Shown in pieces: positions 1 through 64,000 of a stretch of DNA of 64,000 nucleotides; within the stretch, counting starts at the first letter, position 1; each line of letters opens with the position of its first letter. Source of the DNA: an uncultured Tateyamaria sp. (GTDB taxonomy: Bacteria; Pseudomonadota; Alphaproteobacteria; Rhodobacterales; Rhodobacteraceae); NCBI RefSeq assembly GCF_947496075.1, contig NZ_CANMBJ010000003.1:87834-151833 (forward strand). Reading direction: 5' to 3'. Below the pieces are notes generated by a model that saw nothing but the letters and a program-made list of their open reading frames with translations, made no database searches and was not told where the DNA came from. A program made the position numbers and the translations under genes.

Positions 1-1604
1 TGTCCGTCGATGGGAGCCTGCCAACAGAGATCACGCTTTTTGACGAAGGAGACGCGCCGCCTGTGACGCGCGCGGCGATTGAGACGCGGATCGTGGCGCA
101 GATCGGGGCGATGCTGCCAGGGGTTGCCGCTGTATCGAGTGTGATCGAGGGCGACCAGATCGTGATTACCTCGGGCACGAGCGACCGGCGCTCGGCCGTG
201 GTGTTCCGCAACGCGTCGCAGCAGAATGCAGCGGCGCATCTGGGCTTTGGGGCTGCCAATGGTGGTGTAGAGGTGTCCGGCGCAGCAGAGTTGCGACCGG
301 CGCTGCCCCATACGACGATTGCGGATTTCGCGGCGCTGACGGGCGCGATCGAGGCCAATGACGAGTTGCAGTTCGATCTGGTGGATCTGACGGATCCGGG
401 TACATCGCTCGCGGATGTGACGGTTGTGTTTGCGGTGGTGCCAGCCGATGAAGAGGAGGTGCGCGCCGCGATCGAGGCGGCGCTGCAGGCGGATGTGACA
501 CCGGCGCTGGCGGGTGCGACAGCGACGATTGTGAACGGAGCGTTGCGGATCGTGCCGGGCGCGGCGAACCCGGTTACGGGCATCCTGATCTCGGATGCGG
601 TGGGTGATGCGCTCGGCTCGTCGGGCGTGGATGTGCTGGCCAATGTTGGCTTTTATCAGCCCGGCGTTGGCCCGACTGTAGGTGCGCAGGTGTCGGGCAT
701 CACCGGCGCAGATGGGGACCCACCAACGCTGACTGCCGAGATCGTGGGCGACCGGATTCAGAAAACGGGGATATTCGCACTCGAGGATGCCGACATATTC
801 AACATCATGTGCCTGCCGGGCATTCAGGATGAGCCTGCGCTGACAGCGGCGGTTGCCTATGCGGAGGAGCGGCGTTCGATGATCATCATCGACATCGATC
901 CCAATATCGACACTCTTCAGGAGGCGCGGGCATGGATTGAGGGCGGGCCCTTCCCCTCGAACAACGCGATGGCTTATTTCCCTCGCATTCGCATGGCGGA
1001 CCCGTTGCAACAGAACCGGCCGCGACCTTTCCCGAATTCGGGGGCAATGGCGGGGGTTATGGCACGCACGGACAATGCGCGCGGCATCTGGAAGGCCCCG
1101 GCTGGCATTGAGGCTGGGCTGCGAGGCGTTCAAGAGCTCGACTATGCGCTCAGTGATCCGGAGAATGGCGTGTTGAACCCGTTGGGGCTGAACTGCCTCC
1201 GGAATTTTCCCGTCTATGGCACGGTGGCTTGGGGCGCGCGCACGCTCGTCGGGGCGAACGCGCGGGCGAGCGAATGGAAGTACATCCCGGTGCGGCGCAC
1301 GGCGCTTTTCATCGAAGAGAGCCTCTACCGTGGCACGCAATTCGCCGTTTTTGAGCCGAATGACGAGCCTTTGTGGGCTGAGATCCGGCTTTCGGTTGGA
1401 TCCTTTATGAACAACCTCTTTCGGCAGGGTGCGTTCCAGGGATCGACGCCGCAGGAGGCGTATTTCGTGCGATGCGACAGCACGACGACGACGCAGGCGG
1501 ATATCGATCTCGGCATCCTGAACGTCCTTGTTGGTTTCGCGCCGCTGAAGCCAGCCGAGTTTGTCATCATCTCGCTCCAGCAGATCGCTGGGCAGGGCCA
1601 GTAA
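1..1604 (+). CDS. contractile tail sheath protein (phage/eCIS type), 5' end outside the window
   Basis: The reading frame is open from nt 3 to the stop at 1602-1604, so the listed ORF start at 63 is an internal GTG. The C-terminal half (GIWKAPAG, GARTLVG..SEWKYIPVRRTALFIEESL, GFAPLKPAEFVII) matches the conserved sheath C-terminal domain. The usual N-terminal PGVY-type motif is missing, so the gene begins upstream. A tube gene follows 18 nt later. Confidence 0.85.
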   Translation, partial: SVDGSLPTEITLFDEGDAPPVTRAAIETRIVAQIGAMLPGVAAVSSVIEGDQIVITSGTSDRRSAVVFRNASQQNAAAHLGFGAANGGVEVSGAAELRPALPHTTIADFAALTGAIEANDELQFDLVDLTDPGTSLADVTVVFAVVPADEEEVRAAIEAALQADVTPALAGATATIVNGALRIVPGAANPVTGILISDAVGDALGSSGVDVLANVGFYQPGVGPTVGAQVSGITGADGDPPTLTAEIVGDRIQKTGIFALEDADIFNIMCLPGIQDEPALTAAVAYAEERRSMIIIDIDPNIDTLQEARAWIEGGPFPSNNAMAYFPRIRMADPLQQNRPRPFPNSGAMAGVMARTDNARGIWKAPAGIEAGLRGVQELDYALSDPENGVLNPLGLNCLRNFPVYGTVAWGARTLVGANARASEWKYIPVRRTALFIEESLYRGTQFAVFEPNDEPLWAEIRLSVGSFMNNLFRQGAFQGSTPQEAYFVRCDSTTTTQADIDLGILNVLVGFAPLKPAEFVIISLQQIAGQGQ

Positions 1605-1622
1605 GCGCAAAGGAGAAAGACT

Positions 1623-2138
1623 ATGGCTGAATTCAGTGTGAATCCGCAGCGCTTCGATCCCTACAAGAACTTCAAGTTCCGCGTGCGCTGGGACGGGCGC
1701 TTTGTGGCGGGGATTTCCAAGGTAGGGGCGCTCAAGCGGTCCACCGAGGTGGTCGAGCATCGCGTCGGCGGGGACAGTTCGACGGGGCGAAAATCGCCGG
1801 GACGTACAAAGTTCGAGGCGATTATGCTGGAGCGCGGCGTGACCCATGACGAGGATTTCGAACGCTGGGCAAACCTTGTGTGGAACGTCGAGGCGGGATT
1901 GGGGGCGGAAGTTTCGCTCTCCGACTTTCGCAAGGACATCATCCTAGAGATGTACAATGAGGCGGGACAGTTGGCGATTGCCTATAAAGTGTTCCGCTGC
2001 TGGGTATCGGAATTCCAAGCGTTGCCGGAACTGGACAGCAACGCGAACGCCGTCGCCATCCAATCCATCAAGCTGGAGAACGAAGGTTGGATCCGCGATG
2101 TGGAGGTGCAGGAGCCGACCGAGCCCTCCTTCGCCTGA
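1623..2138 (+). CDS. contractile tail tube protein (T4 gp19 / Afp1-like)
   Basis: FKFRVRWDGRFVAGISKVGALKRSTEVVEHRVGG is the conserved 'phage tail region protein' tube signature. It has an aaaggagaaag RBS, the expected size of 171 aa, and sits directly after the sheath gene. Confidence 0.85.
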   Translation: MAEFSVNPQRFDPYKNFKFRVRWDGRFVAGISKVGALKRSTEVVEHRVGGDSSTGRKSPGRTKFEAIMLERGVTHDEDFERWANLVWNVEAGLGAEVSLSDFRKDIILEMYNEAGQLAIAYKVFRCWVSEFQALPELDSNANAVAIQSIKLENEGWIRDVEVQEPTEPSFA

Positions 2139-2155
2139 TCTGAAATGAGAGTCTG

Positions 2156-2848
2156 ATGGCACAGCATCTGACATCCACCAGCATCCTGCAGGCGTGGGAG
2201 GCCGGGGTGGGCCGCCGCCCACTGGATCGCGGTTTGGCGCTGCTTTGGGCGGCTGGTGTGTCCGGAGATTTGGCAGCGTTGCCATTGGCTGAGCGGGATC
2301 GCGGACTGTTACTGTTGCGGGCAGCGACGTTTGGGCGCGACTTGGAGGCGCAAGCGGTTTGCCCGGACTGCGGTGAGGTGTTGGGGCTAGCGTTGGATGC
2401 AGAGGCTTTGGCAGGCGCGTTGCCGGAGATGGCCGAAGAGGTTGTTGGGGTCGGCGACGAAGAGATTTGTCTGCGACCGTTGACGAGCCGCGATTTGGCC
2501 GCCGTGGTAACCGTGCCGGATGCAGACCTGCCAGACGCTTTGCGGGCCCGGGCGACAGGAGGTGAATCTATTCCACCAACGTTGGTGGCAGAGATCGACG
2601 CCCGGCTTGAAGCGCGGGAGGCCGAGGGGGAGCTGACGACGCGGTTATCCTGCACAGCCTGCTCTGCCGTGTGGACAGAGGTGCTGGACGTTGTCGCGCT
2701 TGTCTGGGCCGAGGTGGAAGCAACGGCGCTGCGGCTTTTTGGTGAGGTTGCAGAATTGGCAGCCGCGTTCGGCTGGGCCGAGCGGGATATTCTGGCACTT
2801 TCGGCTGTGCGACGGCAGACATACCTGCGGATTGCGAGAGGCGGATGA
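2156..2848 (+). CDS. hypothetical eCIS protein with two CxxC pairs (possible zinc ribbon), in the assembly-chaperone position
   Basis: CPDC (aa 69-72) and CTAC (aa 166-169). Its stop overlaps the next start (ATGA at 2845-2848). Codon usage matches its neighbours. No family recognised. Confidence 0.55.
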   Translation: MAQHLTSTSILQAWEAGVGRRPLDRGLALLWAAGVSGDLAALPLAERDRGLLLLRAATFGRDLEAQAVCPDCGEVLGLALDAEALAGALPEMAEEVVGVGDEEICLRPLTSRDLAAVVTVPDADLPDALRARATGGESIPPTLVAEIDARLEAREAEGELTTRLSCTACSAVWTEVLDVVALVWAEVEATALRLFGEVAELAAAFGWAERDILALSAVRRQTYLRIARGG

Positions 2849-3582
2849 GCGGTGTGTTGCAGCGGCTGGTCGCGCGCGCCGCCGGGACAGAGAAGCCCGG
2901 GTTGCAGGCGCGTCTACCGGCGCGGTTCGAAGCTGGCGGTATGACGGAGGATGGATTTTCCGAGCGAGTGGATGAGGTCACAGTAGAACCTCGCAACTCA
3001 CGGGAGGAGATTTCCGCCGCACCCGCGAGGGAGGCACCTGCAACCGAGAGTGTCACCGAGGAAGTGCGCGCCGATCCCCGGGAAGCGCGTTTTTCGCCTG
3101 AGTTGACACCTCGGACGGCGCAGAAGCGACGGGCTGAAACTGCGCCTGAGGACCGGCAGAACGACGGGCCACCTTTTGCCGAACTTCGGCATGAGGTTGA
3201 CGAAACTTCAGCTCCGCACGCACCTCCTTTGACGGCTGTCGAACGCGTGACGGAACGTGTTGTTACCGAGGAACGGTTGGCAGCGGATGCCGCGGCGACC
3301 AGCACACCCCCAAAGGGCGATGCACCCCCTGAGCCGCTATTGTTTACTGAGCCAGCTGAGCGCGAGGTGGAGGCTTTGCCTGTGGCGCCGATCCCGCCGA
3401 AACGTGCTGAGCGAGGGGCACCGGCGGGGGACCCAGTGGGCACGCAACCGCCTGAAATCTCCATCCATATCGGGCGGATCGAGGTACGCGGTGAGACCGA
3501 GAAAGCGGTGCCGCGGAAACGGGCGCAGCGGGACCTGAAGCTGTCCTCACTGTCCGACTTTCTTGGCGGGAGTGCGTCGTGA
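2845..3582 (+). CDS. hypothetical Pro/Glu/Ala-rich protein, candidate tail-length/tape-measure-slot protein
   Basis: Low-complexity sequence ending in PPEISIHIGRIEVRGETEKAVPRKR. It is translationally coupled on both sides (ATGA at 2845, GTGA at 3579). The function is assigned by position only, between the tube and cap genes. Confidence 0.45.
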   Translation: MSGVLQRLVARAAGTEKPGLQARLPARFEAGGMTEDGFSERVDEVTVEPRNSREEISAAPAREAPATESVTEEVRADPREARFSPELTPRTAQKRRAETAPEDRQNDGPPFAELRHEVDETSAPHAPPLTAVERVTERVVTEERLAADAAATSTPPKGDAPPEPLLFTEPAEREVEALPVAPIPPKRAERGAPAGDPVGTQPPEISIHIGRIEVRGETEKAVPRKRAQRDLKLSSLSDFLGGSAS

Positions 3583-4916
3583 GCAATGTGCTGGCCATCT
3601 CCGCGGTGACGCAGTTGATGAAGGACCTCATCAATGATGCGATGATCAACGGAAATATCAGCCAGGTGCTGGGCTCGGATTTCACCGTGACGGCATTGCC
3701 GCCGAACCGCGTGGTTTCGGAGAATTCGGCGGACCAGGCGACGCAGTTGAACCTTTTCTTGTACCGCGTCTCGCCGAATGCGGCGTTGCGGAACTCGGAT
3801 ATGCCGACACGGAACCGGGCGGGTGATTTGGTGTGCCGGCCGCGTCTCGCGCTGGATCTGCACTACATCCTGACGGCGGTTTCGGCAGAGGAGTTGCACG
3901 CGGAGATACTGCTGGGCTACGCGATGCAGCTTTTCCACGAACAGGCGATGCTTCCGCGCGAGGTGATCCGGGAAGCGCTGAACCTTGCGATCATCGATCA
4001 AATACTGCCGCCCGAGGATTTCGACCCGATCCGCGCCTCCGAGCTCGCTGATCAGGTGGAGATGATCAAGATCACGCCGCGGACGCTTTCGATGGACGAT
4101 ATGTCGAAGCTCTGGACGGCGTTTCAGGCGAGCTACAGGACGACGGTGGCCTATGACGTCTCTGTCGTGCTGATTGAGCGGGAATTGCCGGTACGACCAA
4201 GCTTGCCGGTTTTGTCGCGGGGCGGGCTGGTGGACCCGGAGACAGAGCGCGACCCCGGTGTGACTGTGCGCCCGGACCTGGCGAACACTGTACCGACGCT
4301 GACGGCGGTCACGCCGGAAGACGGGCATCCGGTGATGCGGCTGGGCGGGAACGTGGTGCTGGAGGGGTTTGCGCTGGACGGCGCAGAGGTAACGGTGCGC
4401 TTTACCGAACCCGGCACGGGTGTTGTGCTGGCCATGCCGCCGCTTGAGCCAGCGGCCCCGAACCGGTTGGTGGTGCCGCTGCCCGAAGGGGTGCCGCTTT
4501 TGCCAGGATCGCCGCAGGCGGGCGGGGTGTTCGATCCGGCGCGTTGGCGTGTTGGCGCCTACGTCATTGATGTTTCGGTGTGGGATGCTGACGGGCGCGA
4601 GATGGTTTCCAACGCGCTGCCACTGGCGCTGGCGCCGTTGAGTACAGCAGCGGCAGCGGCGGTGTTGGGGGATGTGCAACTGACGCTGACCTGTGCGCCG
4701 CCGATCAGGCCCGGACAGACTGTGGCGATTGCCGCTGGGGCGTCGGCGATACCAGTGGACACGCCGGTGACGCCGGTGAATGAAGCGTCAGCCACCTTCG
4801 CTGGCCTGACCTCTGGCGTTGAGGTGCCGGTGCGATTGCGTGTCGATGGCATCGACAGCCCAGTGATCGACCTGACAACAGAGCCTCCGAGCCTTGAAAC
4901 GGTGACGATCCCATGA
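3579..4916 (+). CDS. DUF4255 (Pvc16/Afp16-like) tail terminator/cap protein with C-terminal Ig-like extension
   Basis: The N-terminus (MSNVLAISAVTQLMKDLINDAM ... LNLFLYRVSPNAALRN) matches my recollection of the DUF4255 family that marks eCIS loci. The C-terminal ~220 aa are beta-rich repeats (VTVRF.., VPVRLRVDG..). Confidence 0.75.
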   Translation: MSNVLAISAVTQLMKDLINDAMINGNISQVLGSDFTVTALPPNRVVSENSADQATQLNLFLYRVSPNAALRNSDMPTRNRAGDLVCRPRLALDLHYILTAVSAEELHAEILLGYAMQLFHEQAMLPREVIREALNLAIIDQILPPEDFDPIRASELADQVEMIKITPRTLSMDDMSKLWTAFQASYRTTVAYDVSVVLIERELPVRPSLPVLSRGGLVDPETERDPGVTVRPDLANTVPTLTAVTPEDGHPVMRLGGNVVLEGFALDGAEVTVRFTEPGTGVVLAMPPLEPAAPNRLVVPLPEGVPLLPGSPQAGGVFDPARWRVGAYVIDVSVWDADGREMVSNALPLALAPLSTAAAAAVLGDVQLTLTCAPPIRPGQTVAIAAGASAIPVDTPVTPVNEASATFAGLTSGVEVPVRLRVDGIDSPVIDLTTEPPSLETVTIP

Positions 4917-6793
4917 CGGTGACGATGCAGACAACGCCCGAGATGGAATTGGCCCTTCTGCGGGAGGGGCTGGAGGCGACAATTGGCTCTGTCAGGGCGC
5001 GGCTTTCGGCATTGGCGGAGGGTACGGCGCCGCCGCCTTTCGCAGTATCCAAAGAGAGTGCGCTGCTTCGGCTCGCGTCGATTTTCCGGCTGACGGAGGT
5101 CGAGCAGGAATTGCTGATACTTGCGGTGGCGGTTGAACTCGATGGGGCGACGGGAGCCGTGGTGCAGGCGCTTGGCGGGCGCGACGTGTGCGATCTGTCG
5201 GTCGCGGAGCGCCTCGTGGGTCCGGCGATTTGGGATGCGCTTGTGCCCGAAGCGCCGCTGCGGCGGTGGCGGCTGCTGGAACTTGGCGGGACAGGGCCGC
5301 TCTGGCAGCGAAGTTTGCGCGCAGATGAGCGGATCGTTCATGCTTTGCTAGGTACGATGTACCTCGATCAGCGGCTGGAAGGAATGGTGCGCCCTGTTTG
5401 GGCCGACGGGGTCGTGAGCGCGCGAGAGCGTGACTTGGCCGAGCGGTTGACGCAGGCTTGGCGAGGTGTGGCGCGCCCACCGGTGATCCTGCTTGGCGGA
5501 CGGGATGCGGCCGCGAAGCGGGCACTTGCGGCGGCGGCGGCGGCGCGGTTGGGCATGGGGCTCTATCGGGTTGCGGCGGTGGATATTCCGGGCGACTGGG
5601 CGCAACGGTACGCGTTGGCGATCTTTCTGGACCGGGAGTTGGCACTGTCCTCCGCCGCGGTGCTCATCGAAGGTGCGGCGGGGGCTTTTGCGGATCTGAT
5701 CTCCGGCCCAACGATCCTGGCAGCGGACGACCCGGACTTGCCGGAGCGTCAGCCCGTGCTGCGCCTTGATCTGGCCGGGGCGGACCGGCGCGAACGGCGG
5801 GATCTTTGGCAAAAGGCGTTGGGACCCCGGGGCGAGGCGGCATTGCTTGATCGCGTTGCGGCGCAGTTCGCATTGCCGCCATCGGCCATTCGCGCGGCTG
5901 CGGCAGAGGTGGAGCCGGGCATTGCGCCTGAGGCACTGACCGGACGGCTTTGGCAGGCGGCGCGGCTACAGGGGCGGCGAGCGCTGGATGGGCTGGCCGA
6001 CCGGATCGAAAGCCGGGCAGGTTGGCGTGACCTTGTGCTGCCGGAAGATCAGCTTTCTGTTCTCAAGGATCTTGCCGGACATCTGCGCGATGCTTGGGTG
6101 GTAAACCAAGAGTGGGGCTGGGAAGGCAAAAGTCCGCGCGGTCTGGGTGCGGCGGCTCTTTTTGCCGGGCCTTCGGGCACCGGTAAGACGCTGGCGGCAG
6201 AGGTATTGGCGGGCGAACTGGCGCTTGATCTCTACCGGATCGACCTGTCGCAGGTTGTGTCCAAATATATCGGTGAGACAGAAAAGAACCTGTCACGGAT
6301 TTTTGAGGCGGCGGAGGATGGCGGGGCGATCCTGCTGTTCGACGAAGCGGATGCGCTCTTTGGCAAGCGGTCAGAGGTGAAGGACAGCCATGACCGTTAT
6401 GCGAATGTGGAGGTAAGCTACCTCTTGCAGAGGATGGAAGCCTATTCTGGCCTCGCGATCCTGACCACAAACCAGAAAGGCGCGGTGGATACGGCGTTTT
6501 TGCGAAGGCTCCGTTACGTGTTGAATTTCCCATTCCCCGATGCGGCGGCGCGGGCGGAGATCTGGGCGCGGATATTCCCGGACGAGACGCCGCTTGACGG
6601 GGTCAGGCCGGACGCGCTTGCGGCGCTGAATATTGCCGGGGGTGCCATTCGCTCCATCGCGCTCAACGCTGCTTATCTGGCGGCCGGCGTTGGTGAACCG
6701 GTGCGTATGGGGCATGTGCTGCGGGCCGCGCGGCGGGAATACACCAAACTTGAGAAGCCCTTCACGTCGGCAGAGATGGGGGCGTTTCGATGA
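4913..6793 (+). CDS. AAA+ ATPase (Afp15/Pvc15-like eCIS ATPase)
   Basis: Walker A is GPSGTGKT and Walker B is ILLFDEADALF. SKYIGETEKNL and the following YLLQRME are typical of the CDC48-like AAA module. There is a long non-AAA N-terminal domain. The start overlaps the DUF4255 stop (ATGA). Confidence 0.9.
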   Translation: MTVTMQTTPEMELALLREGLEATIGSVRARLSALAEGTAPPPFAVSKESALLRLASIFRLTEVEQELLILAVAVELDGATGAVVQALGGRDVCDLSVAERLVGPAIWDALVPEAPLRRWRLLELGGTGPLWQRSLRADERIVHALLGTMYLDQRLEGMVRPVWADGVVSARERDLAERLTQAWRGVARPPVILLGGRDAAAKRALAAAAAARLGMGLYRVAAVDIPGDWAQRYALAIFLDRELALSSAAVLIEGAAGAFADLISGPTILAADDPDLPERQPVLRLDLAGADRRERRDLWQKALGPRGEAALLDRVAAQFALPPSAIRAAAAEVEPGIAPEALTGRLWQAARLQGRRALDGLADRIESRAGWRDLVLPEDQLSVLKDLAGHLRDAWVVNQEWGWEGKSPRGLGAAALFAGPSGTGKTLAAEVLAGELALDLYRIDLSQVVSKYIGETEKNLSRIFEAAEDGGAILLFDEADALFGKRSEVKDSHDRYANVEVSYLLQRMEAYSGLAILTTNQKGAVDTAFLRRLRYVLNFPFPDAAARAEIWARIFPDETPLDGVRPDALAALNIAGGAIRSIALNAAYLAAGVGEPVRMGHVLRAARREYTKLEKPFTSAEMGAFR

Positions 6794-7026
6794 GCAGCCA
6801 GCGGATTACACTTCGGATCGACAGTGTTGTGGTGGATCAGCCCGGGTTGACGCGGGATGCGCTGGACAGCGCGTTGCGCGCGGCGATCGAGACGCATTTG
6901 GCTGACCGTGGCACAGCTGCATTTGTAGGGGGAGCGCGCGCGACGGCTTCTGCCCAGATGCCTCGGGCAGCGGATGCCTTGCCGGTGCGCGTTGCCTCTG
7001 CCGCACTAAAGGCGGTGACGTCATGA
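6790..7026 (+). CDS. small hypothetical protein (78 aa) coupled to the ATPase and to the first DUF4157 gene
   Basis: ATGA overlaps at both ends (6790-6793 and 7023-7026). The N-terminal ITLRIDSVVVD resembles the IHIGRIEVRG motif of ORF 2845..3582. No family recognised. Confidence 0.5.
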   Translation: MSSQRITLRIDSVVVDQPGLTRDALDSALRAAIETHLADRGTAAFVGGARATASAQMPRAADALPVRVASAALKAVTS

Positions 7027-8369
7027 GGGCGCGGGTGACACGGCGACGGGGCGCAGGTGCGCAGCGTGCTGTTTCGGTGAGCCGTCCGGGTGATGCGCAC
7101 GAGCGCCGGGCGGACGCGGCTGCCAACGCGGCGCTTGGTGGTGTGCCGTCTCGCCTTGGTGCATCTCACGCGCCAGCTGTTTCATCCGGGGCGCGTGCAG
7201 AGGCGGCGGAGGCGACGTCGCTTGGTGGGCGGGCATTGGGTGCCGCCGAGCGCGCCTATTTCGAACCTCGCTTCGGACGGGATCTTTCCACGGTGCGCCT
7301 GCATACTGGCGTGAGGGCCAACGCGGCCGCAGCGGGGATCGGAGCCGAGGCTTTCGCGCATGGTCAGCATATCGCATTTGCGCCCGGTGCCTATGCGCCC
7401 CAGAGCCCGCGCGGGCGGCAGGTTCTGGCGCATGAGATTGCGCATACGCAAGCATCGGGCGGGCCGACGATCCAGCGGCTTTGCACCGCCAACAGCATTT
7501 GCAACCCGTCCTCGGGCGGACCCGTTGCAGGCTCTGCCGAGGGGTTTAGTGAGGATCAGGAGGCAGAGGAGGCGGACCCGCGGACACGACGCCGCGGCAT
7601 GACGCCAACGCGGGCGCGCAGCAGCGGCCATGCGGGAAGGGCGCGGCAGCTTGAACAGGTGCTAACGGCGCATGATGCCTCTCGCGTCGCGCTGGTGCAT
7701 GGCATCTTCATCGATGCTGATTTGGCCGACGGAAGCTCCGCTATGTTGGCCGATTGCGGACGCTGGGCGCGGGAGAGCCTGCCAACCGGAGACACCGATC
7801 CGGACGGGTTCGCCGCCGCCACGAAGCGCTGCATCTTCGTGCCTGGGAAGCTCAATCGAGGGGCTCTGAAGTTTAACCGCGGTGCGCGGCGGATTTTCGG
7901 CGAAACACGTGATGCGTGGCACGCAGAGGCGCTTGCGGCGCTGGTCCACGAGAGCGAGCACGCGCGGTTTGAGGATACGATCAGTGGCGGGCTGACGCGG
8001 CCGGCGTCAGTGACGACGGCGACGTGCACCCATGCCGCAACGCAGGGCGAGCTTTCCGAGATTGTGGCGCTGGCCTCTGAGTTTCCCACGCATTTCGACG
8101 CGGCGGAGGCCGAGACAAGCCCGAGCGGGCCAGCACATCAGCGCCTCGATGCGAATATCGATTTCATCGCGACCTTCGATCCCAACAGCGAGAGCATTCC
8201 CGGATCGCTGCAGGCTTTGGGCTGCAAGTGCGAATGCAACGAGGTTGAAACGATGGTGACCCAGACGATGGATGCAGTGACGACGGGTTGGACGACGGCG
8301 CAAAAGGCCGGGCTGCGCACGGCGTTGCGGGGGCGGCTGCCCAACTGGCCAGCGGCACCGAGCCCATGA
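7023..8369 (+). CDS. DUF4157-domain protein, candidate eCIS cargo/effector 1 with a second HExxH domain
   Basis: PGDAHERRADAAANA leader, then ERAYFEPRFGRDLSTVRLHTG...FAHGQHIAFAPG...LAHEIAHTQ, which is the DUF4157 signature including HExxH. The C-terminal half has a second HExxH (VHESEHARF, nt 7947-7961) and a CKCEC cluster. Confidence 0.8.
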   Translation: MRARVTRRRGAGAQRAVSVSRPGDAHERRADAAANAALGGVPSRLGASHAPAVSSGARAEAAEATSLGGRALGAAERAYFEPRFGRDLSTVRLHTGVRANAAAAGIGAEAFAHGQHIAFAPGAYAPQSPRGRQVLAHEIAHTQASGGPTIQRLCTANSICNPSSGGPVAGSAEGFSEDQEAEEADPRTRRRGMTPTRARSSGHAGRARQLEQVLTAHDASRVALVHGIFIDADLADGSSAMLADCGRWARESLPTGDTDPDGFAAATKRCIFVPGKLNRGALKFNRGARRIFGETRDAWHAEALAALVHESEHARFEDTISGGLTRPASVTTATCTHAATQGELSEIVALASEFPTHFDAAEAETSPSGPAHQRLDANIDFIATFDPNSESIPGSLQALGCKCECNEVETMVTQTMDAVTTGWTTAQKAGLRTALRGRLPNWPAAPSP

Positions 8370-8402
8370 TCCGGGCAGGGGCACATAAAGCGGGAGGCTG
8401 CC

Positions 8403-10496
8403 ATGGAGCGTAGCGTTGCCGTTGAAGCTGCCGACGGTGCAGTGGTGCAGCGGGCCTGCGACTGTGGCGGAGGCGGGGCATGCGCAGCTTGTGCGGCTGA
8501 CGAGCAACTCGGAGTGCAGCCAAAGCTGACGCTTGGCGCACCGGGAGATGTGTATGAGCAGGAGGCCGATCGGGTCGCGGACCGCGTCGTCTCGGGTGCG
8601 GGGCTGACGGGCGCGCCGATCGCCGCGACGCCGTTGGTGCAGCGGATGGAGGCGGAGCCCGAGGAGGATGACGCGTTGCAGATGAAAGCCGAGACGCTGC
8701 AGCGGATGGACGAGGAGGAGGACGAGGCGGTCCAGATGAAGCCCGAGTCGATACAACGCATGGCGGAGGAGGATGAAGAGGAAGCAGTGCAGATGAAGCC
8801 GGATCGTCTGCAGCGGATGGAAGACGAAGAGGAAGAAAGCGTCCAGATGAAACCAGCGGTATCGGGACCTGCCGCGCATACGGGAGCAGCGGCCGCAGCT
8901 GTGGCCACGGGCGGGCAACCGCTTTCATCTGCGGACCGGGCCTACTTCGAGCCGCGATTGGGCTATGACTTCTCACGCGTGCGACTTCACACGGATGCTT
9001 CTGCACAAAGTGCCGCCCGGGATATCAAGGCCCGCGCCTATACCCTGCACAATCACATCGCCTTTGCGCCGGGCGAATACAGCACCTCGACAGAGGGGCG
9101 GCGGCTCATGGCGCATGAGCTTGTACATACGTTGCAGCAAGCAAACGCGTCAGAACCGCGTGTTCAAAGACTAGAGTGCCCTGAGCAGGGCGAGCCGGTC
9201 GTCGAGCAAACTGGGGATGATGTCGAGTTCAAGCCTTCAGTCACCGCTGCGGCAACGGTGTCGGACGATCCAGATGGCGACGTAAACTCCGAAATTCTGG
9301 AGAATGCTGCCGATCTCACCCAGTTCGACTTCCATGTGGGCGACACGATCCGACTGGCTTTTGAAGACGAAGACCTTGAGGCGATGGAGGATGTTTCGCT
9401 GGCATCCGCCACGTCGGGCATCGAGATAGCTGAGGTTGGTGGAGATGGTACGTTTCTCTTGCGAGTATTGACTGGGCCAGAAGGCGAGACAGAGCAAACA
9501 ATCTACAAATTGCAGGCGACGGGTGCCGACCTGCCGGAGCCGGTGACGGTGCAACTGATGGTGTCAAAACTGCCAGAGCGGGTAGATATCATTGACCCTG
9601 AGGCTTTGGCGCTCGACGCGAAACTGGAACGAGTAAAGAGAGCGCGGCGCAGCCTGCGTGGGGATACGCGCAACTTGCCCAAGAGCACCCGGAGAAAAGT
9701 GCGCCGCCAGACGAAGGACGAGCTTCGCACCCGCAAGCGACGGCTGAAGGCAGAGCGTCGCGCCAAGAACAAGGAACAGCGCGACGCGTTGCGGTGCGCC
9801 CGTAGGAACGCCAGAAAGGCCGGAGCCAAGCGGGCGCAACAATCCATGAGTGATGAGGCGCGCAAAGCTCTCCGGCAAGCAGATCGTGCCGAGATCGAGA
9901 ATCTTGCGACAGCCTGTACGCTCGAGCAGCAGAAGCTTATCGAGGCTGCACTAGTAAGAGCCATTGAGGTTGCCAATGGTGCAATTGCCCGCCTGAAACC
10001 TTCGCAACGACCTTCGGACGCTGTTACCGCCGCGCTGATGGAAATCGCCCACCATGAAGTTGGTGAAGGAAATGCCGACGAGACCAAGGCGCTACTTCAA
10101 CGCTTTGTCGATGTATTGAACCTTGCCCGCAATGGCATGGGTTCGGTTTCGTTCGAGAATTTCCGGTGCGGCGCAAAGAACTGTGACGACACAACCGGTG
10201 CCTATGTAACCGCGGATAGCCGCAACGCCGGAAACACAGTGAGGCTTTGCCGCACTTGGCTGCGGGGCACAGCGGGATTCAAGTATGCGGCCGGCCCACG
10301 AGACGGCCGAGCCTATGCTCTCTTGCACGAATTCGCGCATATGGCAGGGCCGCATGGTGAAGTGGCTATCGGGCGTGAGGAGGAGGGGGAAAAGTATCTG
10401 CACGGGGACGATTGGCACAAACTCACAACCGATCAAACGATGACAATGGCAGACGCCTACTCCGCAATAGCGTGGAAACTGGTGGTGACGGGATGA
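8403..10496 (+). CDS. DUF4157-domain protein, candidate eCIS cargo/effector 2 with a C-terminal aspzincin (M35)-like metalloprotease domain
   Basis: VVQRACDCGGGGACAAC...PGDVYEQEADRVADRV leader and four acidic repeats. The DUF4157 core is DRAYFEPRLGYDFSRVRLHTD...HNHIAFAPG...MAHELVHTLQ. The C-terminus (C..NC...AYV...VRLC...LLHEFAHM...MADAYSAIAW) resembles the HExxH plus NADSY pattern of aspzincins. Confidence 0.8.
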   Translation: MERSVAVEAADGAVVQRACDCGGGGACAACAADEQLGVQPKLTLGAPGDVYEQEADRVADRVVSGAGLTGAPIAATPLVQRMEAEPEEDDALQMKAETLQRMDEEEDEAVQMKPESIQRMAEEDEEEAVQMKPDRLQRMEDEEEESVQMKPAVSGPAAHTGAAAAAVATGGQPLSSADRAYFEPRLGYDFSRVRLHTDASAQSAARDIKARAYTLHNHIAFAPGEYSTSTEGRRLMAHELVHTLQQANASEPRVQRLECPEQGEPVVEQTGDDVEFKPSVTAAATVSDDPDGDVNSEILENAADLTQFDFHVGDTIRLAFEDEDLEAMEDVSLASATSGIEIAEVGGDGTFLLRVLTGPEGETEQTIYKLQATGADLPEPVTVQLMVSKLPERVDIIDPEALALDAKLERVKRARRSLRGDTRNLPKSTRRKVRRQTKDELRTRKRRLKAERRAKNKEQRDALRCARRNARKAGAKRAQQSMSDEARKALRQADRAEIENLATACTLEQQKLIEAALVRAIEVANGAIARLKPSQRPSDAVTAALMEIAHHEVGEGNADETKALLQRFVDVLNLARNGMGSVSFENFRCGAKNCDDTTGAYVTADSRNAGNTVRLCRTWLRGTAGFKYAAGPRDGRAYALLHEFAHMAGPHGEVAIGREEEGEKYLHGDDWHKLTTDQTMTMADAYSAIAWKLVVTG
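8634..8855 (+). repeat. in-frame tandem repeat, four ~18-20-codon acidic units (L/V/I-Q-R-M-[ED]n-A/S-[VL]-Q-M-K-P/A)
   Basis: Peptide: LVQRMEAEPEEDDALQMKAE / TLQRMDEEEDEAVQMKPE / SIQRMAEEDEEEAVQMKPD / RLQRMEDEEEESVQMKPA. The DNA units repeat cagcggatgga...cagatgaa. Confidence 0.9.
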
Positions 10497-10506
10497 GGTG
10501 TTCATA

Positions 10507-11163
10507 ATGACAGGTTTCCCACGCTCTCCGAAACTCACGCGCGCCGGGCTGGTGCTGATCTCGCCTGAGAGCGGGGCGGTGGAGCGGATCATCACTTTGC
10601 AATATGCGTCCGAAACGCTCTCGCGCTCGCTGGAAGTCCAGAGCATCGCGGACGAGCCGGATCGTTCGCAGCCGCTCAGGCTGACGGGCCCGGCGGTGGA
10701 GACTATCACGCTGGAGGCCGAGCTTGATGCGACCGATCAGCTGGAGTTTCCACGGGAAAACCCGGATGCGGTGGAAGCCGGAATTTTTCCGGCGCTTTCT
10801 GCACTTGAGACGATGCTGCACCCCACCACGGCGCAGTTGGAGCGGCAGAATGCGCAGGGTGCGGCGGGATCGTTCGAGATTACTCCGGCCGAGACGCCGC
10901 TGGCGCTTTTCGTCTGGTCGGCCAAGCGGATCGTGCCAGTGCGGGTAACATCTCTGTCGATTACGGAGGAGTTCTTCGACGCAAATCTCAATCCCATCCG
11001 CGCGAAGGTCTCGCTCTCTTTGCGGGTCCTTTCCGTGGATGACCTGGGGTTCACACATCGCGGCTCCGGCCTTTTCATGGCCTATTTGCAGAACAAGGAA
11101 CAGCTTGCAGGACGCGCGCGGGGCGGTGTTCTGAGCGGCTTGGGCGTGGGGGGCTTGCCATGA
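10507..11163 (+). CDS. tube-family / tube-initiator-like baseplate-proximal protein (Afp5/Afp7 class)
   Basis: AGLVLISPESG..ITLQYASETLSRSLEV resembles the N-terminal motif of CIS tube-family proteins. It sits immediately upstream of the LysM/gpX-like and gpD-like genes. ATG 10507 has a gaggtg RBS; an alternative GTG start lies at 10498. Confidence 0.5.
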   Translation: MTGFPRSPKLTRAGLVLISPESGAVERIITLQYASETLSRSLEVQSIADEPDRSQPLRLTGPAVETITLEAELDATDQLEFPRENPDAVEAGIFPALSALETMLHPTTAQLERQNAQGAAGSFEITPAETPLALFVWSAKRIVPVRVTSLSITEEFFDANLNPIRAKVSLSLRVLSVDDLGFTHRGSGLFMAYLQNKEQLAGRARGGVLSGLGVGGLP

Positions 11164-11522
11164 CGAATCCAATTCAGGCGATGTTTGAGGCGGGGATCGT
11201 GGAGGCCACGGATTTTCCACCCGAAAGCCGGTATTCGGGTCTGCCGACGAAGACGATCAAGGGCCTTGATGGGCGGGTGATCACGTATGTGACGCGCCGG
11301 TTCGTGGCGCAGCCCGACGCTTTTGCGACGCAGGCCTACCGGGTGGTGACGCAAGGCGAACGGCTCGATCAGATCGCCGCCACCGATATCGGCAACCCGG
11401 AGGGCTTTTGGCATTTGTGCGACGCCAACGGCGCGGTGTTTGCCGAGGAACTTGAGGTGCCGGGGCGCGAGGTGCGTTTGACGCTGCCCCAGGGCGTGCC
11501 GGGCGCGGAGGAAGAGTTGTGA
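11160..11522 (+). CDS. LysM-like tail protein (P2 gpX-like)
   Basis: YRVVTQGERLDQIAATDIGNPEGFWHLCDANG...PGREVRLTLP is a LysM-type pattern, as in P2 gpX. ATGA overlap at 11160; 4-nt GTGA overlap with the next gene at 11519-11522. Confidence 0.65.
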   Translation: MTNPIQAMFEAGIVEATDFPPESRYSGLPTKTIKGLDGRVITYVTRRFVAQPDAFATQAYRVVTQGERLDQIAATDIGNPEGFWHLCDANGAVFAEELEVPGREVRLTLPQGVPGAEEEL

Positions 11523-12646
11523 TCAAGGGGATCAATCTTTCGGTGCTCTTCGGGCCGGGTGTACCGGTGGCGGCCCCGCGCGCGGTCGTCGATGCGTTGC
11601 AATCTGTGAAGGTGATGGAGAATTCGGGAGAGACAGCGAGCGGCTTCGAGATGATGTTCGCGCTTGAGAAGGACTCGCCCCTGAACACGATCTTCCTGCT
11701 GGCAGGTGGGGCGGCGTTGCCGATCCTGCGGGTGGCTTTGTTGGCAACGATCAATGGGCAGGCAGTGAGCCTGATCAACGGCGTTGTTGAGAAGACGGAT
11801 TTGCAACCCGGATCAGGCAGTGAGCCGTCGATGCTTTCGGTTAAAGGCAAGGATGTGACAGCGGCGATGGACTACTTCGATTTCTCCGGCATTCCATATC
11901 CCGCTATGCCGCCCTTTGCGCGGGTTGGGTTGGTGTTGGCGAAGTATGCCTGGCTGGGCGTGATCCCTCAGATCATTCCCTCGTTGGAGAGTCCGCCGCT
12001 GCCGACAGACCGCATCCCCAGGCATCAGGACAGTGATCTGGCCTACGTTCGCGCCCTGGCGAGGGAGGCTGGATACACGTTCTTTCTGAAGCCGGGACCG
12101 GCGCCTGCGACATCGGTTGCCTATTGGGGGCCGGAGATCCGACTGGGCGACGTGCAGCCTGCGTTGACAGCAGAGAGCGGGTTTTCGACCAATACAGAAG
12201 AGCTTTCTTTCAGTTTCGGGAAGGATGAGTTCGAGGTTCCTGTGGTTTACATTCAGGAGCGCAATACCAAAGCGCCTATCCCGATCCCCATTCCGAGCGC
12301 GCATCCGTTTCATCTGCCGCATGGAGCGATCGTACCGCCCCCACCCAAGATCAACCGCTTGAAGAACACAGCGCGGTTGAACCCTTACGAGGCTGTGGTG
12401 CGGGGGTTCGCGGCGGCGGCCCAGCGAAGCGACCCGGTGCGCGGGCGCGGGCGGATCGACGTGTTGCGCTATGGTCGGATCTTGCGGGCACGGAGCCTTG
12501 TGGGTGTGCGGGGTGCCGGGCGGGCGTTTGACGGCGTGCATTACGTCGACAGCGTGACCCACGATCTTTCGCGCGGTTCGTACAAGCAGTCTTTCACCCT
12601 GAAGAGGAGCGGGCTGTTGCCGACCCGTGCGTCGGTGCCGGTATGA
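11519..12646 (+). CDS. late-control gpD-like baseplate hub protein (gp27/VgrG N-terminal equivalent)
   Basis: Size (375 aa) and position match P2 order X-D-...-V-W-J-I-H. Coupled to both neighbours. The assignment rests mainly on synteny. Confidence 0.55.
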   Translation: MIKGINLSVLFGPGVPVAAPRAVVDALQSVKVMENSGETASGFEMMFALEKDSPLNTIFLLAGGAALPILRVALLATINGQAVSLINGVVEKTDLQPGSGSEPSMLSVKGKDVTAAMDYFDFSGIPYPAMPPFARVGLVLAKYAWLGVIPQIIPSLESPPLPTDRIPRHQDSDLAYVRALAREAGYTFFLKPGPAPATSVAYWGPEIRLGDVQPALTAESGFSTNTEELSFSFGKDEFEVPVVYIQERNTKAPIPIPIPSAHPFHLPHGAIVPPPPKINRLKNTARLNPYEAVVRGFAAAAQRSDPVRGRGRIDVLRYGRILRARSLVGVRGAGRAFDGVHYVDSVTHDLSRGSYKQSFTLKRSGLLPTRASVPV

Positions 12647-13152
12647 CGGAGACGTACTACGGAAAGTATCGGGGGACGGTCGTGAACAACGTCGATCCCC
12701 TGCTGACGGGCCGGATCCAGGCGATTGTGCCGGATGTGTCGGGCGTGGCGTTGTCCAGCTGGGCGATGCCGTGTTTTCCAATGGCAGGCATTCAGACCGG
12801 AAGTTTAGCGGTGCCGCCAATTGGCGCGGGCGTGTGGATCGAGTTCGAGAAAGGCGATCCGGATTATCCCATCTGGACAGGCGGCTTCTTTGGTTCTGCT
12901 GCAGAGGTGCCTGCACTTGCGAACATCACGCCGCCCGGTGTGTCGTCTTTGACGATGCAGACGACCCTGCAGAATGGGGTGACGGTGACGGACCTGCCGG
13001 GACCCACGGGTGGGATCGTGCTGAAAACCACCGCCGGGGCTTCTTTGATCGTGAATGATACCGGCATCTACATCCAGAACGGGCGCGGGGCCTCGATCAC
13101 GTTGGTAGGGCCAACAGTGACGGTAAACAATGGAGCGCTGACAGTCATTTAA
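12643..13152 (+). CDS. gpV / gp5 OB-fold spike protein (Afp8 C-terminal equivalent)
   Basis: YGKYRGTVVNNVDPLLTGRIQAIVPDV...AMPCFPMAG...VPPIGAGVWIEFEKGDPDYPIWTGGFF is the conserved baseplate assembly protein V / gp5 N-terminal OB-fold signature. Confidence 0.85.
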   Translation: MTETYYGKYRGTVVNNVDPLLTGRIQAIVPDVSGVALSSWAMPCFPMAGIQTGSLAVPPIGAGVWIEFEKGDPDYPIWTGGFFGSAAEVPALANITPPGVSSLTMQTTLQNGVTVTDLPGPTGGIVLKTTAGASLIVNDTGIYIQNGRGASITLVGPTVTVNNGALTVI

Positions 13153-13175
13153 ACAGGGAATTTGAGAGGGAGATC

Positions 13176-13496
13176 ATGCCAGGACCAATGCTGCATCTCG
13201 GGGCGACCGTGACATGTTCACACGGTGGGCAGGCTTTTCCTGTGGCACCCAATCCACGGGTGCTGGTGTCCGGTCAGCCCGCTGTGGCGCAGACATCGGT
13301 TTGGACGGTTGCGGGTTGCGGATTTGTGCCGCTTGCTGGCAACGGGCCGTGTGTGACGGCCACCTACGTCGTGGCAGCGACACGGGTGTTCATTGCAGGC
13401 GCACCTGCGGTTCTACTCGATAGTGCCAGTGTTTGCGCGCCAACTGGAACGCCTTTGATCCCGGTACAGAGCCAAACACGTGTGGTTGGGAGCTAA
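13176..13496 (+). CDS. PAAR-like spike-tip protein
   Basis: 106 aa, Gly/Cys/Val-rich (ATVTCSHGG..., VLVSGQPAV, VFIAGAPAV), directly after the spike gene. gagggag RBS. Confidence 0.6.
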   Translation: MPGPMLHLGATVTCSHGGQAFPVAPNPRVLVSGQPAVAQTSVWTVAGCGFVPLAGNGPCVTATYVVAATRVFIAGAPAVLLDSASVCAPTGTPLIPVQSQTRVVGS

Positions 13497-13862
13497 ATGA
13501 TGCAGCTTGAGTTTCCATATGGCTTCGATGGGCGGGACCGAACGGCGGAGACGTCCGAGGAGGAACATATCCGCGATCTCATTGAGCAGGTTCTGTTCAC
13601 CAATCCGGGCGAGCGTGTGAACCGGCCAGAATTTGGCGCAGGTGTACTGCAGCTTGTGTTTGGTACCGCAACACCAGAAGCGGCAGCGACAGCGGAGTTC
13701 ATGATCCGCGGGGCGTTGCAGCAGTACCTTGGGCAGCGAATTTCGGTTGAGGAGATCACAGCAGAGGCGGTCGAAGCCGCGATTGAGATAACGATCGTGT
13801 ATCGGATTTTGCGCTCCGACAGCTTGAGCACGACGACGTTCCGATTGGGAGAAGGCATATGA
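13497..13862 (+). CDS. GPW/gp25-family baseplate wedge protein
   Basis: EEHIRDLIEQVLFTNPGERVNRPEFGAGVLQLVF is the gp25/GPW signature. Size is 121 aa. Confidence 0.85.
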   Translation: MMQLEFPYGFDGRDRTAETSEEEHIRDLIEQVLFTNPGERVNRPEFGAGVLQLVFGTATPEAAATAEFMIRGALQQYLGQRISVEEITAEAVEAAIEITIVYRILRSDSLSTTTFRLGEGI

Positions 13863-16369
13863 TCTATCATTGCTGCGATCCCAGGCGGCGGGAGCTTGTC
13901 CTGGAAGCTATTGATGGCGGTGCGGCCATCAATGGTATCGATTTTCTTGAGGTGTTGGACAACGAGGCGCCGGATGATGTGGCCCCACAACAAACGCTGC
14001 TCCTGCGGTTTTTGGGAACGGCGCCAGCACTGACAGTGCAGAATTTCGAGCTGGTCGGCGGGGAACGGATCACCGGCGTTGCAATCGAGTGGGTGATGGC
14101 CGCCGATGCGCCGGATATGAACTTGGCCGAGCCCGGATTGCTTACATATCTTGGAACGCTGCCGGAGCCTGCGAACGTCCTTGTGCTAAGGACGGATTCC
14201 GCCGGAGATTATGCTGGCTATACGCTGCGCCTTGTCGCCGGCCCAAATGCATTGACGCCGCCGCCGGGCATAGATCGTGTGCTTTCGGAGGTAAACTTTT
14301 CCTTCAAGGTAGAATGCCCCACCGATTTTGATTGCGCGCCAGCCCATGTCTGCCCCGAAGACGCGCCGGAGCAGCCATCGCTGTCTTACCTTGCCAAGGA
14401 CTACCAAACCTTCCGCCGCCTGATGCTGGGGCGGATGGCGCAGATCATGCCGGACTGGCAGGAGCGGAACCCGGCGGATCTGGGGATCACGCTTGTGGAA
14501 GCGCTGGCGTATACGGCCGATCGGCTGAGCTATGCGCAAGATGCGGTGGGGACCGAGAGCTATCTGGCGACGGCGCGTCTTCGTTCCTCGATCCGGCGTC
14601 ACGCGCGGTTGGTCGATTACCGGATGCATGACGGGGCGAATGCGCGCGTCTGGATTCATGCTGCGACGGATACAGACGGAACCACGGTTGCGGCCGGCAC
14701 GCGATTTTTGAGCCGGGTGCCGGGGTTTGATCCGGTTGTCTCCCCCGGCGATGAGGAGGATGACGCGCTAAACACCGGACCGCTGGTGTTCCAGAGTTTT
14801 TCGGAGAAGGAGCTGTTCGTACTCCACAACACGATGGACTTCTACGAATGGGGGGATGCGGAGTGCTGCCTCCCGAAGGGAGCAACCCGCGCGACGCTGG
14901 AGGGAGATCTCGAAAACCTCGCCGTTGGAGACGTGTTGATCTTTGAGGAGCGGGTGGGACCGCGCACGGGGCTGGAGGCAGATGCGGACCCGACGGTGCG
15001 CCATGCCGTGCGGCTGTGTGCTGTCGAGGCGGGTCTGACGGATCTGGTGACGAACACGCCCATAACCGAGATACGGTGGGCAGAAGAGGATGCGCTGCCC
15101 TTTCCGTTCTGTATCTCGTCGCGGCTTGACGATGCTGTTGGCGGCGGGCTGGCGGTGGGAGTGTCTCGCGCCTTGGGAAACATACTGCTGGCCGATCACG
15201 GGCAGACCATTGTGGCGGAAGAACTCGGCGAAGTGCCCGAACCCCATTTGCGGCTGGTACTTGAGCGCTCGAACGATCCGTGTGACCACCCGGAGCCGAA
15301 AGCGGTGCCACCCCGTTTCCGCCCTGTACTGTTGGAGGGGCCGGTGAGCCAGATCGCCGAGTTTGACGAAGATGCGCCTTCGGCATTTGCTTCAACCGCC
15401 GTGGGGCTGGCGGGTCGGCGACCGGATGTGACGCTTGATACAGGCACGGTGGAGTGGGACGCGCGGAATGATCTGCTTGGTTCCTTCCCGGAAGACAGGC
15501 ATTTCGTCGTGGAGACGGAGCGCGACGGTGTTGCGCGGTTGCGCTTCGGGGATGACCAGAACGGGCGGCGCCCGAATTCCGGCACGGCATTCGAAGCGAC
15601 ATATCGCGTTGGGAATGGGCGTGTGGGCAATGTCGGCGCCGAGGCAATAGCCCACGCGATTACGGGTGTGGCGAACATAACGGTTGTGAGGAATCCGCTA
15701 CCGGCGACGGGTGGCGTCGATCCCGAGGGAATGGAGGAGGTGCGGCAGGCTGCGCCCTACGCCTATCGGCGGCAGGAGCGGGCAGTTACACCTGAGGATT
15801 ACGCGCGGCGGGCCGAGACGTTCCGCGATGTGCAGCGGGCGGCGGCAACATTTCGGTGGAACGGGCACGGGCACACGGTGTTCGTGACCGTGGATCGCTT
15901 TGCCGGACGCCCTGTAACGGCGGATTTCGAGGCGGAGTTACGCACCTATCTCGACCGGTTTCGTATGGCTGGATACGATCTTGAGATCGACGCGCCGCGT
16001 TTTGCGGCCCTTGAGGTCGCGCTTTTCGTTTGTGCCGGTCGCGAACACTTTCGTTCCCAGGTCCGCGCCGATGTCCTGGCTGCCCTTTCGGCTGAGCGGT
16101 TACCCGATGGCAGCATCGGCTTCTTTCATCCCGATAACTTCACCTTCGGGCAGCCCCTTTACCTATCGGCGATCTACGCACGGGTGATGGAGATCGAGGG
16201 TGTGGAGTCTGTCGAGGCATTGCATTTCCGGCGGCGGGGGCGGACCGACCCGGCGCCTTTGCTGGATGGTGTGCTGGAGTTTGGGCGGCTGGAGATTGCG
16301 CAGCTGGAGAATGATCCGAACTTCCCCGAGCGGGGTGCTTTGCAGATCGAGATGGGAGGCGGCAAATGA
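13859..16369 (+). CDS. baseplate J-like (gp6/gpJ family) wedge protein, copy 1
   Basis: PATGGVDPEGMEEVRQAAPYAYRRQERAVTPEDYARRAE is the baseplate-J C-terminal motif. ATGA overlap with gp25. Confidence 0.75.
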   Translation: MIYHCCDPRRRELVLEAIDGGAAINGIDFLEVLDNEAPDDVAPQQTLLLRFLGTAPALTVQNFELVGGERITGVAIEWVMAADAPDMNLAEPGLLTYLGTLPEPANVLVLRTDSAGDYAGYTLRLVAGPNALTPPPGIDRVLSEVNFSFKVECPTDFDCAPAHVCPEDAPEQPSLSYLAKDYQTFRRLMLGRMAQIMPDWQERNPADLGITLVEALAYTADRLSYAQDAVGTESYLATARLRSSIRRHARLVDYRMHDGANARVWIHAATDTDGTTVAAGTRFLSRVPGFDPVVSPGDEEDDALNTGPLVFQSFSEKELFVLHNTMDFYEWGDAECCLPKGATRATLEGDLENLAVGDVLIFEERVGPRTGLEADADPTVRHAVRLCAVEAGLTDLVTNTPITEIRWAEEDALPFPFCISSRLDDAVGGGLAVGVSRALGNILLADHGQTIVAEELGEVPEPHLRLVLERSNDPCDHPEPKAVPPRFRPVLLEGPVSQIAEFDEDAPSAFASTAVGLAGRRPDVTLDTGTVEWDARNDLLGSFPEDRHFVVETERDGVARLRFGDDQNGRRPNSGTAFEATYRVGNGRVGNVGAEAIAHAITGVANITVVRNPLPATGGVDPEGMEEVRQAAPYAYRRQERAVTPEDYARRAETFRDVQRAAATFRWNGHGHTVFVTVDRFAGRPVTADFEAELRTYLDRFRMAGYDLEIDAPRFAALEVALFVCAGREHFRSQVRADVLAALSAERLPDGSIGFFHPDNFTFGQPLYLSAIYARVMEIEGVESVEALHFRRRGRTDPAPLLDGVLEFGRLEIAQLENDPNFPERGALQIEMGGGK

Positions 16370-19179
16370 GTGACGCGCCGATCAGGATTGGCCACCCGGA
16401 TGAGGGCTTTGCGCCAGATGTTTGTGGCTGCTGTGACGGGACCGAGCTGGCAACGCTCCGACCAACAGAGAACCGGCCCAACCTTTCCGCGATAGCATTC
16501 CGGGCGGGGGATCACGGGCAGTTCAAGGCGTCGATGCTGACCCGGCTGGCGTCTTCCACCTATCCGGCATTGCGGGGGCTGGGGACGCGGGAAGATGACG
16601 ATTTCTCGATTGCGCTCATTGATGCCTGGGCGTCGGCCTGCGATGTGCTGACTTTTTATCAGGAGCGGCTTGCCAACGAAGCCTATATGGGCACGGCGAC
16701 AGAGCGGCTTTCCATCGGGGAGTTGGCGCGGTTGATCGGGTATCGCCTGCATCCGGGTGCTGCTGCTGAGACCGATCTGGTGATCCTGATGGAAGACCCC
16801 CCGGCGGCGGAGGCGGATGTGGCAGAGCTTCTCGTGCCCGAAGGCACGCGGGTGCAGAGCCAGCCGGGACCGGGCGAGATGCCACAGGTGTTCGAAACGA
16901 TCGAAGACCTTGAGACGCGGGTGGCGTGGAATGCGCTGCGGCCGCAGCTTTTCGAGGGGGCGCTGCCACGGAACGGGGATAGGTCCACCTGGCTCGCGGG
17001 GAGCCCCGCCTTACAAGTGGGCGATACGATCCTTTTTGTCAGCCGGGAACGCGATGATGAGGATTTTGTCGATTTCAGCACGAACTCTCCGTTTTGGGAC
17101 AGACGGCGCATCGTACGAGTGGAGCTCTTTGCGGAGCTCGACCGCACGCGGATCACTTGGGATCGGCCGCTCAACAGTGTGAATTCCGGCCCCTCAGGAC
17201 CGACAGCTGGTCTGCGTTTGTTTGTGCTACGCGACCGGGCTTCACTCTTCGGCTACAACGCGCCGCATCCGCTTTCGATCGGGGAACGAAACCGGGATGC
17301 CTACGGTTATTCTGATGATCCGCAGCCAAACTCGCCCTCCACCATCTCGGGCACAGATGCGGAGTCCGGTGATTGGCTTTTTACCTTCGCTGAAGACGGC
17401 TCGATCTCGCTCGATCTCGTTTACAAGAGTTTTGTGGAAGGTGGCTGGGTGGTCATCACGACGCCCGCAGGTTTGAGCACTCTGCACCGGATCGAGACGG
17501 CGAGCGCAGATACGGAAGCGCGATATGCTCTGAGCGGCAACGTGACCCGGCTAACGTTCGATCTACTGCCGGTAATCGTAGGGCTTGAGACCGTCTATCG
17601 CCGGTTCTCGGTGAACGGTGGCAGCGAGGAGCTTCAATTCGCGGACACGCCGGTGACGCGCATCGTTGCGGGTAGCGACGTGACGCTGAATAATGCGGTG
17701 GACGGCCTGCCGGAGGGGCGGAAGCTGATTTTCCGCGGCAAGCCAGCGCGCCTGCGGGTTGTGACGCAATCGGTGAATGTGGCGCGGCCTGATGCCGACC
17801 CGCTGGAGGTGGAGAAAGGCGCGTTACTGACGCTGTTGGCCGATCCAATTTCCATCTTCATCTTCGGCGTGACGATCTCGATTTTCCGGGTGCGGACGGA
17901 GGCCGGAGACGAGGGGTCCGTTACAGTGTTCGGAGATGTCGATGCGGTCCTCGAGACCGTGGCAGCGGACGAGACGGCGCCGGAAACCGCCGTCGTTGCG
18001 GTGCTCAAAGGTGCCGAGACGGTAGGGGGCGGCCCCACTGTTCTGACGCTGAAAGAAGCGCTTCCCGTGGCCTTCGACCGGGAGAGCCTGCGCATCCACG
18101 CCAACATAGCGCGCGCGGCTAATGGAGAAGGGGTGACAGACATTCTGGGCTCGGGCGATCCTGCGCAACCCTTTCAGAAGTTTCTGCTGAAAGAGGCGCC
18201 TGTGACACATCGGGTGGCGCCGACAGAAACAGGGATAGAAAGCACGCTGACGCTGCGCGTGGATGGTGCGGAATGGGATGAGGTGCCGGATCTTTACCAG
18301 CGGGGCGCGTCCGCGCGGGTGTTCAAGACATCGCTGACGGATGCGGGCGAGACGGTTGTGGAGTTTGGTGACGGGATTTCCGGGGCGCGGCCCCTGGCCG
18401 GGCGTGACAATATCGTGGCCGATTACTCCAAGGGGATCGGGCTTGCCGGGAACGTGCGTGCCGGGCAGCTGAAACTGCCTTTGGACAGACCCCTGGGATT
18501 GAAAGAAACGACCAACCCGCTGCCCGCGACGGGCGGGGATGACCCCGAGCGGCAGGAGGATGCGCGGCGGAATGCTCCGATTTACCCGCTGACGCTGGGG
18601 CGTGTGGTCTCGCTCACTGACTATCGCGACTTTGCGCTCGGTTTTCCGGGGATTGCAAAGGCGGAGGCGCGCTGGGTTTGGCAGGGAGAGACGCGGCGGA
18701 TCGTGGTGACTGTGGCAGGACCCGGTGGCGTGGAAATTCCTGAGGGCTCCACGACGTTTGCCAATCTCTTGGCGGCGTTCCGTTCTCTTGGGGACCCGCT
18801 GGTGGGAGTGGATTTGCTGTCTTACGCGCCTGCGTTCTTCCGGCTGGGACTACGTGTCGCCGTAGACACCGCATATGATGCAGACCTCGTGTTGCCTGCC
18901 ACCGAGGCTGCGCTGCGCGAGGCGTTTTCCTTTGAGGCGCGGGACTTCGGGCAGTTACTGGCATTGAGCGAAGTGGCCGTGGCGGCGCATCGGGTGCCGG
19001 GAGTGGCGGCGATTGATGTGGATCTGCTCTACCGGGAGGAGGCGCCTCAGACAGTACAGATCGCCCATGCCCGGCTGATTTCGCAGCAGGGGCGGCAAGG
19101 AACCGACGGTGAACTTCTGCCTGCAGAAATCCTGACACTTGCGCCAGGTGCGCTTGATAAGCTGGAGGTGATGTCATGA
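16366..19179 (+). CDS. baseplate J-like (gp6/gpJ family) wedge protein, copy 2
   Basis: PATGGDDPERQEDARRNAPIYPLTLGRVVSLTDYRDFA is a second copy of the same motif. ATGA overlaps at both ends. Confidence 0.75.
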   Translation: MSDAPIRIGHPDEGFAPDVCGCCDGTELATLRPTENRPNLSAIAFRAGDHGQFKASMLTRLASSTYPALRGLGTREDDDFSIALIDAWASACDVLTFYQERLANEAYMGTATERLSIGELARLIGYRLHPGAAAETDLVILMEDPPAAEADVAELLVPEGTRVQSQPGPGEMPQVFETIEDLETRVAWNALRPQLFEGALPRNGDRSTWLAGSPALQVGDTILFVSRERDDEDFVDFSTNSPFWDRRRIVRVELFAELDRTRITWDRPLNSVNSGPSGPTAGLRLFVLRDRASLFGYNAPHPLSIGERNRDAYGYSDDPQPNSPSTISGTDAESGDWLFTFAEDGSISLDLVYKSFVEGGWVVITTPAGLSTLHRIETASADTEARYALSGNVTRLTFDLLPVIVGLETVYRRFSVNGGSEELQFADTPVTRIVAGSDVTLNNAVDGLPEGRKLIFRGKPARLRVVTQSVNVARPDADPLEVEKGALLTLLADPISIFIFGVTISIFRVRTEAGDEGSVTVFGDVDAVLETVAADETAPETAVVAVLKGAETVGGGPTVLTLKEALPVAFDRESLRIHANIARAANGEGVTDILGSGDPAQPFQKFLLKEAPVTHRVAPTETGIESTLTLRVDGAEWDEVPDLYQRGASARVFKTSLTDAGETVVEFGDGISGARPLAGRDNIVADYSKGIGLAGNVRAGQLKLPLDRPLGLKETTNPLPATGGDDPERQEDARRNAPIYPLTLGRVVSLTDYRDFALGFPGIAKAEARWVWQGETRRIVVTVAGPGGVEIPEGSTTFANLLAAFRSLGDPLVGVDLLSYAPAFFRLGLRVAVDTAYDADLVLPATEAALREAFSFEARDFGQLLALSEVAVAAHRVPGVAAIDVDLLYREEAPQTVQIAHARLISQQGRQGTDGELLPAEILTLAPGALDKLEVMS

Positions 19180-21311
19180 ACCGGATCACATCAGAAGCTT
19201 TGTACGAGCTGCTGCCAGCTGTGCACCGGCTTCGCGATGCGGATCAGGGCGAGCCGCTGCGCGCGTTGATGGCAGTGCTGGCGCGCGAGGGTGCTGTGGT
19301 TGAGGAGAATATCGAGCAGTTGCTCGACAATCTCTTTATCGAGACCTGTGCGGACTGGGCTTCACCTTACATCGGCGGCACGATTGGCTACCGGACGCTT
19401 CACCAGATCGAAGGCACGGATGTCGGCAACCGGGCGGAGGTGGCGAATACCATCGGCTACCGGCGCAGGAAGGGTACGGCGGCGGTGCTCGAGCAACTGG
19501 CGCGGGATGTCACGGGGTGGCCAGCGCATGTGGTTGAGTATTTTCAGGTGGTCGCGACGTGCCAGCATACGAACCATATCCGGCCCGCGCATCACCTAGG
19601 GCCGGATCTGCATGATCCTTTGGATCTTGAGCCATTAAACAAGGCGTTTGATCGGGTTTCGCAAACCGTGGATGTACGCTCTATCCAGCAATCGCCGGGG
19701 CGGGAGAGTATTGGGGGCACGCACAATCTGCAAAACATCGGGCTGCATCTCTGGCGGTTGATCCCCATGCAACTGACGCGCGCTCCCGTGCGGGAAGTCG
19801 ACGCGATGCGCTTTCTTTTTGATGCGCTAGGAGCGCCGAGGCAGTTGGTGAACCGGCCCGCGCCAGAGGATACGATTGCAAGTATCTCCGCGCCGCGGCA
19901 CGTGCCAGGAGATCTAACGCGGCGGGCATTGGATGCGGATGTTGCCGAATGGTATCCGAGAGCTTTCGAGATCTTCGTTGATGGCGTCGGAGTGCCGTTG
20001 GAGGAGATCGAAGCCTGTGATCTTTCGGATGATGGCGTTGGCTGGAACCATGTGCCGCCCAACCCCCCGGAGGGTGAGGTGGCGGGCGTGCGCGTGGATC
20101 CGGAGCTTGGGCGGCTCGCCTTTCCGGAAGCGCCAGCGGGTGAGGTGCGGGTGAGCTATCACACTGGCTTTCCGGCGCGGATCGGTGGAGGAGAGTACAA
20201 TCGTGCGGAGGGCCTGGCAGGATTGCCAGAGGCGGAGGTGCGCGAAGTACCAAGCCAGCACGCTACGATCCAGGCCGCGATCGATGCACTGACGGATGCG
20301 GGCGGCATCGTTGAAATTGCCTCCAACGACGTGTTCACAGGCAATGTTGTGATCTCCGTGGCAGACGGCGGGGAGATCGTGCTGCGGGCGGCCGACGGGT
20401 TCCGCCCGATCCTGCGCCCAGCCAACCCGATGCAGATTGAGGGCGGGGTAGACGGCCGTGTGATCCTCGACGGGCTTGTCGTCGAAGGGCAACGGGTGAA
20501 TATTCGGGAAGTGGGTGACGTGTCACTGAAAGAGGTGACGCTCCGCCATTGCACGCTGATCCCGGGGCGGCGTTTCACCGATACGGGTGCCCCACAAAGC
20601 CCGAATGCTTCGAGCCTCACAGTGAACACGGTCGGGCTGGAACTGTTTCTGACGCACAGCGTCACCGGGCCGATCCTGATGGACGAAACGACAAATGCGG
20701 AGATACGGGATAGTATTGTCGATGCCGCTGCCGCCGATTCAGGGGACAGCGCCGAGGCGCGGGCCATTCGGGGGACGGGCGGGGTAAACCAACCAGCCGG
20801 TGCATTGACGATCATCGCGAGCACCGTGATCGGACGAATAACGGCACGAGCGTTTCCGCTGGTTTCGAATTCCATTCTTTTTGCGCGGAGCCCGGGGCCA
20901 GGGGCGCCGATCCGCGCGCTCCAGCGACAAGCGGGATGCATGCGGTTTTCCTGGATTCCGCAAGATGCGATCACGCCAAGGCGCTATCGTTGCCAACCGC
21001 AACTAAGCATCGATCAGGCGATTGCGGTGGCCGAGGAGAGTGGGCCGGTGAGCCAGATGGTACGGCAGCTCATCATCCGGCGGATCACACGGTGGCTTGT
21101 GCCAAGTTTTACCGCACTGAGCGCCAGCCACCCTGCCTATTGCCAACTCCGACAAGCGGCACCGTTGGAGGTTCGCACCGGCGCTTCGGATGAGAGTGAG
21201 ATGGGCGTTTACCATCTTCTCTTTGCTCCACAGCGCGAAACGAACCTGCGTATTCGTCTTGACGAATATCTGCGCTTCGGACTGGAGGCCGGGATTTTCT
21301 ATGAAACTTGA
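19176..21311 (+). CDS. gpI-like baseplate/tail protein with C-terminal beta-helix module
   Basis: The N-terminus (LYELLPAVHRLRDADQGEPLRALMAVLA...LLDNLFIETCADWASPYIGGTIGY) is typical of tail protein I-like proteins. The C-terminal part (ATIQAAIDALTDAGGIVEIASNDVFTGNVVI...) resembles a right-handed beta-helix. Confidence 0.65.
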   Translation: MNRITSEALYELLPAVHRLRDADQGEPLRALMAVLAREGAVVEENIEQLLDNLFIETCADWASPYIGGTIGYRTLHQIEGTDVGNRAEVANTIGYRRRKGTAAVLEQLARDVTGWPAHVVEYFQVVATCQHTNHIRPAHHLGPDLHDPLDLEPLNKAFDRVSQTVDVRSIQQSPGRESIGGTHNLQNIGLHLWRLIPMQLTRAPVREVDAMRFLFDALGAPRQLVNRPAPEDTIASISAPRHVPGDLTRRALDADVAEWYPRAFEIFVDGVGVPLEEIEACDLSDDGVGWNHVPPNPPEGEVAGVRVDPELGRLAFPEAPAGEVRVSYHTGFPARIGGGEYNRAEGLAGLPEAEVREVPSQHATIQAAIDALTDAGGIVEIASNDVFTGNVVISVADGGEIVLRAADGFRPILRPANPMQIEGGVDGRVILDGLVVEGQRVNIREVGDVSLKEVTLRHCTLIPGRRFTDTGAPQSPNASSLTVNTVGLELFLTHSVTGPILMDETTNAEIRDSIVDAAAADSGDSAEARAIRGTGGVNQPAGALTIIASTVIGRITARAFPLVSNSILFARSPGPGAPIRALQRQAGCMRFSWIPQDAITPRRYRCQPQLSIDQAIAVAEESGPVSQMVRQLIIRRITRWLVPSFTALSASHPAYCQLRQAAPLEVRTGASDESEMGVYHLLFAPQRETNLRIRLDEYLRFGLEAGIFYET

Positions 21312-21329
21312 TTTTGGAGGAACACGCCG

Positions 21330-24300
21330 ATGAGTGGTGACTACAGCAGAGACAGTTTCGATGCCCTGCGGGATTATGCCGGGGTGTTCCTTCAGCAAGG
21401 TCGTGCGGTTCTGGACAGCGACTGGAACGAGATGGTCGAGATGTTCGAGCGGCGGATCCGGGCGGGCACCGTAGATACCATTGGACGTGCCGTGGTGCCG
21501 CGGGAGACGATGACGGGTTTCGAGATCCGGCTGACGGACGAAGGTGGGTTGGAAATCGGACGAGGGCGAAAGTATCTGCATGGGCTGCTGCTCGAGTGCC
21601 ACGGGGTTGCGAATTTTACGGACGAGGCGCCCGCGTCGCCCGATCCTGTATTTGATCGAAGCAGGCCCAACACGACCAATGACGATCTTGGCGACCCCGA
21701 AGGAGTGCTGGACGAGTTGATCTCGCCCGAAGAAGGGGATTTCGTCAATTACCTCAACCAGCCCTACTGGCCGACGCCAGTAGACTTGCCCATCGGCGGC
21801 ACAGCACTGGCTTACGTTGTGGCCTGGCAGCGGGAGGTGACACCGATCGAGCGGCCAGATCTATTGGAGCCCGCTCTGGGAGGTGTCGATACCACAACGC
21901 GATGGCAGACGGTCTGGCAGGTGCGCACGTTCGATGTGCCGCGGGCGACCAACTGCCAGACTCCAGACGAAGATATCCCCGGGTGGGAGGCAGAGATCGC
22001 GCCCTCGACCGCGCGGCTGACGACCGGGACAGTGGATGTGGAAGATCCTGAGGATCCGTGCCTGGTGCCGCCGACCGAGGGGTATTCGGGGATCGAGAAC
22101 CAGCTTTACCGTGTCGAGTTGCACTCTGTTGGCGAGGTGGATGAAAACGGGAATCCGCCAGATCAGGAGGATGCGCGGTTCAAGTTCAGTCGGGAGAACG
22201 CCTCGGTCGTGAGCGCTGTCGAGAGCATCGGCAGCACAAATGAGAGCGTCGTGTTGAATCGGATCGGACGGGATGAGATCTTGCGGTTTCGCGAAGGCGA
22301 TTGGGTGGAGCTGACAGACGATCACAGGGAGTTCACCCACCGTTCCGGCGTGATGCTAAGGGTTGCGGTGGTGAATGCCGAAACGCGAGAGATCGAATTC
22401 GAGGCAGCCATCGACGCGGATGTGGAGAATGCGGATTTGGTGCCCTCAGGCGCGGGCGATGATACGGTCGCTGTGCGCCGCACGCGGCTGGTCCGCTGGG
22501 ATCAGAGGGGGGTGATCCGAGAGACGGACGGGGCGGAATGGGTCGATCTCGATGCGCCGGGTTCCGATGGGCTGATCCCGGTGCCGCCTGCGGGTACAGT
22601 CTTGGTGCTGGAATCGGGAATTACGGTGGAGTTTTCGACTGCGGATGCAACGGGCCGGTTTCGCGAGATGGACTATTGGCGCTTCGAGGCTCGGACGGCT
22701 GGCACGCAGATCAATGAGCTGCGGACAGCACCTCCCGAGGGCATCCAGCGACACTACTGCCGACTGGCCGTCGTGCGCTTTCCGACAGCGGCGGCGGGCG
22801 GGTTGGTGCTCGACTGCCGAGTATTCTGGCCGCCGGAATTCGAGGGGGGCGATACGGAAGTTGAGGGATGCTTTTGCACCGTCTGCGTGACGGCCGAAGA
22901 ACACAATTCTGGTTCATTGACCATTCAGGATGCGATCAATCAGGTGGAGGCGGCAGGGGGCACGGTATGCCTTGAGGCTGGCAATTATCTTCTTGGCGAT
23001 CCCATTGTCATAACCAACCGCAACGCAGTGAAGCTGACGGGCCAAGGGATCGGTACGATCCTTGTCTATCAGGGGGCGGGCGGTGCCATTCAGATCGACA
23101 CGGCCAACGACATCCAGTTGGAGCGCTTTTCGCTGCTGGTGGCGCCAGAGGAAGACAACTTGGGCAATATCCCCATCACACATGGGGTGACCGCGATCAA
23201 TGCAGGCCTTGTTGCGCTGCGGCGGTTGGCGGTGCTGGTGTTCAGCGACGACCCGGAAGAGCGAGTGGATCACGGGATCGCTTTTGACGGCACCCAGTTG
23301 GGCGCAAAGGTAGAGGAGTGCGTTGTGGTTGCGCCAGTGGCGTTTGGCTCGCGCTCCTCGTTCGGGCTCGACGAGGATGGCGACCTGCAGTTTGCAGCCT
23401 TTGCAGAGCTGCGCGTGCTTGACAGCATTCTCTTTGGAGGCCGCTTTGGCATCCAGATCGACCGGGCGGCGATCAACATCTCGGCTGCGCTTCTGTCGCG
23501 CAATCTGGTGTTCTCTAATGGAGAAGGTGTGCGGATCAACTGGGCGGAAATCCCGGCAGCAAGCCTTTCGATAGAGACAAGCACCGTCGTCTCTGATGCT
23601 GCGGCAATGGTACTGGGTGCCAATACGACGCGGGTGCAGGATTGCGAGATTTCAGGCGGGGATGAGGCAGGAGACGGTATCAGGCTGTTGCCCAATCTTG
23701 TGCCCGAGGCAACAACGGACGCACAGATCATCGGCAACACGATCTTTGAGCTTTCGGGGGCGGGCATTCGCATCGCCGGGCTGCATGATACGCTGCTGAT
23801 CAAGCGCAATATCATCCGAGAGTGCGCCGAAGCCGGGATTGCGACGACGGCAGAGGCCGAGATCCGACATGTCGCTATCGACAATAACATGATCGAAGAT
23901 GTGAGCGGGACGGGTGCACAGTTTGGCGCTGCGGGCATTCTGCTGACGGCCGCGGCGTCCGGCCAGATTATCGGCAATTCGGTGCGGGCTGTGGGCCAGA
24001 CGGGTGCTGGCCAAGAGAGCTTCGCCGGGATCGCTATCCAAGGGAGCGGGAGCGTGGACATCGCGCACAACTCCATCTCGGAGATCGGGCCACGCGATCC
24101 GGGACCGCGGACGTTCGGGATACTTGCTGCGTCGCCATTCTTTGGTCTGACGATTTCGGACAACCGGATCGTCGAGATCGAGGATGATTTGGGGCCGAAC
24201 GACATCGTCAACTGGCGGGCTATCCAAGTCGGGCGGTTCGACGCGGATATCGGTGCTGAGATCGGGACGCTTGCCACGGGGTTCGTGGCCGTCGCGCCAA

Positions 24301-24734
24301 CGGTAGCACGTGAGGCGCTGGCTTTTGTGGCTGTCGAAGGAACGATGTTTCGCGCCTCGGCGGCGCGATTTACGGTCGCTTCGCGCAACCTGCCGAGCCA
24401 GATTTCGGTGAAGGGCAATCAAGTGCGGAGCAACCGGCAATTGCTGGGTCCTTTGGTCTCGCTTGTTGATCCGGGCGCGCGCAGCCTCGATTTCAGCCAG
24501 AACCAGTGCGATCTGCAAAGCGGAGGTGGACTTTCTGAGGTCGTCCTGATCGGTTCGCAGCGGCTTTCTGCAGGTTCCAACACGGTGACGCATCAGACAG
24601 ATGCGCTTTCCATGCGGCTGGCCACAGGGGCCGCGGGCGCGGCGACGCCGATCGGCAATATCACGACTGCGGGCATTCAGTTGAACGGTGGCGGTCTTCC
24701 GGCACCGTTTTCGGCGCTGAATCTGCAAGCTTAG
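21330..24734 (+). CDS. large tail-fibre/receptor-binding candidate: conserved N-terminal domain (DUF6519-like, from memory) plus parallel beta-helix repeats
   Basis: The N-terminus (SGDYSRDSFDALRDYAGVFLQQGRAVLDSDWNE) is as recalled for DUF6519. After aa ~520 come LTIQDAINQVEAAGGTVCLEAGNYLL and many IxGNxI/V-type repeats (IIGNTIFELSGAGIRIAG, IKRNIIRECAEAGI, IDNNMIEDVSG, IIGNSVRAVG). ggagg RBS. Confidence 0.65.
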   Translation: MSGDYSRDSFDALRDYAGVFLQQGRAVLDSDWNEMVEMFERRIRAGTVDTIGRAVVPRETMTGFEIRLTDEGGLEIGRGRKYLHGLLLECHGVANFTDEAPASPDPVFDRSRPNTTNDDLGDPEGVLDELISPEEGDFVNYLNQPYWPTPVDLPIGGTALAYVVAWQREVTPIERPDLLEPALGGVDTTTRWQTVWQVRTFDVPRATNCQTPDEDIPGWEAEIAPSTARLTTGTVDVEDPEDPCLVPPTEGYSGIENQLYRVELHSVGEVDENGNPPDQEDARFKFSRENASVVSAVESIGSTNESVVLNRIGRDEILRFREGDWVELTDDHREFTHRSGVMLRVAVVNAETREIEFEAAIDADVENADLVPSGAGDDTVAVRRTRLVRWDQRGVIRETDGAEWVDLDAPGSDGLIPVPPAGTVLVLESGITVEFSTADATGRFREMDYWRFEARTAGTQINELRTAPPEGIQRHYCRLAVVRFPTAAAGGLVLDCRVFWPPEFEGGDTEVEGCFCTVCVTAEEHNSGSLTIQDAINQVEAAGGTVCLEAGNYLLGDPIVITNRNAVKLTGQGIGTILVYQGAGGAIQIDTANDIQLERFSLLVAPEEDNLGNIPITHGVTAINAGLVALRRLAVLVFSDDPEERVDHGIAFDGTQLGAKVEECVVVAPVAFGSRSSFGLDEDGDLQFAAFAELRVLDSILFGGRFGIQIDRAAINISAALLSRNLVFSNGEGVRINWAEIPAASLSIETSTVVSDAAAMVLGANTTRVQDCEISGGDEAGDGIRLLPNLVPEATTDAQIIGNTIFELSGAGIRIAGLHDTLLIKRNIIRECAEAGIATTAEAEIRHVAIDNNMIEDVSGTGAQFGAAGILLTAAASGQIIGNSVRAVGQTGAGQESFAGIAIQGSGSVDIAHNSISEIGPRDPGPRTFGILAASPFFGLTISDNRIVEIEDDLGPNDIVNWRAIQVGRFDADIGAEIGTLATGFVAVAPTVAREALAFVAVEGTMFRASAARFTVASRNLPSQISVKGNQVRSNRQLLGPLVSLVDPGARSLDFSQNQCDLQSGGGLSEVVLIGSQRLSAGSNTVTHQTDALSMRLATGAAGAATPIGNITTAGIQLNGGGLPAPFSALNLQA

Positions 24735-24750
24735 AGAAGGGAGAGAGGCG

Positions 24751-25296
24751 ATGCCGACACGAATAGCGACATTGGGGCGGGAACGCCGGATCGCGACGCT
24801 CGCGCGGCGGGTGTTCGATATAGAAGGACGGCCACGGGGAGAGGCGCAGCGCCGCGCGGAAATGGCGCTGTTGCGGGCCAATCCGCAGTTGGCGACGGAG
24901 GCGGGGTTTCGCCCTGGCGCCTCTATTGTCGTGCCAACTGTAGCAGGGTTGAGGCCGACAGAGGCCGTATCAATGGCGCGGGCGGATGCGCGCGGACTGA
25001 CGGAGGAAGCGCGGCTGCGATTGCAGACAGGGAGCGCCGTAATCACATCACGCTTTGCACTTTCAGAGCAACGATCGAAAGCGTTGCGGGCACAGCTTTC
25101 CAGCAGAGCGTTTCGCCAAGAGGTGAAGGAGGCTTTGCCCGAAGCGCTGCCCCTCGCGGAGGCGGCGAATGCACGGCTGGAGGAGGAACAGGCCACGAAC
25201 CGGGAGCGCAGTGCAGCGTTTCAGGCCGGGATCGAGCAGGCTTTGGATGCAGTGCAAGCGCTGCAAGATCTGGCCGAGCAGGAGCAGAACAGCTAA
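24751..25296 (+). CDS. hypothetical protein, last gene of the eCIS cluster (Arg-rich N-terminus, coiled-coil-like C-terminus)
   Basis: Same strand and composition as the cluster; gagagaggcg RBS. No family recognised. Confidence 0.45.
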   Translation: MPTRIATLGRERRIATLARRVFDIEGRPRGEAQRRAEMALLRANPQLATEAGFRPGASIVVPTVAGLRPTEAVSMARADARGLTEEARLRLQTGSAVITSRFALSEQRSKALRAQLSSRAFRQEVKEALPEALPLAEAANARLEEEQATNRERSAAFQAGIEQALDAVQALQDLAEQEQNS

Positions 25297-25369
25297 GCTA
25301 GTCGGCTGGCGTGGTTGCGTCGTAGTTTTTCCGTGACGACATTGCTTGTCATGCGGCTAGGCTCAGGAT

Positions 25370-25716
25370 TCATAACCAAAATATGAAAGCTGCAGCGCGT
25401 GCGATTGCGGAGAGGAAGACGGTTGGGGATCTGTCGTACCGCGTCGTGACACACCTCCAGTCCTTGATCCTGCGCAGCATTCTTTCAATCCGGTTACGTC
25501 TTTTATGGCGGCGCTTATCATACTTGACGGTTTTCTTGAGCGACTTGCGCTCTGGAGTGCAAGGCTTTGTGCCCTGTCTATAAAGGCCTCGCGGCACCAG
25601 TCAGCGTCGTATTCTCTATCAGCAAGCAGCCATTCAGCTTCTGGCAAGCCGCTCATTTGGGGGAGTGGAAAGAACGTGGGGATTGACCGGACCGCGAGGT
25701 AACCTTCTGGGAAAGC
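25370..25716 (-). mobile_element. IS5-family (IS427-group-like) transposase remnant, 5'-truncated and frameshifted
   Basis: One frame reads LLADREYDADWCREAF. The next frame reads GTKPCTPERKSLKKTVKYDKRRHKRRNRIERMLRRIKDWRCVTTRYDRSPTVFLSAIARAAAFIFWL, the conserved C-terminus of IS5/DDE transposases. Only about the last 115 codons are present. Confidence 0.8.
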
Positions 25717-25855
25717 GACCGGAGGGCTAGCGATGAAAATTCGTTTCAGGGTTGGGACCGAGTTCGGCTGGGGCGAGACATGGTCGCATGATTTGGGCAA
25801 TGTGGAGTGCGACTCGGTCGGGGTGTGGTTGTGCAGCGGCGGCGGCCGGTAGTGG

Positions 25856-28462
25856 TCAATCACCTTCTGTTTTTGGTGTGCGGTGTATGCGCACTGCTTT
25901 GGCGAGTTCCGGCACGATGATGAGCGGGGCGGCAAGCAGGCAGATGATTGACCAGTGTTCAATCCCGAGCGGGACGGTGCGCAGAAGCGTTTGTAGGGGT
26001 GGCCAGTAGACTGCCGCCAGTTGCAAGCTGACGCTGATGGTGAATGCGATCACAAGGATCGGGTTTGAGAACCATCCAATTGTGGTCGTGGGCCGCGTGA
26101 GAGAGCGGAATGCGAACACACTGACCTTTTCGAAGATCAGCATGGCGGTAAAGGCCGTGGTACGGGCGATATCCACGCCGTAGGGCAAAAACGTGTAAAA
26201 AATCCAGAGGCTTGCAGTGGCCGTGTAGAGTCCGAAGGTGGCAATCAGTGCAAAGCCTGCCCGCCCGAGAATGGCCTCGCTTGGTTCGCGTGGCGGGCGC
26301 TGCATCTGGTCGGGTTCTTCCTTCTCCAACCCCAGGGCCACGGCGGTGATACTGTCGGTGATCAGGTTCATCCACAGGATCTGTGTAGCCAGGAAGATCA
26401 GCGGCCCGCCGATAATGAGGTTGACCATGATCGCCAGCACCTCGCCCGCGTTGGAGGACATGAGGTAACGCACGAACTTGCGCACGTTTTCGAACTGCCT
26501 TCGGCCTTCGGCGACGGCATTCACAATGGTGGAAAAGTCATCATCCAGCAGGATCAGATCGGCTGCACTCTTGGACACCTCGGTGCCCCGAATGCCCATG
26601 GCGACGCCGATATTTGCTTGCTTCAGGGCGGGCGCATCATTTACTCCGTCGCCCGTCATGGCAACAATCTGATCTTTGCTTTGAAGGGCTTTGACGATGC
26701 GCAGTTTGTGTTCGGGCCGGGTGCGGGCAAAAAGCACATCGTCTTGGAGCCTTTCAGCCAGTGCACCGTCATCCATGGTGTCAATTTCATGCCCTTCAAT
26801 CAGATAAGGTGTTCCCAATCCGATCTTGTCCGCCACGGCAGCAGCAGTGATTGCGCCGTCGCCGGTGATCATGATCACCCGGATGCCTGCGTTACCGGCA
26901 AGGCGCAGGGCTGACTCGATCTCTGCCCGTGGTGGGTCAATCATACCGACGAGGCCCAAAAAGGTGAGGTTTGTCTCTGATGTGTCTTTGCCGTCAGTGT
27001 CGCGTATGGCCAGTGCGAGGACGCGCAGGCCCTGGGCGGCCATGGATTGATAGGCGTCCGCAATGCGTTGTCGTGTGGATGGGTCAAGCGGGTGCTGTGT
27101 GCCGTGGGTCAGGATGCGATCGCATCGCTCAACCACGACTTCGGGCGCGCCCTTGACGAAGAGGCGGGTCCGGCCTGCATCGTTTGCCAGCACGCTCATG
27201 CGTTTGCGTTCGCTGCTGAAGGGCGTTTCCGAGATTAGGTCGGCTTGCGACACCGGGGGCGCCCACCCCTTGTGGGCGAGGGTGACAAGCGCCCCTTCGG
27301 TGGGTGCGCCGATCATCGTCCAATGCTCCCCCTCGCGGTGGAGAGACGCGTGGGTGCAGGTCAGCGCCGTTTTCAGGATTAGGGCGAGCGTCAGGTCGTC
27401 GCTCGCTCGGACGGATTTTCCACCGGTTTCGATGTGACCCTTGGGATCATAACCTTCACCGGTGACATCATACGTGCGGTCGTGGGTCCAGATCTGCGTC
27501 GCTGTCATCTGGTTCTCGGTCAGTGTGCCGGTCTTGTCGGTGCAGATCACCGAGGCCGCGCCGAGCGTTTCAACCGCCTGCAACCGGCGCGCCAATGCGT
27601 TCTTGCGCGCCATGGCGGACGCGCCGATAGCGAGTGTGATCGTGACGACGGCGGGCAGACCTTCGGGCACCATCGCGACGGCGAGCGACAGACCTGTCAT
27701 GAACATCTCAAATGGGCCACGGCCGACCATCAGGCCGATGACCACAACCAGAGCGGCGATGGAAAGAGCCGCAATGCCGATCTGTTGGGCCAGTTTGCCG
27801 AGCCGGATTTGCAGATTTGTCCGCTTTTGCCCGACGCTTCCCGTCAGTTGGGCGATCTGGCCGAAGCGGGTGTGCTGGCCGATCTGAGTAACGATCCCGC
27901 GGGCGCGCCCCTTGACCAAGGCGGTGCCAGCAAAAAGAAAGGTTTCATCGTCTGTGCCCCGCTCCGACTTGTCCACTGGCACCGACTCCCCCGTCAGTAC
28001 GCTTTCGTCCACGCGGATTTCCATGGCTGACACGATGCGCAGATCGGCGGGTACGGCCGCCCCGGCGGCCACAACGACAAGGTCACCGGGCACAAGTTCG
28101 CGGGCGGGGATGTCAATCTCTTGCCCGTCGCGGACCACGATGGCGTGGGGCGATAGCATGGAACGCAGTGCATCTAGCGCAGTTTCGGCGCGCCATTCCT
28201 GCACAAAGCCCAGAACCGCGTTCAGGAGCAGCACGAGGGCGATGGCCAGCGCGTCAACCCGTTCGCCCAACGCCAATGCGATCAGGGCAGCGACCACAAG
28301 GATCACAACCAGCATGCCTCCGAATTGCCGCAAGAAGACGATCAGCGGTCCGGGTGGTTTCTGGCGTGGCAATTCATTCCAGCCGTACCGGGCGCGCAAA
28401 TCGTCGATCTGCTGGGCTGACAGTCCCGTGGCAGGGGCTGTGGACACGTCGGAAGCGCGCAT
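25856..28462 (-). CDS. P-type cation-transporting ATPase, P2 (Ca2+/SERCA-like) type
   Basis: Contains DKTGTLT, TGDGVNDAPALKQANIGVAMG and MVPEGLPAV motifs. 868 aa with N- and C-terminal TM blocks. Confidence 0.9.
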   Translation of the reverse strand: MRASDVSTAPATGLSAQQIDDLRARYGWNELPRQKPPGPLIVFLRQFGGMLVVILVVAALIALALGERVDALAIALVLLLNAVLGFVQEWRAETALDALRSMLSPHAIVVRDGQEIDIPARELVPGDLVVVAAGAAVPADLRIVSAMEIRVDESVLTGESVPVDKSERGTDDETFLFAGTALVKGRARGIVTQIGQHTRFGQIAQLTGSVGQKRTNLQIRLGKLAQQIGIAALSIAALVVVIGLMVGRGPFEMFMTGLSLAVAMVPEGLPAVVTITLAIGASAMARKNALARRLQAVETLGAASVICTDKTGTLTENQMTATQIWTHDRTYDVTGEGYDPKGHIETGGKSVRASDDLTLALILKTALTCTHASLHREGEHWTMIGAPTEGALVTLAHKGWAPPVSQADLISETPFSSERKRMSVLANDAGRTRLFVKGAPEVVVERCDRILTHGTQHPLDPSTRQRIADAYQSMAAQGLRVLALAIRDTDGKDTSETNLTFLGLVGMIDPPRAEIESALRLAGNAGIRVIMITGDGAITAAAVADKIGLGTPYLIEGHEIDTMDDGALAERLQDDVLFARTRPEHKLRIVKALQSKDQIVAMTGDGVNDAPALKQANIGVAMGIRGTEVSKSAADLILLDDDFSTIVNAVAEGRRQFENVRKFVRYLMSSNAGEVLAIMVNLIIGGPLIFLATQILWMNLITDSITAVALGLEKEEPDQMQRPPREPSEAILGRAGFALIATFGLYTATASLWIFYTFLPYGVDIARTTAFTAMLIFEKVSVFAFRSLTRPTTTIGWFSNPILVIAFTISVSLQLAAVYWPPLQTLLRTVPLGIEHWSIICLLAAPLIIVPELAKAVRIHRTPKTEGD

Positions 28463-28517
28463 CTTGGTTTCTCCGGGCCGGACCCTTTCGCGCTAGCAGT
28501 GCACGGGTCCTGCGGCA

Positions 28518-28531
28518 TTGAGAAAGATCAA
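28518..28531. promoter_or_regulatory. FixK/FNR-type box TTGAGAAAGATCAA
   Basis: TTGA-N6-TCAA palindrome in the divergent gap between the ATPase start (28462) and the phasin start (28591). Confidence 0.6.
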
Positions 28532-28590
28532 TCGGCAGCGACCCGGGGCACGATAAGCTCGCCTTCATCAGTCATTGTTGGGAGATTGAA

Positions 28591-28965
28591 ATGCCACCGA
28601 AACAGCCCGCAGGCGCAGCGCAGACCGACACATCGACGACTGCCGATGTGACCAAGATGGCCGGGGACGTCGCAGCCATGCAGGATCAGGCCGTGAAATC
28701 CATGTCGCAGATGGGGCTGGCTTGGGTCGAAGGGATGAGTGATCTGGGCAGCGAAGTGCTGTCCTTTGTTGCAGACCGGATCAAGGAAGACGTCAAGACG
28801 CAGCACAAGATGCTGCATTGCAAGGACGTCTCGGAGCTTCAGAAGATCCAGGCCGAGTTCATGCAGACGGCTATTGATCAATACACTGCCGAGACTGGAA
28901 AGCTCGTGCAGATGAGCCAGGATCTGTATGCGCCGCCAAGTGCGGACGAAACCAAAAAGAGCTGA
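28591..28965 (+). CDS. phasin-family protein
   Basis: LGSEVLSFVADRIKEDVKTQHKMLHCKDVSELQKIQAEFMQTAIDQYTAETGKLVQM fits the phasin_2 pattern. It is convergent with a PHA synthase gene. Confidence 0.65.
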   Translation: MPPKQPAGAAQTDTSTTADVTKMAGDVAAMQDQAVKSMSQMGLAWVEGMSDLGSEVLSFVADRIKEDVKTQHKMLHCKDVSELQKIQAEFMQTAIDQYTAETGKLVQMSQDLYAPPSADETKKS

Positions 28966-28982
28966 GCCCTATCCCGAAAGGA

Positions 28983-30659
28983 TCAGCCCAAGACGTAACG
29001 CCCTGGCGCTGGTCCTTTGGTCCAGCGCTTTTTTGCAGGCGTAAACTGTTTCGAGCCGCTGTGGTCGGCCAACCATTTGACCCATGCAGGCCACCATGAA
29101 CCGTCTTCGATGGGGGCTTGGTCCATCCAGGCTTCGGCCGCGGTGTGCGGGTCGCCTTCGGTCTTTTTGCGCAACCGGTAGTGGCGGTTTCGGTGGCCCG
29201 GTTCGGAGAGCACGCCGCTGTTGTGCCCGCCAGCAGTCAGGCAAAAGGTCACATCCGTGTCGGTCAACATTTGCAGCCTGAACACAGACCGCCAAGGCGA
29301 CACGTGGTCAGTTTCGGTGGCAAGGCAAAAGATGGGCACCCGCAAGTCGGTGAGCGCGACCGTCTTCCCCCCCACTTTGAACCGCCCCTTGGCCAGCTGG
29401 TTTTCCAGAAACATCTGTCGCAGGTATTCCGAATGCATCCGCGCAGGCATCCGCGTTGCATCGGCATTCCAGGCCATGAGGTCGTTCATGGGGGTGCGTT
29501 CGCCCAGTAGGTAATGGCGCACGATCCTGCTCCAAATCAGATCGGTGGAGCGGAGCATGCGGAAGGCTCCTGCCATCTGGTCCGCGCGCAGGTACCCTTG
29601 GGTCGCCATGATGTCTTCGAGGAAAGCGACCTGGTTTTCATTGATAAATAGTGACAACTCACCTGGTTCGGAGAAATCCACCTGTGCGGCCAACAGCGAC
29701 AAGCTATGCAAGCGCGTGTCGTGGTCCCGCGCCATTGCGGCGGCGCCCGCAGCCAGCAGCGTGCCGCCAAGGCAGTAGCCGACCGCGTGCAACGCGCCGT
29801 CGTTTTGGGGCACTATGTGGTTGATGGCGGCAAACATTCCAAGATTCAGATAGTCCTCCAAAGACAGGTCAGCGTCGCCCTTGTCCGGGTTTTTCCAAGA
29901 GATGATATACACTTCGAACCCCTGATCGCGGAGATAGGCGACCAGTGAGTTCCGCGGCGACAGATCCAGAATGTAGTATTTCATGATCCAGGCGGGCACG
30001 ATCAGGATCGGTTCAGCGTGGACCTTCTTCGTCGTGGGTCGGTAGCGGATCAGTTCAATCAGCTGGTTCTGGTAGATAACGTCGCCCGGTGTGATGGCGA
30101 TGGTTTCGCCCACGCGGTAGTCTGGATGCAACTTTGGGCTCTGGCTGATCAATTGGTTGAAATCCTCGATCCAGTGCTGCCAGCCCTGTGTGAAGTTCTG
30201 CCCATGTTCCGCCAGCGTCTTGTCCAGCACATCCGGGTTGGTGAGTGCGAAATTGGCGGGTGACATGGTGTCGATGATTTGCCGCGCAGCGAAGGAGACA
30301 ATTCGTTGATGGGCAGGATCGACGCCGACGATGGGCGCCGTTGCCTCTTGCCACCACGTCTCTTGCAGGCTGAACCAGTGCCGCAGTTGGCTGTAGGGTG
30401 GCACGTTCCACGCGAGGCTTTGGAACCTTGGGTCGTCTGTTTCGGGGGCCTTGCCGGTCAGAAACGTGGTCCATGCCTCTGCCCCCTTGGCCCATGCGCT
30501 GAAGGCCAGTTGGATTTGCCGTTCGGGGGAGCCCACGACATGCAGCGCCCAGTCGAGCCACGCGGTGCTGAGCGCTGTGGGCGACAGCCCGCCCGTGGCC
30601 TTGCCCATGGCGCTGTGCAAAATGCGGTCGAGGTTGCGGTCGGTGCTGTCCTTGGGCAC
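28983..30659 (-). CDS. phaC: poly(3-hydroxyalkanoate) synthase (PhaC, alpha/beta hydrolase)
   Basis: The lipase-like box with catalytic Cys is GYCLGGTLLA. Also ILIVPAWIMKYYILDL, and the WNADATRMP and HVSPW motifs typical of class I/III PhaC. Confidence 0.85.
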   Translation of the reverse strand: MPKDSTDRNLDRILHSAMGKATGGLSPTALSTAWLDWALHVVGSPERQIQLAFSAWAKGAEAWTTFLTGKAPETDDPRFQSLAWNVPPYSQLRHWFSLQETWWQEATAPIVGVDPAHQRIVSFAARQIIDTMSPANFALTNPDVLDKTLAEHGQNFTQGWQHWIEDFNQLISQSPKLHPDYRVGETIAITPGDVIYQNQLIELIRYRPTTKKVHAEPILIVPAWIMKYYILDLSPRNSLVAYLRDQGFEVYIISWKNPDKGDADLSLEDYLNLGMFAAINHIVPQNDGALHAVGYCLGGTLLAAGAAAMARDHDTRLHSLSLLAAQVDFSEPGELSLFINENQVAFLEDIMATQGYLRADQMAGAFRMLRSTDLIWSRIVRHYLLGERTPMNDLMAWNADATRMPARMHSEYLRQMFLENQLAKGRFKVGGKTVALTDLRVPIFCLATETDHVSPWRSVFRLQMLTDTDVTFCLTAGGHNSGVLSEPGHRNRHYRLRKKTEGDPHTAAEAWMDQAPIEDGSWWPAWVKWLADHSGSKQFTPAKKRWTKGPAPGRYVLG

Positions 30660-30670
30660 TTGGAGTCCTT

Positions 30671-31876
30671 TCAGAAGGTGGTGCGTTCTTCGATCAAGGC
30701 ACCATCGGTGAGGTCGTCGCGGGGGTGCTCCACGATGCGGTCACCGGGCTCCAGCCCGCTTTCCACCACGGCAAGGCGTCCATTGCGCGCGCCAAGGTCG
30801 ACCGGCACGCGCGTGACCCTGTCGCCGTCCGCACGGAATGCGGCCCAATAGTCATCGGTGCGGAACGCAGCACTTAGCGGGATCAGAAGTGCGTCTTCTT
30901 CCTCGTAGGTGACGATGCGCAGGTAGACGGCGAATTCATGGCCCAGATCAGGGCGTTGTTCGGGAGGTGTAGTGATGTCGAATACGACGTCGACGCGCTG
31001 TTCCTCAATCCCGAGGGCGGAGACTTTCATGCGCGCCGCAGGCTCTACATAAGCCAATTTGGCTTGAAGCGGGGGGCCGCCCCAGCGTTCAACGGTTGCG
31101 TGGGCGTTTGGTGGCAGGCTGACCGCGTCGGATGTGAGCAGGTCCGCTACGAGTTCGATCTGGCCGGGGTCGCCGATTGTCAGCAAGCGTTCGCCCGATG
31201 TAACTGGCCGAGCGCTGACTTCGTCGATGTCCAGAACAACACCGTCGGTTGGAGCAAGAAGTGACATGCAGCACGTATCGTTTTCGCCGTTGCCCGAGGT
31301 TTCGACCAAGGCCGCCTTTGTCCGTCGCAACCCGCCTTCGGCCTGCGCGATACGGGCGTTCGCGGCCTCAAGGGCGGCATTTGTTATGGCAAAGAGCTGT
31401 TGCGCTTCCTCCAGCCGGGTGATGCTGGCCACGCCCCGTTCAACCAGTTCCGAGGTGCGATCGAAATGTGACTTCGCGAAGATGTAATCCTCCCGCGCAC
31501 GGGCCAGGTCCGTTTCGGCCACGTGCAGGGCGGCTTCGGCCTCGGTGACGGCGGCTTCGGATTGCATACGGGTGCGGGCATCGAGCAACCCCGGAGAGAT
31601 AGGTTCGACCAATGCGACGACCGTTTCCCCCCCTGTCACCGGATCGCCGACGCGCACGGGCGAGCGTTGGGCGACACCGGCGATGGGGGCCGACACCTCG
31701 AACACCTCCACCACGCGTGTCGTGCCGTCGGCATCGACCGTGATCTCGAAATGGCCTCTATCCACGGTGTGCAGATCCACCGGCACGGGTTCGGGGCGGA
31801 AGGTCACATAAAGCAAGCCCCCGGCGATGCCGACCCCGATCAGGCCAAGGACGATGTTGCGGCTGGTGTGGGCCAT
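30671..31876 (-). CDS. HlyD-family periplasmic adaptor (MacA-like)
   Basis: N-terminal TM, a coiled-coil segment (AEAALHVAETDLARAREDY...LEAANARIAQAEGGL) and a beta-barrel C-terminus. Adjacent to FtsX/ABC genes. Confidence 0.8.
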   Translation of the reverse strand: MAHTSRNIVLGLIGVGIAGGLLYVTFRPEPVPVDLHTVDRGHFEITVDADGTTRVVEVFEVSAPIAGVAQRSPVRVGDPVTGGETVVALVEPISPGLLDARTRMQSEAAVTEAEAALHVAETDLARAREDYIFAKSHFDRTSELVERGVASITRLEEAQQLFAITNAALEAANARIAQAEGGLRRTKAALVETSGNGENDTCCMSLLAPTDGVVLDIDEVSARPVTSGERLLTIGDPGQIELVADLLTSDAVSLPPNAHATVERWGGPPLQAKLAYVEPAARMKVSALGIEEQRVDVVFDITTPPEQRPDLGHEFAVYLRIVTYEEEDALLIPLSAAFRTDDYWAAFRADGDRVTRVPVDLGARNGRLAVVESGLEPGDRIVEHPRDDLTDGALIEERTTF

Positions 31877-31880
31877 GGTG

Positions 31881-34253
31881 TCACTCTCTGGTTTTCATCA
31901 CGGAAACAAGGTCGATGCCGTCGAGCCTGCGTCGTACGATAAGGACTGAGACAAGGGCGGCGGTCAGCACGATCAGGCTGGCGGAGGAAAACGTGGAGGC
32001 GCTGACCACGAGAGGCATGGAGTAAAGGTCGCTGGTGTAGCTTTCGGTCAGCATCTTGGCGACGCCCCAGCCAATCCACCAACCCAAGGGTTGGGCAAGG
32101 ACGGCCAGCAACATGATCTCGCCCACCAGCACGAAGCCGACCTCGCCCTTGGTGAAGCCGAGGATGCGCAGGCTGGCGAGTTCACGTGCGCGCTCCGACA
32201 ACTGGATGCGCGCGCCATTATAGGCGACGCCGACGGTGATCAACGTGCCGAGAATGGCGTAGATCGTGGTCGTGATCAGGATGTTTCGGCTGATCGTATC
32301 CTCGAACCCTGCCCGGTTTTCGGCCAGCATCGCGCGCCCGGCCAGCTTAGGCAGGTCTTTGAGGCTTTGCTGAAAGGCGTCGCCATGGGCCGCGTCCAGC
32401 GTGACGTTGACAATGGAGACGCGCGGGTCTTGCTGGAAAAGGCGGTTGGCGGTGGTTTGATCCATGTAAGCGCCCAGACCGAAAAACTGGGTCACAAGCT
32501 GTGTGACGGGCAGGGTGTAGGTGCCTTGATGGACCCCAAGAAACTTCACCTCGATCACGTCGCCAAGGGACGCGCCAAGCTGGGCAGCCAAACGTTCCGA
32601 CAGCATGATGCCGCCGGGCGGGGCATCCACCACCTGACCGTTCGTTGACACCACGCGGCTGAGGTTCATGCCGGGGCGCCTCGCCTCGATCGTGGCGCGC
32701 TTGCGATAGTGTTCGTGACGCAGCACTGCCGTCATCACCTGCTGCCCTTCGGCCTGAAGCACACCGGGCAGACGGCGGGCCTCTTCCACCACTTTCTCGT
32801 CCACCTCGTCATTGAAGAACAGAACTGCGTGCTGCCGGTTGGATTGGTAGAACGCTGTATCGATGATCAGATCGAGTGCGTCGGGAAAGAAGTTGGAGGA
32901 CACCAGAATGCCAACCGCCAGTGCCATGCCCAGGATGCTTAGGCCTGCGCGCACCGGCCAGCGGATGATGCCGCGCAGGATCATCATGGTGGGCTGGCTG
33001 ACGCGGATTAAGTGCAAGGCGCGATCCACCCAGCTGGTTGTGAACCGGGGCGGTGCGGGTGGTGCCATGGCCGTGGCAGGCGCCAATCGCGCCGCGACCC
33101 ATGCAGCGCGCGCGGCACCTGTGCCTGCCGCGATCAGGCCCAGCACGCCGGACAACACGTAGATGTTCCACGATACCGAATAAATCAGGTAAGGGAACTT
33201 CAGGAAATCAGCATAGAGTTTCGCGAGCTCGAAACTGAGCCAACTGCCAGCGACATAGCCGATCGACACGCCGAAGACGCCCACCAGGCTGGCAAGCAGA
33301 AGGTAGTGCATCAGAATGGCCGTATCGGAATAGCCCAGAGCCTTGAGCAACCCGATCTCGGCCCGTTCGAGCGCCACGATCCGCCCCATCACCATGTTCA
33401 CCAGAAAGATCGTGATCCCCAGAAAGATAGGCGGCAGCGTATAGGCCAGCGTGCGCAATTGCGTGATTTCCGCATCTATGAAGGCGTTGGATACCTGTTC
33501 GGTCCGATCGATGGCGCCAAGCGCGCCGTATGGTTCCAAGAAGATGTCGAGCGCGTCGATCACCGGTTCCAATCGGTAGCCCGAGCGCAGTTTGACCGAC
33601 AGGTTGTTGAACGCCCCCGTTCGGTCCAGAGCCGCGGCTAGCGCCTGTTCCGGCATCCAGATCACGCCGAAGTCTTCGTCGTTGGGGATCAGGCTGCCGG
33701 GGCCGATGGTGTAGATGAACTCGGGCGACAGGGCCCAGCCCGTGACCGTCAGCGTGCGTTTGGTGCCATTGAGCGTGGCGGTGAAATCGTCACCGGGCCA
33801 GAGGTTGTTCGCTTCACCAAATGGAGCGTTCAGGACCACCGCATCGGTGGCGGTGGCATCAGGCCAATTGCCCAGCCGCAGGATCGGTTGGTTGAGGGAT
33901 GTGCCGTTTTCGGGCAGCGATACGACATAGGCCACCGTGGCATCCACCTTGGCCGGAATGTCCAGCGTCGCGTAGGTGGTAACGCGCGGCTCGATGGACG
34001 CGACCCCGTCGATGTTGCGGATGATATCGAGCATGCTGTTCGGCGCGCGGTTCACGTCGATGAAAACGTCGGCAAATCGGTTGCGCTCGTAATAAGTCGC
34101 ACGCGTTTCTTCCAGCGCATCAGACATGCCGAAGGACATCAGCAGCACGGCCACGCCGGCTGCCAGCACAAGTGAAATGGCGAGGAACTGTGACCAGAGC
34201 CTGCGGAAGTCACGGATGAGTTTGCGGTCAAGCGCCTCCATACCGTTCACCAT
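31881..34253 (-). CDS. ABC transporter permease with two FtsX-like domains (MacB/YbbP-like)
   Basis: 790 aa. [24 protein letters not shown] start, two TM clusters each followed by ...[11 protein letters not shown] / [11 protein letters not shown] FtsX motifs. Confidence 0.8.
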
Positions 34254-34966
34254 GCGATCTCGGCTGGGTCGAGCCGAGTTTCATTCACGTCGATGTTCGC
34301 GATTTTGCCATCTTGGAACCAGATCACGCGGTGCGCCATTTTGCGGATTTCGGCCGCGTGGGTGATCACCACGGTCGAGGTGCCAAGGTCTTCGTTTACC
34401 TGTTTCAGCACTTCCAGCACTTGGATACCGGTCTTGCTGTCCAGCGCGCCGGTCGGCTCGTCACAGAGCAGGATTTCGGGCCGTTTCGCCACGGCGCGAG
34501 CGATCGCGACGCGCTGTTGTTCGCCCCCTGACAGTTGTGCCGGGAAGTGGTCCATCCGGTGCGTCAGGCCGACAAGGTCCAGGGCCTCTTCGGCCCGCAT
34601 GGGGTTCGGCGCCACATCCGTGACCAATTGCACGTTTTCGCGCGCCGTGAGGCTGGGCACGAGGTTGTAGAACTGAAAGACAAAGCCCACATGGTCTCGC
34701 CTGTAGCGGGTCAACCCCCGGTCGCGCAGATTGGTCAGTTCCAGATCGCGGAACCAAACGCGGCCATCTGTAGCGTGGTCCAGCCCGCCCAGAATGTTCA
34801 ACAGCGTGGACTTGCCGCTGCCCGACGGGCCCAACAGCACGGTCAACTCGCCCGCAAAAAGTTCAAGATCCACACTATCGAGCGCGTACACCTTCACTTC
34901 TCCGGTATCGTAGACCTTGGTCAATCCGCTGGTGCGGAAAACGCGTTCGGCGGGCAATTTGGTCAT
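34247..34966 (-). CDS. ABC transporter ATP-binding protein (MacB/LolD-type)
   Basis: Walker [10 protein letters not shown], signature [14 protein letters not shown], Walker [13 protein letters not shown]. The start is taken at MTKLPAE (ATG 34966), which overlaps the upstream stop. Confidence 0.9.
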
Positions 34967-35469
34967 ACAACACCTTGTGATGCCGACGTCATCATGGCGT
35001 GGGCAAATGCGTCTAGGCGTTTGTCCGTTTCCGGAGTGTCTTCGATCTTGTTCTGAATGTTTAAGCTTGCTGCCAACCGGCGGCCCAACACCGTTTCGCA
35101 AGTTGCCACGCATTTGAGCGGTTCACCGGCCCCGCCAGACGTGGTGAGCAGGCCAACGGGTGTCGCGGTTGACGCCAGCGCATTTATGACACTGCGCGCC
35201 GGGGAGGCGGGCTGATCCGCCCAGATGGGGCAAGCCACCACGATCCAGGGTCTGTTTGCTGTAACCACATTGCCGCCGGTTAGTGGCGGCAAATGTGATC
35301 GGCCCACATCCCAGATTGCGCGCAAGATCCACAGCAGAGGTACCTTATAGCGGTCGGTTTCAATTGGTATGACCTCAGCCACCGTCCGCTGCGCAAGCGT
35401 ATCCGCGGCACGGCGGGTATGTCCGGATTTCGAAAAGCACAAAATGGCTGGTGATGTGTTTGCAGACAT
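34963..35469 (-). CDS. flavodoxin-like fold protein (tentative)
   Basis: [26 protein letters not shown] resembles a flavodoxin N-terminal loop. First gene of the exporter-phaC operon. Start taken at ATG 35469. Confidence 0.35.
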
Positions 35470-35519
35470 GACTCCGGGCTCCTTGCCGGGTCGGTTTACC
35501 GCCTTGGGTGCGCAGCGCA

Positions 35520-35533
35520 TTGAGCAATATCAA
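35520..35533. promoter_or_regulatory. FixK/FNR-type box TTGAGCAATATCAA
   Basis: Lies in the divergent gap between the flavodoxin-like start (35469) and the ADH start (35617). Confidence 0.6.
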
Positions 35534-35616
35534 TGCGAACGCGGAAACCGGATGGCACAGAACGATCAAAGCCAGTCGAGAGGAGCCGTGAGATACCGGA
35601 CACGTTACCCAAGACA

Positions 35617-36627
35617 ATGAAAGCAGCGGTTGTGACCGAGCTTGGCAAGCCGCTCGATATCCGAGAGGTTCCAGTGCCTCAGATTGGACCGCACGATGTG
35701 TTGGTGCGCGTGCGTGCCTCGGGCGTTTGCCACACCGATCTGCACGCCGCGATGGGTGACTGGCCGGTCAAACCCACTGCACCGTTCATCCCCGGTCACG
35801 AGGGCGTCGGCGAGGTGGCCGCCTTGGGTGCTGAGGTCACGCATCTTAAGGAAGGGGACCGGGTGGGCGTTCCCTGGCTGCACACGGCCTGCGGGCGATG
35901 CGAGCATTGTTCGGGGGGATGGGAGACCTTGTGCGAAAGCCAGCAGAACACCGGGTACTCGGTTGATGGCGGCTATGCCGAGTTCGTGCGCGCAGATGCT
36001 GACTATGTTGGCCAGTTGCCCTCTGCGCTGGAATTCGGCACTGCCTCGCCCGTGCTATGTGCGGGTGTAACTGTCTATAAGGGTCTCAAGGAGACAGAGG
36101 CGCGCCCGGGTCAGTGGGTGGCAATCAGCGGCATTGGCGGGCTGGGTCACATGGCTGTGCAATACGCCAAGGCCATGGGTATGCACGTGGTCGCGGTGGA
36201 TATCGCGGATGACAAGCTGGCCCTTGCAAAATCACTGGGCGCAGACGTAACCATCAACGCCGCCGTCACCGATCCGGTCAAAGAGGTAACCGACCATCTG
36301 GGCGGCGTGCATGGGGCGTTGGTGACCGCCGTCAACACCCAGGCCTTTGCACAGGCTACCGGGATGTTGCGGCGGCATGGCACGATGAGCCTTGTGGGCT
36401 TGCCGCCCGGATCGTTTCCCTTGCCGATATTCGACGTGGTGTTGAAGCGCCTGACAATTCGCGGTTCCATAGTGGGTACGCGGCTGGATTTGGCGGAGTC
36501 GCTGAGCCTCGCGGCAGATGGTCATGTTGCGACGCATTTCGAATGGGACAGGCTTGAGAACATCAATGCGATCTTCGACCGGATGAAGGCTGGGCAAATC
36601 ACGGGGCGCACTGTGCTAGAGATTTGA
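35617..36627 (+). CDS. zinc-dependent alcohol dehydrogenase (AdhP-like)
   Basis: [21 protein letters not shown]...[27 protein letters not shown], a structural Zn Cys cluster ([15 protein letters not shown]) and [17 protein letters not shown]. Confidence 0.9.
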
Positions 36628-36880
36628 TCAAGACTGGACCACGCTTGACGTTGATGTCTGGACTGGCATTGCGGCGATCAGTCTGCTGAGCGTCTCCACC
36701 TTCATCGGCTTCGAGGACATGGTGAATGTCGCCGAAGACGAGAGTGTCACTGCCAATGCGGACGCCTTCTATTTCCACACTTTGCGTGGCCTTGATCAAT
36801 CTGAGCTTCAGCGCGCGGTTGCCGCTTGGCGGCCTTATCACTCTCTAACCTGGGCATGGACGCCACGGATGTTGAGATAA
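36623..36880 (+). pseudogene. internal fragment of an APC-family amino acid permease (frameshifted remnant)
   Basis: The frame at 36659-36742 reads WTGIAAISLLSVSTFIGFEDMVNVAEDE, the FIGFEDMVNVAEE motif as I recall it. After a shift near 36741 the sequence reads RVSLPMRTPSISTLCVALINLSF..LPLGGL. There is no start and no N- or C-terminal remainder. Confidence 0.5.
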
Positions 36881-36885
36881 ATCAA
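36872..36885. promoter_or_regulatory. FixK/FNR-type box TTGAGATAAATCAA
   Basis: 58 nt upstream of the cytochrome c ATG (36943). Confidence 0.55.
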
Positions 36886-36942
36886 AGGCCGCGCGCGGCG
36901 CGCCCACTAGGGTGAAGTCCAATTCAGGAGAGGCGAGCAAAA

Positions 36943-37335
36943 ATGACATCCACAATGAGAATGGTTTACGGACTGCTGGCCGCAGTCAGCCTGATGGCCT
37001 GCGCACCGGACAATGGGGAACCTGATCTGAGCGCTACCCGTGGTGAAAAGCTCTATTTCCAGAAATGCGCTTCGTGTCACGGGGTCGATGGCAAGGGCGG
37101 TAGCGCGCCCGACCTGACCACGTTGTCTGCGCAAAACAGGGGCATCTTCCCCCGGAATTTCGTAATGAGCGTCATTGATGGCTTCAATCGACGCGATCAC
37201 CCCAACTCTGTTATGCCTGAGTTCGGAAACGAAGACTTGGGACCGACTGTTCAGGTCGAGGATGGGGGGGCGACCACACCGACACCATCCGATCTGATTG
37301 CTCTGGCGGCCTATCTGGAAAGTATTCAGAGGTAG
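36943..37335 (+). CDS. monoheme c-type cytochrome (lipoprotein-like signal)
   Basis: CASCH heme-binding motif, signal peptide ending LMAC, aggagagg RBS. Confidence 0.8.
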   Translation: MTSTMRMVYGLLAAVSLMACAPDNGEPDLSATRGEKLYFQKCASCHGVDGKGGSAPDLTTLSAQNRGIFPRNFVMSVIDGFNRRDHPNSVMPEFGNEDLGPTVQVEDGGATTPTPSDLIALAAYLESIQR

Positions 37336-37543
37336 CGGTCAGCCTTTGCCGAATTGTGCGATCTGCGCCAGCGCGTTTCGCTGCAGTGCAACTTCCCTCT
37401 GTGACGCACGCACGATCCCTTCAAGAGTCTCGTAGCCTTCAAGTTCGGTTTTGAGGTCCTGCGTGCGCCAGCCCAGTTCGACATACCGGGCTTCGATCAT
37501 GTTTCGAAGGCGGTGTGATCTGTTAGTGTTCAGTCCCCGTTTG

Positions 37544-37969
37544 TCAGTGAAGCATTGCTGGTCCCGTCTTGACTGCCGCCAGTGCTTGAATACGTGCAGT
37601 CAAAGCGTCGAAGAACAGGCTCCGGAACGCGCGATGGCGCTTCAGAACGGAGGCGCACACGTCGTAGGTCATGCTGAGCATCCGCAGATCGCGTGTAGCA
37701 TAGGCGCAAGTGTTGCGCACATCTGCCTGAAGGATCACGGTTGGTCCTGAAAGCTCGACCACAAATCCGCATCGCCACGCCGCGCGCAAGTCACCCGTGA
37801 GCACAATTGCAAGGTCGGCATGGTCTTCGAGGGTCATGCGTCGGCCGCATTCAACAGCATCCATCAGAACGTCGCCGTATGGCTCAAATCCGCTGCCGAC
37901 AAGGTAAGCCAATTCATCGGTGATATGACATGTTCCATGCATTGCGTCCGTTCCATATTCCTGTCGCAT
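37544..37969 (-). CDS. hypothetical protein (141 aa)
   Basis: The ORF has a FixK-type box 34 nt upstream. No family recognised. An out-of-frame open continuation lies downstream (see findings). Confidence 0.4.
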   Translation of the reverse strand: MRQEYGTDAMHGTCHITDELAYLVGSGFEPYGDVLMDAVECGRRMTLEDHADLAIVLTGDLRAAWRCGFVVELSGPTVILQADVRNTCAYATRDLRMLSMTYDVCASVLKRHRAFRSLFFDALTARIQALAAVKTGPAMLH

Positions 37970-38002
37970 GGCTCAACTTAGGTTGCCCCATGCGGACCGG
38001 TA

Positions 38003-38016
38003 TTGAGAATTGTCAA
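38003..38016. promoter_or_regulatory. FixK/FNR-type box TTGAGAATTGTCAA
   Basis: TTGA-N6-TCAA core, upstream of ORF 37544..37969 (-). Confidence 0.5.
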
Positions 38017-38030
38017 CGCTGTTGCGGGTC

Positions 38031-39068
38031 TCAGCGCAAACTGTAGTAGACCAGCATACTTGCAACGAAACTGATCAAAACCAGCACGGAATCCAGGCCA
38101 ACATTGCCAAGTCTGGGTTTGCGCCGGATGAGTAGCCCCGTCAGGAAGATGGCCGTTACAACAATTGCAAAGCCGAGTGATGTCAGCACGATCGGTGAAG
38201 TCGTGCGCAAAACGGGCCCCGAGTGAAACAGAATGTCGGCAGGAAAAACCAAGACCAGCATAATCAGATTGCTGCCAAATATATTAGAAATCGCCAATGT
38301 GTACGCCCCCATGCGCACCGCAGTGATGCTTGTGGTCAACTCCGGCAGGGACGTGGCAGCCGCCAACAATGTGACACCTATGAAGCTGGTGCCAAGCCCG
38401 GATTGAATAGCCATGCTTTCTGCGCTGAGCACCAGGAGACTGCCAAAGATCAAAATCACCGCACAAGCCAGCACGGCTTGTGTGGTGAGGAATTTCGTAG
38501 ACGCTTTGGTCAGGCCGGTGGGTGCTGGAAATGGCAAAGGGTCGGGGTCAGGGAGGTCTACCGGAACCCAGTCGCTGGCTTCGTCATAGCTGCGCGGCAA
38601 CCAAAGCGCGCCAGCATAGACCACAGCGAGGATCACCGAACCTGCACCCACGCCCGCAATGGCGAACGGCTCGCCCATCATCAGGATCACGATCACCAGC
38701 CCAAGCATCAGAACAAGCAGAGTCGCCTCAAGCGCGTGATTTGCTTTACGCGGGTAGTTGGTGATTGCTCCGCGCGCCCAGAAGTCCGACATCGCCAGAA
38801 TCGCCGTCTGCAATGCGATACCGCCAAAAAGGTTGTTCAAAACCAGCGCTTGTGCCCCCTGCACCGCGGCCGTCAATGTGGTGGCGATTTCCGGCAGGGA
38901 CGTTGCCGTGGAAAGAAACACAAGGCCCACAACGGACTTTGCCAGTTTTAAACGATCCGACAGTGCATCCGCCAGATAGGCCAGTCGTGCTCCAGCCACC
39001 CAGACGGCAAAGGCGCTGATGGCAAAGACCAGCATTGTCAAAGGCAGGCTGCTGCTGAGGTATCCCAT
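38031..39068 (-). CDS. CaCA-family sodium/calcium (cation/H+) exchanger membrane protein
   Basis: Two alpha-repeat motifs (TSLPEIATTLTA and TSLPELTTSITA, each followed by GSNL/NNLFGG) and about 10 TM segments. Confidence 0.8.
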   Translation of the reverse strand: MGYLSSSLPLTMLVFAISAFAVWVAGARLAYLADALSDRLKLAKSVVGLVFLSTATSLPEIATTLTAAVQGAQALVLNNLFGGIALQTAILAMSDFWARGAITNYPRKANHALEATLLVLMLGLVIVILMMGEPFAIAGVGAGSVILAVVYAGALWLPRSYDEASDWVPVDLPDPDPLPFPAPTGLTKASTKFLTTQAVLACAVILIFGSLLVLSAESMAIQSGLGTSFIGVTLLAAATSLPELTTSITAVRMGAYTLAISNIFGSNLIMLVLVFPADILFHSGPVLRTTSPIVLTSLGFAIVVTAIFLTGLLIRRKPRLGNVGLDSVLVLISFVASMLVYYSLR

Positions 39069-39135
39069 GCAGGCGGCTTAAGCGTGCCGCTTGGTGACGG
39101 GTCTGACATTTCTCAAGCCGGAGCATCTGCCGGGC

Positions 39136-39149
39136 TTGAGCAAAATCAA
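39136..39149. promoter_or_regulatory. FixK/FNR-type box TTGAGCAAAATCAA
   Basis: Lies in the divergent gap between the exchanger start (39068) and the M50 protease start (39199). Confidence 0.6.
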
Positions 39150-39198
39150 CGGTGCTCTGCCACGCGTAGTTTACGCTGACCACAAGGGGACAGTCGCT

Positions 39199-40371
39199 AT
39201 GTTTTCAAATGCTCGCACCATCATCACCATTTTTGGCTTCCATATCCGGGTCGATCCCAGTTGGGTCCTGATTGCAGGTCTGATCACTTGGAGCCTCTAT
39301 CAGCACACTTTTCCCGCCGTCTTGCCCGGTCTGTCGAGCTGGACATATGCGACGATGGCTCTTCTTGGTATGCTGCTCTTTTTCGCCTCACTTGTGGGTC
39401 ATGAGTTGGCCCATGCGGTGACGGCCCGGCGCTTTGGGGTCGACACGCGGAACATCACGCTCTTCCTGTTCGGCGGTGTTGCCGAGCTTGCGCAGGAGCC
39501 CGCCAGAGCCATGCACGAGTTCTGGATCGCGCTCGCTGGCCCGCTGATGAGCCTTGCCCTGGCCGCGATGTTTTGGACATTTGCCGTGTTAGGTGCGGTG
39601 TTCTTCGGGATGGGTCCGGTGGTTGAGGTGTTGCACTATCTTGCGCTGATCAATTTGGTGCTCGCGATCTTCAACTTGCTGCCAGCCTTTCCACTGGATG
39701 GGGGGCGTATCTTGCGTGCGTGGTTGTGGCGGCGCAGCGGGGATATACTGGCGGCCACGGAAACCGCCGCCCAATCCGGCACAGTCCTTGCCTACGCTTT
39801 GATGGGGCTGGGTCTGCTCGGTCTGTTCCAAGGGGCGGTGGTCGCTGGTTTCTGGCAGATCCTGATTGGCTTGTTTGTTCTTGCGGCCGCGCGCAGCAGC
39901 CTTGATGCGCAGCGCACCAGGACACTGCTGGGTCCACGCGACGTGCGGGCGTTGATGACAACCGAGGTTGTGACAACGGAAGCCGGGACCAGTCTGGCCG
40001 CACTGGTCAATCAGGTGATGCTGCCAAAACGTATCGGTTTTGTGCCTGTTGTCGAAGACGGGCAACTGCTGGGCCACATAGACATTGATGTGATCAACGG
40101 TATCGACCGCGAAAACTGGGCCAATACCACGGTGGATGACGTCTTTGTCGAATTGGATCAAGCGGTCTGCATTCCTCCGGATTTGCCCGTTCTGGATCTG
40201 ATGGAACGTATTTCACGAACTGGTCAACGCAAGTTCATGGTGGTCGCAGGCAGCCTCCTGCTGGGCGTCGTTTCGCTGTCCGATCTTACCCGATACCTTG
40301 GACTGCTGGCGATGTTGGGAAAAGGGAGCAACGCAGCCGCTCCGACGCAAGCCTGGAGCGAACCCTCTTGA
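39199..40371 (+). CDS. M50 site-2-protease-family metalloprotease with tandem CBS domains
   Basis: HELAHAVTARRFG (HExxH) and NLLPAFPLDGGRIL (LDG motif). The C-terminal ~130 aa are CBS-like (VMTTEVVT..., VPVVEDGQLLGHI..., KFMVVAGSLLLGVVSLSDL). Start taken at ATG 39199; the ORF is open from 39091. Confidence 0.85.
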   Translation: MFSNARTIITIFGFHIRVDPSWVLIAGLITWSLYQHTFPAVLPGLSSWTYATMALLGMLLFFASLVGHELAHAVTARRFGVDTRNITLFLFGGVAELAQEPARAMHEFWIALAGPLMSLALAAMFWTFAVLGAVFFGMGPVVEVLHYLALINLVLAIFNLLPAFPLDGGRILRAWLWRRSGDILAATETAAQSGTVLAYALMGLGLLGLFQGAVVAGFWQILIGLFVLAAARSSLDAQRTRTLLGPRDVRALMTTEVVTTEAGTSLAALVNQVMLPKRIGFVPVVEDGQLLGHIDIDVINGIDRENWANTTVDDVFVELDQAVCIPPDLPVLDLMERISRTGQRKFMVVAGSLLLGVVSLSDLTRYLGLLAMLGKGSNAAAPTQAWSEPS

Positions 40372-40434
40372 CTCAAATCATGGCGGATTGATGCATCCCG
40401 GTTAACGTGATCCTAAAATGATGGAACTTGATCC

Positions 40435-41961
40435 TTGGACCACAACCGCGACGCAGCCCTTCTTACCGCTCTGATGGACGCCGCCGCCGATGCAATCATC
40501 GTCGCTGACCGACACGGCGTAATGCAGCGCATCAACCCCGCAGCAGAGCAGCTGTTCGGGTTCAGCACAAGCGTCTTTGTCGGGCAAAGCGTGAACGTGC
40601 TGATGCCCAAAGCGCTGGCGGATGTGCATGACGGGTTTATGGCACATCACCTCGAAACGGGTGAGAAGCGGATTATCGGTATCGGACGCGATGTGGAAGG
40701 GAAGCGGCAGGACGGAACGGTTTTTCCCTTACATCTGTCGGTTGGGAGCGCCGAAGTTGGCGGTGACACAGTGTTCATTGCCATTCTGCACGACCTGACG
40801 GAACGTCACGCAGCGCAAGAGGCTTTGGCCCGCTCCCAACGATTGGATGCGGTCGGTCAACTCACGGGCGGCGTTGCACATGACTTCAACAATCTACTGA
40901 CAGTGATCATCGGCAATCTTGAGCTGTTGCAGATGCGCGGCGCAGACGAACGTCAGACTGGCCTGATCGACGATGCGCTAACATCTGCAGAACTGGGCGC
41001 AGACCTGACCCGGCGCCTTTTGGTCTTCGCGCGCAAGGGCGACCTGAAACCTGTCGAAGTCGATTTGCGTGCACAATGCCGCGATGCACTTGCGATCCTG
41101 AGACGCACGATCGGGGAGCGGTACCAGATCCGAACCGACTTTGCGAAGACAGTCAGCAAGGTGATGATCGACCCGGTGCAACTACAATCCGCGCTGATCA
41201 ACCTCGCTCTCAATGCCCGCGATGCAATGCCCGAGGGTGGAGAGTTCCTGATCTCTGTCGCCGATATCACCATCGACGATCACTACATGGCGCAAGAGAC
41301 TGATATTCAGCCGGGGCATTACGTCAGGCTGTTTGTCAGCGACGACGGCGAGGGAATGCCGCTTGAAGCCCAACGCCGCGCGTTTGAGCCGTTCTTCACG
41401 ACGAAGGCCGAAAGCGGTGGCACGGGTCTCGGCCTCGCTATGGTTTATGGCTTTGTGCGGCAGTCCGGCGGTCACATCACGCTGTACAGCGAATTGGGGC
41501 ATGGAACGAGCTTTGGCCTCTACTTTCCTGCGCTGCGGCCCGCCAGCACACCCCAAACGAGTGGCGAGGACAGGATGGGCAATGACCTGCCTCGCGGCAC
41601 AGGCCAGGTTGTTCTGGTTGTCGAGGACAACCCCCATGTGCGCAAACTGTCCGTCGCGCGGATACGCGATTTGGGTTACCAAACACTGGAAGCGACAAGC
41701 GGAGATGACGCCTATGCCTTGTTGGGCACCGGGTTACGGGTAGATGTGCTGTTCTCTGATCTGGTGATGCCGGGATCGCTCAACGGCTATGACCTGGCCG
41801 CCAAGGTCCGCGCGGAGCATCCGCACGTCAAAATACTCCTGACGTCGGGCTATGCTAGCGATGTGGTCACCGGCAAAATGGGAGCAACGGGCGAATACAG
41901 AATCCTGCACAAGCCGTATCGCCATTCGGATCTGGCCGAACGGCTTCAGGCGCTTTTGTGA
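40435..41961 (+). CDS. FixL-type heme-PAS oxygen-sensor hybrid histidine kinase (PAS-HisKA-HATPase-REC)
   Basis: [35 protein letters not shown]...VHDGF...[25 protein letters not shown]...ILHDLTERH aligns motif-for-motif with the Bradyrhizobium FixL heme domain as recalled (DAMIVIDGHG..AAERLFGWS..GQNVNILMP..RHDSY..IIGIGRIVTGKRRDGTTFPMHLSIG..VRDLTEH). The proximal His codon is at 40627-40629. H-box HDFNNLL. C-terminal receiver (VLVVEDN...LFSDLVMPG). The start is TTG 40435 or ATG 40474. Confidence 0.85.
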
Positions 41962-42716
41962 AGCGTTTCAAACGGTTTGCAATCCACGTCGCAAGCAAAT
42001 GTATATCCTACGCCACGCACCGTCTTGATAAGGCGTGGGTCGGACGGGTTGCGCTCGATCTTCTTGCGTAGCCGCGCCACCTGGTTGTCGATGGTTCGGT
42101 CAAGGGGTGACCATTCCACGCCTCCAGTCAGATCCATGAGTTGGTCTCGCGACAATACCCGTTTGGGCCGTTCCAGAAAGACCTTCAGCAAGTTGAAATC
42201 ACCACTGGTCAGTGCACAGTCGGAACCGGTGCGGTCCATGACCTGCATCCGATCTGGGACCGCGATTATGCCGTCAAAGTAATAGGCCGCACTGTCGGGC
42301 ACAGTGGCAGGGGTAGGCGCGCGCTTTTGGACGTCGGCTTCGGCAAACTGGTGACGCCGCAGAACGGCACGAATGCGGGCGATGACCTCGCGCAGATGAA
42401 AAGGTTTCGTGATGTAATCATCCGCCCCGATTTCCAGCCCAACAACGCGGTCGATTACGTCATCCTTGCCAGTGACCATTACGATGGGCACAGTCGATAC
42501 CTTGCGGATCTCGCGCGCCAGATCGAGCCCATTGTCCTGACCCAAATGAATGTCGAGGGTGATAAGGCAGGGCGCGCTGTTTTTAACATGCTCAAGCACT
42601 TCTGCGCCATTTGCAGCCTCCTGAACTGCAAAACCATCATCTTCCAGCACATTTCGCAGCAAGGCGCGCACCTTGAGGTCGTCTTCCACGACCAGAATTG
42701 TCGGCTGTTTGCCCAT
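41946..42716 (-). CDS. OmpR-family response regulator (REC plus winged helix)
   Basis: ILVVEDD...ITLDIHLG...ADDYITKPF and LTSGDFNLLKVFLERPKRVLSRDQL...DRTIDNQVARLRKKIE...IKTVRGVGY. Start taken at MGKQPT (42716). The 3' end overlaps the kinase 3' end by 16 nt. Confidence 0.9.
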   Translation of the reverse strand: MGKQPTILVVEDDLKVRALLRNVLEDDGFAVQEAANGAEVLEHVKNSAPCLITLDIHLGQDNGLDLAREIRKVSTVPIVMVTGKDDVIDRVVGLEIGADDYITKPFHLREVIARIRAVLRRHQFAEADVQKRAPTPATVPDSAAYYFDGIIAVPDRMQVMDRTGSDCALTSGDFNLLKVFLERPKRVLSRDQLMDLTGGVEWSPLDRTIDNQVARLRKKIERNPSDPRLIKTVRGVGYTFACDVDCKPFETLHKSA

Positions 42717-42878
42717 GATCCCCTCACCGGGTTTATGCAAATGCACCACGTGCCCCCGGAAACGGTGCGCATCGGCTAGGGGAGCGTTACAATTTGATAC
42801 AAAACTGTCCTGCTCAACCATACGTAAGATTACAGTCTGCGTCCAACAAGGTCCTGGGACAGCCTAGGGGGACCACAG

Positions 42879-43550
42879 ATGTATATCACTTTGTCAGCTG
42901 AAGAACGTCCAATGCCTGCCGTTTTAGGAGGGGATGAACGTGCGCGCAAATCGCTGACCACACGACTGCCACAGGGCAAATACCTTTACCGCGAAGGGGA
43001 TGTGGTCGAGCGCATTTATCAGGTGATGACTGGGGTTGTGCGCCTAACACGGATGCTGGAAAACGGTCGGCGACAGGTGATCGCGTTCGGCTACCCCGGC
43101 GATATCATTGGTTTTCCCGCCAATGGGTGCCACCACGCCGATTGCGACGCGTTGGTCGATACCACCTTGCGCGCGTATCGCCGTGCGGCCCTTGATCACG
43201 GTGATGGCGACCCGGAATTGCATACGGCACTGTTGCAGGCTGCGTTGGGCGAAATCAGCGCCATGCAGGATCACGTCATGATGCTTGGGCTGAAATCCGC
43301 TGCCGAGAAGGTTGCATCGTTCCTCGATGTAATCAGCCGTCGGTACGGCGAAGATCTGGGGGCCTATCGTCAGATCGAGTTGCCCATGAGCCGCAGCGAC
43401 ATTGCCGACTTTCTCGGCCTCACAACAGAGACGGTCAGCCGCGCGGTGACCGCCCTGCGCAAGGCCGGTGTGATCTCACTTGATGGGGCGCAAATGATCA
43501 TCGTGCTAAAACCCGACACCCTTGCTGAGTTGTCGCAGGGCGAGGACTAG
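42879..43550 (+). CDS. CRP/FNR-family transcriptional regulator (FixK-like; no N-terminal Cys cluster seen)
   Basis: cNMP-binding-like barrel (YLYREGDVVERIYQVMTGVVRL) and a C-terminal HTH (MSRSDIADFLGLTTETVSRAVTALRKAG). Confidence 0.85.
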   Translation: MYITLSAEERPMPAVLGGDERARKSLTTRLPQGKYLYREGDVVERIYQVMTGVVRLTRMLENGRRQVIAFGYPGDIIGFPANGCHHADCDALVDTTLRAYRRAALDHGDGDPELHTALLQAALGEISAMQDHVMMLGLKSAAEKVASFLDVISRRYGEDLGAYRQIELPMSRSDIADFLGLTTETVSRAVTALRKAGVISLDGAQMIIVLKPDTLAELSQGED

Positions 43551-43969
43551 GGTGCTGCCCAGTACACGCGCATCTCCTCGGGAAGACATGCGCGTACATC
43601 CTCGACCTCACCGTGGCTGATCCTGTTGTTCAGCAGATCAAAGACGTATCTGGCATCCTCCGCTCCGCGAAACTCGGATGTATCCGTCATCGCTTCGGCA
43701 ATGGTGGGTCCAAAACGCAGATCAGTGTTCGGCGTGTGCTTGGGCTGCCACCCTTCAAACATGATGCCGCGCACCAGCAACGGCAACTGCGCAGAAAACT
43801 GTGCCATCTCGTTCTCGGGCAGCCGGTCCCGCAAACACTGCAACGTGACACGCAGTAATCGCAGCGCGCTTCGTTTCGACGTATAGCCGACCCGCTCTGC
43901 CAGTTCGTTGATCCACTCGTGCGTCAGGTGCACGGTATGGTCGATCACTTCGAGACCCTGATTGGACAT
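43547..43969 (-). CDS. DUF2267-domain protein
   Basis: HTVHLTHEWINELAERVGYTSKRSALRLLRVTLQCLRDRLPENEMAQFSAQLPLLVRGIMFEGWQP fits the DUF2267 pattern as recalled. Confidence 0.6.
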   Translation of the reverse strand: MSNQGLEVIDHTVHLTHEWINELAERVGYTSKRSALRLLRVTLQCLRDRLPENEMAQFSAQLPLLVRGIMFEGWQPKHTPNTDLRFGPTIAEAMTDTSEFRGAEDARYVFDLLNNRISHGEVEDVRACLPEEMRVYWAAP

Positions 43970-43984
43970 AAAATATCCTCCTTT

Positions 43985-45178
43985 TCAGGTTTTGGGATTG
44001 TCTTGGTCGACCGGCTGCATATCCAAGTCGAACGCAGGATCAATATCAGGCACAAGGGCCAGGAGGGCGGCATGGGTCATGGCGCCAACACCCAGCAGAA
44101 CCAGTGTGTAGTTCGCCACCCATCCGACGAAGGGGATGAAGTTCAACAAAGCGACGGCGATGATGGCGGCAGCAAAAACCACCAAACGTGTGACGTTGTG
44201 CGGATCGACCTCACCCCCCAGGCCAATCCAAACACGCATCGCCACCGCATAGGCACCAAGCGCATAGGCCAACGTCCAGACCAACACGATAGACAAGATC
44301 GCGACAGGCACAAACGGGATCCCCACGATTGTCAGGCCAGTCACCGGCACCGCGCCAAACAGGATCGAAAGCCCAACCACCCCTTGAAGCAAAGTGCGCC
44401 CTGGCGCCGCTCCAATGGATTTGCGCAGCCACGATACATGCCGAGGTGCGAACCCCAGCGCGATGGCACCAAGCAGGACGAAGAACAGCAAGGTCACCAG
44501 AAAACCAAAGAAAACAGAGGCGAAGGTCGGGAAGATCGGCATCTCCCGTATCCCGTCCCATTCACGCAAAAGGGCGCCGCCAGTCAGTGGTTCAAACGTG
44601 ACGCGCGCGGCTGGTGCCACACGCTCCGGTACGTCCATTCTGGTGTCGGTTGTGTATGTCAGGCGGCCCGCGACCACCGCCTTGGGCCCGAAGCGGAGTG
44701 TTTTGGCCAAAACCAGCGCGTCACCCGTCACTGGCGCATTCAGCAGCACATCACGCCCGGAAACGGACAGCGCACCGTCAATCGGCCCGTCCACAATGAC
44801 CGTCGCCCCTGCAAGCCGCGCATTGCCCCCAACACGTGATGTTGTATCCGTTCGGACGGTGAAACCTGCGGCAGTCAGATCTTGCCCCACCGTGCCCTTC
44901 AGCGTCACGGTCGCCCCAGCGGCATAGGCGTCTTCGCCCACATCAGCCTCAATCAGGACGTCAAAGCCTGCAACATGAAAGTCTTCATTGGCCTGGCCCA
45001 GCACCGTCGTAGACCGCCCCGCAACAAAGGCATCACCGGATACCTCCAGCGTTTGGGTAATGGTCTCGCCCGATACAAACGTGTCGCCCCCATGTTCGGT
45101 CACCACCGTCTCGGCGCTACCCGTCGAAACGCACAGAGCAAAACCGATCAGCACAGCTGGTAAATAAGTCTTTCGCAT
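43985..45178 (-). CDS. membrane protein: signal peptide, beta-helix/bactofilin-like repeat ectodomain, polytopic C-terminal half
   Basis: MRKTYLPAVLIGFALCVSTGSA signal peptide. Repeated xVxGDAxVAG / DLTAAGFTV / ARLAGATVIVDG units, then about 5 TM helices. Start taken at ATG 45178. Confidence 0.5.
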   Translation of the reverse strand: MRKTYLPAVLIGFALCVSTGSAETVVTEHGGDTFVSGETITQTLEVSGDAFVAGRSTTVLGQANEDFHVAGFDVLIEADVGEDAYAAGATVTLKGTVGQDLTAAGFTVRTDTTSRVGGNARLAGATVIVDGPIDGALSVSGRDVLLNAPVTGDALVLAKTLRFGPKAVVAGRLTYTTDTRMDVPERVAPAARVTFEPLTGGALLREWDGIREMPIFPTFASVFFGFLVTLLFFVLLGAIALGFAPRHVSWLRKSIGAAPGRTLLQGVVGLSILFGAVPVTGLTIVGIPFVPVAILSIVLVWTLAYALGAYAVAMRVWIGLGGEVDPHNVTRLVVFAAAIIAVALLNFIPFVGWVANYTLVLLGVGAMTHAALLALVPDIDPAFDLDMQPVDQDNPKT

Positions 45179-45231
45179 CTCAACCGCTCCCTTTCTGCAG
45201 CGACTGGATACAGCGCGTTCCTGAATTCCGA

Positions 45232-45245
45232 TTGACAACGATCAA
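45232..45245. promoter_or_regulatory. FixK/FNR-type box TTGACAACGATCAA
   Basis: Lies in the divergent gap between the membrane-protein start (45178) and the Hsp20 start (45310). Confidence 0.6.
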
Positions 45246-45309
45246 TCGGGACCCGTGCCGATTTGCTAGTTTAGGAGGGCAGAAAACAAATGAACCAGAA
45301 AGGAGACCC

Positions 45310-45795
45310 ATGGTGTCCAAGCCGAACCTTCCCACCCAAACGGGCAGCTTCTACCCGCCTTTTTTTCAATCTTTACAAAAAGAAATGGCACAGATGCTTG
45401 ACCATCTGCGTGGCACAGCGACCCCGCAACCGACCGAGGGTTTCTTTTCCAGCGGTAGCATGCTCGTGCCCGCTATCGATGTGGCCGAAACCGACACGGG
45501 GCTGGAAATCAGCGCCGACATTCCCGGCGTGAGCGAGGAGAACCTGGACGTCACAGTTCAGGGCGATACGCTTGTCATCAAGGGCGAGAAAAGCACCAAC
45601 AAGGAGGAAAAGGAAAAAGACTTTCACCTTGTCGAGCGTCGCCATGGCAGCTTTCGCCGGCACATTCCGCTTGGGTTTGTGCCGGACAAGGGCGCGGTCG
45701 CGGCTGACTTCTCCAACGGTGTTCTCACATTGAAAATCGACCGTCCCGAAAACGCGACGACCGGCGTTCAAAAGGTCGACATCAACACATCATAA
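45310..45795 (+). CDS. Hsp20/alpha-crystallin small heat-shock protein
   Basis: PAIDVAETDTGLEISADIPGVSEENLDVTVQGDTLVIKGEK...ERRHGSFRRHIPL...ADFSNGVLTLKI. aggag RBS before ATG 45310. Confidence 0.9.
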   Translation: MVSKPNLPTQTGSFYPPFFQSLQKEMAQMLDHLRGTATPQPTEGFFSSGSMLVPAIDVAETDTGLEISADIPGVSEENLDVTVQGDTLVIKGEKSTNKEEKEKDFHLVERRHGSFRRHIPLGFVPDKGAVAADFSNGVLTLKIDRPENATTGVQKVDINTS

Positions 45796-45800
45796 AGCAC

Positions 45801-45829
45801 TCGGCCCGGCAGCACATGGGCCGGGCCGA
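45801..45829 (+). other. GC-rich stem-loop between hsp20 and usp (9-bp perfect stem, no U-tract)
   Basis: TCGGCCCGG-(11 nt)-CCGGGCCGA. Confidence 0.4.
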
Positions 45830-45853
45830 AACCACCAGTCCGGAGGGGATTTT

Positions 45854-46693
45854 ATGGGACCGAAGACAATTCTGGTGTGCCTGACCACCAAAGAACATGC
45901 TGCCACCTTGCTGAAAGCGGCCGTGCCGCTGGCCCGCCGCACTGGTGCGCATCTGATCGGCTTACACACATTGGAAGCGCTTGAAGTATATCCCGGTATT
46001 TCCATTCACATACCGGATCAGGTCTTTGCGAATTTTAGCGCCAGCCAGAAGCAGACTGCGGAGGAGATCAAAGAGATTTTCAACGCCCACACCCGGTCCG
46101 AAGATTTTGTGAGCGAGTACCGCTTGGTGCAGGCACAATCCAACACAGCCTCGGAACGCATGATCGAAAGTGCGCGGGCCGCTGATCTGGTGATCATGGC
46201 CCACGAAGATAAAGACTTGGACAGATACGACCAGCGCCGTGCGCAAGAGGCCGTGATCCGCCAAAGCGGAAGGCCGGTGATCGTGGTGCCACTGGGTTAT
46301 GACGGCCCCGAGATTGGTCACAAGGCCCTTCTTGGATGGAGCGAAACGAGAGAAGCGGGGCGTGCGGCCCATGACATGCTGGATATTATGGCACCCGGCT
46401 CCGAGATCGTCGCGTTGCGCGTCAAGGACCGTGCACAAGACGAGTTGCACGATTCCGATATGCTTGATGTGACCAGCGCGCTGGCTCGCCACGGACACAA
46501 GGTTGATCTACGCCATCTTGACCAAGCCGGTCAGGCTATCGCGGATGTGCTGCTTCAATGCGCGTTCGAAGAGGGTGCGGATATTGTTGTGACAGGCGCG
46601 TTTGGGCACTCCAACGCCTATGATTTTGTGGTCGGTGCAACCAGCAAGGCGTTGTTACGAAATGCGAAACTGCCAGTTTTGTTGTCGAAGTGA
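45854..46693 (+). CDS. tandem-domain universal stress protein (UspA family)
   Basis: Two USP halves: KTILVCLT...ADLVIMAHED... and ...ADIVVTGAFGHSNAYDFVVGATSKALLRNAKLPVLLS (ATP-binding G-2x-G-9x-G(S/T) motif). Confidence 0.85.
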   Translation: MGPKTILVCLTTKEHAATLLKAAVPLARRTGAHLIGLHTLEALEVYPGISIHIPDQVFANFSASQKQTAEEIKEIFNAHTRSEDFVSEYRLVQAQSNTASERMIESARAADLVIMAHEDKDLDRYDQRRAQEAVIRQSGRPVIVVPLGYDGPEIGHKALLGWSETREAGRAAHDMLDIMAPGSEIVALRVKDRAQDELHDSDMLDVTSALARHGHKVDLRHLDQAGQAIADVLLQCAFEEGADIVVTGAFGHSNAYDFVVGATSKALLRNAKLPVLLSK

Positions 46694-47150
46694 ACAACGG
46701 CAAAGCATCCAAAAAAACCAACAAAAGATGCCATTTGGTCTTATTGCGCATGGTTTGCACTGCACTTGAAATGAAACTGGCTGACTAAGGCTCGTCTGCC
46801 GGAAGGAGGCAGGTCTCATGCCCTCACTTTGATAAGCGGCAGCGATACGGCACTCGCCAAACCCGGCCCGGAACGCGAACAACAGCGATTAGATCAGTGC
46901 ATCTAAATCCAGAAAGCACAGCTTTATCGCACTCCTCGGTAATCTGGATTGCACGCACCAGCATGGAGTTATTTCTAAGCCCCACGAGTCCGTTAAGTCA
47001 TCAATTTTTTAGAACGGGCTACATTGCAATTATGACCACAAGGAGGGTGCGAACAGATGCTTTATGAGTAAGAGCGGCGTCTTGAGAGGGCCGGTTATCC
47101 CGCTTCGAGATCTTGAGCAACGCAGAATTTTGCACAATTCACGAATGGCC

Positions 47151-47227
47151 GCTTCCGGTCCTAAGACGACATCCAAGGTTGGTTAGCGATGCTGCGTTTG
47201 CAGCACGGAAAGCTGCCATTAGCTGCG
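47151..47227 (+). repeat. copy A of a diverged direct repeat flanking the DUF2189 gene
   Basis: Shares GCTTCCGG ... AAGCTGCC(A/C)TTAGCTGCG anchors with 48245..48328. The interior is only weakly similar by eye. Confidence 0.35.
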
Positions 47228-47401
47228 AACGCAAATTTCGGAACTGATCGAACTCACAAAAGCGGGAGTTAGCTGCCTCTCCCCTACTTGCCCCGATGCA
47301 CCCCCTCATGCAACCTTGAGGACGGATAAGGATTGTCAATCTCGCCGCTAGGTCCACGGTCAAAGGATCTGCGCGCCGACGTGTTTGGAGAGGAGTTCTT
47401 C

Positions 47402-48241
47402 ATGACATCCAAAACCACAGGTCCGACACCACAGGACAAGCTGACGTCGCAGCAGCCGAGCATGCCCAAGGTCAACAAGGTGTTGGCGGAGGATATCAGC
47501 GCGTCGCTGAAGGCCGGGTTTTCCGACTTTCTGGCGCGCCCCGTCATGAGCGGCTTCTTCGGCCTCTTCTATGCGCTGTTCGGGATGCTTCTCGTCTGGT
47601 GCCTAGTCTGGCTTGGCAAAATCTGGATGATCATCCCCGCGTTGATCGCCTTTCCGCTGGTCGCACCGTTTGCTTGCGCCGGTCTTTACGAAATGTCGCG
47701 CCGGTTGCAGACGGCAGAGCCTTTCGGCTGGTTCAACATCCTCACTGTCATGGCCGATCAACGCAAGCGCGAGATGAGCTGGATGGCCTTTGTCACCCTG
47801 TTCGTATTGTGGGTCTGGTTCTACCAGTTCCGGACCGTTCTAGTGATCGTGCTGCAGGACGCGTCTTTCTCGGATCTGGACGGCTTCTTCAACACCGTCT
47901 TGTTTACACCGGAGGGCTGGACCTTCCTTGCAATCGGCACATGCGTCGGCGCATGTATGGCAGCTGCCTTGTTCACAGTGACGGTCGTGGCCATGCCTTT
48001 GCTGCTCGACCGGGACATTGATTTCGTGACCGCCATGATCACGTCCATTCGCGTCGTTAAAAAAAATCCGGTGGTCATGCTCACTTGGGCGGCGATTATC
48101 ATGGTCACTACGCTGTTGTCGCTGGTTCCGGCGTTTCTGGGCCTGATCTTCACCCTGCCCATCCTTGGCCACACCACATGGCATCTCTATCAGCGGGCCG
48201 TGTCCCCAGCGGAGGGGCGATCCTCGGTACAATTGGGTTGA
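47402..48241 (+). CDS. DUF2189-like integral membrane protein
   Basis: LAEDISASLKAGFSDFLARPVMSGFFGLFYALFGMLLVW... with about 5 TM segments, as recalled for DUF2189. Start taken at ATG 47402. Confidence 0.55.
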   Translation: MTSKTTGPTPQDKLTSQQPSMPKVNKVLAEDISASLKAGFSDFLARPVMSGFFGLFYALFGMLLVWCLVWLGKIWMIIPALIAFPLVAPFACAGLYEMSRRLQTAEPFGWFNILTVMADQRKREMSWMAFVTLFVLWVWFYQFRTVLVIVLQDASFSDLDGFFNTVLFTPEGWTFLAIGTCVGACMAAALFTVTVVAMPLLLDRDIDFVTAMITSIRVVKKNPVVMLTWAAIIMVTTLLSLVPAFLGLIFTLPILGHTTWHLYQRAVSPAEGRSSVQLG

Positions 48242-48244
48242 CAT

Positions 48245-48328
48245 GCTTCCGGACGCAGAACGCCATTTGCTTTCATTGGCCGAAGTCTTGTGAGGTCCGC
48301 TTTGGGCTCGAAGCTGCCCTTAGCTGCG
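48245..48328 (+). repeat. copy B of the diverged direct repeat
   Basis: See copy A. Confidence 0.35.
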
Positions 48329-48570
48329 CGATACCCAAACTACCGCATGCGGACAAAACCCTGTGACAGAACTTTCCCACTACAAACTGTCCTATCGGCC
48401 GGTGGCAAAAACGTCTGAGTTTTGGCTTGTTCTGCATCCCATCCGGAATCTGGTCCGTGATCTCTAAGAATACCACTAGGTGCTCAGAATGCCTTCAGAT
48501 AGGACATCTCCCCCGATCCAAAGGTTACCTCGTTCGACCGCCCGGACCGTTACTCTGCATTTCCCTTAGG

Positions 48571-49737
48571 TCATAGCTCCTTTGGAAACGATAATTGGTC
48601 TGCTTGTCCAAGCCCAGAACCCTTCGCCAACCGATGACCACGGATCGCGGTTACTTCCAAATCCATCGTTCTGGCCATATTCCACCGCTCGAGTCTTTCT
48701 TCAGGCATTGGATCATCGGCAGTCCAGTCGGTCAGCGCCTCAGTTAGGAGCGCGGCATCCCCAAATGCTTTCGAGGTGCCCGCCGCAGTGTGCGGGCGGA
48801 CTGTTCCAGCGGCGTCGCCAATGAGCAAAGACCGACCATGAACACGCGGCTGCGCGGCTACGTCCTGCACGGGCTGCATGAATATCGCCGATTCATGAAC
48901 AAGCGCGCGGAACAGGTGTGGCAGGCTGCGGTTAGCCAGTTCGTGTATCACGCGCTTCGTCGTATCCGTGACATCACTGGCCGGAAGAAACGACCTGTAT
49001 CGTGTACCGGTTTGACCCGTCAGAAAGTGGTCGAGGTCATCGGCGGGCGTGTTCACATACCAAACCCAATTGACGCGGCGATGGCCTGGCGTGGTCTCGC
49101 CATCCGCGCCGGGAACGAGGTAGCAAAGCATCTGCATTCCGGGGTTCATGTACGATGTAAAGCGATCCTTCAGTGCCGCGACCAGCTCATTGGACAAATC
49201 GGACTCTTTTTCGAGACCACGCCAAGCGACATAGCCCGTATAGGTCGCCATGATCTCATCGCCTTGCAGCAGCTGTCTCGTTACAGAATTCACTCCGTCC
49301 GCACCAACCAGAAGATCACTCTGCGCGGCATGATCATCAGCGAACCGCGCAGTGACGTCACTACTGGACTGGTCGAGACCGATCAAACGGCTGTCCGAAT
49401 GATAGCAGGCGTCACCGAGATGGGCGCGCAAACGCTTATAGAGTGTATCCCAGGCCGTCATCAGCTGCGGGGCAGGGTTCACACTATAGCGACCATCCAA
49501 CGCGAGACCGACCCGTTCGTGCAGTTCGACGCAGACTTCGCGTGTTTGAACCCCAATCCGGTTCAACAGGGCATCAACCTCGCGCTGCATCACGACGCCT
49601 GCGCCACGGGCCTGCATCTCACCAGCGGAGCGTTCGTAAACTTTGACGTCTGCACCAAGTTGGTCGCGAAGTTCGATCGCGGCCGCGAGACCACCCACGG
49701 ATCCGCCGATGATTGCGGCTGAAAAGGGCGTCGACAT
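48571..49737 (-). CDS. FAD-dependent monooxygenase (UbiH/salicylate-hydroxylase-like)
   Basis: N-terminal dinucleotide fold (AAIIGGSVGGLAAAIEL), GADGVNSVTR, and LLIGDAAGTVRPHTAAGTSKA. Confidence 0.8.
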   Translation of the reverse strand: MSTPFSAAIIGGSVGGLAAAIELRDQLGADVKVYERSAGEMQARGAGVVMQREVDALLNRIGVQTREVCVELHERVGLALDGRYSVNPAPQLMTAWDTLYKRLRAHLGDACYHSDSRLIGLDQSSSDVTARFADDHAAQSDLLVGADGVNSVTRQLLQGDEIMATYTGYVAWRGLEKESDLSNELVAALKDRFTSYMNPGMQMLCYLVPGADGETTPGHRRVNWVWYVNTPADDLDHFLTGQTGTRYRSFLPASDVTDTTKRVIHELANRSLPHLFRALVHESAIFMQPVQDVAAQPRVHGRSLLIGDAAGTVRPHTAAGTSKAFGDAALLTEALTDWTADDPMPEERLERWNMARTMDLEVTAIRGHRLAKGSGLGQADQLSFPKEL

Positions 49738-49741
49738 CTAA

Positions 49742-50980
49742 CTACCCCTTTTCGAGATAACGGTGTACGAAGGAAACCGCCATTGCGCCTTCTCCAACCG
49801 CCGTCGCAACCCGCTTGACCGACTTGTGCCTGACATCGCCCGCTGCGAACGAGCCCGGCACGCTGGTTTCCAGAAAATGCGGCGGGCGGTCGAGTGTCCA
49901 GCATTCGGGCGGTTTCCCATCGGTTAGTAGGTCAGGCCCGGTTATGAGGTAGCCGCTTTTGTCTCGAAGTATGGCCGTATCTTTCGCCCAGTCCGTGAAG
50001 GGTTGACCTCCAATGGCGACGAAAAGACGGCCAGTATCATGCCAGTCCGCATCGCCGGACTTGCTCGATACCTTTATCTTGGCAAGCCTTTCATCACCGT
50101 CCAGCCCGGTGATCTCGCTATTGTAGCGAATATTAACATTTGCGGTCTGCTTGATGCGATCCGAAAGATAGCTCGACATCGACGCAGCGAGCTCGGAACC
50201 ACGCACAACCATCGTCACCTGTTTGGCATGATCCGCGAGGTGCATGACGGCTTGGCCAGCAGAGTTGCCACCCCCGACAACAAAGACATCCTCGCCAGAG
50301 CAGAGAGGCGCCTCGCTGACGCCCGCGCCGTAATAGAGACCTGCGCCTAGAAAGTCGTCTTCCCGGTCAAGGTTGAGACGCCGCCAATCGACGCCGGTGG
50401 CACATATGTTGGATCGAGCGATCATCGTTTTGTCATTCGCCAAGTCGGCATGAATGCGTCCATCCTTGAACACAGCCTTCACGCCCTCACGCATAAGCAG
50501 AATTTCCACTCCAAACTTAAGCGCTTGTTCTCGAGCCCGCTCGGCCAGTTCGACGCCTGCCAGACCCTTCGGAAAGCCAAGGTAATTCTCGATATTGGAC
50601 GTCGTACCAGCCTGGCCACCGACCGTGCTTCGCTCGATCAATACGGTGCTGAGGCCCTCAGATGCAGCGTAGACCGCTGCGGAGAGGCCCGCCGGTCCCG
50701 CGCCGTAGATCGACAGATCGTATTCAGCAAGACTTGGTTCAACGACGAGACCGAGAGAGTGGGCCAAGTCCTCAACCGAGGGCGTGCTCAACTTGTCCAG
50801 ACCGGGAACGCACGCGGTCGTTTTCTCGTCTGTTTCGGTCCATTCGTAGTTGATGCCAGAACGTTGGAGAAAATCGCGTAGCGCATGGCCACCCGCATCT
50901 TCGTTACGCCCTGTCAGGATGATCGGAGTGTCTTTTCCAGCGATTACTGAGGGAGTTTGGTCAGACATTTCACACCCCAT
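49742..50980 (-). CDS. thioredoxin-reductase-like FAD/NAD(P) oxidoreductase with extra N-terminal domain
   Basis: YDLSIYGAGPAGLSAAVYAASEGL, VFVVGGGNSAGQAVMHLA, FAAGDVRHKSVKRVATAVGEGA. The redox CxxC of true TrxR is not intact (NICATG). Confidence 0.7.
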   Translation of the reverse strand: MGCEMSDQTPSVIAGKDTPIILTGRNEDAGGHALRDFLQRSGINYEWTETDEKTTACVPGLDKLSTPSVEDLAHSLGLVVEPSLAEYDLSIYGAGPAGLSAAVYAASEGLSTVLIERSTVGGQAGTTSNIENYLGFPKGLAGVELAERAREQALKFGVEILLMREGVKAVFKDGRIHADLANDKTMIARSNICATGVDWRRLNLDREDDFLGAGLYYGAGVSEAPLCSGEDVFVVGGGNSAGQAVMHLADHAKQVTMVVRGSELAASMSSYLSDRIKQTANVNIRYNSEITGLDGDERLAKIKVSSKSGDADWHDTGRLFVAIGGQPFTDWAKDTAILRDKSGYLITGPDLLTDGKPPECWTLDRPPHFLETSVPGSFAAGDVRHKSVKRVATAVGEGAMAVSFVHRYLEKG

Positions 50981-51087
50981 CTAAAGAAAAACTTGGTGCC
51001 TTCGCGGCACGTAGCCTTATTAGATTCTTGGGAACCTTATGATGAGTAGGCACTTTTTGGTAACTACTAATTCCCGCTGAGGAGATC

Positions 51088-51477
51088 ATGATGACCAATG
51101 ATAATATCGACAATGGCAGCAGCATAAGACTTGATGAAAAGTATCCAGCCCGTCGCGTACTGAACCACATTGGGGATAAGTGGACGCCAATTATTCTGCA
51201 TTGCCTCGCATCCGGTACAAGACATTTTGGACAGATGCACAGGCGCATCCCCGGCTTGTCCAAGAAAATGCTGACGCAAGTGTTGCGAAGGCTGGAGCGA
51301 GACGGGCTGGTTACGCGTCGTGTTTTACGTGCGGTGCCTCCAAAGACAGACTACGAACTCACATCGCTGGGTCTACAACTACATGAGCCCATCGGGCTCA
51401 TCTGTCAGTGGGCAATTCAAAATGAAGATGTTCTCGATGCCATCGACAAAACGCGTGCGAAGCAGGCCGAAGATTGA
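51088..51477 (+). CDS. HxlR-family transcriptional regulator
   Basis: VLNHIGDKWTPIILHCLASGTRHFGQMHRRIPGLSKKMLTQVLRRLERDGLVTRRV. Confidence 0.85.
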   Translation: MMTNDNIDNGSSIRLDEKYPARRVLNHIGDKWTPIILHCLASGTRHFGQMHRRIPGLSKKMLTQVLRRLERDGLVTRRVLRAVPPKTDYELTSLGLQLHEPIGLICQWAIQNEDVLDAIDKTRAKQAED

Positions 51478-51651
51478 AGTGCTGGTTGCAGGCCTCCGGC
51501 GAAATGGGCTCTTTCAGAGCTGATCATGAGAGGCGGCTCTCTGCGAAGTACATCAAGGTCTGCTGCGCGGGACATAGTGTGCTTTCGCTGCGCGTTGTTC
51601 GATGTCTGCTCTTTGGTAAAAACCTAGCTTCGATGACTTCCGGTTCAATCA

Positions 51652-51822
51652 CTAAGCAACCGTTGAAAAATCAGGGTCGGATTGCGCGGCTTCGGAGATA
51701 ACCCATTGGCGGAATTGTTCAGTCTCGGGTCTGCGTTGCGCCTTACGTAAAGTGACGACGTAGTAGTGTAAGTCCGACGTAACAGTTTCGGTGAAGCATC
51801 GCTCTATGCGAGCCCCGGACAT
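51652..51822 (-). pseudogene. C-terminal remnant of a LysR-family (GcvA-like) regulator
   Basis: Hand translation: MSGARIERCFTETVTSDLHYYVVTLRKAQRRPETEQFRQWVISEAAQSDPDFSTVA. The ...YYVV..RK....PE...FR.W...EA ending is typical of LysR C-termini. No HTH or N-terminal part is present upstream. Confidence 0.4.
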
Positions 51823-52069
51823 GATGCGCTACACGCTGCCGACACAAAGGAGCATTGAGCTAAGATCGGCTTGGCGGACAAAATGACTTTGGCTGCACCC
51901 GTGCGAAAGCACTACGAAAGGCAAAATGTCAGTGACTGCCGATGCAAAATCATGCCTCGCATACGTGTACCGAGGTAAGGGTCTTTACATCTAAATACAG
52001 GTGAGGAAGATTATGCTGCCGTATCGCCTCATCGGTAAATAAAGAGCACTGCGGCGAGGCCATTTTTGT

Positions 52070-53122
52070 CTATTCTGCCGGCGCAAAGCCAGTGATCAGC
52101 TGTCTCAGTCCCACGGCTGCACCGATGAAGATCGCCAAAAATGCCAAAGGCGCGCTGAACGCCAACACAGAAAATGCCGAGATGCCCTGACCGACACTGC
52201 ATCCAACGGCTAGGATCGCCCCGGGGCCCATGAGTGCGGCGCCCATGATTTGCCGTCGCAACTCCCGTGGGTCTTCGCAGGCTTCCCAACGGAAGTGACC
52301 CTTGGAATATGACCCCAAGGCTGCGCCGATCACGACGCCCAATACCGAGCCGACGCTGAACGAAAGTGCGTTGCCGGATGCTGTCATGGAATAGAAGATG
52401 GTGTCGCCAATGGGTGCGGCAAAGGTGTGGGTTTCAATTGGTTCAGCCTCGAACCCAGCCATGGCCACCCAGTACGTGCCGACCCAGCCGGACACGATCG
52501 CAGTGCCGACCACGCCGCCCCAGAGCAAATGGCCCGGCGCACGGCGCATGTCTGCGGACGAGATGGCCCAAGCCAAAAGCGCGCCTCCGACAACCAGCCC
52601 GGTGACGAGGGGTGCGACCCCGAACCCCTCGAACAGTTGTGTAAAACCTTGTGCGGATCTGGCATCGGTTTCGACCGGGAACAGCATGACCCGCAGGTGG
52701 GCAAGGGGGCCCGACATGACGAAATACGCAGACAAGCCCATGACCAACACGATGACGAAGGACCGCAGGTCGCCGCCGCCTAGTCGCGCCAAGGCGCCGT
52801 AGCCGCAATTGCCGCTGAGCGCCATGCCGTAGCCGAACATCAACCCGCCGATGATCGTACCGGCAGGGTTCCACACCCGGTCAAGATAGGCCGCTTCAGA
52901 CGCATCGAACATGCCCAGCGACATGGCGATATGGGTGCCGATGATGGCAACGCCGATGGCAATAAGCCACATCCGCATGCGTCGATCATCCGAACCGTAA
53001 AGCACGTCTTCGATAGCACCCAGGGTACAAAAACGGCCAATCCGTGCGGCAAGTCCAAGAACGATGCCCCCGAATAGACCAATCAATGCAACGGCGTTGG
53101 CTTCGCCCAGCAATTCCAGCAT
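52070..53122 (-). CDS. soxT: YeeE/YedE-family sulfur-compound transporter (SoxT-like)
   Basis: RIGRFCTLGAIED and a second GCSVGQG half. About 9 TM segments. Position downstream of soxR, as in Paracoccus. Confidence 0.7.
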   Translation of the reverse strand: MLELLGEANAVALIGLFGGIVLGLAARIGRFCTLGAIEDVLYGSDDRRMRMWLIAIGVAIIGTHIAMSLGMFDASEAAYLDRVWNPAGTIIGGLMFGYGMALSGNCGYGALARLGGGDLRSFVIVLVMGLSAYFVMSGPLAHLRVMLFPVETDARSAQGFTQLFEGFGVAPLVTGLVVGGALLAWAISSADMRRAPGHLLWGGVVGTAIVSGWVGTYWVAMAGFEAEPIETHTFAAPIGDTIFYSMTASGNALSFSVGSVLGVVIGAALGSYSKGHFRWEACEDPRELRRQIMGAALMGPGAILAVGCSVGQGISAFSVLAFSAPLAFLAIFIGAAVGLRQLITGFAPAE

Positions 53123-53164
53123 GTCGGCTTCCTCCCGAAGACCGATCGCTGGCGAAGTGACCGG

Positions 53165-53551
53165 TCAGTCGTTGTCCCTGCAGAACAGGTCGTAGACGAC
53201 TTCCATGATTTGCCGGGGCCGGTCATCTGTCAAGCTGTAGTAGATCGCCTTGCCATCACGGCGCGGTTTCACCAACCCTTCCAGCCGCAAGCGGGAAAGC
53301 TGCTGTGACACAGCGGCCTGACGCGCCGATAGCAAATCTTCGAGTTCGGTGACCGACTTTTCGCCCGAAGCGAGGTGGCACAGGATCATCAGACGTCCTT
53401 CGTGGCTGATCGCCTTGAGGAAATTCGACGCGTCCTGCGCGTTGCGCATCATCTTTTCCATATCCTCGGTACACATATTGGCGTCGAAGACGGGCAGGCG
53501 CGATGGTGTATCCACCTTGGGGTTCGGTTCGATTGTCATATCAAGCGTCAT
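53165..53551 (-). CDS. soxR: ArsR/SmtB-family repressor SoxR
   Basis: FLKAISHEGRLMILCHLASGEKSVTELEDLLSARQAAVSQQLSRLRLEGLV is an ArsR-type HTH. Located next to soxS and divergent from soxV. Confidence 0.8.
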   Translation of the reverse strand: MTLDMTIEPNPKVDTPSRLPVFDANMCTEDMEKMMRNAQDASNFLKAISHEGRLMILCHLASGEKSVTELEDLLSARQAAVSQQLSRLRLEGLVKPRRDGKAIYYSLTDDRPRQIMEVVYDLFCRDND

Positions 53552-53557
53552 AGCGTT

Positions 53558-53953
53558 CTAGCCCGTTTTGTCCAAGGGGATGTCGGCGCGTTCAAACATC
53601 ATCGTGAGGAGGCTCCAGAAGAAATCTTCGCCCGGATACCCTTCGATCCGACCCACTTCGGTTCCGTTATTGACTAGGATGAACGTGGGCGTGAAACGCA
53701 CCTTTTGAGCGAAGGTGACATCCGGTGTCTCGCTGTGCAGATCGTAGCGTTGAAGGGGGGCCGTCTTTCCCTCTGTTGTCTTTGGGTAGATGTGGGAGAT
53801 TTCCTCGTTCCATCTGGCACACCAGAAACATCCTGCTTCTTCTGCCATAAGCAGATAGGTCTCTGCCGCAGCGGGCAGGGGTAGCGTCAGAAGGGCCGTG
53901 ACCAGCCATTTGCGTATTGTGTGCACGACCCACTCCGATTGACGCCGTTTCAT
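53558..53953 (-). CDS. soxS: periplasmic thioredoxin-like protein SoxS
   Basis: Signal peptide, CFWC redox motif, ~130 aa, at the soxS position. Confidence 0.7.
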   Translation of the reverse strand: MKRRQSEWVVHTIRKWLVTALLTLPLPAAAETYLLMAEEAGCFWCARWNEEISHIYPKTTEGKTAPLQRYDLHSETPDVTFAQKVRFTPTFILVNNGTEVGRIEGYPGEDFFWSLLTMMFERADIPLDKTG

Positions 53954-54005
53954 TCTTCATCATAATCTAATTTGTGAATATCTCAAGGCAAGGGGCCGCC
54001 GGATC

Positions 54006-54746
54006 ATGTTTGATGTGACATATTTGGGCGCTTTGCTGGCGGGTCTGCTGTCTTTCTTGTCACCCTGCATTCTGCCCATCGTGCCGTTCTACCTGAGCTA
54101 TCTCGCGGGGGTGGGTATGAACCAGATATCAGCCGAAGCAGAGGTCTCGCCACAAGTGCGACTGCGCGCGTTTCTGGCGGCGTGCTGCTTTGCTTTGGGT
54201 GTAATCACCGTGTTCATGGGGCTGGGGGCCACGGCCACTGCCTTCGGTCAGATGGTGCGCGAGTACTTCGATGTGCTGCGTTGGGTCGCGGCGGGGATCA
54301 TCATTGCGATGGGTCTGCATTTCCTGGGGGTCGTGCGCATTGGGTTTTTGTACCGCCAGTTCAGGGCCGACGCCGGGAACACGTCGAATGTGGGGCTGCT
54401 GGGCGCTTTTGTAATTGGTCTCGCCTTTGCTTTTGGCTGGACACCTTGCGTGGGGCCGGTGCTGGCTGCCATTCTGTTCACAGCCGCGGGACAAGAGACA
54501 GCCGGACAGGGGGCGAGTCTACTCTTTGTCTACGGCCTCGGCATGACGCTGCCCTTTGTTGTAGCGGCGCTGTTCATAGGACCGTTCATGTCGTGGATGG
54601 CGCGGTTTCGTCGTCATCTCGGCCTGATCGAGAGGATGATGGGGGCGCTTCTCATTCTGTTTGGGGTGCTGATTGCCACCAATTCCATCAACTACATCGC
54701 CCAATGGATGCTGGAGCACGTGCCGTGGTTCAGCGCCATTGGCTGA
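54006..54746 (+). CDS. soxV: CcdA/DsbD-like transmembrane thiol-disulfide transporter SoxV
   Basis: LSFLSPCILPIVPFYLSYLAG and FGWTPCVGPVLAAIL, the two conserved Cys of CcdA. Confidence 0.85.
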   Translation: MFDVTYLGALLAGLLSFLSPCILPIVPFYLSYLAGVGMNQISAEAEVSPQVRLRAFLAACCFALGVITVFMGLGATATAFGQMVREYFDVLRWVAAGIIIAMGLHFLGVVRIGFLYRQFRADAGNTSNVGLLGAFVIGLAFAFGWTPCVGPVLAAILFTAAGQETAGQGASLLFVYGLGMTLPFVVAALFIGPFMSWMARFRRHLGLIERMMGALLILFGVLIATNSINYIAQWMLEHVPWFSAIG

Positions 54747-54764
54747 CATCCAAGGGAGGATACC

Positions 54765-55325
54765 ATGTTTCGACTGATTGCACTGCTGATCGCCCTGTGC
54801 CTTACCATTCCAGCGATGGCTGCTGAGCTGGGGGATGACGGCCTGCACAAGGCACCGTGGATGCGCGACACGTTCAAGGACCTGACAGAAGATCTGGAAG
54901 AGGCGGGTGCAGAGGGCAAACGCCTGATGGTTCTGGTCGAACAGCGCGGCTGCATCTACTGCAAGAAGATGCACGAGGAAGTCTTTGTGATCCCCGAGAT
55001 CTCGCAATACATCGAGGACAACTTTTTCGTCGTACAGATCAACATGTTTGGAGATGTAGAAGTCACCGACTTTGACGGCACGGTGTTGCCCGAAAAGGAT
55101 ATGGTCAAACGCTGGGGTGCACTGTTTACGCCCAGCATATACTTCTTTCCCGAAGAGGTGGGCGATGATGTAATGGCAACGCAAGCAGCCGTTGCCAACA
55201 TGCCCGGTGCATTTGGACGCTGGACCACCTTCAACATGCTGAACTGGGTCGTGGACAAAGGATACGAAGGCGATGAGCCGTTCCAGAAGTACCACGCACG
55301 CAAGTTCGAGGAACAGAACGGCTGA
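54765..55325 (+). CDS. soxW: periplasmic thioredoxin SoxW
   Basis: Signal peptide plus the CIYCKKMH thioredoxin motif. Located downstream of soxV. Confidence 0.8.
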   Translation: MFRLIALLIALCLTIPAMAAELGDDGLHKAPWMRDTFKDLTEDLEEAGAEGKRLMVLVEQRGCIYCKKMHEEVFVIPEISQYIEDNFFVVQINMFGDVEVTDFDGTVLPEKDMVKRWGALFTPSIYFFPEEVGDDVMATQAAVANMPGAFGRWTTFNMLNWVVDKGYEGDEPFQKYHARKFEEQNG

Positions 55326-55378
55326 GCGATGCTGCAAGCGCGAAACAATTGTTGCGCCCAATGCTGCGTTTGCAAACA

Positions 55379-55417
55379 GATATAAAAATTCATGTAGTTG
55401 AATTTGATATTGCTCAA
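55379..55417. promoter_or_regulatory. soxX promoter operator candidates: imperfect palindrome (core AAATTCA-N6-TGAATTT) overlapping a TTGATATTGCTCAA box
   Basis: AAATTCA at 55386-55392 and TGAATTT at 55399-55405. TTGA-N6-TCAA at 55404-55417, 62 nt before the soxX ATG. Confidence 0.45.
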
Positions 55418-55478
55418 TCGTGAATGTGTACGATAGTGTACCCCCAAGAACGGACGGGAATCGTCCAAGGGAGGGCAC

Positions 55479-55955
55479 ATGAAATACGGAATTGGACTTG
55501 GTCTGGCCGCAGCGCTGACAGCCTCTGTCGTCAGCGCAGAGGCCGTGAAACCCACCGCAGTGGTGTTCGAGGATGGCGCGATTGCCTCATCCTTGAGTGG
55601 CACACCGGGTGATGCGGCCAATGGTGCGATCCTGATGAACAAGGGATCGGGCAATTGCATTGCGTGTCATTCAGTCGAGGCGCTGTCGGACCTGCCTTTC
55701 CACGGAGAGGTCGGCCCACCGCTCGACGGAGTTGCGGACCGCTGGAACGAGGCAGAACTACGGGGCATCGTGGCTGACGCAAAGATGATGTTCGACGGCA
55801 CTGTGATGCCATCGTTCTACAAGACAAACGGGTTCATCCGCCTTGGCGATGCCTACACCGGCAAGGCCCATGGTGATGGCGAGGTGCAACCCCTTCTGAC
55901 CGCCCAGGAGATCGAGGACGTCGTCGCGTTCCTTGTGACCCTGAAATTCGAGTAA
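55479..55955 (+). CDS. soxX: monoheme cytochrome c SoxX
   Basis: CIACH motif, signal peptide, first gene before soxYZA. Confidence 0.85.
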   Translation: MKYGIGLGLAAALTASVVSAEAVKPTAVVFEDGAIASSLSGTPGDAANGAILMNKGSGNCIACHSVEALSDLPFHGEVGPPLDGVADRWNEAELRGIVADAKMMFDGTVMPSFYKTNGFIRLGDAYTGKAHGDGEVQPLLTAQEIEDVVAFLVTLKFE

Positions 55956-55977
55956 CCCGAGACAATTGGAGCGTTCC

Positions 55978-56400
55978 ATGGAACTGACACGGCGAAAACT
56001 GCTTGCACTTGGCTCTGGCGCGGTCGCGCTGTCGAGCCTGACCGGCCTTCCGGCCTTTGCCAGCCTGGCGGATGACGCGATTGCGGAACTGACCGGTGGT
56101 GCGGATCTCGGCGAAGGTGCCGTAACGATCACGGCGCCAGAAATCGCAGAGAACGGCAACACCGTCCCGATCGAAGTGTCGGCCCCCGGTGCCGTTGCCA
56201 TCACGCTTTATGCCGACGGCAATCCGGTGCCCAACGTAGCGACCTTCAAATTCGGCCCGCTCAGCGCCTCGCGCAGTGCGTCCACCCGTATCCGCCTGGC
56301 CGCAACACAGAATGTCGTTGCCATTGCCGAGATGGAGGATGGGTCGTTCCAGAAGGCATCGGCCAACGTGAAGGTGACCATTGGCGGCTGCGGCGGCTGA
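55978..56400 (+). CDS. soxY: sulfur carrier protein SoxY
   Basis: Tat signal (TRRKLLALGSGAV) and the invariant C-terminal GGCGG. The ggag RBS favours ATG 55978 over TTG 55966. Confidence 0.9.
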   Translation: MELTRRKLLALGSGAVALSSLTGLPAFASLADDAIAELTGGADLGEGAVTITAPEIAENGNTVPIEVSAPGAVAITLYADGNPVPNVATFKFGPLSASRSASTRIRLAATQNVVAIAEMEDGSFQKASANVKVTIGGCGG

Positions 56401-56424
56401 TCAGACAAGACGAGGAGAAAGAAC

Positions 56425-56754
56425 ATGGCATCTGGTGTAAAACCCCGCGTCAAGGTCCCGAAAACCGCATCAGCGGGTGACACGATCACGATCAAAACCT
56501 TGATCAGCCACAAGATGGAAAGTGGTCAGCGCAAGGACGATGATGGCAACATCATCCCGCGGTCGATCATCAATCGCTTCACCGCAGACTTCAACGGCCA
56601 GAACGTGATTGATGTCGCGTTGGAGCCGGCGATTTCGACTAACCCGTATTTCCAGTTCGAGGCAATTGTTCCGGAATCTGGTGAGTTCAAATTCACCTGG
56701 TACGACGACGACGGTGACGTCTACGAGGAAAGCAAGAAGATCGAAGTCTCGTAA
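56425..56754 (+). CDS. soxZ: SoxZ
   Basis: 109 aa. RVKVPKTASAGDTITIKTLISHKMESG... is typical of SoxZ. Follows soxY. Confidence 0.9.
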   Translation: MASGVKPRVKVPKTASAGDTITIKTLISHKMESGQRKDDDGNIIPRSIINRFTADFNGQNVIDVALEPAISTNPYFQFEAIVPESGEFKFTWYDDDGDVYEESKKIEVS

Positions 56755-56785
56755 GAGGACAGTGATCTCGCCAGGGAGGGAAAAA

Positions 56786-57619
56786 ATGAACTTGAAACCA
56801 TGGATAGCGGTGGCCGTCATCGGAATGGCCGGAGTTGCGATCGCGCAGGACAATAGCACGCTGTCGATCGACGGCGAGACCTTTGTCACAGAAACCGACG
56901 CACCGGCACATTTGGAAAATGTCAGCACGATTTATTCAGGCTGGCGCTTCCGGACACCAGAAACACAAGCGCTTCAGGTCGATGATTTTGACAACCCGGC
57001 GATGATATTCGTCGATCAGGGCATCGACCTGTTCAACGCGGTTGACGGGACCGAGGGCAAGTCCTGTGCCTCGTGCCACACGGATGGCCCCGAAGAATTT
57101 GCAGGGCTGCATGCCAAGATGCCCAAGGTTGTCGATGGCAAGCTGGTCGTGATGGAAGATCTGATCAATACCCACCGCCAGGACGTGATGGGTGCTGAGC
57201 CATGGAAGTGGTCGGGAGCGGACATGCAGGCGATGGTTGCCCTGATCGGTCTGCAGTCGCGTGGAATGCCCATGGACGTGGCCATAGACGGAGACGCAGC
57301 ACCGTTCTGGGAGAAGGGCAAAGAAATCTACTATACCCGCTATGGTCAGCTTGAGCTGTCCTGCTCCAATTGCCATGAAAACAACTACGGCAACATGATC
57401 AGGGCCGACCATCTGAGCCAGGGCCAGATCAACGGCTTTCCGACATACCGCCTCAAACAGGCCAAGCTGATTTCGCGCCACAACCGTTTCCGCGGCTGTA
57501 TCCGCGATACGCGGGCCGAGACCTTTGCCGAAGGGTCGGAAGAGTTCAAGGCGCTTGAGCTTTATGTGGCAAGCCGTGCCAACGGGCTGGATATCGAAAC
57601 GCCAGCGGTTCGCCAGTAA
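56786..57619 (+). CDS. soxA: diheme cytochrome c SoxA
   Basis: CASCH and CSNCH heme motifs plus the conserved RFRGCIRD Cys ligand. Signal peptide MNLKPWIAVAVIGMAGVAIA. Start at ATG 56786 with a gggaggg RBS. Confidence 0.9.
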   Translation: MNLKPWIAVAVIGMAGVAIAQDNSTLSIDGETFVTETDAPAHLENVSTIYSGWRFRTPETQALQVDDFDNPAMIFVDQGIDLFNAVDGTEGKSCASCHTDGPEEFAGLHAKMPKVVDGKLVVMEDLINTHRQDVMGAEPWKWSGADMQAMVALIGLQSRGMPMDVAIDGDAAPFWEKGKEIYYTRYGQLELSCSNCHENNYGNMIRADHLSQGQINGFPTYRLKQAKLISRHNRFRGCIRDTRAETFAEGSEEFKALELYVASRANGLDIETPAVRQ

Positions 57620-57629
57620 ACCAGATCAA

Positions 57630-57660
57630 GGGGCGTGCCTGCGGGTGACGCCCCTTTTTT
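57630..57660 (+). terminator. intrinsic-terminator-like hairpin between soxA and soxB
   Basis: GGGGCGT-(11 nt)-ACGCCCC followed by TTTTTT. Confidence 0.6.
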
Positions 57661-57707
57661 AGGCGTATTAATTCAAACATACGCATATGTATTAAGGGAC
57701 ACGCATC

Positions 57708-59408
57708 ATGATCTCGCGCAGGGATTTTCTTCAGGTTGGGATGGCGGCGTCTGCGCTGGTTGGAACCTCCGGCTTTGGCAAATGGGCGCGGTTGGCGGCC
57801 CAACAGACGCTGACGCAGGATCAGTTGCTGCAGTTCGACACCTTCGGAAACGTCTCGCTGATCCATGTCACGGACATTCATGCGCAGCTGAAACCCATCT
57901 ATTTCCGCGAACCCTCCGTCAATATCGGAGTGGGCGGCAACAAAGGGGCTGTCCCTCACGTGACCGGTGCGGAGTTCCGAAAGCTATATGGGATCGACCA
58001 TGGCTCGCCTTCGCATTACGCGCTGAGTTCGGGTGACTTTTCGTCCCTGGCGCAGGCTTACGGGCGTGTGGGTGGCATGGATCGCGTTGCAACGGTGATC
58101 AAGGCCATTCGCGCCGACCGTCCCGACGCGATCCTGCTGGATGGTGGCGACACGTGGCACGGGTCCTACACCTGCCTCAAGACCCAAGGCCAGGATATGG
58201 TCAATGTCATGAATGCGCTGGAGCCCGACGCGATGACGTTCCACTGGGAATTCACGCTGGGGTCCGAGCGGGTGGCCGAGCTCGTGGAGGCTCTTCCCTT
58301 CGCGGCGCTCGGCCAGAACATCTTTGATGTCGAGTGGGACGAGCCGACTGACCTGTTCCCGCCCTACAAGATGTTCGAACGGGGCGGCACCAAGATCGCC
58401 GTCATTGGTCAAGCGTTCCCCTATATGCCCATCGCAAACCCCGGCTGGATGTTCCCCGAATACGCCTTTGGTATCCGGGACGAGAACATGCAGGTCATGG
58501 TGGACGAGGTGCGCGCTGCAGGGGCCGAATGTGTTGTCGTGCTCAGCCACAATGGCTTCGACGTGGACAAGAAGATGGCAACCGTGGTCACTGGCATCGA
58601 CGTGATCCTGTCTGGCCACACTCATGACGCCCTGCCCGAACCCGTTTTGTCAGGCAACACGCTGATCTTCCCTTCCGGTTCGAATGGCAAGTTCGTCACC
58701 CGCATCGACCTCGACATTCGGAACGGTCGGGTACTGGGCTACAAGTCAAAGCTGATCCCGATCTTCTCAGATGTGATTTCTCCCGACGCAGACACGGCTG
58801 CGCTGATCGACGAACAGCGCGCGCCATTTGAGGCAGAAATGTCCGAGGTGATCGGGCAGACTGACAGCCTTCTTTATCGGCGTGGCAACTTCAACGGTAC
58901 GTGGGATGATCTGATCTGCGATGCGCTATTGGCCGAGCGGGATGCCGAGATTGCACTGAGCCCTGGCGTGCGTTGGGGGCCGTCCCTGATACCCGGCGAG
59001 GACATCACGCGCGAGGACATCTTCAATGTGACCTCCATGACCTACGGCAAAGCCTATCGCACGGAAATGACCGGTGAATTTCTGAAGGTCGTGCTCGAGG
59101 ACGTGGCCGATAACATCTTCAACCCCGACCCCTATTACCAGCAAGGCGGCGATATGGTCCGCACGGGTGGGCTTGGCTACCACGTCGACGTCAGCCAACC
59201 GCAGGGCAGCCGCATCAGCAATATGACACTGCTCAAGACCGGCGAGGCGATTGATCCGACACGGTCCTATGTGGCCGCTGGCTGGGCTTCAGTTAACGAA
59301 GACACCGAGGGGCCGCAGATCTGGGACGTGGTGGAAAGCCATATCGCCAAGATGGGCACCGTGACCGTCAATCAGGACAACAACAGCGTCGTCGTGACCG
59401 GCGTTTAA
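57708..59408 (+). CDS. soxB: thiosulfohydrolase SoxB (5'-nucleotidase/metallophosphoesterase family)
   Basis: Tat signal (SRRDFLQVGMAAS), HVTDIHAQL, GGDTWHGS, SHNGFDVDKK..LSGHTHD. Confidence 0.9.
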   Translation: MISRRDFLQVGMAASALVGTSGFGKWARLAAQQTLTQDQLLQFDTFGNVSLIHVTDIHAQLKPIYFREPSVNIGVGGNKGAVPHVTGAEFRKLYGIDHGSPSHYALSSGDFSSLAQAYGRVGGMDRVATVIKAIRADRPDAILLDGGDTWHGSYTCLKTQGQDMVNVMNALEPDAMTFHWEFTLGSERVAELVEALPFAALGQNIFDVEWDEPTDLFPPYKMFERGGTKIAVIGQAFPYMPIANPGWMFPEYAFGIRDENMQVMVDEVRAAGAECVVVLSHNGFDVDKKMATVVTGIDVILSGHTHDALPEPVLSGNTLIFPSGSNGKFVTRIDLDIRNGRVLGYKSKLIPIFSDVISPDADTAALIDEQRAPFEAEMSEVIGQTDSLLYRRGNFNGTWDDLICDALLAERDAEIALSPGVRWGPSLIPGEDITREDIFNVTSMTYGKAYRTEMTGEFLKVVLEDVADNIFNPDPYYQQGGDMVRTGGLGYHVDVSQPQGSRISNMTLLKTGEAIDPTRSYVAAGWASVNEDTEGPQIWDVVESHIAKMGTVTVNQDNNSVVVTGV

Positions 59409-59426
59409 TCAGGGGAAATCTAGACC

Positions 59427-60689
59427 ATGGATGAGAGCTTCAAACCATCCCGGCGGGCCTTCCTTCGCGGCTCTGCCGCTGTGGCCGCAGGGTCGATGGC
59501 CGGGGCAGCAGCAGCAAGTGGACCCGATCCGCTGATCACCGAATTGCAGGATTGGGCCAGCTACACGGGCGTCGGCGTGGACGAAACGCCTTACGGCATG
59601 CCGATCAGCTTTGAGAGCCACGTGGTGCGCCGCAATGTGGAATGGCTGACCGCCTCGCCCATCTCATCCATCAACTTCACGCCGATCCACGCGCTTGAGG
59701 GGACGATCACGCCGCAGGGTTGTGCATTTGAACGCCACCACTCGGGTGCGATCGAACTGGCGAAACCTGATTATAGGCTGATGATTAACGGCTTGGTCGA
59801 TCAGCCGCTGGTCTTCACCTATGACGATCTGGAACGCTTTCCGCGCGAAAACCACGTCTACTTCTGCGAATGCGCCGCCAATACGGGTATGGAATGGGCG
59901 GGCGCGCAACTGAACGGCGTACAGTTCACCCACGGTATGATCCACAACATGGAATATACCGGCGTGCCACTGCGGACCCTGCTGAAAGAGGCGGGCGCCG
60001 ATATGAATCCCGACAAATGGGTGTATGTCGAAGGCGCCGATGCGTCCTCAAATGGGCGGTCCATCCCAATGGAGAAAGCCTTGGACGACGTGCTTGTCGC
60101 GTTCAAGGCCAACGGCGAGGCCTTGCGTATGGAGCACGGGTACCCGGTGCGCCTCGTCGTGCCGGGGTGGGAAGGCAACATGTGGGTCAAGTGGCTACGC
60201 CGCATTGAAGTGACTGACATGGCCGTGGAAAGCCGCGAGGAAACCAGCAAGTACACAGATGTGCTGGAGGACGGCACCGCCCGAAAATGGACGTGGGAGA
60301 TGGATGCGAAATCCGTCATCACCTCGCCCAGTCCACAAATGCCGATCAACCACGGCAAAGGACCACTGGTCATCTCGGGCCTTGCTTGGTCCGGTCATGG
60401 CAAGATCACGCGCGTGGACGTATCGAAGGACGGCGGCATCACCTGGGAAACCGCGCGCCTGGGCAAGCAGGGCGACACCAAGGCGCTCACCCGCTTCTAC
60501 CTGGACATGGACTGGGACGGCGCGCCGATGTTGCTGCAGTCCCGGGCTATGGACGACACCGGATACGTCCAACCGACCAAGGAACAGTTGCGCGAACAGC
60601 GCGGCGAAAACTCCGTCTACCACAACAACTGTATCCAGACTTGGTACGTGAACGCAGAAGGGATCGCCGAGAATGTCGAAGTCTCCTAA
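59427..60689 (+). CDS. soxC: sulfane dehydrogenase molybdopterin subunit SoxC
   Basis: Tat signal (SRRAFLRGSAAVAAG), FERHHSG, YFCECAANTG, the sulfite-oxidase-family Mo-binding Cys region. Confidence 0.85.
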   Translation: MDESFKPSRRAFLRGSAAVAAGSMAGAAAASGPDPLITELQDWASYTGVGVDETPYGMPISFESHVVRRNVEWLTASPISSINFTPIHALEGTITPQGCAFERHHSGAIELAKPDYRLMINGLVDQPLVFTYDDLERFPRENHVYFCECAANTGMEWAGAQLNGVQFTHGMIHNMEYTGVPLRTLLKEAGADMNPDKWVYVEGADASSNGRSIPMEKALDDVLVAFKANGEALRMEHGYPVRLVVPGWEGNMWVKWLRRIEVTDMAVESREETSKYTDVLEDGTARKWTWEMDAKSVITSPSPQMPINHGKGPLVISGLAWSGHGKITRVDVSKDGGITWETARLGKQGDTKALTRFYLDMDWDGAPMLLQSRAMDDTGYVQPTKEQLREQRGENSVYHNNCIQTWYVNAEGIAENVEVS

Positions 60690-61986
60690 TTTCCTCCTTC
60701 CCGCGCTTGGGGGCACGGCGCTTGTTCTTGGGGCGGCATTCGGTCTGATGAACCGCGACTACGCTGCCGACAAGATCGACACGCTTGAGACGCGGGTTGA
60801 ACAAGTATCGGCGCAAGCAAGCAGCGCCGCCGAAAACGCCAAGGCCGAGGCTGCGCGTGCAACTGAGCTGGAACAGAAGGTGGCTGAAATACAAGCTGCG
60901 GCCGCCAAGCAAACTGCGGGCGGAACGCTGGCCGAACCCGCACCACGGATTGAAGGGCGGTATGGATTGGGTCGCGCGGCCCATCCCGAAGAGATTGCCG
61001 CATGGGACGTTGATATTCTGCCTGATGGGCGCGGTTTGCCCGAAGGCAGCGGCGACGTGTGGACCGGCGAAGAAGTTTTTGTCGATTATTGTGCGTCTTG
61101 CCACGGAGACTTTGCCGAAGGCGTGGACAACTGGCCCGTTCTTGCCGGTGGCTTTGATACGCTGGCCGACAAGGATCCGGTCAAGACGGTGGGCAGCTAT
61201 TGGCCGTATCTTTCTACTGTGTGGGACTATGTCCATCGTTCCATGCCTTTTGGGGGGGCGGGGACACTGACAAACGATGAGACATACGCCATCGTCGCCT
61301 ACATCCTTTATTCCAACGACATGGTGGATGATGATTTCGTGCTGAGCCGCGAGACGTTCATGGACGTCGAGATGCACAATGCAGATGGTTTCATCGTCGA
61401 TGACCGCGCAGAGGCGGAATATGCCGCGTGGAGCACCGAACCTTGCATGGAGAATTGCAAGGACGAGGTGGAGATCACCATGCGCTCCGTCTTTTTGGTA
61501 GAAACGCCGCCCGAAGGTGGGTCCAACTCCGTCATGAATCCCGTATCGGTCAAAGGGTTGCCATCCTTCACTGCCGCAGGCCCATCCTTCATCCCCGCGG
61601 CTGCTCCAAAACCTGTGGACGCTCCGGCATCAGAGACGACGGATGTCGCCGTAGTCAGCGATGGTGACGCGCTGCTTAAACACGGTGAAAAGGTATTCCG
61701 CAAATGCTCTGCCTGCCACGCAGTGGGTGACGGGGCCCAGAACAGGGTGGGCCCACAGCTGAACGGCGTCATGGGCCGTACAATGGGATCGGTCGAAGGC
61801 TTCAAGTATTCAGGCGCGTTTGCCGAGGCAAATGCCGAGGGCAAGGTGTGGACCGCCGAGGAAATGTCCGCCTTCCTGGCCAAGCCTAAATCCTACATGA
61901 AAGGCACCAAGATGGCCTTTGCGGGTCTGAAAAAGGCCGAGGATCTGGACGCCATCACCGCGTATCTCGCGAGCTTTGCGGAGTGA
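60673..61986 (+). CDS. soxD: diheme cytochrome c SoxD
   Basis: CASCH and CSACH motifs. Overlaps the soxC 3' end by 17 nt. Confidence 0.8.
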   Translation: MSKSPNFLLPALGGTALVLGAAFGLMNRDYAADKIDTLETRVEQVSAQASSAAENAKAEAARATELEQKVAEIQAAAAKQTAGGTLAEPAPRIEGRYGLGRAAHPEEIAAWDVDILPDGRGLPEGSGDVWTGEEVFVDYCASCHGDFAEGVDNWPVLAGGFDTLADKDPVKTVGSYWPYLSTVWDYVHRSMPFGGAGTLTNDETYAIVAYILYSNDMVDDDFVLSRETFMDVEMHNADGFIVDDRAEAEYAAWSTEPCMENCKDEVEITMRSVFLVETPPEGGSNSVMNPVSVKGLPSFTAAGPSFIPAAAPKPVDAPASETTDVAVVSDGDALLKHGEKVFRKCSACHAVGDGAQNRVGPQLNGVMGRTMGSVEGFKYSGAFAEANAEGKVWTAEEMSAFLAKPKSYMKGTKMAFAGLKKAEDLDAITAYLASFAE

Positions 61987-62696
61987 TCGGCGTGCGCGCA
62001 TTTCGATTTCTGATGCCTTTGGCCGTTGCCGGGGTGATGTCACTGCCCTGCCAAGCCGAAATAGGCGACGCGGAAGCGGGCGAGAAGGTGTTTCAACAGT
62101 GCAAGGGGTGCCATCAAGTGGGCGCCGGTGCCAAACATCGGAGCGGCCCGCATCTGAACGGCCTGTTCGGAAGACAAGCGGCAAGTCTGGACGACTTCAA
62201 GTATTCCAAAAGCTTCCAGCGTGCCGGCGCGGGTGGTCTGGAATGGCACGCCGAAACACTGGATGTTTTTCTGGAAAACCCACGTGCCATGACCAGTGGC
62301 ACGCGCATGAGTTTTCGCGGAGTCAAAGACCCGCAGGATCGCGCGCACCTGATCTTGTATCTGCGCCAATTCTCCGACAATCCCGCTGACATCCCCGAGG
62401 CGGATCCGACAGCTCAGGCGGTGGACCATGATCTTGATCCCGCCATCCTCGCCCTTAAGGGTGACCCGGAATATGGTGCGTATCTGAGCGGTGAATGCAC
62501 CACCTGCCACCAGGCAGCAGGCAGCGACGAGGGCATCCCGTCCATCACGCTCTGGCCCGAGGATCAGTTTGTCGTCGCCATGCACGCCTACAAGACCAAA
62601 AAGCGCAACCACCCGGTCATGCAGATGATCGCCAGACGGCTGGGAGACGAAGAGATCGCGGCTCTCGCTGCATATTTCAAAGACCTCGAGAACTGA
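61983..62696 (+). CDS. soxE: diheme cytochrome c SoxE
   Basis: CKGCH and CTTCH motifs. GTGA overlap with soxD. Confidence 0.75.
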   Translation: MIGVRAFRFLMPLAVAGVMSLPCQAEIGDAEAGEKVFQQCKGCHQVGAGAKHRSGPHLNGLFGRQAASLDDFKYSKSFQRAGAGGLEWHAETLDVFLENPRAMTSGTRMSFRGVKDPQDRAHLILYLRQFSDNPADIPEADPTAQAVDHDLDPAILALKGDPEYGAYLSGECTTCHQAAGSDEGIPSITLWPEDQFVVAMHAYKTKKRNHPVMQMIARRLGDEEIAALAAYFKDLEN

Positions 62697-62720
62697 GGCA
62701 ACCCTAGGGAGGATATAGAT

Positions 62721-63989
62721 ATGATTTTCAACAGACGGACGTTCCTTGGAACTTCTGCCGTCGCGGCCGCCAGTCTTGCGGCCCCGATGGTGCGCGCGCA
62801 AGGCAAGCCGCGCGTGATCGTGATCGGCGGCGGTGCTGGGGGTGCAACGGCGGCCCGCTATATCGCCAAGGACAGCAAGGGCGCGGTTGATGTGACCCTG
62901 ATCGAGCCCACGCGCACCTACTACACCTGCTTCTTCTCGAACTTGTATCTGGGCGGCATCAAGGAAATCGACGACCTGGGCCACAGCTATGGCGGTCTGG
63001 CCGCGGGCGGCGTGAACGTGGTGCATGATTGGGCCGTGGGTGTGGATCGCGACGCCAAGACGGTCACACTCGCCGGTGGCGGCAGCCTGCCTTACGACAA
63101 GCTGATCCTGTCGCCCGGTATCGACTTTGTCGACGGTGCGGTGGACGGCTGGGACCTGAGCGCACAGAACGCCATGCCCCATGCTTACAAGGGCGGGTCC
63201 CAAACCGAATTGTTGAAGGCACAGCTCAAGGCAATGCCTGAGGGCGGTACCTTTGCCATGGTCGCCCCGCCAAACCCGTATCGCTGCCCACCAGGGCCAT
63301 ACGAACGCGTGTCCATGATCGCGCATTACCTCAAGGCCAACAATCCGACGGCCAAGATCATCGTGGCCGACCCAAAGCCGAAATTCTCGAAGATGGCCCT
63401 GTTCCAGGAAGGATGGAACAACCACTACGCCGGAATGGTGGACTGGATCGGTGAAGACTTTGGCGGTGGCGAAGTGTCTGTAGACCCCGCAGCGATGACC
63501 GTGACCATCGACGGCGAAGAAACCAAGGTGGATGTCTGCAATGTGATCCCTGCTATGAAAGCGGGTCGAATTGCCGAGATCGCAGGCGTGACCGATGGCA
63601 ATTGGGCGCCTGTCAACGCGATTGATATGTCGAGCAAAGCCGACCCGGACATCCACGTCCTAGGCGACGCAAGCCAGCAGGGCGACATGCCCAAGTCCGG
63701 CTTCTCGGCCAACAGCCAGGCCAAGGTTTGCGCTAATGCCGTACGCGGTGCGCTGACGGGGTCCAAGGTGTTCCCGGCCAAGTTCTCCAACACATGCTGG
63801 TCACTCATTGATGCCAATGACGGCGTGAAGGTTGGCGCAACATACGAAGCGACCGCAGAGAAGATCGCAAAGGTGGATGGGTTCATCTCGCAAACCGGCG
63901 AAACCTCGGATGTGCGCAAAGCCACCTACGAGGAATCCGAAGGCTGGTACGCAGGCATCACCGCCGACATGTTCGGTGCATCTGTCTGA
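62721..63989 (+). CDS. soxF: flavoprotein SoxF (FccB-like sulfide dehydrogenase)
   Basis: Tat signal (NRRTFLGTSAVAAASLAAPMVRAQG), VIVIGGGAGGATAARY, YRCPPGPYERVS. Confidence 0.85.
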   Translation: MIFNRRTFLGTSAVAAASLAAPMVRAQGKPRVIVIGGGAGGATAARYIAKDSKGAVDVTLIEPTRTYYTCFFSNLYLGGIKEIDDLGHSYGGLAAGGVNVVHDWAVGVDRDAKTVTLAGGGSLPYDKLILSPGIDFVDGAVDGWDLSAQNAMPHAYKGGSQTELLKAQLKAMPEGGTFAMVAPPNPYRCPPGPYERVSMIAHYLKANNPTAKIIVADPKPKFSKMALFQEGWNNHYAGMVDWIGEDFGGGEVSVDPAAMTVTIDGEETKVDVCNVIPAMKAGRIAEIAGVTDGNWAPVNAIDMSSKADPDIHVLGDASQQGDMPKSGFSANSQAKVCANAVRGALTGSKVFPAKFSNTCWSLIDANDGVKVGATYEATAEKIAKVDGFISQTGETSDVRKATYEESEGWYAGITADMFGASV

Positions 63990-64000
63990 GATCGTGGCGG

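Follow-up and report, generated by a model that had tools for sequence, protein, structure and literature searches.

A putative hFixL-FxkR-FixK oxygen-signalling cascade and its candidate local regulon in a marine Roseobacter-group bacterium

The 64-kb stretch of DNA that we analysed (the window), from a marine Roseobacter-group bacterium closest to Tateyamaria, contains, at 25856-46693, a cluster of genes within which a FixL-like kinase, an OmpR-type response regulator and a FixK-type regulator are encoded. Its features, with the matches by which they were assigned, are:

25856-28462, minus strand: P2A-type (Ca2+-type) cation ATPase (Pfam)
28591-28965, plus strand: phasin (Pfam Phasin_2)
28983-35469, minus strand: five-gene operon of orf168, ABC ATPase (34247-34966), MacB-type permease, HlyD adaptor and class I PhaC (Pfam)
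35617-36627, plus strand: AdhP-type zinc alcohol dehydrogenase (NCBIfam AdhP equivalog, 359.7 bits, above the 344-bit cut-off)
36943-37335, plus strand: small periplasmic c-type cytochrome (Pfam Cytochrom_C)
37544-37942, minus strand: unk141, a lineage-restricted orphan protein of 132-141 aa
38031-39068, minus strand: CaCA-family cation/Ca2+ exchanger (Pfam Na_Ca_ex, two stretches)
39199-40371, plus strand: site-2 protease (M50) with a tandem CBS pair (Pfam)
40435-41961, plus strand: hybrid FixL (hFixL), soluble, with haem-PAS, HisKA, HATPase and C-terminal receiver (Pfam domains)
41946-42716, minus strand: FxkR ortholog, OmpR-type response regulator (Pfam Response_reg and Trans_reg_C)
42786-42801, plus strand: K-box GTTACAATTTGATACA, predicted FxkR site 5' of fixK
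42879-43550, plus strand: FixK-type CRP/FNR regulator (Pfam cNMP_binding and HTH_Crp_2)
43547-45178, minus strand: mem397 and DUF2267 operon (Pfam DUF2267)
45310-46693, plus strand: Hsp20 small heat-shock protein and tandem-domain universal stress protein, USP (Pfam HSP20; Usp, two stretches)

The cation ATPase matches NCBIfam PMR1/SERCA-type models at 690 and 638 bits, both under the equivalog cut-off, and the match of the CaCA exchanger to the calcium/sodium antiporter model is likewise under its cut-off; PhaC scores 491 bits against the class I model. Within the operon that ends in PhaC, orf168 and the ABC ATPase gene meet in an ATGA overlap, and the remaining junctions are overlaps or gaps of 4-11 nt. 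The orf168 product, whose flavodoxin-like identity is questionable, has a weak match only, to a WrbA-like structure (E = 0.006). The M50-CBS protein carries a HELAH motif and a PLDGG stretch (the LDG motif), and its PDB matches are the M. jannaschii site-2 protease (E = 2.7e-22) and SpoIVFB. By hydropathy analysis mem397 has a signal peptide, a repeat-rich periplasmic domain and 4-5 membrane helices; it matched no family and no PDB structure. For unk141 there was no family match even at E = 10, a homolog search returned five homologs (the sole named one from an uncultured Tateyamaria), and the AlphaFold2 model, at pLDDT 37, was unusable.

The PAS domain of hFixL matches the haem domain of B. 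japonicum FixL (E = 7e-31), and both the proximal His and the IIGIGR stretch are kept; the full-length protein shares 44-45% identity with S. meliloti hFixL and with the hFixL9 protein of R. johnstonii 3841. A preliminary description of this DNA had named a FixL-type sensor here; that homology is borne out, but the protein is a hybrid kinase with a receiver domain. FxkR shows 47-48.5% identity to three rhizobial regulators (strain 3841 FxkR9, the FxkR of S. meliloti and the p42f regulator of R. etli), and these rank at the top of more than 5000 OmpR-family plasmid matches, behind three closer non-rhizobial ones. In all relatives, as here, the 3' ends of fxkR and hFixL overlap, and fxkR and fixK are transcribed divergently. 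The K-box is the sole match in the window with at most one mismatch to the rhizobial consensus GTTACA-N4-GTTACA (PMC7888657, PMC4999443). From its end to the fixK ATG there are 77 nt, and the box is found at the same place in 9/9 of the related genomes that make up our conservation set (L001-L009, from Tateyamaria, Jannaschia and one other alphaproteobacterium), and also on a Sulfitobacter plasmid. The fxkR gene and the K-box had been overlooked in the preliminary description; its FixK-like CRP/FNR gene is upheld by the invariant ETVSR recognition helix (E--SR), the Pfam domains and the NCBIfam matches, of which FixK is best and FnrL next, both under the family cut-off. Sequence comparison found no N-terminal cysteines or Fe-S cysteine cluster in this FixK. 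An HHxDC motif is common to Roseobacter-clade FixK proteins and missing from rhizobial FixK.

The candidate binding sites for FixK are copies of the box TTGA-N6-TCAA, listed here with their distances to start codons and the related genomes in which they are kept:

28518-28531, unstranded: FixK/FNR box 1, TTGAGAAAGATCAA, exact match, common to the divergent ATPase (55 nt) and phasin (59 nt) promoters; TAG/TAA -10-like element at +22 on either side
35520-35533, unstranded: FixK/FNR box 2, TTGAGCAATATCAA, exact match, common to the orf168-ABC-MacB-HlyD-PhaC operon and adhP; kept in L001, L003 and L005-L007, standing out in the alignment as an identical block within an otherwise variable spacer
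36872-36885, plus strand: FixK/FNR box 3, TTGAGATAAATCAA, exact match, 5' of the cytochrome c gene (57 nt to ATG 36943); kept in L001, L003 and L005-L007
38003-38016, minus strand: FixK/FNR box 4, TTGAGAATTGTCAA, exact match, 5' of orphan gene unk141 (60 nt to ATG 37942, where the homologs in databases start); kept in L001 and L003-L007
39136-39149, unstranded: FixK/FNR box 5, TTGAGCAAAATCAA, exact match, common to the divergent CaCA (67 nt) and M50-CBS (49 nt) promoters; kept in L001, L002 and L004-L007
45232-45245, unstranded: FixK/FNR box 6, TTGACAACGATCAA, exact match, common to the mem397-DUF2267 operon (53 nt) and Hsp20-USP (64 nt); kept in L001-L004, L008 and L009
40368-40381, plus strand: imperfect box, TTGACTCAAATCAT, 53 nt 5' of the hFixL start; partially conserved in L001 and L004
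55404-55417, plus strand: seventh exact box, TTGATATTGCTCAA, between soxW and soxX

All six boxes of the cluster had been reported in the preliminary description, and we recovered each at the position and with the sequence given there, together with the four divergent gaps; its box-to-start distances of 34-84 nt came close, refined start codons giving 49-83 nt from the box edge (33 nt with the longer unk141 ORF). Against seven exact boxes in the window, 0.67 +/- 0.88 were expected from 100 dinucleotide shuffles, none of which reached seven. All seven fall in the non-coding DNA (~6 kb, ~9.5% of the window) and a scan of the ~58 kb of coding DNA found none. Variants with one mismatch show no enrichment: the window has 22, and 3/22 are non-coding. 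With six of the seven inside the 25.9-46.7 kb cluster, box density there is 2.9 per 10 kb versus 0.39 per 10 kb in a background of 304 kb of sox loci from related marine alphaproteobacteria (~7-fold; Poisson P(>=6) ~2e-4). The seventh box lies beyond the range of the preliminary description. It is missing at 46/50 related soxX loci, the closest loci among them, and stands within a stretch conserved for another reason, with a conserved TAGTGT -10 at +17, not +22; a function for it is doubtful.

Boxes at orthologous promoters are kept across L001-L009, even where gene order differs. Thus in Jannaschia (L008) and in L009, which are rearranged, the phasin and mem397 genes still bear boxes, as do the ADH, USP and PhaC genes of L008. 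The M50-CBS/hFixL gap of L002 has a perfect box, and in L003, without M50-CBS, a perfect box is found farther upstream of hFixL; the imperfect box at this position in our sequence is a possible FixK-to-hFixL feedback site. The preliminary description had extended the island to 48241. The DUF2189 gene at its end (47333-48241) carries no box, and relatives show no synteny for it, from which we conclude that the conserved cluster ends at the USP gene (46693).

Over 42 promoter directions, a T-A-A/G information peak stands 22-24 nt 3' of the box, a spacing that fits FNR class II promoters and agrees with the anaerobox positions of -32 to -34 mapped in R. johnstonii 3841 (PMC7888657). Consensus sigma-70 promoters are rarer than chance (1 versus 6.1 expected), as would be expected of activator-dependent promoters.

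We propose, with a probability of about 0.72, that the cluster encodes an hFixL-FxkR-FixK oxygen-signalling cascade together with the regulon which this cascade locally controls. When O2 is low, soluble hybrid hFixL with its haem in the deoxy state would autophosphorylate and pass its phosphoryl group to the OmpR-type FxkR, which in turn would bind the K-box and switch on fixK. The FixK dimer would then bind the six boxes, their centres ~41.5 bp upstream of transcription starts (class II), and at four of them would activate promoters both ways; having no Fe-S cysteines, FixK would be unable to sense O2 itself. The predicted output is ten transcription units, with ~17 genes: the Ca-type P-ATPase, the CaCA exchanger, phasin, the MacB-type exporter operon ending in PhaC, AdhP, the c-type cytochrome, unk141, the M50-CBS protease, mem397 with DUF2267, and Hsp20 with the tandem USP. 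The M50-CBS transcript probably reads through into hFixL, which would mean positive feedback. The single low-oxygen regulon with a FixK-like regulator that the preliminary description had suggested thus gains support in cis, from conserved boxes with class II spacing, and in trans, from a cysteine-less FixK and a FixL-like PAS domain.

Some features count against such a cascade. The second K-box repeat, GATACA, departs from the rhizobial consensus, FixK is 33-36% identical to rhizobial FixK proteins, and we saw no Hpt gene in the island. To our knowledge, even the rhizobial work offers no account of how phosphate would reach FxkR from a hybrid kinase, with its built-in receiver, when there is no Hpt protein.

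With a Roseobacter-group alphaproteobacterium as host, the nearest system described so far is found in rhizobia: the hFixL-FxkR-FixK cascade, known from Rhizobium etli CFN42, R. johnstonii (leguminosarum) 3841 and Sinorhizobium meliloti. The two have in common a hybrid haem-PAS kinase with a C-terminal receiver, an OmpR-type FxkR, a K-box direct repeat 5' of a cysteine-less fixK, fxkR and fixK divergent around the K-box region, and a like spacing of FixK anaeroboxes, ~33-35 bp before the (here predicted) transcription starts. Around the rhizobial genes boxes also crowd, before adhP, USP, CBS, P-type ATPase and APH/ATP-binding kinase genes (the last also box-linked in our Jannaschia relative); there are 16 boxes in 37 kb of the pRL9 region and 10 in 31 kb of the S. 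meliloti plasmid region, preceding adhP, USP, CBS, BON and groL genes. In contrast to the rhizobial cascade, the sensor here has one PAS domain and 508 aa (hFixL9 has 641 aa), the window is without fixNOQP, fixGHIS or hemN targets or a nif link, and the regulon adds PhaC with an exporter, the CaCA exchanger, the M50-CBS protease and the orphan protein. The FixLJ-FixK2 system of Bradyrhizobium diazoefficiens and FixLJ-FixK of Caulobacter similarly place a haem-PAS FixL above a cysteine-less FixK that binds TTGA-N6-TCAA, and a zinc alcohol dehydrogenase is among the predicted members of the FixK regulon (PMC2908626). There, however, the response regulator FixJ, a LuxR/NarL-type protein that recognises another site, takes the place of the OmpR-type protein and K-box, and no FixT-like inhibitor was seen here.

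The preliminary description had also drawn parallels to the lxa and DosR loci; the gene content does match the published lists, but as analogy, not as membership. The lxa locus of Burkholderia cenocepacia J2315 is a contiguous co-regulated hypoxia locus that supports anoxic survival, with a 4-bp inverted repeat parted by 6 bp at many intergenic points; its genes include those for USPs, an alpha-crystallin and a cation ATPase, others for alcohol turnover and storage polymers, and regulators of its own (PMC3721108). This locus, of a betaproteobacterium, has 50 genes and 17 sites for its motif; BCAM0049, BCAM0287 and BCAM1483 are named as candidate regulators, and no hFixL-FxkR-K-box wiring is described for it. 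As the order of the genes bears no relation to that seen here, the two are alike in content only. The DosR (DevR) regulon of Mycobacterium tuberculosis covers the same categories (alpha-crystallin HspX, several USPs, the metalloprotease Rip3/Rv2625c (PMC5309233) and a cation ATPase (PMC3721108)) and is also driven by haem sensor kinases, but with a NarL/LuxR-type regulator, GAF-haem kinases, an unrelated DNA motif and a different phylum the likeness is by analogy only. The Anr regulon of Pseudomonas aeruginosa and the FnrL regulon of Rhodobacter (Cereibacter) sphaeroides use the same DNA box, and USP genes under Anr/FNR control are needed for anaerobic survival (PMC2908626, PMC3721108). Anr and FnrL sense O2 directly via a [4Fe-4S] cluster, whereas FixK here, without the cysteines for such a cluster, appears to be placed under a two-component cascade.

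It is unlikely, if a serious alternative, that the boxes are low-oxygen or NO-responsive sites read mainly by an FnrL (Fe-S) or Dnr/NnrR-type paralog encoded elsewhere, the local FixK being minor or redundant. Alphaproteobacterial FNR, FixK and DNR proteins recognise virtually identical boxes and have overlapping regulons (PMC2908626), which counts against a dedicated cascade; R. johnstonii FixK and FnrN both act at the same anaeroboxes (PMC7888657), and the Rhodobacterales genomes sampled in a comparative study had FnrN-type regulators only (PMC4999443). Yet the hFixL-fxkR-fixK cassette lies within the box-bearing gene set in 9/9 relatives, a Sulfitobacter plasmid has the same cassette adjoining box-bearing cco and USP genes, and the conserved K-box would couple fixK transcription to the O2 sensor; were FixK without nearby targets, the co-inheritance of cassette and boxes would stay unexplained. 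The regulon is likely shared between the local FixK and a paralog.

FixL-type haem domains bind NO and CO as well, and the cascade might answer such a signal, or redox state, with general stress or energy limitation as the regulon's province rather than hypoxia. We hold this to be improbable. The HHxDC motif could supply a second input and the regulon within the window has no classic respiratory targets (cco, hemN), but the haem pocket residues match O2-sensing FixL, the Sulfitobacter cassette adjoins box-bearing ccoNOQP-GHIS, and the homologous rhizobial cascade is active at ~1% O2 (PMC7888657). There is next to no likelihood that the palindromes arose by chance and that the genes around them are an ordinary assortment with nothing to link them: intergenic A+T richness favours TTGA/TCAA and the soxX box (1/7) resembles a lineage-specific accident, but shuffled and real related DNA fall far short of the observed count and distances to -10-like elements and start codons are fixed. 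Conservation at orthologous promoters across genera, while flanks vary, effectively refutes a chance origin.

Returning to the hFixL-FxkR-FixK cascade, its physiological role may be survival and redox or ion homeostasis under oxygen limitation; a search for expression data found sequence related to the cluster in DNA metagenomes only. The cascade's origin has been placed in the ancestor of the Rhizobiaceae, with FnrN only reported from Rhodobacterales (PMC4999443). Judged by these homologies, the host lies beyond that proposed taxonomic range, and a known rhizobial circuit would here be met outside rhizobia, in a marine bacterium of the Roseobacter group.

The conserved boxes and the sequence-based assignment of the regulators support, and sharpen, the low-oxygen regulon that the preliminary description had proposed here, with the cluster as the predicted local regulon of an hFixL-FxkR-FixK cascade (hybrid haem-PAS kinase, OmpR-type regulator and CRP/FNR regulator): a kind of system already known, here in a new taxonomic setting. 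The range first given to it, 25856-48241, stands as far as 46693; the DUF2189 gene beyond (47333-48241) lacks both a box and synteny in relatives, so that we take 25856-46693 as the conserved cluster. The window has a G+C content of 60%, and the genes of the cluster are:

25856-28462, minus strand, Ca-type P2A ATPase
28591-28965, plus strand, phasin
35469-28983, minus strand, five-gene operon: orf168 (weakly flavodoxin-like, joined by an ATGA overlap to the next gene), ABC ATPase, MacB-type permease, HlyD adaptor, class I PhaC
35617-36627, plus strand, AdhP (exceeds the NCBIfam equivalog cut-off)
36943-37335, plus strand, cytochrome c
37544-37942, minus strand, orphan protein unk141 (longer ORF 37544-37969)
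38031-39068, minus strand, CaCA exchanger
39199-40371, plus strand, M50 site-2 protease with CBS pair (homologs in the PDB)
40435-41961, plus strand, hybrid kinase hFixL (HisKA, HATPase_c, Response_reg)
41946-42716, minus strand, OmpR-type regulator FxkR (Response_reg and Trans_reg_C)
42879-43550, plus strand, CRP/FNR regulator FixK
45178-43547, minus strand, mem397 and DUF2267
45310-46693, plus strand, Hsp20 and tandem USP

All six FNR/FixK-type palindromes (TTGA-N6-TCAA) described earlier were found with the same sequences and positions (28518, 35520, 36872, 38003, 39136 and 45232; boxes 1 to 6). Four lie in divergent gaps, as had been claimed, and the other two serve one gene each; the distance between box and start codon, first put at 34-84 nt, becomes 49-83 nt from the box edge with refined starts. 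Scanning the whole window and not intergenic DNA alone, with coding and non-coding DNA separated by a gene map of ORFs and family searches, we found seven exact boxes (the seventh at 55404) against 0.67 expected, a number reached by none of the dinucleotide-preserving shuffles. All seven fall within the non-coding c. 9.5% of the window and none in c. 58 kb of coding DNA; a similar motif density in coding sequence, which was to have counted against the regulon, was not seen. One-mismatch variants were not enriched in the window (22 in total, three of them non-coding). The cluster itself holds 2.9 boxes per 10 kb versus 0.39 in a real-DNA background of 304 kb of sox loci from related marine alphaproteobacteria (c. 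7-fold; Poisson probability of at least six boxes c. 2e-4).

Across nine related loci, boxes recur at the orthologous promoters of orf168/ADH, cytochrome c, unk141, CaCA/M50-CBS and mem397/Hsp20-USP. Gene order has changed in the loci of Jannaschia and of a more distant alphaproteobacterium, and boxes are kept there at phasin and mem397 in both, and at ADH, USP and PhaC in Jannaschia; genes for DcuC, an APH/AAA kinase, CBS, DnaJ and DUF4342 proteins are additionally box-linked in these rearranged loci. When the orf168/ADH spacers are aligned, the box stands out as identical while the DNA around it varies. With 42 box-to-gene directions taken together, information content peaks (T, A, A/G) 22-24 nt past the box edge, and a -10-like signal lies on both sides of divergent boxes. 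A class II activating box is centred near -41.5, with its edge about 33-35 bp from the transcription start; the peak, which would occupy the place of the -10 hexamer, and the 49-83 nt start-codon distances fit this FNR-type geometry, and the spacing agrees with the box positions of -32 to -34 mapped in R. johnstonii 3841 (PMC7888657). The cluster has fewer consensus sigma-70 promoters than expected (one vs 6.1), which fits activator-dependent promoters. Thus footprinting, promoter geometry and promoter type, three independent lines of sequence evidence, argue that the boxes are functional.

In the ADH promoter of six genomes, (A/G)TGGCA is invariant 19-24 nt past box 2 (window 35553-35558 and orthologs), at the place where other regulon promoters have a TA-rich -10; a sigma-54 promoter at this conserved TGGCA was rejected for want of a conserved -12 GC element. 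Five of the six boxes (28518, 35520, 36872, 38003 and 39136) are asymmetric, with TTGAG in the low-coordinate half and TTGAT/C in the other regardless of gene direction. This asymmetry is found in the Tateyamaria orthologs (L001-L007) too, and not in Jannaschia or rhizobial boxes (TTGAT/TTGAC).

The "FixL-type sensor" of the preliminary description proved to be a hybrid FixL, in which the PAS domain is followed by HisKA, HATPase and a C-terminal receiver (residues 393-504). The PAS domain matches the crystallised haem domain of Bradyrhizobium (B. japonicum) FixL at E = 7e-31, with the proximal His (HD motif) and the IIGIGR stretch aligned, and the protein is 44-45% identical over its full length to hFixL9 and S. 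meliloti hFixL; with a predicted haem PAS carrying the proximal histidine, and a kinase core and then a receiver, it can be assigned to hFixL. The gene convergent with it encodes a protein 47% identical to FxkR9 (pRL90026, strain 3841) and 48.5% identical to S. meliloti FxkR. Among more than 5000 plasmid matches, three non-rhizobial ones (two Roseobacter plasmids and Terrarubrum) are closer, followed by rhizobial and Agrobacterium regulators, and the best rhizobial plasmid-borne relatives, the R. etli p42f regulator included, show 47-49% identity. This ranking among plasmid-borne matches points to an FxkR ortholog. In the CRP/FNR regulator, the recognition helix ETVSR (E--SR type) is invariant between the window protein, its relatives and rhizobial FixK. 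Its first 80 residues contain no cysteine, no cysteine aligns throughout the clade, and an Fe-S cysteine cluster is absent; as a protein without [4Fe-4S] cysteine ligands it would fall in the FixK subgroup and not with FNR/FnrN/FnrL. Its NCBIfam scores are 147 bits for FixK vs 132 bits for FnrL, both under cut-off, and its nearest relatives are in Tateyamaria genomes and MAGs (70-78% identity), then Jannaschia helgolandensis (55%). An HHxDC motif (window 43131-43142; FixK residues 85-88) is shared by every Roseobacter-clade FixK that was compared (Tateyamaria, Jannaschia and the Sulfitobacter plasmid) and absent from rhizobial FixK; an extra metal or redox input there is possible.

In Rhizobium, FxkR activates fixK via a K-box, GTTACA-N4-GTTACA (PMC7888657, PMC4999443). 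The sole match with at most one mismatch in the 64 kb, GTTACAATTTGATACA at 42786-42801 (one mismatch), sits in the 162-nt fxkR-fixK gap and ends 77 nt ahead of the fixK start codon. The form RTTACA-N4-GATACA is kept at the same distance in 9/9 related loci, which contain almost no other match with up to two mismatches in about 237 kb, and a K-box is also found in the Sulfitobacter plasmid cassette. No FNR/FixK-type box lies upstream of fixK in the window. We propose that hFixL would signal to FxkR, which would act at the K-box on fixK, and that FixK would then act at the six boxes. An imperfect box, TTGACTCAAATCAT at 40368, lies within the 63-nt M50-CBS/hFixL gap; one Tateyamaria locus (L002) has a perfect box in this gap and another (L003), which is without M50-CBS, has a perfect box further upstream of hFixL. 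These perfect boxes suggest positive feedback on the sensor, from the imperfect box or by read-through from box 5 in the window.

As FNR, FixK and DNR of alphaproteobacteria read the same box (PMC2908626), a distant FnrL or Dnr paralog might share these sites or take them over. However, the cassette is co-inherited with the box-bearing genes and the K-box would link fixK to the sensor; on these two grounds the local FixK is the regulator that needs the fewest assumptions, and an FnrL or Dnr protein as main reader is rather unlikely. In rhizobia the arrangement is already known, and the cluster is its Roseobacter counterpart: rhizobial hFixL-FxkR-FixK regions are equally box-dense (16 in 37 kb on R. 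johnstonii pRL9, 10 in 31 kb on an S. meliloti plasmid), with all boxes intergenic and with adhP, USP, CBS, BON, groL, APH/ATP-binding kinase and acetate-CoA ligase genes behind them. In R. leguminosarum, an sHSP under an anaerobox (the same box) is induced microaerobically (PMC11784457), and a zinc ADH is a predicted member of the FixK regulon and USP genes belong to the core FNR regulon (PMC2908626).

The parallels previously drawn with the lxa locus of B. cenocepacia and with the DosR regulon hold in part. At 17 intergenic points of the lxa locus there is an inverted repeat of 4 bp with 6-bp spacing, and the locus includes genes for USPs, alpha-crystallin, a cation ATPase, alcohol turnover and storage polymers (PMC3721108); the two thus agree in type of motif and in gene categories, but not in synteny or taxon, this being a Roseobacter-group alphaproteobacterium and not Burkholderia-like. 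The DosR regulon, with HspX, USPs and the Rv2625c metalloprotease (PMC5309233), is also alike in gene categories, but in M. tuberculosis it is run by the NarL/LuxR-type DosR and the GAF-haem kinases DosS and DosT, whereas the regulators here are OmpR-type and CRP/FNR-type with a PAS-haem kinase, and the DNA motif of DosR is unrelated. Since the regulators differ from those of both systems, membership of either fails and the resemblance is one of content. No new mechanism is indicated. Some features are lineage-specific: the GATACA K-box variant, the HHxDC of FixK, the TTGAG half-site preference and an orphan target.

That orphan, unk141 (132-141 aa), has its own conserved box. Its orthologs in related Tateyamaria loci are 32-43% identical, and a homolog search found five homologs, the sole named one from uncultured Tateyamaria. 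It matched no family even at E = 10, and its AlphaFold2 model (pLDDT 37) is unusable; a by-eye likeness of its C-terminal half to the end of a cNMP-binding domain was dropped (BLASTP against FixK, E = 1.8). For mem397, the earlier label of "beta-helix membrane protein" finds no Pfam or PDB match.

The seventh box lies in a different setting, the features of which are:

53165-61986, full sox thiosulfate-oxidation cluster (soxR-like ArsR, soxS-like thioredoxin, soxV, soxW, soxXYZABCD)
54.1-55.5 kb, plus strand, soxV and soxW
55404-55417, seventh box, in the soxW-soxX gap (reverse complement identical to box 2)

Of 50 related soxX loci, four carry a box and 46, all the closest among them, do not. 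The window box arose by about six substitutions within GAATTTGTTGTTGCGTTG, a stretch whose sequence is otherwise kept in the related soxX loci examined, and adjoins a conserved AAATTCA-N6-TGAATTT palindrome upstream of soxX, probably the SoxR operator. The conserved -10 at soxX is 17 nt from the box vs 22 nt, 5 bp too close. Being unconserved, mis-spaced and within a conserved stretch of probable SoxR operator and promoter, the seventh box has a doubtful place in the regulon: it could mark sox as newly recruited, act in repression, or have arisen by chance.

The word "island", if taken to mean recent transfer, is not supported: GC content shows no shift along the window, tRNA genes are absent and the possible IS5 remnant is marginal. 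That remnant lies at the left edge of the cluster (25297-25962), where a gap of c. 560 nt overlaps an ORF with a LLADREYDADW stretch; it matches an IS5 transposase model marginally (E = 0.078) and may be a decayed IS element. The 640 nt after the USP gene (46694-47332) contain no convincing ORF, Rfam match or box, and no Rfam family matched anywhere in the window. To the left (63-25296) is a complete-looking extracellular contractile injection system (phage-tail-like) cluster, with sheath, tube, AAA ATPase, two large eCIS_core proteins (7023-8369 and 8403-10496), a VgrG-like OB spike, gp25, two Baseplate_J proteins and a 1134-aa DUF6519/beta-helix protein.

In Sulfitobacter sp. DSM 110093 (pDSM110093_a) and in Tropicibacter oceani, the fixK-fxkR(-hFixL) cassette is carried on plasmids; that of Sulfitobacter adjoins ccoNOQP-GHIS and USP genes that have boxes, and IS110 and IS5 transposases are close by. 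Among cultured relatives, Tateyamaria omphalii DP5N21-5 and Tateyamaria sp. syn59 and ANG-S1 also have the cassette. These plasmid cassettes, and the possible IS remnant flanking the window cluster, are hints of mobility. More speculatively, hFixL-FxkR-FixK and a pool of box-bearing genes for survival of oxygen limitation, which may include USP, Hsp20, AdhP, CBS and site-2 protease, Ca-type ATPase and PHA genes, could form a module exchangeable between rhizobia and marine Roseobacters, with the GATACA K-box variant, the HHxDC of FixK and unk141 as additions of this lineage, and in which box-controlled unk141 could be a new feedback component in place of FixT; we consider this combined proposal rather unlikely. 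If it were true, the cascade, which is held to have arisen in the Rhizobiaceae ancestor with Rhodobacterales having only FnrN (PMC4999443), would not have originated in Rhizobiaceae, and it would govern the persistence of algae- or coral-associated Roseobacters in transiently anoxic microniches.

Whatever its origin, hFixL-FxkR-FixK with its K-box is found in Tateyamaria, Jannaschia and Sulfitobacter plasmids, and in the literature searched is described in rhizobia only, with a Rhizobiaceae origin proposed (PMC4999443). In that literature, incompletely covered, the 12 papers mentioning hFixL all concern rhizobia, and nothing relevant was found for FixK or FixL with Roseobacter or Rhodobacteraceae. 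The cluster would provide a complete, testable oxygen-signalling circuit for the Roseobacter group, with sensor, relay, master regulator and ten promoters; to our knowledge, low-oxygen regulation in this group has been studied mainly through FnrL/Dnr-type regulators. Its content (chaperone, USP, site-2 protease, Ca2+ export, PHA synthase and ADH) would be an independent case beside DosR, lxa and Anr, and lends support to a "hypoxic persistence" toolkit that recurs among aerobic bacteria. Public runs with related sequence, found by run searches and one read mapping, are all DNA metagenomes (contigs of related strains) labelled algae, coral and viral, with no RNA run among them, and these labels suggest that the circuit may matter for life in the phycosphere.
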